Under the pieces are notes generated by a model that searched no databases, was not told where the DNA came from, and saw only the letters and a list, made by a program, of their open reading frames with translations. The position numbers were made by a program, and so were the translations under genes. A stretch of 64,000 nt of DNA, taken from NCBI RefSeq assembly GCF_023055435.1, contig NW_025963913.1, positions 4,836,001 through 4,900,000 on the forward strand. The letters run 5' to 3'. Within the stretch, counting starts at the first letter, position 1. Each line of letters begins with the position of its first letter. Of this stretch, positions 1 through 64,000 are shown one piece after another. The stretch is from Haliotis rufescens. Its lineage: Eukaryota.

Positions 1-2136
1 TTAGATCCAACATTAAATCAATGAAAATCGCTTGTCAAACAAATCATACAAACAAAAGAAAAAGTTAGCTGATTATAACACTTTAGGAGACATTCTTACA
101 GAAAAATTTGTTCTAAAATATCTATTTCATGTTTTTTTCTTATGAAAGCAATACACTATACATGTTTCAACATACAAAAAACATTTTCTCCTTTTAAATT
201 AGAATGAATGATGGTTTTGTGAAAAGAAACAAGATAAACAAATATGTTGATACAATCCACTTAAAGAAACCTATTTTATTATAGAAAATAATGTCCACAA
301 TAGTATTTTATCACCAACATACTTGTAATGAATAAGTATTATTCATAACTATAACACAGAAATAACCTGCATGACTGACCACATTCTACGCTCCTCTGTC
401 ACTGCTGAACTGAGAAGAAACCAATAGTGTCACTTTCACTACTCTATCACCGACAAAATGTTTCTGAATTAACAATGAATTTCTCAAGCTAAAGAAATTG
501 GCTGTCAATAAACTGCTGACAAGATAATTAGACCAAAACCAACTGATAAATAATTTGGATTTCTATTCATCATAAAATGTCAATCACATTTATTTGATTG
601 ACAAGGACACGTAACAGGGTGGTGCAATTAGAGAAAATGGATACACACAGAGTGCATAAGGAAATTAGAGTGTACGTATTGTTCCTCAAGAAGAAAGCTC
701 ATTTGATATGTAGGGTTAATCTAAACAGACTGTACCTGAAACTCACCTGTTTTAGTTCAATTAATCAAATTTTGATAAAGTTATTTAAACTTCAAAATAA
801 CTTATCCATATTGAAAGCAATCCTGAAACACTTTTAGAACTTAATAATTAAATATTAACAAGCCTAAGATTTGCGATGACTTGGCATGGACATCCATCCA
901 ATGAATAATTAGAGTTTCTGGTTGCTAAAATCAATTGCTGCCAAACACTTTTAAGTATATTAGCTCAAACAGGTTTTGTGACAACAATTTTAGTTTCTTT
1001 CAGTCTTAATCATGGACAATAATAATTATTAGCAGTGCTTACTTAAAAAAGAAATTTTGCAAAAGTCACAAACTGTGAATGAAATCAGACCTTATATATT
1101 TCACCACACAATGTAGAACATCCCTTGAAGAACCCTACACCTTCATAAAGAAATTGCTCCAAAATTACCAAAAGAAACAACCATTCTAGTTCTGCTGCAA
1201 TTTGCTGACTGTACAAAATTGGATGTCAATTAGTGCATACATATTTCAACAAAATCTATGTGAGCTAAAGAAGTAATTTAAAGGTATTATATTCTATTAT
1301 TCTGACATAATATGTACCATATTTATTCCCATAGGAGAATATATACACCTCTCCAAATAATAACTACTGACAAATATTTATGACAAACATACGCTGTGAA
1401 AACGCAAACAAAAAAAGAGAAAATGGATTTGTTTACTTACAGATGTTAGATAACTAACACCTATAAATTACTCCATAATCACATTAAACGATACGATGAA
1501 TAATTAAACGGTCCGTCTTGATTTCGTTGATCGATTTGCTAGTATCATGCCGTAGTGCGTGATTACCTTCAGGAGATACATTGAGAAGATGAAGCTTCAT
1601 GAATTATTTGCACATCCAATATGGCTGGTTTACATTAACAACAGTTACCATGCATGCTGCGCATGCTCAGATCGAGCATGGGGAATAACGTAAAATGTTA
1701 AATTTTGTGTTAAATAATATAAGTTGATATAAACATCTTTAAACCTTTTGGAGTATACCCAAATATTTTATTTCAGCACGAATGAAGAAGTTTTATCAAT
1801 CTGAATAATCCAAAACGTGTTTAACAACATTAAGTCCTGTTTTCGGCAAGATACAACTTTATACTATATTCGCAATCACTAATATTGTTAAGACGAGCAC
1901 AGAGATTAAATTGATTTCTGGTTTAGGTAAAGTACCATAGTAACCGTATGAAAATAATTCAAGGATAATAACATATATTAATGTAAAATAATGTGATATT
2001 TTTGTATAAAATGACTTTCCAAAGGAACACGAATTCTAATGTCAATAATAATTAGTAGTAAGTTGTACTATAAGTAGTACCCGGCTAAAAGCGTGTTTCT
2101 GTCTGCTCAAGTTTTAGTTTGTCGATGCTTGTGTGA

Positions 2137-10692
<8,556 letters not shown>

Positions 10693-11204
10693 ACGAGTGT
10701 TCCCACCATTCAGTCAACATGTACATAAACATTCAACCTTCGGCATTGTTCAGGCTTTTCATGAACATCATCAAACAGCTCATTCCATTATCAGTTCCGG
10801 TACTAGTGAATCCCCTAAATACGGTGATCTGATTGTTAGAGTGAACTATGAATTTCAGAACGTTTGAAATGTACACAACTTGTGTGTACTGGTATATATA
10901 TAAACTATGAAATCAGCTGGTGAACTGAACATTCGGAATCGTCTTTTCAAGATTGTCACATTTTCATTACAATAGAATTGTGAATACTATTTTCATCACT
11001 GTCGTCCTCATGATGTAGTATGACTACATACACAGGTTCAAGAAAACCAGCATTTGTATTGATCTGTTTCTCATTGATATTAAAATATGTATCTCTTGTA
11101 GTTCGGCAGTTTGTGTAGTGTATGGGTTATTGTGGAGGGCGTGATGGCTTACCCTGCAGAACAAGCTTGGCAACATAGCGGGCGACTTCATTAGAAACAA
11201 CCTC

Positions 11205-11652
11205 ATCTTCTCGAAGCAAGGGAGTTAACTGACACTAAAAGTTTCCACCCTGGCCAAATGTGACTCAATCATAGTACCACCAATCAGATTCCATCTCTCA
11301 TATCACTTGCATTTGCTTCAAACACAAGGGCGGCACCCAGTCAAGACGATCTGATTGATTATCAAGATATTTATTGTAATACAATTGGTCTTACCTCGTA
11401 AAGTACATCAAATCCCTTGAACCCCTTGATTAACAACGCCCAGTTTACGGTACACGTTTTGCAAATCCTGCAGTCGACCAAAATCTGCACAGCAGTCGCC
11501 ATATTGCTTACGAGCCCAATCTCCATTTCGATTTTGATTGGACTGTGCATAGAGTCGTTAGTCCAGCCAAAACATAACTCTATAATTCCAGCCTAGTTCG
11601 GCAAGGGTGGAAACTGGAATTTTATAGTCAGTTCTCTTGCCTCGGGACAAGT
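11205..11652. mobile_element. MITE family 1 copy between the RUVBL1 and SEC61A 3' ends
   Basis: Begins CATCTTCTCGAAGCAAGGGAGTTAACTGAC; internal and right end similar to 3030-3555. Confidence 0.8.
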
Positions 11653-12704
11653 GTGGGCTTCTTGGAACATACTCAGACCCTGGAGCTCCAAGAAGGGGTT
11701 TGTCAGTTTCCCTGGCATGTAAAGGATCTGATGGATAGCTAGTTGTGAAATGTCATATTCCCATCAGTCAATTCTGGCAATGATCAATGAAGGGAGACGG
11801 CCCTACTTACAGAGCCGAATACCCGACATGGTTCACAGTGATATCCCACTACAACCTATAGCAATCTCTACTTTCAATAGTTGTAGCTGACGGAGAGAGT
11901 GGGCCCAGTTTCACAAGGCAGTCTGCAATTCAGCACTATTTCAGCCACACTGGCACATCTACCTTCACATATTGTACCCATCACTGTCCATGCAGGGAAT
12001 TAAATCTGTATATGCCCAGAGCAACTTCTACTGAATGAACCTAAGTACCAACTCACCCCTCAAGAAACTGCCTCCATTGTGTAAATAGGCATCGAAGTTG
12101 CAATCAAATACAAAACAGTGAAGTCCAGTTTACACAAAGTTTTTTATTGTTATTTTTTCAACACTGAGGACTCGTGATACAGAATGTCTCTTTCATACCG
12201 ACCCAATCTAACAACATACGACACTTTCTTCAAAACAAAAGAAATGCTTCAGAAACTGAGACGCCTAAAATAAGTTTGCTTCATATAACAAATTCTTGAA
12301 CTACATTTTGATGTCACTATGCTCATGTAGTCCCTTCATTGTTGATAAAAATAATGTAATGAAGTCATGAGGCTACTTGCAAAGATGAACTTATAAACTT
12401 TCTCCATGACCACAGAGATTGTTCTTCAAATTTGTATCCATGTCATTATCTTAAAATCTTTTCCCCTCTACGTTATATTCCCTTATAAAATATCTTTGGC
12501 AAATAAATCATTAAAACAATCGAGCTGTGGTCATTTTCTACTTAACAGATTCCACCGAGATCTGTGGATTGCAAATGATATCTTAATAACTAATGACAAG
12601 GATTCATGTGACAAGAAATATATGTACAAATGCTGCAGATTCAAAAATAGCTGCAGAATAATAATAATAATATTAACATTAATTGTTTATCCGTATCCGA
12701 AAGT

Positions 12705-18304
<5,600 letters not shown>

Positions 18305-18615
18305 AGTTGGATGTTGCCACCGATCACTTTTGATGAACTTTAAAGATGTTTACAGACGCAAATTTTCTATATGAATGTCCGGGGACAGGCCACCTGCACA
18401 CAGAAGTATGGATGCGTCTCTTAAAAGAAAGGTCACGTGACGTGCTACGTGGGTTCTTTCAAATTTTATTGGTCGAACTATTTTGTTTTATGGTAGTCAC
18501 ACATGATTACTTCTGAAATGAGTATCTAATCTTATGCTTAGAGGTATATTTAATCTGTGTCTATTGTTTTCATAGCGGTAATTATGACGTCATGACCATT
18601 TCCACGGTAAACAAT
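18305..18615. promoter_or_regulatory. Bidirectional promoter region between SEC61A and the C2-domain gene
   Basis: ~310 bp between the SEC61A ATG and the first + strand exon; palindromic E-box GTCACGTGAC (18432-18441), reverse CCAAT (18468-18472), CRE TGACGTCA (18585-18592), YY1-like AATATGGCGG (~18613). Confidence 0.6.
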
Positions 18616-19280
18616 ATGGCGGAGCGGGCACCTGCCAAGGAGCGATAGGGCCTCGGGAAACAAGTTGACACTATTATTTACAGACTTGGTAATTGATATA
18701 CTTGACTAACTTTACTGTGTTTTTACTTATTCAAGCAGCGGAAAATATTTGCTGTTAGCTATAGAATTAAGTAAATCACAGTTTGTTTTTTATGACTGAT
18801 TATAGATCTACGGCGACGTCGTAGGCCGTAAGTCTACCATAACATACTTTGTTACCCATGTCAGCAAAAGGTTTTGATAACAAACGTAATTTTCCCAAAC
18901 AACACGTAAATATCTCAAAACAGCAGTGATTTATGTCCCAAAAACTGAATGTGGGATAGCATCTATGGCATGTGTCTTGTACTAATTTTAAATTTCATAA
19001 CATAATGTGTAATCGCTGCATGGTTACACGAGATTAAATGCTTTAATTTTGTACAGTGCTACTAAATTATATGCAAACATATCTGAATAAATTCCATCTA
19101 CTCTAAAAAGCATGTTGTTTCAGATGTCATTATGGTTGTGCATATACAATTAAATATGTAGCTTTTAATGTATATTCATATTTGAATATATGAATCTATA
19201 TATCTAATTCTGTTAATATTGGTAAATATTACTGAAATAATTCTATCTTTTCATTTTAATGGCAGTCTCAAGACGTTACA

Positions 19281-22200
19281 ATGGGAGCAAGTCAGTCACA
19301 TGATCAGCTGATGCCAGAAGAGAGGAAGCTAAGACAGGACCCTGAAAAAATAGCAAGAATTGCTCGGTATCTCTCTGCTAGACAAGGAACTCAGAAAAGT
19401 TTAGTTAGTGCAGAAGAATTCAGTCAGCATGAACAAGATAAGGTACACGCCATGCCAGGGAATCTTTTCCTGTCAAACATATACCCTATCAAATGATGCA
19501 TGTAATTTATACTGAAACACTATTAAACCATAGTTTTCACATTGTGTCATATATTGTGCTGATCATGTTGATTCGTTATTTCAGTTGGAGCTTTGAATAA
19601 TAAAAAAAGTGTTTTACATATGGCAGTAGAAATATGTCAGGTCAGTTTACACTTCAATCATGTTATGGGAGAAGGGCTCTCTTCCTGTGTGCTCATACAT
19701 TATCAGTTGTCAGCAATACCTGTACTTTGACTCATTAGCTTGTAGACAATGTGAATATCACCAAACAATTGTTTGAAAGTGTGGCCACTCCTGAGAAAGA
19801 TTACCAATATTCCATATCAGCATATAGAAAATGGTACATGCAGTTATGCTGAATTATCTCCCATTTTGGACTAGCGAGCAGCCAATTTTCATTTTCAGCA
19901 AAGTATGAAGATTCTGAAAGGGATTTACAAGAGGCTGGATCCCACTATCATGAAATCTACATTGGATGTGAATGGGGAAGTGCAGCTGTCATTCAAGTAT
20001 GACTTAAATCGGGACCTATTGCTTGTCAAGGTCATCCGGTGCAGGGAGTTGAGGAACAGGGATGTCCGATCCAAAGCCTCTGATCCATATATCAGAGTAT
20101 GTGTGTTGTTTCTGTATCTCTGGTTTAGGGGATCACATGCATGCATTTTATTTAATTCAGTACATGATATGAATAAATATAGATCCATATAAATCATATA
20201 GATTTGATTAAAAGCATGGGTTTTAATAGACTGAAGACAGTTTGAAGAAGTCACGATGAAGATGTACATGTACATAAGTTGTACACACGAACATTAGTGC
20301 ATACATTTGCTGCCTTATATTCGTATGATCTGTTTATTGAACATTCCCCTGCATGGCTTATCATCCTACAAAGACTTACTGTTGTCATTGAAAGGAAATA
20401 TGATGAAGGAAAATAAAATCTGAGAGTTATTATTAGAATCAGGTATTGCTTGATTATAGTACACAGTATCTGTCGCCATTTGTAATTCCAGCTGGCAATA
20501 ATCCCTGACAGTCGGGGACAGGGAGCAAAGACCACTCAGATTGTTGTAGAGACGAACGAGCCCGTGTTCAACGAGATATTCGCGTTTACAAAGACAGAAC
20601 TTGAGCTTCTGGATTCCAAGTTGATCGTCCAGGTCTGGGACTACGACGTGTCTAACCGAGATGACTTCCTGGGGGAGGTGATCATTGACATGACAACATT
20701 CAACTTCAAGGAGGAACCAGTGCATACGGCCTGGTATACACTCAAAATGGAGGTACGGTTGGTTACATTGGTCTTATGGATAAAAATGCATGGTCATATA
20801 TTTAATGTGTTTGTATATCTTTTAGGAGATATAAAGGCACAACAATAGGCATGGTTTAGATAAAGATTTGGTCTGTTTGCCTCTGCTCTTACTGATTTGG
20901 TTAGTCAAGTAGCCCAGTGTATAATGTGTTCAACTGACATGCCTAATATCTTGTTTGATTCCCTTAAAATATTTGATGCCTTTTGCCTGTCATGATGTTG
21001 CAAAAAGCTATATAAGTGGCGTACAACCTCACTCACTTTCTCCCTGATCTTTGTTTCATTCATTACATATGCAGAATATTTCACGTCTCCTTTTTCTCTT
21101 GATATTGACTTTTTTCTTGACTTTAAATGTATCAGTACAACAATTAACAGTTGGAAAGCTTTGTACAGGCTTGAAAAGGCCTTGAATTTTTAAGGTTCCT
21201 CCTGAAAAGCCTTGATTAATTTTGTCAACCTTAAAAAGCCTTGAAAATAAACAAAATAACATGAAAAGCTTTGAATTTGTGCAAAGTGACATATGCATGT
21301 ACTTGTAGATAAAACTTTAAGTTTGATTTATCACAATGAAAGATTTGTGTGCCAAAGACCATGAAGAATTCATGACAGGCATAATTTATTTTTGTTGTTG
21401 GTTGTGACACAATAAATCTTGTTGAAAAAATTGTGATGTTCATACTGCATTTTAGATCTTATGACTAATATATACAGTAGTAGGCTGGATTTTAATAAAC
21501 TATTGACTGACTAAGGCTTATATCTCCACTAAAAAAGCCTTGAAAATGCCACTTGATAGCCTTGAATTTTAGTGTTCCACATCTGTATGAACCTTGGTTA
21601 AATATCATTGCCAACTAGTGCCACCTGTATGAGTTGACTTTCTGTCGGTGTTCAGACTGACCTCAGCATCAGTGGGGAGATGGACATCAGCATGGCGTTC
21701 CAGGCTCCGGACCACCTGTACGTGACGGTCCACGGGGCGACTAACCTCTCCCCCAGGGATGACAGCACCCTCGCTGAACCCTTTGTTAAAGTCAGTGTCC
21801 CTGGTGTGGGAATGGTCTGCAAATCTGAGGTGAGACATGGGATGTCTGAAGGAAGTGACAAGATTTAGATGTGAAACCCATTCAGATGGGTTCGTTAAGA
21901 CTCGATTGACGACATAGCAAATATATCTCTTGAGCATTTATTTATTATCTTTTGAAATTGGACTAAAATTTGAATTTCTGGTGGTTCATGTGGTGTTGTG
22001 ACATGGCATGTTTCTATTGGTATTGTTATGGCAATCATAAATATCATTAGCAGTCAAGTCACTATAAGCAGAGATAAGAGTTGTCTACCCTTGATCAAGG
22101 TTTTAATGATGCAGTTTGACAAACAGCAGTGTTGTTATCCTTACAACATTGAATATCAGTTTTGTTGCTTGTGGAATGGCATGCTTAAACAATAAGACAC

Positions 22201-25008
22201 AAAGTGTTTTGTTTTAGCTCTTAAGTTTAAGACTGAACATCCTATATTTTCTGATTGAAAATCTATTTGCAAAGAGATGTTCGTTATGAAAAGTACATAT
22301 CAGGATTAGTGATTTCTGTATGATGACATTAGGATGCCAAAGTGCCTTTGCAAATAGGTGAATTTTATCTTTCAGGTGCAAAAAAATACTCTGAATCCAG
22401 TATGGGAAGAGACTTTTGACTTTCAAGTGCCATATGAAGAATTGTCATTCAGGTACACACATCGTCAGTCTCATTCTAGCTGTCACAGATTTATGGCAGC
22501 TGATTTTGAATTGAAATTTTATTTCATACTGATAATTTGTGCAATCAACTCCTGTGCAAAGTTCTGGTTTTGTAAATGGATTGATGACAGTTTCAATTGT
22601 TGTCAACATTTTTGTGTGAAAGAACTTTTGATAGTTTCTGTAGATGTCATCATTCTGTTATGATGACAAATAACTCGGTGAGAGTCCTTTATATGATGGT
22701 ACATGCACATGAAAGTTTGTGGACATGTCAGTCAGTACGATACAGTCAGAACGTGACAGCTTATAGAACATGACTATACAACTTTGTCTTTTGGCTCTTC
22801 CCGAACGCGCTTTACTTATCTATGGATGTTAGAAATGTGTGTAATGACTCATTACACCAGATGCCAGGTGTTATCAATTGCTATGGATAAAAACATGGTT
22901 TGTTGCAAGCAGCTGCACTTTTCATTATCAACATGTTATGAAGGGGGATATTATGTCTGTTTATGCTTGATGTTGAGACCCAATGCAAGATGCTCTTCTC
23001 TGTACAGATACGTTGTGCTCCATGTGATCGACGAGAGCCAACAGGAAGGTAATGAATCTCTGGGACAAGTTATCCTTGACCTTGACCTCCTGGATCCAGA
23101 ACAAGGCTACCATGGGACACACAAGCTTGCAGATCTGGTATGCATAGTTGAACTGGAATGTGTCTGTGATGTCACTGTGATCTATCAGTAAGTTTCGTTG
23201 ATAAGACAATACTGTGTCTGTGTTACTGCTCGTACAGATATCAACCCCTATTGTGGATTCCAGGTTAGAATAGGTCCCCCTGTGCTTGTCCTACAACTAA
23301 TTGGATCTGGTGATCAGGCTTGGTAACCTGGTAAACTGCCATTATTGTATCCTGATGGCTTGGGACTCCACTCCTGTGAATTTATGGTATATCTGGTGCG
23401 GGCTCAATTATTTACTGTCCCTGTCCTATGACTGAAATATTGCTTAGTGTGGTATTAATTAGCAAACAAAGAAGAAGATACCAAGACCAATATATTGTCA
23501 ATGTAGGCTAAATCATGAATTTCAGAAAAACAGTGAGCGTATCCGGAACAAGTGGTCCCAGAGCATGATTGGCCAGGAGTTCCGAGAGTCCTTCCAGGCG
23601 CACGCCTCCATCCGACACCCCAACTTCCTGTTCCAGCAGCAGTCCGGGAAGAAGGTGCGTCCCCAGTACTCGGGGCTACAGTGACACTTGGTGGACTGTA
23701 GGCCAAGGGATCCCAACATGGGCTGTAACGATATACTCTAGTGCAATATGATACGTGTCTTGATAGTAGGCCACAGGTTACAGTACTTGAACTCGACACA
23801 TGACATGTTAAGGAAACATTTTCATTATGAATAGATATGAAAATATGAATCTAAAACATATTAGCTTGAGAGTTGTTATACATACAACAGAAAATAGCAC
23901 AGTAGAATGTGGATATATTGAACCACAGTTTGTTACATACATTGTTCGTTATACATGTATATGTTTTCTCTCATAAATGCCTGTCATGTTGGATAAGACA
24001 AAACTCAGTAATTGCAGCATTGGCGATAATCCCATGGTCCATTGACTTGATCTTAGATGTTGTGTTGGGTGGTAGAAACACAACTTTAATGTTCGTGAGA
24101 TGAGGCGCATTTGTGTGCACAGGTAGTTGTCAAGGTTTAACAAGGTCGATTCGTCACCACTGATTTTTTTATTTGTCGCGATTTTGTTGATTTGCTGAAT
24201 GTGTATGGCCAGTTGTAAATGAAACTTGAGACTGAGTGAAATTTCTGTTTGCTATACACGTCACTAATTAGTGGTATTTGGGCTTGTTGGGGATCAGATA
24301 TCAGGTCGCTATATATGTTAGAGAGTTGGTTATGTACATACATTTTATATGATAATATATAGGAGATAAATCAGGGATTGTGTAACAGTTTGTTGTATAT
24401 GTTTGTTCGCTCTATCAGTGTTCGTTCTATCAGTGTTCCATTCCATGTATCACCTGTATATACTTGCATCGTTTTGTAATGGTACATGACCAACTGATAC
24501 AGTACTCTTCTCATGGCACAGAGGATCATGACGGACCAACTATACAGTGAATAGTTGCGCCTTTAATCCCTCCATGTTTCCAAATCTCGGAGAACAAAAA
24601 TCGTGGTTGTTGAAATAAATAGTGATATACCCCTTGATTTCATGGGCTATTGTGATTTACGAAAGTTCATGGTTTGTGTGCATTATCCCAAATGTAACTT
24701 TATAATTATGAGGGGTCAGTTTATGACGGAAGATAAGTCGTTTCCAGAATACAACTATTCAAATACACACAAAACTAGATTTTACTAGAGATTGCGTTAT
24801 TGAATATTTTCATAAATAGCTTCTGCTTGTTGTGTCAATCATTGTAAAATTTGCAGGTAATAGATCTGTATCATGTGAAATATGACGTGATGTTAACAGG
24901 AAAGTATATGACATGTATTCATGTATATTTCAGGTGATCAGCGTCAGCTGCCGTAAGGCCCGGAGTCACGCCAAGATCAGGATAGTTGATGGCATTGCCG
25001 TCAACTAA
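19281..25008 (+). CDS. Tandem C2-domain (synaptotagmin-like) protein with an N-terminal myristoylation motif, 8 coding exons, 401 aa
   Basis: Exons 19281-19442, 19899-20096, 20492-20752, 21656-21829, 22376-22452, 23008-23137, 23526-23654, 24934-25008; sum 1206 nt. C2A: GEVQLSFKY..LLVKVIRCREL..SDPYIR..EPVFNEIFAF..VQVWDYDVSNRDDFLGEV. C2B: LYVTVHGATNL..EPFVKV..NTLNPVWEETFDF. Probable non-coding first exon ~18600-18688. Confidence 0.9.
23250..23455 (+). mobile_element. SINE-like family D, old degenerate copy
   Basis: GGTTAGAATAGGTC...TGCTTGTC...ACTAA head and GAAATATTGCTTAGTGTGGTATTAA tail. Confidence 0.5.
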
Positions 25009-25769
25009 ACAGACGGGATAGCATCCTCGTCAACTAAACACACTTACTGGCATCCTTAACGAGACTCAACTTCAATTCTGTATTTGGTTGATGTAAAGTA
25101 GATAATGAAAACACAAACTTTCGAACCTGCAACCAATAACCATATCAGCATTATGTTTCAATGTAATGTTTACACACTCAAATTTGGACAGTGGACGTAT
25201 CTATGTTTCGATACTGTTGATCATTATGTAACAATTTTACAATTTATGTTGTTTGATACAATCTTTGTTTTTCCATTCATTTAAGATGTATTGGCTGTTT
25301 GTATTTGATACAATGTTTATACTTTGACCTGTATACAGTGTATACATGAGGGATATGGTGTTTCTTACCATTCAACGACTCTATGGTACTAGCACTCTGT
25401 GATACACACAATCTAGCATTAGAGCAAATAGTTTTTCCATGTTTGACATCGCCAGATATACCATTTGTACTGCTGCTCCAAAGAAAAGTTTCTTTATATA
25501 CCTGCTGATCCAAACATACAACTGGTCTTGCCTTGGGGAAACACTCACTAGAAAAGATATACCGGTCCTTAAATAAATCTTCATGTGTCTTTGAAATGAA
25601 GACAACAGCTCAAGTGTTCTGCTTGCCCAGTTAAATGTGAAGAGCATTTAGGGATCATTGGGAGAAATTGGCCTCATGTCTTATGTCAGTTTTTTAACCT
25701 TTTGTAAACAAAAAAATAGAAAATGGTGAGAGAACAGTTAATTGGCTTCCTTGTGCTGTGCGGTGTTGC

Positions 25770-25955
25770 AACTGATAGGCACACCAGGAACCTATGATCA
25801 GGGGTTCGAATCCCGGCTTGCCCTGATTATGTTTCTAGGTTTGTCAGGTGGTAAGCATCTAGGACCTGCATCACTTAAGACTTTCCCACATCAAGCTCAT
25901 ATGTAGTCATATACCTTAACTATTGTTCAAAGTGACGGCAAACAAAACTCACTTA
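25770..25955 (+). mobile_element. SINE family A, degenerate
   Basis: AACCTATGATCAGGGGTTCGAATCCCGG...TTTCTAGGTTTGTCAG...GACCTGCATCAC matches family A. Confidence 0.7.
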
Positions 25956-28165
25956 CTTTTGTATGTAAATGTTTTGATCCTTAAAATTTGTCTGAAGATT
26001 CTTGGAACGCCCAAAGAGAAGATAATTATTACTTTGAAGTTTTATTGTCTATTTATTGATTTTTATTTGGTGCAATTAATTGTGGTATTGCAATATGGAC
26101 CATTTTGAGAGAAGACATTAATATGAATTGGTTACTGTTGACCAGTTACACTGGCATAATTGTCTTATAGTTTTGTTTATTTATGAATGACAAATATACA
26201 TGTAAAGAAATACACCTAGGGCAGGACCCTTCACACTCTTCACTATTGTTTATTCTTGAAATGTGGTAGGCTACTTTAAGTATGCTTGTTACTGTCATTA
26301 TTTTAACACATTTATAATATATTTACAGTGTACTTGTCAGTTGGAATGAAAAGCATTTGTTTTAAGGTAATCGTGTGTTAGATTCATCAGTCTACTGATG
26401 TTTCTTCATTTCTTTATGGCTTGTATTCCTCATATTAATAAGTAACAATTTATTACTAAACTGATATGGTAAATAAAAATATATTTTTCTTATTGATACA
26501 CTAATTTACATCAAAACTGCATGTGTTTAAGACATATATTTGCCATGTAAGCAAAAATGTTTCTAATCAAAACAAAATGCATTTGTGTTTGTTAAATCTT
26601 TAAAGATTTGCATCCGTCCAATATTTACATTTTATACAGAATAAATACTTGTTATATTTATGCCATATTTCATTTTTCTTTTATTTGCAAAACAGGAGAC
26701 AACGATAAACCAATCAAAAGTTCTTAAACGAGCAATGGTAAATTCAGGTAATTGACTACACTAGAAGTGCAAGCAGTACTTTGATGTCAGTGGAGGTCAT
26801 ACATTTTGTAACACACTGTCAACAGGAATGTGAAACTTTAATGGAAGTCTGATAGTGATCTGAGATGTACGTATAATGTATGTCAAGTGAAGTTACAGTA
26901 TTCACTTCTGCTGTAGGTCACGCTGTCATAACTGAAGCACCGCTACGAAGCTTGTGAATACAACCTCTTCCAGGTTTAATATTTATGATGCGGTGTGTCA
27001 ACAGCGAGTTGGGGGACAGCAAACAGACAGGTAACTCTGTAGGGGGGGCTGTCACCTTCAACGTGTCGTCTGCAACCGGTCCGCCATGTTGACATCTGTT
27101 GCAGACACGTGCGACCTTGCCGAGATCATGCGATACTCTTCTAACAAACGTAATTATCATGGAGCGATGGAAATTAACGGCAACAGGCTGAAGTCATAAG
27201 TTTTTATCAGTAGAATGCTCCACTAGTTAATTAATGTTACAGGGATATATAGAAAAAAATATTCACACTATATCTGGCGCTATGATTGACAATGAAATGA
27301 CTTATTTAAAAGGAATAGTTGAAACGAAGTAATTTTGATGATGTGTTGTTGTACAGACAATCAGATTAGTCTGCAGTACTGTAATATAACAGGGATTGTC
27401 TAATGGTCATTGCCCTATATTTCATGTGTATCAAAGTATGTGGTTAAATTAAGACATGAAACGTTACGTTCTTCCATCAAACGATATTTGGCAATTTTAT
27501 TGCACAATACTAATTACATAAAACCATCCTGATCCGCCCTTGTGGAGGTGCACAGATCACAGTCACCATTCATCTTCGGTCCACAAAAGACATTTAAAAC
27601 AATGCATTGAGATGCGTCATATATTCTGGAGCTACCTCATTAATCACTCGCCACCTGGAGTTTTATATACCATATATTCCCAAGTACCCTCGGGAAACTT
27701 GCCTTTATTTACAACTCTCGCCGTATGGCATTTACACGATTAGGTAACTTTCGATAAGCCCGGCTTTAATTTCAGTGGTGACAATGTCGGTGTTCTTTTA
27801 CTATCCCAGTTTCACCAAGGTGGCCAGTCGAGCTGTCCCTTCACGCCCCGGGCACTGTCATATTTCTTTCTGCTACTGTGAGTCACGGTGAAGCACAAAC
27901 CCAGCCTACGTGATACTGTCGTATTCAGCTTACTTGAGGAACACATGGAATGCCCGGAGGTGAACATGTATCACTCTGGTTTATACACTGTGGTGTGTGC
28001 ATCGAAGTCGGGATTCACTCAAGGAAATCTACACAACGAAGGCTTATCCTCTTATTGCAAGTGAACTGCGGTAGTACACTAAATCTGGATATATAGCGGT
28101 TTGGGAGTCATAGTTCGCAAGTGCACTTAACTGCGATAATGTATACTCGGCATGTCGTTTCTTGT

Positions 28166-28437
28166 GTGAGTGAGTGAGCGAGTGAGTTGGGTTTTACTCC
28201 GCTTTTAACAGTATTCCAGTTATATCCCGGCTTGTCAGCTTAATGTGGGAGGAAAGCCCGAAATGATGCAGGTCTCAGACGTTAACCACTTAGGTGAAAC
28301 CCACGAGCACGAGTATGGTGCCGACAAACCTAGAACCATAATTGGGGCGAACCGGGATTCGAACCAATCATAGGTTTCTGGCGTGCCCAAGTGACGCGAA
28401 TTGCAGAACCTTAGGCGACTGGGCCACCCGTGCTCCG
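28166..28437 (-). mobile_element. tRNA-derived SINE family A
   Basis: Near-identical to 43384-43665; (GAGT)n tail on + strand; B box GGTTCGAATCC on minus strand. Confidence 0.9.
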
Positions 28438-29284
28438 ATATCGTTTCTTGAATAAATTACTTTCACTTTGTGTGAGTTCATTGGAGTGTGAATCCCTATA
28501 GAGTAAGGGCCATATTTATGGACGCATGGGTTTGCGAAACAAACAGAAAACAAATTGCTTGGCTAGCCAATCAAATTCTGGGAATCTCTTACAGTTTATT
28601 TATGCATGCCGTTACACAACACAGCTACAACGGTGGCGGTTCCATCTACAGGTGAGATGGTGACATCTGTTCCTGCAGCTCTATAATGACGTCTTAATTC
28701 TACAGGTTCTGGGATGTGCATAAATCATGTTTTAATATTACCAGAGACCAGAGATGATGTATTTCGGGTGGGCACAATTGGCTGACTGCCGTGCCCATGC
28801 AGATGGAGGGGATTGTTGTTGACAACGTCGGTCACTGCATGATGTGCAAGACGACACCAGTCCAGCATACGCCCAACCTCCCTGCTGAAACATCCCATTT
28901 CGTTACATCTGCATGTGTAGTTCAGTTGTTGAGTACAAGAACTTGAAATACAAAGGTCATTTCAGCACACCCTGAAATCATTAACTAGGATTATACCAGT
29001 CGGTTAACCCTCTTTTCACTAGGTGCTAGATAGCATTTTTCTCGATTTAAAAACTAAAGATTAACCTCTCTAAGTGTATATATTCCAAGTGTCTGCTATG
29101 TAGGGATATAAACACAGCTAACACTGGAACATAACTTACTAGATATGGACTCAACATACGCATTGATAAATATAAGTCGCCTGTCTGTATTAGGTCTGTG
29201 TTTTATGGTACTGAGGAGATGTGGGTCTACATATTCGATGTTGGTCAGTACATTGTTTTGAACAAGGGATATAGTTCTATTAAT

Positions 29285-29360
29285 ATACAACTTCTTTATT
29301 AAAATGACTGCAACGTGTCGGTGTAGATACTAACACCGTTATTAAGGGCGTTATTAAGCA
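29285..29360 (-). ncRNA. Degenerate minimal hammerhead motif (U3-A8 subtype) in a Penelope-like terminus
   Basis: Minus strand: TTAATAA-C-GGTGT-TAGTATCT-ACACC-GACACGTT-GCA, then AATAAAGAAGTTG; two core substitutions and a local duplication, so probably inactive. Confidence 0.5.
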
Positions 29361-29385
29361 GTTTTAAGTGGTAAGATCCAAAATA

Positions 29386-30867
29386 TACTGAACAACTAAA
29401 GTTCCTGTAACACCAATATTTTAGTGTATTTTTCAAACAAGTAAAGTTTGCTCTTCAATATTGTAGTACATATATGGAATCAAGTCACAAAAACGCAACT
29501 GCTACAGAAAAGCATGCATTCCATGCAAAAGTTGACTCTTATACAAGCCCCATGCATTTCACCACCCAAGAATGGGTATAAAAACATGCGCGTTAACGGG
29601 ATTCCATATGCATTATTAGCATCGTGCTGACAACAACCACTCAGAAAAACAACAAAATTATACAATTATTCAACATTATACGAAATGCCACGCCTGTCCG
29701 AAAACGAGCGTCTGCGAGCCATTGGTATGCTTGAAGCAGGATCGAGTCAACGTGATGTTGCAAGACAATTTAACGTCCATTGAAACACCATTTGGTGTTT
29801 ATGGCAACGTTGGCAACAGACGAATGCAGTCAGAGACCATTCTCGGAGTGGCAGGCCACGCGTAACCAATAATCGACAAGACAACTGGATTCGAACAACA
29901 CACCTACGAAATCGATTCCAGCCAGCAACAGTGACTGCAAGAAGCATCCCTGGCCTTCGACGAATATCTTCACAAACCGTACGTCGTCGCCTCAGATGTG
30001 CAGGGATTGTCGCGAAAAGACCCGCCAGACGTCCCATTTTGACAGGAAACCACCGTCAAGCAGGTCTACAGTGGTGCAGACAGCGTTTACGCTGGACAGC
30101 CATGCAGTGGGGACAAGTTCTATTCACTGACGAGTCTCGTTTTCACCTCAGCCACAGTGATGGACGGATTCGAGTGTACCGACGTCGAGGTGAACGTTAC
30201 GTCAATCATTGTGTCATGGAAGAAGATCGGCTCGGGGGCGGCAGCGTTATGGTATGGGTGGGATTACAGCAAGACAGAGGACCTGTTTGATAGTGGTAGA
30301 GGGAAATCTCAATGGACAGCGCTACCGCGACGAGATCATTGGCCCTGTTGTTCTACCGTTTTTGCGTCGTCATGGCCCAGGCATTACCTTTCAACATGAC
30401 AACGCCCGGCCTCATATTGTTCGACTTGTTCAGGATTCTCTTCAACAAAACATCCCCTGGCCGGCTCGCTCCCCTGATCTCACACCAGTCGAGCACATGT
30501 GGGATGAGATGGAACGGCGCCTTCGACGTCTACCACTTGTTCCACGGACACTCCAGGAACTTCGAAACATGCTCCAGCAGATATGGACAGATATCCCACA
30601 GGACTTTGTGCGACGCCTGGTCCATTCCATGAGACGAAAATGTGTTGCTTGCATCGCGACCAGAGGTGGACACACACGCTATTGATTTGTAAATTGACAT
30701 TTTGGCATGTTCATGTTTTTTTTAATGAAATCACGTCAGTATGGCAAATTAAACCATTTGAACAGGGGTCTTTTATCTGTTGCAAACCGTAATTGTTTCC
30801 TATTTGGTAAAAACTTAACTTTGCATTAAATCTTATTCAATGTCACAGGAACTTTTGTTGTTCAGTA
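29386..30867 (+). mobile_element. Tc1/mariner DNA transposon, full length but decayed
   Basis: TIRs TACTGAACAACTAAAGTTCCTGTAACA / TGTCACAGGAACTTTTGTTGTTCAGTA, flanked by TA. Confidence 0.95.
29685..30685 (+). pseudogene. Tc1-type transposase pseudogene
   Basis: MPRLSENERLRAIGML HTH start; VLFTDESRF, FQHDNARPH and PWPARSPDLTPVEH motifs, ending GGHTRY; in-frame TGA at ~29781, frameshift near 30260, D-E spacing 30 instead of 34. Confidence 0.92.
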
Positions 30868-31256
30868 TATGAAAAATCCCCTCTCGGTCAATGTTACTGC
30901 AACATCCGGACCCTGAAGCCATACAGAACCGAGCTACATTGAGGTGTTTTAGAAATACTTCTTTTTAACTTTTCCAATCCAATCATGTTTTAAGGTCAGG
31001 CGTCTGTGGAGCCCTTAACCTGCCCGTTTAAATGCATGGTTATATTAAGTGTACAGCGGGAGGTGCTTATATGATCACGTTACACTATCTTCGGCAACAC
31101 TTGTTGACCTCTACAGACACGATGAACTAAACCGCACAACTTGCTGTGTATTCACTCTGACATATATATACATACTTTTACATATACCAGTGGATGGCGG
31201 CTGTGTATTATTTATTTGACACTTTAGTCGGTAAGGGGTTCGCCAGTTATGAATAC

Positions 31257-31608
31257 TTGACACAAACCAAGATTCTCCATACCAACATCAATCATTGGAA
31301 AAAGAGGAAACTTCAAGAAAGCATCTAAATCCAAAGAAAGAAGCCAGCCATTAACACAGACCAAGGTATCTTCCTACCCAGTGTGTACTCCACGGTGCTA
31401 TGATCACGTCATCTATATTACATCTTGATTACCTTATTGCTTGTGCCACAATAGCCAGATCCTTGTCACCACTTTAGCGTACTTATTTGAATCTTCTGTC
31501 AATCGCATTGGCTTCGTCATTATATTGTTGTCTTTGGACATTAATCCTTACTCATTGGCTTTGTCATTGTTTTGTTATTTTTGTTCATTCAACCAAACCT
31601 TGTGTTTT

Positions 31609-31655
<47 letters not shown>

Positions 31656-31770
31656 ATGTAAGAGCAAGAAGTAGCTTTGAAACGTCGTGACAAAGAATAA
31701 AAAGAAATTGCTTTCCATATATAGGGTTATGTTTTCATGTTCTCCCAACTTCTAAATGCCTATCAAGGAC
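31257..31770 (+). mobile_element. Penelope-like retroelement 3' fragment: GIY-YIG C-terminal remnant, (CA)n tract, hammerhead-bearing terminus
   Basis: 31257-31403 translates TKILHTNINHWKKRKLQESI*IQRKKPAINTDQGIFLPSVYS; degenerate HHR at ~31650-31689; tail ACTTCTAAATGCCTATCAAGGAC. Confidence 0.75.
31609..31653. repeat. (CA)n microsatellite
   Basis: ~22 CA units. Confidence 0.95.
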
Positions 31771-32059
31771 TCCACCTATTATGTTGACATTTGTGACACA
31801 TAAGACAACTTTGGTTTCTACGACGCCGTCCTTATCCATTACCTCCACATGTTTGTGGCTTGGTTCGATAGTGCTTCACGCCATCCTCTTGTGTGCAATG
31901 AACACCGCAATGTAGTGATTCCGATGCAGAATACGCCTACAACATACATCTTACCTGATACATTCAGTCCTTGTAGCGTAGGCCTGTACATAGTGAGACA
32001 GCGTCCAGATGGGTGGGTGACCAGGGAGGATATGTGACGCTAATTCTTATTAACATATT

Positions 32060-32177
32060 GGGCGGATAGAGCGATCGCTCGTCACGCCGAAGACCCGGGT
32101 TCGATTCCCGAGATGCTTACAATGTGTGATATTGCTGGAATATTGCTAAAAGCAGCGTAAAACCATACTCACTCACT
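32060..32177 (+). mobile_element. SINE family C, internally deleted
   Basis: CGCTCGTCACGCCGAAGACCCGGGTTCGATTCCC head and GCTGGAATATTGCTAAAAGCAGCGTAAAACCATACTCACTCAC tail. Confidence 0.8.
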
Positions 32178-32283
32178 CTTATAGACACGTATTGTACCTG
32201 GCGATCTCTGACCACGCTATTGTTCACTTGAGCCAGGCTCGATTTCCTTGTCGAACGCAAAAAGTATAATATAAGTCCTAAGC

Positions 32284-32612
32284 GTGCAGAAATAAAGGCT
32301 GGGTCTGGGTAGGGTCCACTGTGAATAAATAAAAACTGGGTCTAGTAAGGGTCTACTGTGAGGGAATACAGGTCGGGTCTAGTAAGGGTCTACTGTGAAG
32401 GAATGCAGGTCGGGTCTAGTAAGGGTCTACTGTGAGGGAATACAGGTCGGGTCTAGTAAGGGTCTACTGTGAAGGAATACAGGTCGGGTCTAGTAAGGGT
32501 CTACTGTGAGGGAATACAGGTCGGGTCAAGTAAGGGTCTACTGTGAAGGAATACAGGTCGGGTCTAGTAAGGGTCTACTGTGCAGAAATAAAGGCCGGGT
32601 CTAGGAAGGGTG
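32284..32612. repeat. 37-bp minisatellite, ~9 copies
   Basis: Unit GGGTCTAGTAAGGGTCTACTGTGA(G/A)GGAATACAGGTC. Confidence 0.95.
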
Positions 32613-33426
32613 CATCTTCCCCAGGCAAGAGAGTTAACTATCTTTTATAGCCCAGTACGTGTATTAGATAGCATGAAGCCCGTATCTCTTGTCTAATATA
32701 ATTTGATTTAACAGGATGTAGTTATGATATTTATTTTAAGACGTTATCTCAATCCCCTACACGCCTACCAGACGACAGTGTCTAGAAAGGAACCCCACCA
32801 GCTCATAGTGACCTCTGTGAAATCGGATGGAACAGGAAAACAACGCTTGTTCTTTGGACTACATAGTTCGTGTGTGACGTGGGCACAGTCTGTATACAGG
32901 CAGTAAGCACGTCAGATGCAAGGCATGCACAGTTCACAGGTTATGCGTATTGTGTTAGGTGCAACTGGCGCCGGTTGATGTCACAGATGCAGACAAACTG
33001 ACATGACACATGTTCATCAGGTCATCCTCCTCTGGAGACCCGATTAAAGCAATGACAATATATGCATTTTACTATCAAACAACCCTATGTCTAAATATTG
33101 AAACATGGTGTTTATACTAATTGGTTGCTTTATCAGAACTTTAGACTCCAGTCACCACATTGTAACTTTATTCCTTCAAAGATGTATGTTGAACCCTTGA
33201 ACAGACTTTCACCTTCTCATAACCAGGAACCATTGCATGACGTTTAAGTTCGGTCCAGCATGTTTATCAAACACCTTACCTTTTAACATCGGATTATCAG
33301 GTGTATAGAATCGACATTCTATTTTGTGATGAATTGAATGGCAAACTATAACACAGTATAATCGAGGATGGCTTTGTAGGCATTGGGACAAGTTAACAGG
33401 TAACGTTTATAAATACAGCAACAGTG

Positions 33427-35755
33427 AGAGCAGCTCACACACTCCTGACCTCAAGGTTTTCTCCTACTCAATGCAGGGAGCAGCTCAAACACTCCTGACC
33501 TCAGGGTTTTCTCCTACTCAATGCAGGGAGCAGCTCAAACACTCCTGACCTCAAGGTGTCCTCCTACTCAAAGCAGGGAGCAGCTCAAACACTCCTGACC
33601 TCAAGGTTTTCTCCTACTCGATGCAGGGAGCAGCTCACACACTCCTGACCTAAAGGTTTTCTCCTACTCGATGCAGGGAGCAGCTCAAACACTCCTGACC
33701 TCAAGGTGTCCTCCTACACAAAGCAGGGAGCAGCTCAAACACTCCTGACCTCAAGGTGTCCTCCTACTCAATGCAGGGAGCAGCTCAAACACTCCTGACC
33801 TCAAGGTGTCCTTCTACTCAATGCAGGGAGCAGCTCAAACCCTCCTGACCTCAAGGTGTCCTCCTACTCAAAGCAGGGAGCAGCTCAAACACTCCTGACC
33901 TCAAGGTTTTCTCCTACTCGATGCAGGGAGCAGCTCAAACACTCCTGACCTCAAGGTTTTCTCCTACTCGATGCAGGGAGCAGCTCAAACACTCCTGACC
34001 TCAAGGAGTGCTCCTACTCAAAGCAGGGAGCAGCTCAAACATTCCTGACCTCAAGGTGTCCTACTCAAAGCAGGGAGCAGCTCAAACACTCCTGACCTCA
34101 AGGAGTGCCCCTACTCAAAGCAGGTAGCAGCTCAAACACTCCTGACCTCAAGGTTTTCTCCTACTCGATGCAGGGAGCAGCTGAAACGCTCCTGACCTCA
34201 AGGAGTCCTACTCAATGCAGGGAGCAGCTGAAACTCTCCTGACCTCAAGGTGTCCTCCTACTCAATGCAGGGAGAAGCTCAAACACTCCTGACCTTAAGG
34301 TTTTCTCCTACTCAATGCTGGGAGCAGCTCAAACACTCCTGACCTTAAGGTTTTCTCCTACTCAATGCAGGGAGCAGCTCAAACACTCCTGACCTCAAGG
34401 TGTCCTCCTACTCAATGCAGGGAGCAGCTCAAACACTCCTGACCTTAAGGTTTTCTCCTACTCAATGCAGGGAGCAGCTCAAACACTCCTGACCTCAACG
34501 TGTCCTCCTACACAAAGCAGGGAGCAGCTCAAACACTCCTGACCTCGTGTCCTCCTACTCAATGCAGGGAGCAGCTCAAACACTCCTGACCTCAAGGTGT
34601 CCTCCTACACAAAGCAGGGAGCAGCTCAAACACTCCTGACCTCAAGGTGTCCTCCTACTCAATGCAGGGAGCAGCTCAAACACTCCTGACCTCAAGGTTT
34701 TCTCCTACTCAATGCAGGGAGCAGCTCAAACACTCCTGACCTCAAGGTGTCCTCCTACACAAAGCAGGGAGCAGCTCAAACACTCCTGACCTCAAGGTGT
34801 CCTCCTACTCAATGCAGGGAGCAGCTCAAACACTCCTGACCTCAAGGTGTCCTCCTACACAAAGCAGAGAGCAGCTCAAACACTCCTGACCTCAAGGTGT
34901 CCTCCTACTCAATGCAGGGAGCAGCTCAAACACTCCTGACCTCAAGGTGTCCTCCTACACAAAGCAGGGAGCAGCTCAAACACTCCTGACCTCAAGGTGT
35001 CCTCCTACTCAAAGCAGGTAGCAGCTCAAACACTTCTGACCTCAAGGTGTCCTCCTACTCAATGCAGGGAGCAGCTCAAGCACTCCTGACCTCAAGGTTT
35101 TCTCCTACTCAATGCAGGGAGCAGCTCAAACACTCCTGACCTTAAGGTTTTCTCCTACTCAATGCAGGGAGCAGCTCAAACACTCCTGACCTCAAGGTGT
35201 CCTCCTACACAAAGCAGGGAGCAGCTCAAACACTCCTGACCTCAAGGTGTCCTCCTACTCAATGCAGGGAGCAGCTGAAACGCTCCTGACCTCAAGGTGT
35301 CCTCCTACACAAAGCAGGGAGCAGCTCAAACACTCCAGACCTCAAGGTGTCCTCCTACTCAATGCAGGGAGCAGCTCAAACACTCGTGACCTCAAAGTTT
35401 TCTCCTACTCAATGCAGGGAGCAGCTCAAACACTCCTGACCTTAAGGTTTTCTCCTACTCAATGCAGGGAGCAGCTCAAACACTCCTGACCTCAAGGTGT
35501 CCTCCTACACAAAGCAGGGAGCAGCTCAAACACTCCTGACCTCAAGGTGTCCTCCTACTCAATGCAGGGAGCAGCTGAAACGCTCCTGACCTCAAGGTTT
35601 TCTCCTACTCAATGCAGGGAGCAGCTCAAGCACTCCTGACCTCAAGGTTTTCTCCTACTCAATGCAGGGAGCAGCTCAAGCACTCCTGACCTCAAGGTTT
35701 TCTCCTACTCAATGCAGGGAGCAGCTCAAACTCTCCTGACCTCAAGGTTTTGTCC
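33427..35755. repeat. 50-bp tandem satellite, ~46 copies (2.3 kb)
   Basis: Unit GGGAGCAGCTCAAACACTCCTGACCTCAAGGT(TTT/GTC)CTCCTAC(T/A)CAA(T/A)GCA; period read from line offsets. Confidence 0.97.
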
Positions 35756-37976
35756 TGCAAGCACAATGCTCACCTTTCTTTTTCAGCAGCACGAAAGACA
35801 TACTGATGTAACTGATAATAGCCTCATAACTGCTGTGTAAAGTCACAACCAAAATACACAATTGCGGTGAAAATTTATTAAATGCTACATGAATACAAAT
35901 GTGACAATCATTGCTAACAATTTGTACAGGGTGTAGGTAGAGAAGCATAGCATCCATCCTTGAAGAGATGATATGATATAGTCCATGACATTAATAGCTT
36001 TGATAACATACAATCTATTATGATAGGAAAAAGGTAACCTTGTTTAAGACACTAGTGGCAGGTTGCAATATACGATGCATTTATTGGCATTTTCTTATGA
36101 AAAGGATATATATTTATCATATATATATAGGTTTGTAAAACAGATCACTATGGTAACCACTTGCTAAGAACCACTCACAAGAAAGAATGACCGATAATGT
36201 GTCCAACATTGTTTAGCCTTAGTAATATTAGTCTTGCATTTTCCACAGGGTTGGCAATCATTCTCTTGTAGGGAGGGTATTCAGGTTTTTGATATGATTA
36301 TAACTTTGTTTGGAAAAGACACTTTTTGATGTTCAGTGCAGTGAAATATGTCTAACACCATGACAAGGAATGAATATTTCACACAAAATATAAGTAAAAT
36401 TAACGTGTGGCCTCCTGAGAAATAAAATAGTATCTCTATGACAAAATCATTATGAACACATCAGTAATATGAAAGTACATTGTGTAAAATCTGCATGAAA
36501 GTCCTTTCTGGCAACGGACTCAAAAACATGGACTCTTAGATTGTAAATTAACTAGAAATACTGATATTATGCAGTAATCTCATACTAATGAGTGGAATGT
36601 TAGACACCTTATGATAAATAAGCATTCTCTAATCAGTACCTATAGCCTAAGGTGGTTATTCATCATGTTCATGTTAATGCAAATAGTGAATATTTCATGT
36701 GAAATGAAAATTATTTGCACTTTTCTGATGTTGTAGTGAGCAAGAATGAACATAAAGGCTTGTGTAAACAATTGCATAAATTGCCTGCATACCAATAAAA
36801 ATGCTCTCCTCTAGTTAAAAATGCATGAACTGCTAAACAAGACATTAAAGGCAAAAATATGAACAAAAACTTAACAATAATTCCTACTGCCATGGTAACA
36901 AGATTTGACAAAAGTGCCAGAGTATTACATGAATATGAACATACACAACTTTTCTGTAGGTGCACGAGTGGTCTTACCAGAATCAGATCAAGTACTTGTC
37001 TTGAATAGAATTCACAGTTTTTGCTCTCTAGATCTAAAGATTTGTTTCACATGATCTTTTTTCATGTTACCATGGCAATGGGTAAACAAACAAGAATCTT
37101 GAATACTGCTCCAGTACTTGCTATCTATCTGTACTGATAAATCCGATTACACTGAAAATCACTGTCGGGTCATGTTGACCCAAGTCATACATCTCTGAGC
37201 ATTAGTTTCTAACAACAAATTTAGCCATAACAAAGTGGGTATTAAATTACAAACAAATGTTTGTGTTGGCTAAAGCAAGATTAAAAAGGAAAACTTGAAA
37301 TATGGCAGGGATTCATTCCCAATGCATAACGTCTATTCTAATCTTTTTTGAAACTCTGAAACGTGCAACGTAGATCGTGTAAGGTAGGCAGAGCATGTAT
37401 ACTGTTTTGTTGGTCATCTACCACCTATGACTCAACCTTTGTTAAACTGCTGATAATCTATAACGCTCATCAATTATTTGGACCCCGAAGGTGGCGTTGT
37501 AACGAGGGATCACTGTAACTGCTTTCAATCTGATTTAAGTTAAGTAGTAGTTAAGGTAGCATATAAAAAAATAGAGTCACAATTTTGTTTACAAAGCAAT
37601 GCTAAAAGAAAGTCCATGATTATCCTACAGTATTATCATGATATCACATCTACAGCAATAGACATTGCCACTAGCCAATTTGTCTGATACTAGGGAAACG
37701 GCATCTCAAAATCAATTTATATTACATAAACCACCAGCCCGAATTGATTAGTGGACTATTTGGATCTATACCACACACATTTTCCATGATCCATGTCGAG
37801 AGACACGAAATCAAATGTTTCATAATCCTTAACCTGTAACCACTAAACCTCTCAACACCAGTAACAAATCTCTGATATTATAATTCAATTTTCCCTCTAA
37901 AAATCTGCTTTTAATTTTCAAAAAAATGTTCAAAACTAGAGATATCCTCAATGATACCCTTCATTCAATCTATTGC

Positions 37977-40900
37977 TCAAGCCTTCTTAGGTATGATAGT
38001 TACAGGAATAGAAGTGTGGTTTAAGACAAACTGGCTGACACTACCCAAGAAAGCTCTTTGAAATGCCCCAAGACCTCTTGTTCCCATGACAATATGCGTA
38101 ATATCCTCTTCCTTGCATGTTTTCACAATCACCTCTCCAGGTTTGCCTCCAGTTGGTCTCAAAGTCTTGCCACTTATCTGAAATTATTTAAATGAAAATT
38201 GATCATACATTGTATATAGTATATAGTATATAGTACATAAAGAGCAAGAAACAAGCCCCTCACAGACTAGAATTCAGAATGTGTTATCAGCAAAATTAGG
38301 ACCATTCCACAAAATGAGCGCTATGACTGGGGGGAAAAGGTGGTTTTAAGAACAGCAGAAGACTGGGAAATATGAATGATTACCACAGTCTATGTTAGAC
38401 TAGATCATCCTAGTCTAGTAGTGAGTGAGTATTGTTGTACATCGCTTTTAGGAATATTCCAGCAATATTACGGCAGGGAACACCAGAAATGGGCTTCCCA
38501 CATTGTACCCATGTCGGGAATCGAACCCAGGTCTTCGGTGTGACGAGCGAACGCTTTAACCACTAGGCTACCCTATCATCCCTCCTAGTCTAGTAACACT
38601 GCAGTATCATACATAATAAGATACATAAAAATATGTTAGGAGACATATCCCATCATGACAGAGGATGAAATGAAATCCAACCAAAACATATTCAGTGGAT
38701 TTGGCTTGTGAACTATTGTTGTATACACTGGCAGAAAGTACTATTTTACACTTAATTTTCAAACAACTTACATTTCAGCTTGATATGAAAACGCTTAATT
38801 TTGTATTGATCTACTGATACAATACCTGTATTGTGACACAGTATTGCAATTCAATGTTCAGTGAATCGAATGTGCTCATGTGAAAAATGTTTGGTGCTCA
38901 TTCTGATCAGTGTGACCAGCGAGTTATAACTTACTCCCTTCTCTCTCAACACTTGTGTGTAAGTGGCTGTCAAGGAACCAATCTCGTCATCACGTCTTTT
39001 CATTTCTTGACACAACTTCTCAACATCCGATGAACCAACTACAACACAGTGAATAACACAACACTTCATTTTTTTAATTACAATTGGAGGAAGGCTGATT
39101 TTGATTGTCAAAAGCTGTCCTAGTACCAATACAAACTACAACAGAAAATATTTTCTGGACGATAGTTAAGATTACAAAAATATTACCTATTATTAAAATT
39201 TATAATTAATTCAATACATAAATAAAATATGAAGACTTACTCATATTCAAGAGATAATAAATTGGTTTGATGCACAAACAAACATACTGGTATGCTGTGT
39301 GAACAATGCTAATGAACGCATCATGTGTGACGTCACAGATCCATGACTCGAGATGCACCATTTGTCTCGTGCAGGATTAGCGTGTAAAGTTTTGAAATCA
39401 TGTGCAGCATATCGTCAAAAGAATAAAGACAATCTGTGGTTATACTGGACTGATTGTTAGTTTTGTCATTAAGTGGTACACACTGGAAACATCTCTTCTC
39501 AACATACATACTTCTCTATGCTTCTTTGTTCAGCGTTTCTTTTGGCAGTGAGTATACATGCATAATACCGAGGTTATGACAACGCAGTTCCTACTGTCTC
39601 TGACTTAGGAGTGTTTTAATCATTTTCTTTATTTGTTTATAAGTTGGTGGGAAGATGAAAGACTTGTGACACTAGTCTGTCCATTGTGAACCTACCTGCC
39701 GGAATGCTGATGTTATACTCAGCCACATGGATAACCACCACGGTGTCCCCCGGCTTGTACAGGCTATCTATAGCATCTGAAACAGGCAGGTCACACCTCA
39801 ACAAGGAGCTAGGTGGGCAATACCACGATTCTAGTGTATAATGAGCACTCAAGCATTATGTGCAACCCCTATTTCAGGACACTACTGAGAAAATGTCTTA
39901 CTGGTACATGATGCTGAGTAATGTAAATTGGCTATAAAAGATGACTAGAAATTACTATTTCAATGATATTTCCTGTAATACAAGACATTTTTAATACACA
40001 GAAACCAACATTATTGTGTGCAACTGTCTCTTTACATTTTAAACTGAATCATTTAATTGAATATATGTATACACATTTGTGGTGGGACAATACACGGATG
40101 CATTGCAATTTTTAACTTCTTGATACAAGTATCAATCACAGTCGCATACTGAGTAAAAAATATCCTTTCTTAAATAGTAGTGAGACCCAATCACTAAATA
40201 GTAGTGAAAATTAGTAGTCAAACGTAAAGATTTTCATCTTGTGTGCCATACTTGATACTACCAGCTGTAAATCGTCAGTAAGCCAGTTATTTGGCCATAC
40301 TGTCTATGAAAAAGGTGGTGTACGCACCATAAATCAGAGGTGAGGTGAGGTGAAATGGGGTTTAACGTCGCGTCCAAGATTATTGCACTTATATAGCGAC
40401 GTGCATGTACTTGTTTGTGTGTGTGTGTGGCTGCTTGTACTAGTCCGGACTGATGCCGATTTAGAGTGCTAGCTCACTGAGATACCATGCCGCAGTTTAA
40501 CATGAATACCCCAATCAGACACAGTATACTGACTCCGAGCCGACCAGTCCTTGCTTTAGCCCCTTAATGCCGAGCGCCAGACAGGGTAACAACAAGTACC
40601 ATCTTTAAACGTCTTTTGGTATGACGCGGCCGGGGGTCGAACCCCGGACCTTCCGCTCTCCGGGCGGACACTCTACCACTAGACCACAGAGGCGGTCACC
40701 ATAAATCAGAGCACATGCAAGTAACATGATATGTATCGGATCGTGTGAAAGGTATCGAGATACATATAGGATCGCACAGTCAGAGTATCGTCCCAGCCCT
40801 ATACACATGGTATAAGACCATTTGACCTTTGTCATCATGGTCATTACCGTTTACGTTTGTTAAATTACTACACAAAATGTGGATTCTGGATAAAAAAAAT

Positions 40901-43900
40901 ATTGCTTAGAATAAACTATCATTATCCGCGAATGACTTCTTTCTATGTCATGATTGTATTATGATACATATCATATAATTACTATCATGGTCTATTTCTG
41001 GCTTCCAAGCATCACATCAACCAGTCATGATTAGACATTTTGCTTGGATTACTCCAAAATAGGGTTGAACTGAGCCCAAATTCTACATATCCTGACATAC
41101 CATTCATGACACATCAAGATACACTGTTTGGCAAAAACAGAATTGATATCTTCCAATTTAAACAGAAAGGGAACTCAGCAGGCTTGCTTCCAAATAATTA
41201 TAGATCTGCAAATGAGGCTGAATATGCATCTTGTTATTATATTGATATAGATTATTTTTTATTTGCACTGTAGGCCATCTGCCCATTGTATTTAGATAGT
41301 CAAGTCCATGGACATTAACGAGCTTCTGATATTCATGACATGGAATATATATACTGAGAGGTTTTTCATGGTTTCAACATGGCATCATGACAACAATATG
41401 TTAAATTTATGTAATGTAGGATGGACATAATATTTTCACGGAATATATTTGTTTCTAAGAAAGTTATCATATTATATAAGACTCAAAAGGAAATACCACA
41501 TAAGGACACCCCTTAAAACTTCTACAAGCCCCCAGGATGCCTTTAACATTAAACAAGCTAACTTATCCCTACCATTAATACTACATCTGTGTTCCAATCT
41601 GATGTCGCTATCAAGTTGCTCTGGCATGCAAACAACACTGTGATCATAAAATAAATTGCCCAATAATCCTAACATTTTTAGAAACAAATGATATTTAGGC
41701 TGTTCTACTTTTACTCAGCTGGCCATGCGGTGTTGACATTGGTGAAGGTGACAGAGGATAACACTGAGTTATGAACATGACATATGAGTCTTTGTGACAC
41801 ATTACAATGATTTATCAAGGAAGAGAATTTATGGCTGTCAACTTCTTGACAACAATTTCAACTGATGAAGGAGTAAGTTTAAACTCCGAAACATTGTGTT
41901 CCCCAAAACAAAGAAATCGATATCCATAAATTCTCTTCCTTCTGTGTATCACTTCTAAATGCCTTTCAAAGACTTAATGATTAATCATATGCATGTATTC
42001 TGACACAGCGAGGACATTTCTTCACCAACACTCACCCAGATTATCAAGAAGCAAAGAATGTTAAGTGGGAGTTATTATAGCCGTGTCAGAAACAGCTCAG
42101 CCCTTCAGCTTTTACTGCATGGTAACACTAAACAGCGGTAGCATTTCTGTTAGAAAGCTGCTTTCAGCATGTTCAGAATGTTTTTTTCTTTAATTTATTT
42201 TGGTTTATTGCCTTCTTTTAAGATAACCCATTTCTTGTTTTATGTATAATTAGTTGGTCTAGATTTATTATCCAACCCTAAGTTTAAAGTACTGAATTTT
42301 AAAAATATTTTTTTGTAGCTGGCTGCATCTTGGCATACTGGTTCCGAAAATATGAAAAGAAAGAATGTTGCTCAAAAGTATTACTGCCTAGTCCTACCTA
42401 CTTAATTAATGAGCATCTCCCAACGGTGAGCAGAGTAAGATACTCCAACTTGTTAGGTGATACAGATGAACCAGATTATGATTGTGTTTGTAAGTTGTGT
42501 TTGATTTGTGCCCAGTTGCTTGTGTTCTATAAACGAATCTTTGGAGAAGTTTTTTCATTGATATAGAACATGGTACTCAGTGTATGTAATAAGATTGTTT
42601 GACCTTTAAAAGAATATATTTTGCATTCCTATCAAGTGACTTAAATGCTAGAAAGAATAAGATTACATTAAAAAGATTAACTTATCCATAACATGGACAG
42701 AACGGAACAGAAGTTGATTCAAAACAAAAACTTTGGCAACAAGCCACTCGTCTTACAATTTACAGATACATGGCAGAGGGAGTATTATCTTCACTTGGGT
42801 TTTGCCAGTAATATTCAGTAATATATTTAACTATATAATTGTTAAACTTTGGACATATCAATAAGAAATTATACTCATCCTTGATAACATCAATGTTGGA
42901 TTGTTTCCAAAATTCGCACCATCTACAATCTCAATATCATGTAAACACTTTAACACCCCAAACTATACACCTTTTAACACATTGTTGAAGTGAACAAAAT
43001 ACATTATTGACAACATGTCTTTGGCGTAAAATTACTCCACTTCATATTTGAATACAAAAACATTCATGGCCTTTAGAACTTTACCCGCTAACACATTATG
43101 GCCTTCAGAAAAGTAACAAATTCACCTACCACTTCTAGCTCTTTACCATTTACAAACCACTTTTCCCTATTATGTAAGAAACCTCTTTTACAAAAAAAAC
43201 CATCCTTTGCGTATAATCCCACATGTAGTACATGTATGCTCGTGTGAAACAGTCTCCCACATCAGCACCCAACCTCTTCAGATTTGTGGAACTGGTATAA
43301 GGGATTGTGAAGTCAGAAGGTGCTAAGCTGACCCAGTTAGACTTTAGTGCTGCTCCCCCAAATTAGAACAGTGTACAGAGAGTGAGTGAGTGAGTGAGTT
43401 GGGTTTAACGCCGCTGTTAACAGTATTCCAGTTATATCACGGCGTGTCAGCTTAATGTGGGAGGAAAGCCCGAAGTGATGCAGGTCTCAGACGTTTACCA
43501 CTTCGGTGAAACCCACGAGCACGGGTACGGTGCTAACAAACCTAGAAACATAATTGGGGCGAACCGGGATTCGAACCCACAATCATAGGTTTCTGGCGTG
43601 CCCAAGGGACGCAACTCTGCATAGCGAATCGCGGCGCCTTAGACGACTGGGCCACTCGTGCCCCCGTGTACAGAGAGTCGGAGGGAGTCTGCTGCATCTG
43701 ACGGAGCAGACGGGCAGAAGACTTCTTGAATTTTTGGACAATGGACATTTGCGAAAGCTAGGTTGAGCAATAATATTTAGTTCCCTGTCATTTGTGAAGG
43801 GATGTTCACTTTACACAAAGGTAAACAGGTAACAATTACCAGTGCACTCAACCTTACCCAATCCCAGTTTAAACAATTTGGAGGTGACCCTGACATCTAC

Positions 43901-44722
43901 CTGCCTAATGTACAAGTACAGGGGCATAGCCTAGGTCACCTTACAGCCATGTTCACACACTACCTGGCTGGTCTGTTACGATTGGACCTTTACAATACGT
44001 TAACTAGCTACGAATTCCATAGTCTAGAATGCTAGAGCACGTAACTGTGATTTTATTTATTAGAGTATGCTAGCATTACCCGTGTACTTGTAGATCTAGT
44101 GTAACCATAGAGTTCGAGATAATTGTAATCATTATATCTTGTGACTAACCACGGGTCCGGGTAGTCTGGTGGGCACCCGGGTCCTACTCAGTAACCAACC
44201 GACCCGAGTACCCTAGTTACCCGCCCCAGCCTTTGTGCATTAGGCCACAGGACCATGTAACTAACAAACGAGCTAACAGGTTATATCAGTTTATAAGTAG
44301 ACCTAGTCCCCATAGCAAAGGCAAAGATCCGCGAGCACAAGATAGGGACAAATACTGACGCGGCCAATATCCGCACAGCGACGGCAGTGAGTACTAACCC
44401 AGTAGGCCTTGTGGGTCGTATAGAATCACAAGCAATGATCAAACATCACCTTGTTGACAATATCTTGACTAAACATGACTACTCCGAAGCATGCATTCCA
44501 TTTAACAATGTTCATTTATATTGATAAGGTAGCCTAGTTTCAAAGTACCATTTTCGACACCAAAACAACTGGTTGTGTATGTGTGGAAGATCGGTGATCC
44601 TTCGATTTGACCCGGGAGCCTAAGAAACACCTTTTCCAGCAATCGTGAGAAATATACTTACAATTAAAAGCAGCCTGGGCGATATCGCTGCCATCAACGG
44701 CGACACCTAAAACTTTAGCCAT
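37977..44722 (-). CDS. Universal stress protein A-like (USP domain), 4 coding exons, 148 aa
   Basis: Exons (minus) 44722-44662, 39776-39696, 39038-38935, 38177-37977; sum 447 nt. [73 protein letters not shown], with the G-x2-G-x9-GS ATP-binding motif. Confidence 0.93.
38421..38582 (-). mobile_element. tRNA-derived SINE family C
   Basis: Minus head GGGTAGCCTAGTGGTTAAAGCG...GGGTTCGATTCC; 13-bp TSD TCCTAGTCTAGTA (38408-38420, 38583-38595). Confidence 0.9.
40077..40801. mobile_element. hAT-like MITE with GATAC subterminal repeats, interrupted by a SINE
   Basis: Termini TTGTGGTGGGACAATAC / GTATCGTCCCAGCCCTA; TACACAT on both flanks. Confidence 0.5.
40340..40696 (-). mobile_element. tRNA-derived SINE family B, full length
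   Basis: A box TGGTCTAGTGG, B box GGTTCGACCC; perfect 15-bp TSD CACCATAAATCAGAG (40325-40339, 40697-40711). Confidence 0.93.
41818..41975 (+). mobile_element. 158-bp Penelope-like mini-insertion with inverted repeat and hammerhead motif
   Basis: TSD AATGATTTATCA / AATGATTAATCA; 5' arm AGGAAGAGAATTTATGG is an inverted copy of CCATAAATTCTCTTCCT; HHR CTGATGA-A-GGAGT-8nt-ACTCC-GAAACATT at 41862-41895. Confidence 0.75.
43384..43665 (-). mobile_element. tRNA-derived SINE family A, full length
   Basis: A box TGGCCCAGTCG, B box GGTTCGAATCC; perfect 13-bp TSD GTGTACAGAGAGT (43371-43383, 43666-43678). Confidence 0.93.
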
Positions 44723-46929
44723 TTTCAGAAGTGGGAAAAGTGTAAAATAACTCCAGAAATTAACACAAGCCTCGTCTATCGTCTGACGCTATGTACAATG
44801 GCGAACCCAGTAAATTGACCTTTCTATGTAAAACAGGTGGGTCAAGGTCATAGTGACTTTGGTTGGAGATTTTCTTTCTGTAATTTCGCTTTATCACTGC
44901 AAATTGAATATTCTCAAATCTAAAATGTCCATCAGTAGGGCAGATTTAGATGTCCCTTCTTCGGGCAGGAAATGATACTATACAAGGAGAATATTGTAAT
45001 TTCTTTTTAGAAAATTATAATTATACTACTTTAACAATATGCGCTAAATCGCTAAGGTAAGGAACAACGTAATTTTGGTTAAAAAGAACTCGTATATCTT
45101 TGGCTATTTGAATATTTTTTTCTCATACGTATCCTGGGGAGTGGTCATGGATAAATTAGCAAGTGGTTTTACTGTTAAAAATCCAATGTATATGGGTTTC
45201 ACAACAGTAGTGTGATAAATTGTCACGAGCACAATCTATAGGCACTAGCCAGTTTATCGCACAACACACCCTTTTGATTTTTTGCTACTAACCGAATGTT
45301 TTCGTATTTTGATAAAGAAATATTGCGTCTGTGTATCTGGGATAGTATAACCATAAACGTATTTTTGGACAGATTTAAGGTGGTGCCATATGGTGTTCGA
45401 CACCCCCTTTTGGACAATCACAGTCTGACCCCAATAACTAACATAAACATAACAAAATATTATTACCTTTTCAATATTGAAATAAACAAGTACCTTGTTT
45501 CCATCAGTATATATATACAAAATCAACACATGTCAGATTCAAAATATTGAGATGTGAGATGTGTTCCCGTGCATTGTTTCCATTGTATTTGATAGACAAG
45601 GCTGGGAACCCATGATAGCATATCATGTTACTGTGTCTAAAACTGAGTGTTCCCTCATTCATTTTCATCAGTATATATATACAGTGAATCAGACAGATAA
45701 TGTGTAACCGATTGTGTCGCCAGATGGTTGTACACGTTAAACATACAAAACCTGTATGCAGCACATGCCACGACACGATTTCTGCCATGTACTTACATGC
45801 CAACAATAACATTGATCCGTATATTCAATATCACCGTGGTTACCAAAAAATATACGTATATGTCACGTGACAATACATTTACAAATAATTATTCTTTCCT
45901 GTCACAATGGCAGCTGACACGCTATTATATATCACTGAAACATTCTGATCAAATGAGTGTGTGAATGTTGTTTTACGCCATGCAGTGTGTATTCTACGCA
46001 GCTATATATTACGACTGCGTTTTTTCGTTAATAGCGGAGGTCATGCAGTTCAAACCAGCGCGGATGATAGCAACAACAAGGCGTTATATATACACGGGTA
46101 CACAATAATCCATGTATAGGTCTCATGTCGAAACATCTCCAAGTCTATAGTAATAGATGAGGCTCGTAGTTAAACGATCAAAAGATTACAAGTCTTCTCA
46201 CGTATATCTATTGATATATTGTACACACACACACACATGCACGCACGCGCGCGCATGCGCACACACACCTTGTCACGATGAGAGGGAAGACATGACATGG
46301 TCGCATTAAACGCAATGAGTTGGTTTAAGCGTACATATAGATCTGCCAGCCTATTTCGTCCCTTCAATTTACGTGGGACGTTCTAGCTTGATTTGTGAAT
46401 GCAGGCATGTTTGCTTGAAGTCGTTTTTTGAAAATGTGATTTACATACTAGGTGAAAGTTTTACTATTAAGATACTCCCAATTACCATATGACCTTGTAC
46501 TAGCAAAAACATTATAAAATAAAATGACATGACGGTAATGCCACAGTTTGTCTCAGGAGGCACATGTGATCCAGTCGTCTGAGGCACCCCATTTCGCTGT
46601 GCAGAGTTACGTCCCTTAGGCGTTCCCGAAAACTATGATCTTGGGGTCGACCCGTGGTCGTGGGGAAACGTCCTGCATCAATCATGCTATCACTGACATG
46701 CTGTTGAAAGCGGCGCTAAATCAAACACACTCGTGACTTGTGTACAGGAACTGAACAGCCATTACTCTACATCACTGAATGTCTGGTGGGGGTAGTAATA
46801 ACCGGACAGTGTAGCTACGTTTTAGCAGATATAAACACGCATGTATAAAACCACAGGAATTCGTAGCTGTATAAAAACAACTTTCCCAAACTTCACTTAT
46901 TCTACGAAACATATAAAACAAATAAATAT

Positions 46930-47690
46930 TGAAGAGAAGTTATGGATGTCAACTTCTTTATATGAAGAACACAACGTTTCGGAGTATATGCTTATTCCTT
47001 CATCTGGTGAATAAATGCTATGAGGCAGCGAACATATATATGTACCTGTAAGAACAACAATCAGTCAACAGTTATTTGGCACTGATAGGTGATCAGCAAT
47101 GGACAAATGGAAGCCAACACTTAACAGTAAATTAGCGCTGCATGATGGTTGCTAGCGATGGTCAGCTGGAAGCCAGGACTTAAATTATCACTGATTGGAC
47201 ACTGGGCAAACGGGAGGCTGGAGGTAATTAGCACTGATGGGTAATAGAACGGAAGTAGCAATGGACAGATTAGCACCCACAATGATCAAAGCAATAAAAC
47301 CCTTACACGGGGCAGATAGGTTCCTGTGTGTCGTACAAAACAACCTTAGCGCTACGACTGTCGTAAATCTATGTTTAGGTATGGGACTTACGATCACCTT
47401 AGCGCTAAGATCGCTTTGTACAACGACACACAGGTCACGATTCAAGGCTGATAGGACTTTTGTCTCCTGAATTCAATGGTTTCTTGTAGTTTTCTTTGTC
47501 GCCATGCAGCTTTTAATGGTAGACATGACTTTTGTGGCTTCCAACATGATGTTATGGTCTTGGTTCTTGAGGAAGTGTTTGGAAATAGTGGATTTCAGGT
47601 CTCGTTTGTTAACAGTGGTCTGGTGTTCTTTGAATCTGGTGTTGATGTGTCTAAGGGTTTCTCCCATGTATTTGTGTATCAACGTATTCA
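46930..47690 (-). mobile_element. Penelope-like retroelement 3' fragment (GIY-YIG endonuclease remnant and hammerhead terminus)
   Basis: YMGETLRHINTRFKEH..SKH, continuing after a frameshift as WRQRKLQETIE..LNRD; HHR motif at 46970-47009 followed by AAAGAAGTTGACATCCATAA. Confidence 0.85.
47322..47434. mobile_element. Palindromic MITE family 2 nested in the Penelope-like fragment
   Basis: CCTGTGTGTCGTACAAA...CTTAGCGCTA / CTTAGCGCTAAG...TTTGTACAACGACACACAGG inverted repeat. Confidence 0.8.
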
Positions 47691-47774
47691 GGCAGGACAT
47701 TCATAATAAATATGGGTTTTGAAAATATATATTTGTGTAAAACTACTAGTTCCTATTTGGTAACAGAAGAGGTT

Positions 47775-48003
47775 CTTGTTGTTTAACGCCGCACTCAGCA
47801 ATATTCCAGCTATATGACGCCAGTCTGTAAATAATCGAGTCTGGACCAGACAACCCATTGATTGATATCATGAACTTCGATCTACGCAATTGGGATACGA
47901 TGACATGCATCAACCAATTCAGCGGACCTGACCACCCAATCCCGTTACTACAAGCATAGTCTTGGTGGCTGAAGACCTATTGTAACCCGGGTCTTCATGG
48001 GAC
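47775..48003 (-). mobile_element. SINE-like family D
   Basis: Reverse complement of 8912-9146; head CCCATGAAGACCCGGGTTACAATAGGTCTTCAGC. Confidence 0.85.
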
Positions 48004-48400
48004 TGAAGTATAAGGGCACTCTTGAAATTTTAGAGCCCACTGGAAATATTTGAATACAAAACTAATAAAATGAGATGGGGTCGACATTGTTAGGCGTTGT
48101 GTATTCAGAGTTGTACATAGTTAAAACGATAAAATAATGAAATCCATGATTGGTATTCAATGTAGTCAGCTAATGCAAGTATCTCTAATTAATTGAATGA
48201 GTTTATATTTTTCAAAACGGCAAGTTAGTTACAAAGCCTTGCATGTAAGTTTATTTCACTGGCATATCGTCTCCTTGAACAGTAAACTTTCATACGTATA
48301 TCGTAGAGATACATAGTGTACACGTGAGTGATAAGTATTATAGAAATGAATTACGTTATTTATGTTAAAACAACAATGTTGTATAAATGCCATTGTATAG

Positions 48401-48656
48401 TGTAACGTAGTAGGGAACGCAGAGTCTAGAACTTGCAGTGGATGTGTAGAATAGACATAATATATTAATGTATGTGTGTAGCAGGCTGGAGTCCCGGGGT
48501 GACCGGCCGGTGACCTGATGGGGTCAGCGGTCGCGGATATCTAGCTGCGCCTGGGTTGAGTTGGGCAGTGAGAGTATAGACCACAGAATAAAGTGCTGAA
48601 ATACATTCCCCGTGTGGTCGTATTCTTCAACCATACAATAAGTGGTGGAAGTGCTG
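48401..48656 (+). mobile_element. Probable short LTR with a primer-binding-site-like sequence
   Basis: TGT...ACA ends (48401-48637), internal AATAAA (~48587), followed 5 nt later by TGGTGGAAGTGCTG; no second LTR or pol seen. Confidence 0.4.
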
Positions 48657-49934
48657 AGTAACGATACATATACAAGACGCCCCATTGATTTGGATACCTA
48701 GATGAACCCCAAAGTCACACCATTAATACGTACTTGAAATATTTCCTTGTATTGAAGTAGTGAAATGTCTTTTATTCCTCACATTGACTATTTATTTAGT
48801 TGGGCTCATGTACTGAGGTGTGTGCACGCGCTTCCATAGTTGATTGTTGAAATATATCCAATTGTATATGTGCAGTGAAAGCCTTGAAAGGGTCATCGAT
48901 TGACCAGTTCGATCTTTGCATGGGTGTCGTGGGACAGACCAGGTCACGCCCAGGCCGCTTCTGTAATTGAATTAAGACAATGTAGTTGAACCCCGTGGAT
49001 GGAATATAAATTAATTACATCGGTTGAAATAAATGTGAGCGAATGAGTGATTAAGGGGTTAACACCACTTCAAACAATATTCCTACTTGGCATTACACGA
49101 CCGGTAGAGTTAATACAGTGATTGTAGAAACAAGCGTGTGTACTCATAATTGTGTACATTGATAAATATCTATGATATACGATGGCTGCCTACGTGTTCT
49201 TTCTGATCGACAGCGTGACGCATGGAAACAGCGGAAGCAGTTGGAAGAGTGGTCAAATAACTATTTCCATGAAACAATTACATGTCATCAGACAATTGAT
49301 TTCACCTTATGTATTTCAATACGAGAATGCCACTTTATTCACTGGAAGAACTGTGTTTCGTCCGACAAGTAAGACAGTTCATTTTTTAAAAATGACTATA
49401 TTTTATATGGAAATACATACAATACGTTCTTAACTACGTCCCGTGTGTATATATTGGCCAGTAAAACCTACAGTAAAACAATAGGGAGGTGCGCAAAACA
49501 AAAACATATTTTCCGAAGAGAGGGTGTTTGATAGTAAAGAATACATAAATGGCAATATCTCAATCGGAAATTCGTATTCCTGTGAGCAAAATGCACTCAA
49601 AGACAAGCACTCATAACATCAGAAAGTGGTTGCCGAATTGCATTAATATGTCTTTCATGTCCAATCGCTTCTCGTTATGTCGGAGATTATATTTGCATAT
49701 TGTCGCTCCACTTGTGGAAATGCATGAACACACACATGAACTTCAACCGTGAATATAAGGATTGGGCATGTTAATGTAGTGAGTCGTGAGGAGGTGGAAG
49801 TCCTACAGCTGTCTATATACGTTATTCTAAAGATGATTCTAAAATATACATGCTTTTCGTCGTTTTCACAACCCTTCATACCTTTTTCATGACATCACCG
49901 TAAAAGAAAAGTAGATCGTCACTCTTTCAGAGTG

Positions 49935-50200
49935 GAGTGAGTGAGTGAGTTGGGTTTAACGCCGCTTTTAACAGTATTCCAGTTATATCATGGCGTGTCA
50001 GCTTAATGTGGGAGGAAAGCCCGAAGTGATGCAGGTCTCAGACGTTTACCACTTCGGTGAAACCCACGAGCACGGGTATGATGCTGACAAACCTAGAAAC
50101 ATAATTGGGGCGAACCGGGATTCGAACCCACAGTCATAGGTTTCTGGCGTGCCCAAGTGACGCAACTTTGCACTTAGACGACTGGGCCACCCGTGCCCCC
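49935..50200 (-). mobile_element. tRNA-derived SINE family A
   Basis: Near-identical to 43384-43665. Confidence 0.92.
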
Positions 50201-51186
50201 TTGTCTTATGACATATTCTTTAGACTATTTGATGTAAAGATTAAGCCTCTTTTATTATACGGTGCAGAGCAGATATTTGGGGGCACCATTACATTTGATC
50301 CACTTGAGAAAATTCAGAATTATGCATGTAAAAGATTTCTTGGTTTACCGTCACAAACTCCAAATGCTATGGCTGTGGGAGATTGTGGTAGATATCCGTT
50401 ATATGTTGATTCATTTGTGCAATGTATAAAATATTGTCTCAGATTAATACACATGTCAGATGATAGAATACCAAAAAAGTCGTGTAATATGTTAAAACAC
50501 TTAGATGAATGTGATAGGAGAAATTGGGTAACAAATGTTAGAGAATCTTTATGTTTGATAGGTCTTGGAGAAGTCTGGTTCTCTCAAGGTGTTGGTAATT
50601 TTCATTATTTAATAAGTATGATTAAACTTAGATTAAGAGATATTTTTTTTCAAGAGTGGCAAGCAAAATTAAGAGAATGTACAAGATTCGATAGTTACAG
50701 TAAATACAAATTTTCATTAAATGCTGAACCATATGTGTATTGCCAAACATATTTAATGCATAGAAGATACTTAGCTCTTAAATGTTGGAAGATGGAAATA
50801 TGTTGAAAAAAAGTAAAAGAATCTGTCAGAATTGTAATTTAAATGAGTTAGAGGATGAATTCCACATAATAATGTAAGGACCATGTTTAAATGATTTGAG
50901 AAATCTTTTTGTACCAAAGAAATATTTAAGGAAATGTACATCCAAATGTTTTGTTAATTTAATGAATGATTATGATCCAGCTATAGTAGAAAACTTGCTA
51001 AAATTCTTTAAAGCTTCACATGTGAGGAGAGCATGTTATCATTAATTACTGTACACTCTGTTATCATTGAATATATAAGTATGATAAACCGCCATCACCT
51101 TGATGTATAATTTGTATTTTAGTATACTTTGTATACTTTGTATATGGGCCTGAGGCCTCAAGTACAAATAAAAGATTGATTGATAG
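50201..51186 (+). mobile_element. Non-LTR retrotransposon (LINE) 3' fragment, decayed ORF2 C-terminus
   Basis: FFRLFDVKIKPLLLYGAE..LEKIQNYACKRFLG..GDCGRYPL..RIPK..NWV, then a zinc-knuckle remnant CQNCNLNELEDEFH; 3' GGCCTGAGGCC stem, AATAAA and (GATT)n tail. Confidence 0.88.
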
Positions 51187-53124
51187 TAGATCATAAAATG
51201 GGCGATCTGAAGTTGAATTAATGAAAAAATATATAAAATACAAAATATATAAAGGAATGTGTTACGTCCACCATAACGTTTTAAGAATACCAAATACTAT
51301 ATTTTTGCGTCCCGCGTACCGCACTGATTAGTCCCGAATACCCCCGAATCCCGCGTTCCAAAAGGTGGTTAGCAGCCTCACTGTCTTCCTCTCTTTATTG
51401 CGGTAAACTTTCTGACAAATGGCATTAAAGGGTCTGAATAAAACTAAAACTGATAAAATATTGCGAATTTTAAAAACAATAGACCAAAAGTGACATGTTA
51501 TGCATGCACTTTCTATTTAATTACCCACAAGGCCATATTTCAGTTACCCATATGTTCTAAGACGATTTATAAACTATTACAAATAGAAAAATAAGTTATT
51601 CGGAATGCAGTGTCCGTTTACTAGTTCTACTTTTATACGTTTCACAATTGTTGTAAACTCATATGCTGTTACCTCCCCTACTGAGTTCATTTACACCGTT
51701 GGAACCCCATTGAATAACCGCGGTAGACTATTCAGGGTCTCCCTTTTATTCTTGTGACAAATTTTCAAACACATGTTATGAATTCAGGGTTTCGTTAAAA
51801 ATAAAACTGAACAACTAACAACATAATGGTAATGTGGAAAACATATATATACCAAAACTGAATTGTCACAGGCAACTGTAGACAAAATATGAAATGCATG
51901 AATTTCCTATCCAATTACCCACAAACCCCTATGTGCCCACAGACTTTTCAAGGACCATTCCAAATAGACCGTGGAATAAAAAAAAAATCCAAAGGAAAAT
52001 TAGACCAAGAAAACTTGGCCAAAGAAACAAGAAAGGGATGTGCCTTTTTTCAGTCGGCGGAGAAAGTGCTGATATTCTAAATGTGCTACTATTTACGAGT
52101 TTAATTAACCAATAAAGAATTCCGATCAAATTGAAAGTGTTTTTGACGTCAAAACACAATGATGACACAAGTGGACATAAGCAGGGTGTTTCATCAATCA
52201 AAATGGTATTTGTAATATCAGCTTTGATAGTTGAAAATTTTACTGAATGGTGCAGTAAAAATTATTTCGTTTTATTGTCCAAAAAACAACAACTGAGGAT
52301 TTTAATTAGAGACCATATAAAAGAGAAATCAGTTTAAGACCACATCGTGATAGATGATGTCTTGGTGCCATCGCTGATTTAAACTAGTATGGAATGTTCA
52401 TGTAGAACTTTAAGAAAGAGTTTCAAAAATTCTATTCTACAACTAGTACTTGTTTTATAGGACGTTCTGATAACCATAAACTTCAACTTCAACTGCTGGT
52501 ACGGAATCTATCTGTTCAAAAGCAAAAATATAGTAACTTTTCGACACGAGTGCGTGTGTCACTGTGACAAACAACAAACAGGCACCACCAGAACTCAAAC
52601 CGGTTATTACTAATCTTCTAAACAAAATCCCAACACAAGTTCAGCACCAGCGACGGCATTTATCTGATATCATGTATCTGTAACGTTCGTATTCCTAATG
52701 TTTCGATCTGTACATTTGATAATCCTGAGGCGGAAAAGGAAATGTCCCTCTGGATAACAGCGTTCTGATAACTCTTATCTAATTGTTGTACTAAACACAC
52801 TAAGGTGCGTAAGAGAGAGTAGAAAGGAGGATATGAAGATATATTAACCCAATTAAAACAAATGTCTGTAGGGGTTTACTAGATTTGTCTGATTTAATAA
52901 AGATGCTTACAGTTTTCAGACTGAAACACTAGCTTTCATTTATTTAGAAATTTATTTCATTTATTTAGGTTATTAATAGTCAGTGCCACTCGCACAAATG
53001 TCAAATTTGTCACGTATACATGGCGTCTATTTATGAAAAATATATATCAAAGATATCTTTTAAGACGCCTAGAAGTCCAGCATTTCTATTTGACATTTTG
53101 CTATAATAATGAGGGGGAGATATA

Positions 53125-53225
53125 ATTATCCCCCGCCCCAACGAAGTTGGCGGGGGATATAGAAATGGGTTCCGTCCGTGTGTGCGGGTGTGCGTGTGCG
53201 TGTGCGTGTGCGTGTGTGCGTCCCG
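53125..53225 (+). mobile_element. Helentron/DINE-like element end
   Basis: TATCCCCCGCC...GGCGGGGGATA hairpin followed by (GTGTGC)n microsatellite. Confidence 0.5.
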
Positions 53226-53878
53226 AAATCTTTCATGTAAAAGATGCGACGAGTCACAATATTTTTCTCACTTCCCCACTTTCTATCTCTTCTAATCTGA
53301 CAGGAGTGGTTCTGTATCAAATATTTCTTTCATTATTTCTTCAATTTTTTTTCTTCAGTGCCTCTTTGAGGCGTCGGTTGAACCGGCGTTTATTCTTTGA
53401 TTCACAGTAGTTTTAACACAAAGCAGGGGTCTCTGCGTACCAGCCAAGATAAAACAAACGAGAGTGATCTCCCCTAGTAATATCACCTGTGGACGTCAGC
53501 CAGGGACCAACGACTAAACAATCTTTATTTGTTGTCTGTTTTTTTCTGCTTTTGAATGAAAGACAAATATTTTTCCCGTGATGATAATCGCCGATTCAAT
53601 GATTTACTTTCTTATAAGTGCTGAATCGTTTTTTGCTGTGGCAAAAAATAATTGTGAACTTTGTTTAAAAGCCAGATGTTTAGAAGAATATTCCTCCTCT
53701 ACACACTACATTGCCAAACTCTAGTTATATTTCAACGAAAAGACGGATAAGGGGAAATTACGTTGTGAGTAAGGAAGATTCCATCAAGGGTTATAACAGA
53801 TATCTCTTTATTGTGATCAATCGTGTCATCCCGGTTAAAGGGAGGTTACGGAAAAGAGCGAGAGGCGCCGATTCGTTG

Positions 53879-54560
53879 ATGGATCCCCATGGAGACCGTT
53901 GCTACTTCCGTTATTCACAAACGACGCCATTTTGGTTGTTGCTCCTGCACTTTGTTTCCACGTCTGTGTTTGCATTTTGCTCTTTATCCCGCACTTATCG
54001 CACGTTCTTCACGATGTATGCCACTGTTGCTTTGGTTTATCATCAAGGTATCTAGCAGTGCTCTCAGTTTTACATTATATTTGCTTTTCATCTTGATTTC
54101 AAAGCTTTCAGATCGATACCTTTTGACGGATTGTAATTCCCAACTTGAATCCGCCCTAAACATTTGGTAACAAAGTGAAAGAGAATGACGCACAGACTCA
54201 TTAGCAGATGGGACATTTCATGTACTTCATCGGCCCCTCGTATATTGATGTACTTTAGGGATTTCTTTTGTTTTACAACTGATCAGATATTTGTATTTTC
54301 CGAAGTGAATCTGTAGGGTTGTGAATGCATATTTCCCACTTATATTTTTATACATAGTCTGACGCTTTCGACCTCCCACCCTACACCAGATTTTGGTGAA
54401 TGGGACCCCCAATTACGTAGAGAGGCTGTGAGAATATTTCGTTACTATATACGATATCCTGTCTGAATCAAAACAGTGTGCCTGCTGAACGCTGGGAGGT
54501 CAAAAGCATGAGACTGTATATTTGTACTAGTATTTGTTTTTATTCCTCTATGGGAAAGAA

Positions 54561-54618
<58 letters not shown>

Positions 54619-56104
54619 TGACATGAAAGACATAAAAGTACAGTAAATGGACATTTTTGGACATGAAAGAATACAGTAAATGGACATTTTTGGACATGAA
54701 AGACACAGTAAATGGACATTTTGGGACATGAAATACATATAGGGTAAACGGAAATTTTGGGACCTGAACGACATAATACAGTAAATAGACATTTATGGAC
54801 ATGTCATATCCAGTATGTGTCTTTCAAGTCCCCAAACGTCTAAAGACGTGATAAATGATCAAATTGACAGTAAATGCAGAGCCATGTTTCTAGGCACTTT
54901 GCCTCCCATGAGCTCACCTGGGTATAGGATCTACTCAATATGACAGGAGTTTCTGAGAATTGTACCATCCTTAATAAAGTATTCATAGGAGTTGTCTAGG
55001 TTTTCATACACCATCTTCTAACTAAGTGTAGTGTCAAGGGGTGGAAACATAGTCTTTGTACCTTTGGACATGAAAGACATATACAGTAAATGGATATTTT
55101 GTGACATGAAAGACGTATACTGTAAATGGGCACTTTGGGACATGAAAGGTATATAAGGTAAATAGACATTTGGGGATATGAAAGACAAATATACAGTAAA
55201 TAGACATTTTGGGACATGCAATATGCAGGATAGGTCTTTTAAGTCCCCAAACGTCTAAAGACCATTTTACCACAAAATTCCTGGCATATAAGCTTGGAAT
55301 GTTGTGATAACTTGATTAGGCTTCTCAAAAACACAAAGTTACTGGACTAGTTTATAGTCAAAACAATAAGGATCGATATGGTTTTGTATTTTATTTTTAT
55401 TTATACCATTATAGCTCAGGACGACCTCTACAGGTTTCGGAACTACCAGGCCCCCGTCTCCCAAAAGACTCTTCCTGTCCCTGATCCTGTAGGTCATCGT
55501 TAGGTTCAAGTTGTTTGAATTTGGCCTTTTAGTAAGAAAAAAACAACAACCCGAGAAACAGTGCAACTGGCAATATTTGAAACTAGTCATCTGTGTTAAA
55601 ACAATATTAAGACAAATATCACATGATATTTAATTAAGCTTCTTATAATTAGTACTCATTGGTAACTCACAACACAAGGAAGGTGACTTGCATTATTCTG
55701 TCACTCATTACATAATCAAAGTTGTTATTCCTGTTCTGAATATATGACCTTTTCAAGAACAAGTGGTATTGCCACTTTTTGAGTGAGAATTAGAAACAAA
55801 TGGTACAAAATGGTCGACTTTCTCACGTTATTTATACACGATTATACTATCGATTAATACTGATTGCAATGATTTAGAAACTCGATTTCCTTTCTGTAAG
55901 CGCTCCAGTGTCTTCACGATCACCGTCAACCCCCTCTCGTCCCAGCCCGACACCCAGACCTCCCTCCCCGTCCCTGCCCCCAGAGCCCGCCCTCAAGTTG
56001 TAGAGATAGATCTTGGTGAAGAATCCAAGCAGCCCCAGTCGTGCTCGGCCGTCCTTGTGTCCTGTGTGAAATACATGTTCCAGAGTTTCTTCACGGAGAG
56101 ATAG
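53879..56104 (+). CDS. Uncharacterised 3-exon protein, copy 1 (148 aa; 103 aa if started at ATG 54014)
   Basis: Exons 53879-54047, 55415-55488, 55901-56104 with GT-AG sites and matching phases; frame and stop preserved in the paralogue. Confidence 0.7.
54564..54615. repeat. (CA)n microsatellite
   Basis: ~26 CA units. Confidence 0.95.
54620..55220. repeat. Two clusters of a ~33-bp minisatellite (54620-54803, 55065-55220)
   Basis: Unit approximately GGACATGAAAGACATATACAGTAAATGGACATTTT. Confidence 0.85.
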
Positions 56105-58012
56105 ACTTTGGACTTGTTTGCTGTGCCAGTGTTGTGGGAACTACTAGTTTTAGGACCTTTCGGGCGAACCATTTGGACTATTTTAGATTATTTTTGATAA
56201 CATACATTTTGTTTCATACATGCATTAAAATTTACTTAATAATCAGCTTAAAGTATACGTGATAAACGTTTCTGATTGAAGAACGTGTCTTGTATATTAT
56301 ATATTTTCTGCATTCCTTGTTGTGAAGATTGATGACACACGAAATCGAGAGATGTCTTAGCAGGTTATCCATGCCAAACAGTCGCTTCAACCAAGCTATC
56401 GTTATTTTACGAGTTGGTCAAAATGGAGATTTTGAATGCTTGATTTCCCCATATTTTATAAGGATTCATTCACTGTGTCAGCGCAGAAAAATCAAAACAA
56501 ACAAAACTTCGAGGGAGGTCGAGCTCCCGCCCAAAGACTCCACGCCAAGCAGTCGCTGCAGCCAAGCAGTCGTTATTTAAGAGATAATTATAATGAGGAT
56601 CGGATGTTACACTGTCGGAACTCCTAATTAAAATAACTCATGCTTTCCCATGCTGCAATTATCTCTTACATACCTCATGTATAAAGGAAGCTCCAGGTAG
56701 AAATGAGACCGTTGAACTCCCATGCATCATGTCGTTCGGTAAGCAATACTTATGCTGTTAGAATCTGAACAGCTATTATTGGTGGAAGACATCAGTTAAA
56801 AAATTCGATGCAGGATAAAAGCTTAATTAATTTAGTTTTGTAAACTCACCCCACCCCATAACTTACTTACTGGTGAAGATATATCAAAATATGACGATTA
56901 GATAAACTATTTATTGTAAATTCGTGTTAAATTTTGATTAATGTTTGATCGAAAACATACTTTTCTTTATCACCATTGAGTTTTCATCACGCGGTTACAA
57001 TCTGGCAAACCTTGCGTCTTTCTTTTCGACTTGCTCAAGTCGTATCTTGACTCCGTGAAGTAGTTGCTGCAGGGATGACCGCCGTTTCCGCACCTGAAAG
57101 TAGAAAGATTAACGAGAGCAGACCAAGTACATTAAATTTCATTGTTTTAGCAGTTCAGATACATCAATCGTGGGAGGGATACGGACAAGTACCGGATTCT
57201 AGAGCCACGACGTGACAGACAATGCCGAGCGAGGGATGTTTCCAGTACAGTTGACAGCTAGTACCGTGTCCCGCGATCTCGAGACTTTGTACAAATTTTT
57301 CAGTTCAGTGATTAATTAATAAACTCGTTATTGAACTTAAACCTCCTTGTTGTGTGATCCTTCTGAATTTCGCCAGTTTCGACGTTCGCTACTTGTAGAT
57401 CTTTGTGATATATTTTCGCGAAACCTCGTCTCCAAGCTCTGGTATTTATTTTGTCACACTTTTTGACTGGTGGCAACATCCATTTTCGTAGTTTACCCAC
57501 TAGAAAATATGGACCAGTCTAAAAGCTAAACACGCGATATTCCGAACGACGGTCTATCGTCCAGCTGTTGATTCAATGCACGGAGACAATACAAAGAGGT
57601 CTCTATATAGACTGTCTGCTTCAATGAGGAACATTTGAGGGGAACAGCCTTTGCACTGCCCGTGGGAAGTACTACCATACAAATCTATTAGACATTCAAA
57701 TATGTTCAGTTTTTTTAAGTTTGAATCGAGAACTTTGTCAAAATATATTTGAAAGAGTTGTCACTAGTTATGCCGTAAAGCTCGAAAAAGCTGCTTTCTG
57801 AATGGCTAATGTCGACTACTTGTTAGTCATTTCATTGGTCGGTCAAAGTTCGCGAAAGGTCGTTCTATGTCCAGTATCACAGATACCCATGTAAATATAC
57901 CTACAAGTAGCAATGTGGGTTTCAGGCTATCATAGATGTTGCGAACTTGAAAAAGTACATAAGCTTTCATTTGGATTGTCATTCCGAGTTGTAGGATATC
58001 AACTTATTATGA

Positions 58013-58141
58013 AATACTAAGCTTGATAATGGTGTTAGAACCTACACCGAAACGTCGCTCCTAATCGTAATAAGGAAGTTGTTCATCCATATTATATCTT
58101 GTCCTTACTTGGTACTCATACTTCTAAATGCCTCTCAAAGA
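58013..58141 (+). mobile_element. ~129-bp Penelope-like mini-insertion carrying an intact-looking minimal hammerhead
   Basis: Perfect 12-bp TSD AACTTATTATGA (58001-58012, 58142-58153); tail ACTTCTAAATGCCTCTCAAAG shared with the 31750 and 41950 copies. Confidence 0.8.
58020..58059 (+). ncRNA. Minimal type I hammerhead ribozyme motif (U3-A8 variant)
   Basis: AGC-TTGATAA-T-GGTGT-TAGAACCT-ACACC-GAAACGTC-GCT: helix I AGC/GCT, helix II GGTGT/ACACC, palindromic ACGT in place of helix III, predicted GUC cleavage after 58056. Confidence 0.7.
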
Positions 58142-60199
58142 AACTTATTATGACATAAAGTTGGCTTGCACAATCGTTTATAAACAGTGAAAGTAGTCCC
58201 TACTTGCATCTCTATCCGCATATGACCCGAGCGGACATAGTTTCCTGCCGAGAAACCCACCCATTATATGATAAATCCTATTATATTCATCAAGTCTTGT
58301 CCAAAACAAAATGAACCACTTACTCAACGTGAAAAAATGTGTACTGTACGAAGGGTCCATGGCTAAATGCCACAGGTTCTGGAAATCAGTCATTATTGTA
58401 TCACAAATTAATATTATTTCTTGCATGATTGCACGTAAAATTGGTTAGCAGAGATTTTGTAATGTAATCGCACAAGGCCTTAGGCACCGATCTTCTTTAT
58501 CGAAGAAAAGAAACTGACTCAGAAAATGCGTGAAAGTGTATGAATCAGACTTGTAAAAAAAGAAATTGTCTGCCACAAAAAACTCGATTTTTTACAGACC
58601 GCCGTCATATAGCTGGAATATTGCTGAGTGCGGCGTTACACAAACAAAGTCGGGGATTAACCACGTGATCAAAACTCAATGGTGATGTTTATCGCCAACA
58701 AAATGGATATTTCTTGAAAAGCGCATTTTGCAATTTTTGTAATATAAGTAATATTCCTTATCGCTGGAATGGCTTCTTATAAATCTTTTCACTTTATAAG
58801 CATTATTACACTCCATTCAGCCAACTCTCCAGCCTTGCGAAAATAGGCTGGCATTTCTGGGCTCGATCGTAGAGCCACCAGTGGCTATTACGACTTATGT
58901 CCCTTCGATTGACCAGTGAGAGTCCACATCTCATATCACTTGAATTTGCTTCGAACAAAATAGCGGCGCCCAGTCAAGACGATTGTTGTGAACATAACCC
59001 CACTTCTTGGAAAAACATTACTGAATTAGGTTTGTGGTAATATTATCTATATTATATTTTTATATTATTTATATGTCATATCGTTTTAAATAAACTGAAG
59101 CCTTATAATATGGAAATCACTTTTATGTGTATACAGTATGTACGTATTTCTTCTATGTAAAAGATACGACGTGCGACTTCTTAATATTTCTTTTACTCTA
59201 TATCTCTCCTAATAAATATGACATGCGTTGTTTTGTATCAAATATTTCTTTCAATATTGCGTCAATGTTGAGTCACTTCATGGGCGTATATTCTTTAAAC
59301 AAGGCAACTCGTCAAACTTAGTATAACACAAGTAATGTGATGAAAATGTATTTTGCCATTCAGATTTTGTTCTACGTTTCCAAGGCAACAATTTAAGTCG
59401 ATTTCATTCGGAAATGAAGTTTGGATTCTTTTCCGGAGCAGTAGTCATAATCTGTTTAATATTTATATAAAACTTCACATACACATTAGGCAAGTGCTTA
59501 ACAGTGTAGATACATGATCTACCAGGACAAGGAATACGTGCATTATATGGCATAATATGAAACATACACACATAAAGTACAGGATGTTCCGTAACTGCGA
59601 CGTGGTTTATGCAATCGATAATTTGGGAAGAAATGTTATGGGAATCAACCTACTTAGATTGCAAACCGACCTTATATATCTTGAGTATTTTTATTTTATT
59701 TTTTCACAATAAACTTCCATCGTTTTTTTGTTTTGTTTTTGTATTATTCATAATGGAATATTCATTCATGGACTAAATGATTTTCAAACAGCATGACATC
59801 CAGTTATACACCATCGGCAAAGTTCTCACTCCATTAGTCGCTATATATATTCCAAACGTTGTACTCGTCAAGCTCCTCACAGCGACATCGAATCTGTCAC
59901 GCGCTGGGAAGGAGCTTGTGTAAGTCAAAGGTAAACCACTCTCCACTCTCTATATGAATTATTGCCCTTGACAGGAAAAGGTCACGGTCATTGTGTTGGA
60001 ATGCAAAAACACGGCGCGTGTTACAACAGAAATACACAAAAAAGGTATTTTGTTCCAGGTACATTTTGCATGGAATGATTGTTAACCCATCATCTGTTGT
60101 CAACTCACTGTCAGGCATTAGTCATAATTGGGTTTGGACATGCAAGGTGGACACCACTCGGTTAGTGGCCAGAAATATATACAGTAGAACCAACAATAT

Positions 60200-60540
60200 C
60201 GGGGTCAAACGATACAGCAAGGTCACGATACGATACGTATCACGATACACATATTTGGGTCAAAGTCGCGTGGAAAACTCGATATTTCAGAGCAGGCTCT
60301 AAAGGTAAAAGTTGCAGCAGACACATGTTCGAAGCCGCAATGTTTGTGAGTTAACTTTAAACGCTTACTTCAACACATCTGCGATATGTAACTGCACAAA
60401 ACAGTGGGAGTCATTAAACGAGTAGTAAGTTTAGCAAGACTTTTGTGTATCGTCGTGTATCGATATAAACTGGTTCCAGTGTTGGTACGCGACGCAAGTG
60501 TAGCGCGATATACTAGTTTTAGTAGACAGGACCCCAGTCT
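60200..60540. mobile_element. MITE-like element with CGATAC/GTATCG subterminal repeats
   Basis: GGGGTC...GACCCC ends; clustered CGATAC on the left and GTATCG on the right. Confidence 0.45.
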
Positions 60541-60705
60541 AGTATCGACACAGAAAATAACTTTTCGTGTATCGTATCGTCGCATGAGAACTCACTGTGC
60601 ACCATATATTTAAGGTATTCCAAGTTGTGATCAAAAGGATATCATTTGTGGCAATTATTCCGGGACATGCAAGCTACGGAAAGCAACGAGACGCGGCGAT
60701 CGCTG

Positions 60706-62873
60706 ATGGATCTCCATGGAGACCGTTGCTACTTCCGTTATTCACAAACGACGCCATTTTGGTTGTTGCTGCTGCACTTTGTTTCCACGTCTGTGTTTGC
60801 ATTTTGCTCATTATCCCGCACGTATCGCACGTTCTTCACGATGTATGCCACTGTTGCTTTGGTTTATCATCAAGGTATCTAGTAGTGGTCTCAGTGTTAA
60901 CTTAATTTTGTTTTTTTATCTTGATTTCAAAGCTTAGAGAGTGATACCTTTTGACGGATTGCATTCCCAACTTGAATCCTGTCCTAAACATTTGGTAACA
61001 ATAAAAGTGAAAGAGAATGACAGACATACTCATTTACAGATGGGACATTTCATGTACTTCGACGGTCCCTGGTATATGTCTATGTACTTTGTATTTTACA
61101 ATTGATCTTTTGTGAAGTGAATGTGTATGGATGTTATTTATATGAATATCAATTCAATTCCTATGGTAAAATCATATTAATCATTGTCAAGTATCATGAT
61201 ATATGATCAAAGTAACAATAGATCTGTGTTTCCCCTTTTCTTCCCGTGGTAATGGGATGCAGTCAGTAAGACATGATTTGTGTAGGTTTTCATATGTGGT
61301 GTCAAGCGGAGGGACTTGAAAAGTATAGGTCTCTCTTGTCCCAAAATGTCCAGTGACCATTTTACCTCAACCTAACTTCCTGGCACAGAACCCTGCAACG
61401 TTTGAATAATTTGCTGAGGCTCCTAAACACACACAGGAATTATGTTTCTATAAAAACAACCCATCTATGTTATAGTCTATACAATGAGGATGGATGTTGT
61501 TTTTTATTTTATTTATTCCATTATAGCTCAGGACGATCTCCACAGGTTTAGGACCTACCAGGCCCCCGTCTCCCAAACGACTCTTCCTGTCCCTGATCCT
61601 GTAGGTCATCATTGGGTTCAAGTTGTTTGAATGTGTCCTATTAGTATCAGAAAAAAACAAATTCGAGAACCTTTGCAACTTACATTAGTTCGAAACATGT
61701 CATCTGTGTTAAACATTATCAGGACAACTATACATATTATATAGTCACGAAGCTTTTAATAATCAGAACTCATTTCTAACATACAACATAAGAAAGTTGA
61801 CTTGCATTTTTCTACCACTCCCTTATTCTGTAATACATATGATAAAACTACTTCCGTTTCCCTATACAAGACCTTTTCACAAACAACTTGTATCACCACT
61901 ATTTGCTAGTGATTGAAAAACACATGCTCATGACCAGGGCTCGATTTAACTAAAATAAAAGCACAAGTGCCCTCTGATATGGAAAAATGTAGCCTATTAT
62001 TTATCTATACTTGCACCCAGTGCATGTACAAATTTTACAAATTTGTTACTGACTTACTAAAAAAGCTTTCTACACTTACATCTTTGAACTCAATACACTT
62101 TTTGTACCATACTACATCACATTCCCAATGTTTTGAGTAATTTGACATTGTCCTTTTGGCTTTTCGTCATGAACCTTATCAGGTCAGCCTTATGATAAGA
62201 ACAAGAATGCAAACAAATATGTGGGATGTATAAGTGATTCCATTCAAAGTGATCTTGTCAATGAACTGAAAATGTCAAAATATTAATGACACTGATTTCA
62301 TTCTGGTATTTGAGATGATATTTTCTTTATTATGTAATAGTTTCCAATATGAGTGCAATCGGTTTAGTCTAGTGAAAAATGGTTGGGATGTCAACTTGCA
62401 CCAGGTGCAAGCTATATCTAATTCCTAAATCGTGCCCTGACTCTCATGATACTGTCGGAATCGTACAAATACAGATTTTCTGTGATTACATTTGTGTTGC
62501 ATTTCTCTATGTTAGTCGGTAGGCGGTATACCCTCACTTGCTATTTGTTTAAATATCCAGATAAAGTAGGTACAAAATGGTCGACCTTTTCATGTTTTTT
62601 TCATACACGCTTAACTGTGGATTGATACTGATTTCAATGATTTAAGAACATCTATTTCCTCTCTGTAAGCGCCCCAGTGTCTTCACGATCACCGTCAACC
62701 CCCTCTCATCCCAGCCCGAACCCCAGACCTCCCTCCCCGTCCCTGCCCTCAGAGCCCGCCCTCAAGTTGTGGAGATAGATCTTGGTGAAGAATCCAAGCA
62801 GCCCCAGTCATGCTCGGCCGTCCTTGTGTCCTGTGTGAAATACATTTTCCAGAGTTTCTTCACGGAGGGATAG
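60706..62873 (+). CDS. Uncharacterised 3-exon protein, copy 2 (148 aa)
   Basis: Exons 60706-60874, 61527-61600, 62670-62873; exon lengths (169/74/204) and splice sites identical to copy 1. Confidence 0.7.
61935..62439. mobile_element. hAT-like MITE (family 3) in intron 2 of copy 2
   Basis: TIRs CAGGGCTCGATTTA / TAAATCGTGCCCTG; absent from copy 1; ends match 15639-15811. Confidence 0.8.
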
Positions 62874-64000
62874 ACTTTGGAGTTGTTTGCTGTGCTAATG
62901 TTGTGTGAACTACTAGTTTTAGGAACTTTTGGACTAACCATTTGGACTATTTGGGACTATTTTTGATAACATACATTTTGTTTCATACATGAATTAAAAT
63001 TTATATAATATTCTGCTTAAAATGTATGTGATAAACGCTGTTGCTTGAAGAACGTGTCGTGTACATTCATGTTTTCTGCATTCCTTGTTATGAAAACTGA
63101 AATCAAGAGATGGCTTCGCATGCGGTCCATGCCAAATTGTCGCTTCAACTAACCTATTGCTATTTTAAGAGTTGATCAAAATGGGGATCGGGTAGATGAA
63201 ATGGTGCTTCATTTTTTAAGGATTTGTTTACTATGTCAGTGCAGAAAAATGAAAACAAACAAAACCTCGAAGAAGGTCGAGCTCCAGCACAAAGAAGCAG
63301 CAGTCACTGCGGCCAAGCAGTCGTTATTTAAGAGATAATTACAATGAGGATCGGATGGTTACATTGTCGGTACTCCTAATTACTATTATTCATGCTTTCC
63401 AATGCTGCAATTATCTCTTACAGAGCCCGAGGTTGAAATGTGAACGTTGAACTCCCACGTATCAGGCCTGTTGGTAAACAAAAATCTTGCTGTCAGAATC
63501 TGAACAGCTATTATTGATGGAAGACATCAGTTCAAAAATGGATAAAAGCTTAATTAATTTAGTTTTGTTACCTCACCAAAATATTCCAAGATTGTAATGA
63601 TTCAAGTATACAAGTTACAGTTATCACAAGTCGCATGTGATTTATTGTCCCTATAACATAATACAGTTTACAGATTTTTCTATCCGGGGGGTCAAAGGTC
63701 ATTCCGACGTCACAGTCAAGGGCTTTTACCTACCAATGTCTACAGGGATCGTTCTAGAATCGATCCCATATGATGATTTAATCCCATGCTTTAATTACTT
63801 AGATCGCATTTCGACAGCTCTAGGAGATGTGGCGTCCTCAAGTTTCAAAGTTTATTGTACAATTTCATTATTTTAACAGTTCAGATATATCACTCGTGGG
63901 AAGGATACGGACAAGTACCGGATTCCAGAGCCACGTTGTGACAGACAATGCCGAGCGACTGATGTTTCCAGTACCGTTGACAGCTAGTATCGTGTCCGCG

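What the first reader, a model, noticed from the sequence alone, without database searches (positions are those of the whole stretch)
29285..58141. Family of covarying minimal hammerhead ribozymes on Penelope-like termini (five copies in 29 kb)
Seen: motifs at ~29309-29346 (-), 31650-31689 (+), 41859-41898 (+), 46970-47009 (-) and 58020-58059 (+) share one architecture: 3-bp helix I, 7-nt core, 1-nt insert, 5-bp helix II with 8-nt loop, GAAACGT(C/T). Sequence varies while pairing is largely kept: helix I CAC/GTG, AGC/GCT, TGC/GCA; helix II GGAGT/ACTCC, GGTGT/ACACC, AGAGC/GCTTT; core C3-G8 (CTGATGA) versus U3-A8 (TTGATAA). Helix III is reduced to the palindrome ACGT. Downstream lie a GAAGTTG-like motif and, in three copies, the tail ACTTCTAAATGCCT.TCAA. 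Two copies follow GIY-YIG remnants. Established: Penelope-like elements carry minimal hammerheads thought to act as dimers, and C3-G8 is a tertiary pair that tolerates U-A. Inference: at least three subfamilies have selected for this fold; four copies carry point defects.
Basis: partly seen in the sequence, partly recalled or inferred. Interest (0 to 1): 0.75.

Follow-up and report, generated by a model that had tools for sequence, protein, structure and literature searches.

The report
Penelope-element minimal hammerhead ribozyme relics

Summary
With at most 2 core mismatches and at least 4 of 5 helix-II pairs, the window holds exactly these five, against 0.7 expected.

They are 3' end units of Penelope-like elements (PLEs):
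- c2 and c4 lie about 250 and 410 nt downstream of GIY-YIG remnants.
- c1, c3, c4 and c5 match PLE unit families found across the genome; c2 matches through its tail only.
- In the 1.33-Gb genome the exact motif occurs 8,458 times, against 1,098 for a reversed control. It sits 110-446 nt after the GIY-YIG domain of PLE ORFs.

Helix II and the 3-8 pair covary between families. U3-A8 (3,056) and C3-G8 (2,072) far outnumber C3-A8 (212) and U3-G8 (322). Only c5 is intact.

Cervera & de la Peña 2014 already described every one of these features, including U3-A8. This is a correct reading and a new instance of a known kind.

Small-RNA reads gave no sign of cleavage. The scan has flagged this family in the same genome before: 26 notes hold the search words.

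Side observation: 35-56-nt tandem arrays made only of hammerheads, 244 adjacent pairs against 4 in the control.

The parts
29273..29346 (-). c1: decayed PLE end unit (hammerhead plus the AAAGAAGTTG stretch, no tail). The hammerhead is dead: core TTAATAA and GACACGT.
   Evidence: Read. blastn gives 83.8% over 74 nt to the L067 unit, E 7e-15.
31269..31400 (+). C-terminal GIY-YIG endonuclease remnant of the PLE copy that ends in c2.
   Evidence: tblastn with four PLE ORFs of this genome: 46-53% identity, E 8e-8 to 2e-6.
31610..31653 (+). (CA)22 microsatellite abutting the 5' edge of the c2 hammerhead.
   Evidence: Read. PLE insertion bias for microsatellites is described in PMC8557442 (passages).
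31650..31689 (+). c2 hammerhead, family with helix II GGAGC/GCTCT. Dead: core ATGATGT.
   Evidence: The intact family form is seen genome-wide in the rows.
31746..31768 (+). c2 tail (CAACTTCTAAATGCCTATCAAGG).
   Evidence: 22 of 22 nt identical to the L066 unit tail; alignment A3.
41816..41847 (-). Short inverted partial copy of the same unit, lying head-to-head just upstream of c3.
   Evidence: blastn 90.6% over 32 nt to positions 56-87 of the family-B unit, in reverse orientation.
41857..41973 (+). c3: complete family-B end unit with tail (about 41943-41971). The hammerhead at 41859-41898 has an intact core, but helix III reads ACAT.
   Evidence: blastn 87% over 117 nt to the L032 unit, E 3e-34; read.
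46931..47011 (-). c4: family-B end unit without tail. The hammerhead at 47009-46970 has U4>A and one helix-II mismatch.
   Evidence: blastn 91.5% over 82 nt, E 1.4e-27; read.
47419..47670 (-). GIY-YIG endonuclease remnant of the PLE copy that ends in c4.
   Evidence: tblastn with five queries, 34-44% identity, E 5e-10 to 2e-7. Pfam did not recognise the fragment on its own.
58013..58141 (+). c5: 129-nt solo end unit of the U3-A8 family. It holds an intact hammerhead (58020-58059), a GAAGTTG stretch (58074-58081) and a tail (58117-58140).
   Evidence: Read. blastn 88.6% over 132 nt to the L066 unit, E 6e-41. 1,794 first-look candidates in the genome.
58001..58012 (.). Left copy of the 12-nt direct repeat AACTTATTATGA flanking c5, read as a target-site duplication.
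   Evidence: Read.
58142..58153 (.). Right copy of the same 12-nt direct repeat.
   Evidence: Read.

Best explanation
The five motifs are the minimal type-I hammerhead ribozymes that Penelope-like retrotransposons (PLEs) carry in their terminal repeat unit (pseudo-LTR).

Shown here:
- Each window copy is the 3' end piece of a PLE insertion that was cut short at its 5' end.
- c2 and c4 still have endonuclease remnants upstream. c1, c3 and c5 are end units of 74 to 129 nt.
- The unit has a fixed order: a few nt, the hammerhead, about 20 nt, AAAGAAGTTG..TCCATA, about 30 nt, then an optional ~30-nt tail starting at (C)ACTTCT.
- The genome holds thousands of such units in about seven families.
- These families keep helix II and the 3-8 core pair through compensatory changes.

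Inferred from published work on other PLEs, not shown here:
- In RNA, helix III cannot close in one molecule, because A15.1-U16.1 would enclose only 2 nt.
- Two copies therefore pair through the ACGU palindrome into a double hammerhead, which cuts after GUC or GUU.
- This trims multimeric or tandem PLE transcripts.
- The tail marks the stretch between the two start sites of PLE reverse transcription.

In this window only c5 could still be active. The other four are dead relics.
For: Motif and chance control.

Genome-wide counts, exact pattern against its reversed control:
- CTGATGA: 2,072 vs 34.
- TTGATAA: 3,056 vs 120.
- YTGAYRA: 8,458 vs 1,098.

PLE link:
- The GIY-YIG query found 1,875 first-look candidates; 150 were scored, all at E of about 2e-21 or lower.
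- A hammerhead lies 110-446 nt after the domain in 18 of 30 loci under a strict pattern.
- RVT_1 and GIY-YIG Pfam hits fall in neighbouring ORFs.
- L069 is a partial tandem with a 2,375-nt period. L070 and L072 have inverted upstream copies.
- EN remnants lie upstream of c2 and c4.
- c1, c3, c4 and c5 match whole units of the genomic families; c2 matches through its tail only.

Covariation on 64 aligned copies:
- 87.5% of cells are paired, against 77.2% in shuffles (0 of 500 reach it) and 14-53% when partners are slid.
- All 5 helix-II pairs show changes on both sides.
- The 3-8 pair is U-A 43, C-G 16, U-G 2, other 3.
- RNAalifold found helix II on its own.

Literature:
- PMC4209133, read in parts 1-2 of 4, describes the same motif. 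This includes the unpaired nt after A9, G10.1-C11.1, palindromic 15.2-16.2, U3-A8, thousands per genome and opposite-strand pairs.
- It also reports dimer-only, weak cleavage.
- The tail and its link to the reverse-transcription start sites: PMC11167929 (passages) and PMC8557442 (passages).
Against: - No Rfam hammerhead model scores, even at E up to 10. That is expected for a motif without helix III, but it is still a failed test.
- Helix I is only 2-3 bp; its outer pair is unpaired in 35 of 64 copies.
- There is no RNA evidence of cutting. Two raw small-RNA runs gave no reads over bins 7922-7972 and a mean depth of at most 1 from there to the unit's end. No ends piled up at the cut site.
- Such libraries would not capture 5'-OH or cyclic-phosphate ends anyway.
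- Nearest-neighbour folding does not single out the dimer.
- Published work shows weak in vitro activity. It also shows that hammerhead mutants do not impair insertion by an Anolis PLE in vitro. The biological role of cleavage therefore remains unproven.
- The 64-copy alignment was gathered with motif- and family-based queries from related copies. The covariation reflects a few founding events.
Confidence: 0.9

Rival explanations
1. The fold is conserved, but self-cleavage is not its main job. The hammerhead-shaped RNA, or its DNA, would serve as a binding or positioning element for the PLE protein, or as part of the promoter or 5' end of the unit. Catalysis would be residual.
For: - The motif lies at the extreme 5' edge of the unit. 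12 of 24 independent top BLAST copies lose homology to long PLE copies within 1-14 nt upstream of the core.
- Contig depth in two runs jumps at L066 7943-7951.
- Published: in vitro activity is weak. Hammerhead mutants do not change insertion. Cleavage is helped by the PLE protein. No RNA-seq ends fall at the cut site in Anolis.
Against: - The positions kept are those that catalysis needs: G5, A6, G12-A14 and an NUH triplet.
- The 3-8 tertiary pair covaries, which a mere hairpin-binding site would not require.
- Position 7, the one free core position, is the one that varies (TTGACAA family).
Confidence: 0.2
2. c5-type solo units (about 125-129 nt) are a non-autonomous, SINE- or retrozyme-like family in their own right. 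They would be transcribed from about 9 nt upstream of the core and copied in trans by PLE enzymes, rather than being random 5' truncations of full PLEs.
For: - 5' ends are discrete.
- The 128-nt query found 1,794 first-look candidates.
- c5 has a 12-nt target duplication.
- Tandem arrays exist whose unit starts at the same boundary (L032, L075).
- A 2026 preprint argues that animal retrozymes derive from PLE pseudo-LTRs (abstract only).
Against: - The BLAST sample favours copies that span the whole query, so the pile-up of 5' ends is partly built in.
- No promoter or transcript start was shown.
- The other 12 of the 24 copies run on into PLE 3'UTR or coding sequence.
Confidence: 0.35
3. The motifs are chance look-alikes of the hammerhead core in AT-rich repeats.
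For: The core-only pattern with 2 mismatches is only about twice the shuffle expectation in the window: 17 vs 8.95.
Against: - With helix II required: five vs 0.675 expected.
- Genome-wide excess is 8-fold for the degenerate pattern and 25- and 61-fold for the two exact cores.
- Four copies are homologous to PLE units, at E down to 6e-41; c2 matches through its tail only.
Confidence: 0.01

Closest known systems
Minimal hammerheads (min-HHR) in the pseudo-LTRs of metazoan Penelope-like elements (Cervera & de la Peña 2014, PMC4209133)
   Same: - Type-I layout, helix III reduced to a palindrome, and one unpaired nt between A9 and helix II.
- G10.1-C11.1 and a short helix I.
- A U3-A8 variant of the C3-G8 pair.
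- Thousands of copies in covarying families, mostly as single motifs of truncated PLEs, with some opposite-strand pairs.
   Different: - Helix II here is 5 bp, against 7-8 bp in the Schistosoma families they describe. Helix I is 2-3 bp, against 4-5 bp.
- U3-A8 families (with U7 or C7) are here the majority.
- Whether this species is in their supplementary lists could not be checked, because supplements are closed.
Poseidon PLE of Anolis carolinensis (PAc; Frangieh et al. 2024, PMC11167929)
   Same: A hammerhead in the pseudo-LTR. An optional 30-40-nt tail that corresponds to the stretch between two reverse-transcription start sites. Tail-less and tailed genomic ends both occur.
   Different: - In PAc the ORF starts inside the hammerhead.
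- Here the hammerhead was seen only 110-446 nt downstream of the ORF, and no intact 5' copy was found in the loci I held.
- Nothing was tested biochemically here.
Metazoan non-LTR retrozymes (Cervera & de la Peña 2020, PMC7229834) and the Schistosoma SINE-like hammerhead elements
   Same: Short non-coding units that carry a type-I hammerhead, sometimes in head-to-tail arrays, probably moved by a retroelement's enzymes.
   Different: - Retrozyme monomers are 150-450 bp, with canonical hammerheads and loop-loop contacts, and are expressed as circRNAs (passages).
- The window copies are dispersed single units with minimal hammerheads.
- The arrays seen elsewhere in this genome have 35-83-nt units.
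- No circular RNA was looked for.

Membership tests
PLE minimal type-I hammerhead (min-HHR) | Catalytic core CUGANGA ... GAAA with G5, A6, G12, A13 and A14 intact | tested here: met
   Met in c5 and c3 and in most genomic copies (A2). Not met in c1 (G5, A13), c2 (positions 3, 9) and c4 (U4), which are decayed members.
PLE minimal type-I hammerhead (min-HHR) | The 3-8 tertiary pair kept as C-G or U-A | tested here: met
   U-A 43, C-G 16, U-G 2, other 3 of 64. Genome counts: 3,056 and 2,072, against 212 and 322 for the mixed forms.
PLE minimal type-I hammerhead (min-HHR) | Helix II closed by G10.1-C11.1, preceded by one unpaired nt after A9 | tested here: met
   Column 14 is unpaired in all 64 rows. 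Pair 15-32 is G-C 44, G-U 9. All 5 pairs show double changes, and 91.6% of cells are paired.
PLE minimal type-I hammerhead (min-HHR) | Helix III reduced to a palindrome at 15.1-16.1 (ACGU), followed by an NUH cut site | tested here: met
   A-U at columns 36-39 in 63 of 64 rows. C37 is over 90% conserved. H17 is C or T in nearly all rows. c3 reads ACAU.
PLE minimal type-I hammerhead (min-HHR) | Helix I formed by the flanks | tested here: inconclusive
   The inner two pairs are kept in 57 of 64 rows each. The third pair is unpaired in 35 of 64. Changes on both sides occur at two of the three pairs.
PLE minimal type-I hammerhead (min-HHR) | Lies in the terminal repeat of an RT + GIY-YIG element | tested here: met
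PLE minimal type-I hammerhead (min-HHR) | Self-cleavage, as a dimer | not testable with these tools
   Small-RNA reads showed no ends at the cut site, which says little. It needs a bench assay.
Rfam hammerhead families (type I/II/III, HH9, HH10 models) | Covariance-model score at or above the gathering threshold | tested here: not met
   No hammerhead match in the window at gathering threshold, nor at E up to 10 in 28000-60000. These models expect a real helix III.
Penelope-like elements with a C-terminal endonuclease (EN+) | Reverse transcriptase followed by a GIY-YIG endonuclease in one reading frame | tested here: met
   - The L066 ORF of 601 aa has RVT_1 at 30.2 bits, and the GIY-YIG match lies at its C-terminal end.
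- L067 has RVT_1 (29.4 bits, just under the 29.6 cut-off) plus a weak GIY-YIG hit.
- L068 has GIY-YIG at 28.4 bits, above the 22.6 cut-off.
Penelope-like elements with a C-terminal endonuclease (EN+) | 5' truncation, partial tandems, inverted upstream copies and an optional 30-40-nt tail | tested here: met
   L069 tandem; L070, L072 and L075 inverted copies; tailed ends (c2, c3, c5, L066, L070) against tail-less ends (c4, L034-, L035-, L069).
Non-LTR retrozymes | Head-to-tail repeats of 150-450 bp with a canonical type-I hammerhead, expressed as circRNA | tested here: not met
   The window copies are dispersed single units. Arrays elsewhere have 35-83-nt units with minimal hammerheads. circRNA was not tested.

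The most novel reading that the evidence does not exclude
PLE minimal hammerheads in this genome repeatedly give rise to nano-satellites. These are tandem arrays of 35-56 nt in which each unit is little more than one hammerhead.

- There are 244 adjacent pairs against 4 in the control, at about 30 distinct places in the rows shown, in all families.
- They often sit at the 5' end of an otherwise ordinary PLE insertion.

The boldest reading has two parts:
- They arise when the PLE reverse transcriptase jumps again and again onto short 5' fragments released by hammerhead cleavage.
- In roughly half of the loci of the U3-A8 families the junction falls directly after H17.

That would make them a genomic footprint of in vivo self-cleavage, and natural templates for double hammerheads or very small circular RNAs.
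Probability: 0.12. Interest if true: 0.6.

Novelty: new member of a known kind. Interest (0 to 1): 0.25.

Why it matters
It mainly settles annotation. Thousands of short repeats in this 1.33-Gb genome, many noted separately by the scan, are end units of Penelope-like elements carrying the published minimal hammerhead.

Modest added value:
- A large natural set of variants, about 8,000 exact-motif copies in about seven families. U3-A8 is the majority state and C7 is tolerated. This could serve as a sequence-function map for the hammerhead core.
- Evidence that the hammerhead sits at the very 5' edge of the transposed unit.
- Hammerhead-only short arrays, which might be the tandem substrates that the dimer model needs.

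None of this changes the open question of what cleavage does for PLEs.

Tried and rejected
- Rfam at the gathering threshold and at E up to 10 gave no hammerhead. I do not read this as evidence against the motif, because the models need a real helix III.
- Pfam on window fragments did not recognise the GIY-YIG remnant at 47476-47700. tblastn with this genome's own PLE ORFs did.
- The ORFs at 29631-30682 (+) beside c1 are a Tc1/mariner remnant, not PLE.
- Thermodynamic folding of monomers, homodimers and a natural array stretch gave the helix-II hairpin but no clear preference for the double hammerhead. It is uninformative, as expected for a tertiary-structured core.
- Reads: two raw small-RNA runs gave 7 and 366 reads, nearly all antisense and upstream of the hammerhead. 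Bins 7922-7972 were empty, and no ends piled up at the cut site.
- The two contig runs are only guessed to be RNA and cannot show ends.
- 'Five copies in 29 kb' is not a local hotspot by the strict motif. The window has one exact match in 64 kb, against 6.3 per Mb genome-wide.
- I considered that short-array junctions mark the cleavage site. The full TTGATAA list (71 pairs against 1 in the control) and the mixed list show junctions directly after H17 in roughly half of the U3-A8 loci.
- Other junctions are 35-nt units without H17 (4 loci) and junctions 2-10 nt further on. The second kind includes all C3-G8 family loci.
- 1-3 nt of microhomology (C, GC, GTC) also makes many junctions ambiguous. 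Slippage or template switching at microhomology explains them as well, so I kept this reading only as a low-odds novel case.
- I wanted an unbiased sample of 30 motif loci with flanks.
- In the listings and passages I read I saw no description of 35-56-nt hammerhead-only arrays. This is not proof that none is in print.
- Lünse et al. (dimer cleavage) is not held. I saw only its reference entry and a review's summary.
- Supplementary figures of PMC4209133 that list species and families could not be opened.

Full report
**1. Observation**

I read the five sites. Each shows the same gap-free layout (alignment A2):
- up to 3 nt that can pair with the far flank;
- a 7-nt core;
- one unpaired nt;
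- a 5-bp helix II with an 8-nt loop;
- GAAAC(G/A)T, then C or T, then the other helix-I strand.

The state of each copy:
- c5 (58020-58059, +) has core TTGATAA and no defect.
- c3 (41859-41898, +) has a perfect CTGATGA, but reads GAAACAT.
- c4 (47009-46970, -) has CAGATGA and one A.C mismatch in helix II.
- c2 (31650-31689, +) has ATGATGT.
- c1 (29345-29313, -) has TTAATAA and GACACGT.

The core-only pattern with up to 2 mismatches is weak evidence: 17 matches against 8.95 +/- 3.19 in shuffles. Requiring at least 4 of 5 helix-II pairs leaves exactly these five, against a mean of 0.675 and a maximum of 3 in 40 dinucleotide shuffles. Rfam finds nothing, at gathering threshold or at E up to 10.

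**2. What the copies belong to**

The five share more than the hammerhead. A unit of about 120 nt continues through AAAGAAGTTG, TCCATA and, in c2, c3 and c5, the tail ACTTCTAAATGCCT.TCAA.

BLAST of the c5 unit against the window's own genome (1.33 Gb, 615 contigs) gave 1,794 first-look candidates. Forty were scored, at 88-100% identity for full-length matches.

Many of these copies run on upstream. In L017/L031 the upstream sequence encodes broken reverse-transcriptase and GIY-YIG frames that end about 240 nt before the hammerhead.

A search with that 90-aa GIY-YIG piece gave 1,875 first-look candidates. All 150 scored had E of about 2e-21 or lower. In 18 of the 30 loci cut out, a strict hammerhead pattern lies 110-446 nt after the domain, mostly near +255. 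The other 12 had none under that pattern (one locus, L065, was scanned in the wrong orientation).

Pfam finds RVT_1 and GIY-YIG in the neighbouring ORFs.

Other loci show the known PLE architectures:
- a partial tandem with a 2,375-nt period (L069);
- inverted upstream copies (L070, L072);
- tailed and tail-less 3' ends.

In the window, tblastn with five PLE ORF pieces hits only two places. One is 31269-31400 (+), about 250 nt upstream of c2. The other is 47670-47419 (-), about 410 nt upstream of c4.

blastn with unit references places the copies as follows:
- c1 at 29346-29273;
- c3 at 41857-41973, with a 32-nt inverted piece at 41847-41816;
- c4 at 47011-46931, without tail;
- c5 at 58012-58142.

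c5 is flanked by a 12-nt direct repeat.

**3. Genome-wide numbers and covariation**

Exact-pattern counts on both strands, against the same pattern read backwards:

| Core | Matches | Control |
|---|---|---|
| CTGATGA (C3-G8) | 2,072 | 34 |
| TTGATAA (U3-A8) | 3,056 | 120 |
| CTGATAA (C3-A8) | 212 | 57 |
| TTGATGA (U3-G8) | 322 | 157 |
| YTGAYRA | 8,458 | 1,098 |

The last row implies about 2,800 copies with C at position 7. In the rows shown these are almost all TTGACAA. Position 7 is the one core position known to be free, so its variation fits a hammerhead.

Families differ in helix II: GGAGT/ACTCC, GGAGC/GCTCT, GGTGT/ACACC, GGTAT/ATACC, GGTAC/GTACC and a GGC/GCC type.

For a formal count I collected every instance in the held loci and the window that fitted a relaxed pattern: 111 instances, 82 distinct 45-mers. 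I dropped 2 evident chance hits (in L057 and L064) and 18 rows from the L075 array. I added c1 and c2, which had failed the pattern. That gave 64 rows.

On these rows:
- 87.5% of cells pair, against 77.2% in shuffles (0 of 500 reach it) and 14-53% with slid partners.
- All 5 helix-II pairs have changes on both sides.
- The 3-8 pair is U-A 43, C-G 16, U-G 2, other 3.
- Helix I is weak; its outer pair is unpaired in 35 of 64.

Caveats: the rows were gathered by motif- and family-based queries and are related by descent, so the signal stands for a handful of founding events. RNAalifold on seven whole units found helix II on its own. It also found a 6-bp stem AGAAGT/ACTTCT that brackets the stretch before the tail. 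That stem never covaries.

**4. Mechanism**

A15.1-U16.1 would enclose only two nucleotides, so helix III cannot form within one molecule. This follows from the sequence. Two copies can pair ACGU with ACGU.

That such minimal hammerheads cut only as dimers or tandems, and weakly, is published for other PLEs (PMC4209133, parts 1-2 read; a review's summary).

The tail matches the published optional 30-40-nt PLE extension, which lies between two reverse-transcription start sites (PMC11167929 passages; PMC8557442 passages).

I have no evidence of cleavage here. In two raw small-RNA runs of the same species label, 7 and 366 reads were laid on L066:7650-8150. Nearly all were antisense, 29-30 nt long, at 7869-7907. 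Bins 7922-7972 were empty, and mean depth from there to the unit's end was at most 1.

Those libraries would not capture hammerhead products in any case. Folding energies were uninformative.

**5. Position of the hammerhead in the unit**

Among 24 independent top BLAST copies, 12 lose homology to long PLE copies within 1-14 nt upstream of the core, and 12 run further. The sample favours copies that span the query.

Contig depth in two runs rises about ten-fold from L066 7943-7951 and falls after 8073. In the L032 array, four 83-nt units join a tail-less 3' end to a point 6 nt upstream of the next core. Only the last unit has the tail.

So the hammerhead lies at the very 5' edge of the transposed unit. 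This is compatible with a transcript start there, but that was not shown.

**6. Comparison and novelty**

Cervera & de la Peña 2014 report all of the following:
- minimal hammerheads in both flanking repeats of PLEs;
- thousands per metazoan genome, in consensus families full of compensatory changes;
- G10.1-C11.1 and palindromic 15.2-16.2;
- mostly single motifs from truncated PLEs, with opposite-strand pairs;
- a U3-A8 core covariation with about 1,300 hits in Schistosoma mansoni.

Its features differ only in degree: helix II is 5 bp, helix I is 2-3 bp, and U3-A8 is the majority state. The scan holds 26 notes with these words, and all eight shown are in this same genome. Two of the notes concern c5 and its duplicated copies just beyond the window.

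**7. Side observation**

A pattern asking for two hammerheads 1-16 nt apart gives 244 adjacent pairs against 4 in the control. For TTGATAA alone it is 71 against 1.

The arrays have units of 35-56 nt, lie at about 30 distinct places in the rows shown, and occur in all families.

L075 is a PLE-type insertion with three parts: an inverted partial copy, 23 units of 43 nt, and a last unit that runs on into the normal tail-less 3' end.

In roughly half of the U3-A8 loci the unit ends directly after H17. Other loci have 35-nt units without H17, or junctions 2-10 nt further on, and microhomology blurs many of them.

I saw no description of such arrays in the listings and passages I read. I report them as noticed, with a low-odds bold reading.

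**Verdict.** It is a new member of a known kind, of low to moderate interest.

Noticed in passing
Own genome, e.g. L075:338-1370, L033:480-1100, L032:637-1000; further places listed: Tandem arrays whose 35-83-nt unit is essentially one minimal hammerhead. There are 244 adjacent pairs against 4 in the control, in all families. They often lie at the 5' end of a PLE-type insertion, and junctions are often, but not always, directly after the predicted cut site.
   Followed up: partly
L066:5747-7654 (+) and L068:719-2893 (-): In two different PLE families, a long RT + RNase H ORF (636 and 725 aa) of another retroelement follows the PLE GIY-YIG ORF. In L066 it lies between that ORF and the hammerhead. 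It may be an element that targets PLE 3' regions or their microsatellites.
   Followed up: no
L066:7869-7907 (-): Antisense small RNAs of 29-30 nt, piRNA-sized, pile up in the PLE 3'UTR 45-80 nt upstream of the hammerhead. One raw small-RNA run gave 366 reads and a second gave 7.
   Followed up: no
L066:7913-7934, L069 upstream of each hammerhead, window 31610-31653: Microsatellites sit just upstream of the hammerhead unit: (AAGT)n ends 17 nt before the core in L066 and L069, and (CA)22 abuts c2. This fits the published microsatellite bias of PLEs.
   Followed up: partly
window 29631-30682 (+): Tc1/mariner transposase remnant in two frames (HTH_Tnp_Tc3_2 and DDE_3 hits), next to c1.
   Followed up: partly
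window 33278-35600 and 32247-32653; also 54632-55230: Satellite arrays with periods of 50 nt (46 or more copies), 37 nt (8 copies) and about 36 nt.
   Followed up: no
window 28172-28409, 43384-43621, 49935-50172; inverted partial copies at 32064-32178 and 38420-38561: A dispersed repeat of about 240 nt (78-97% identity). Nearby tRNA-like matches just below Rfam's threshold, at 40622-40693 and 38513-38571, suggest a tRNA-derived SINE.
   Followed up: no
G000:C135 4894013, 4900539, 4907414, 4914158 and C146 1942798, 1949511, 1962648: The c5 insertion with its flanks is repeated every 6.7 kb or so, four times on this contig and three times on another. It therefore predates a segmental or tandem duplication. 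The C146 copies carry changes in the first helix-II pair.
   Followed up: partly
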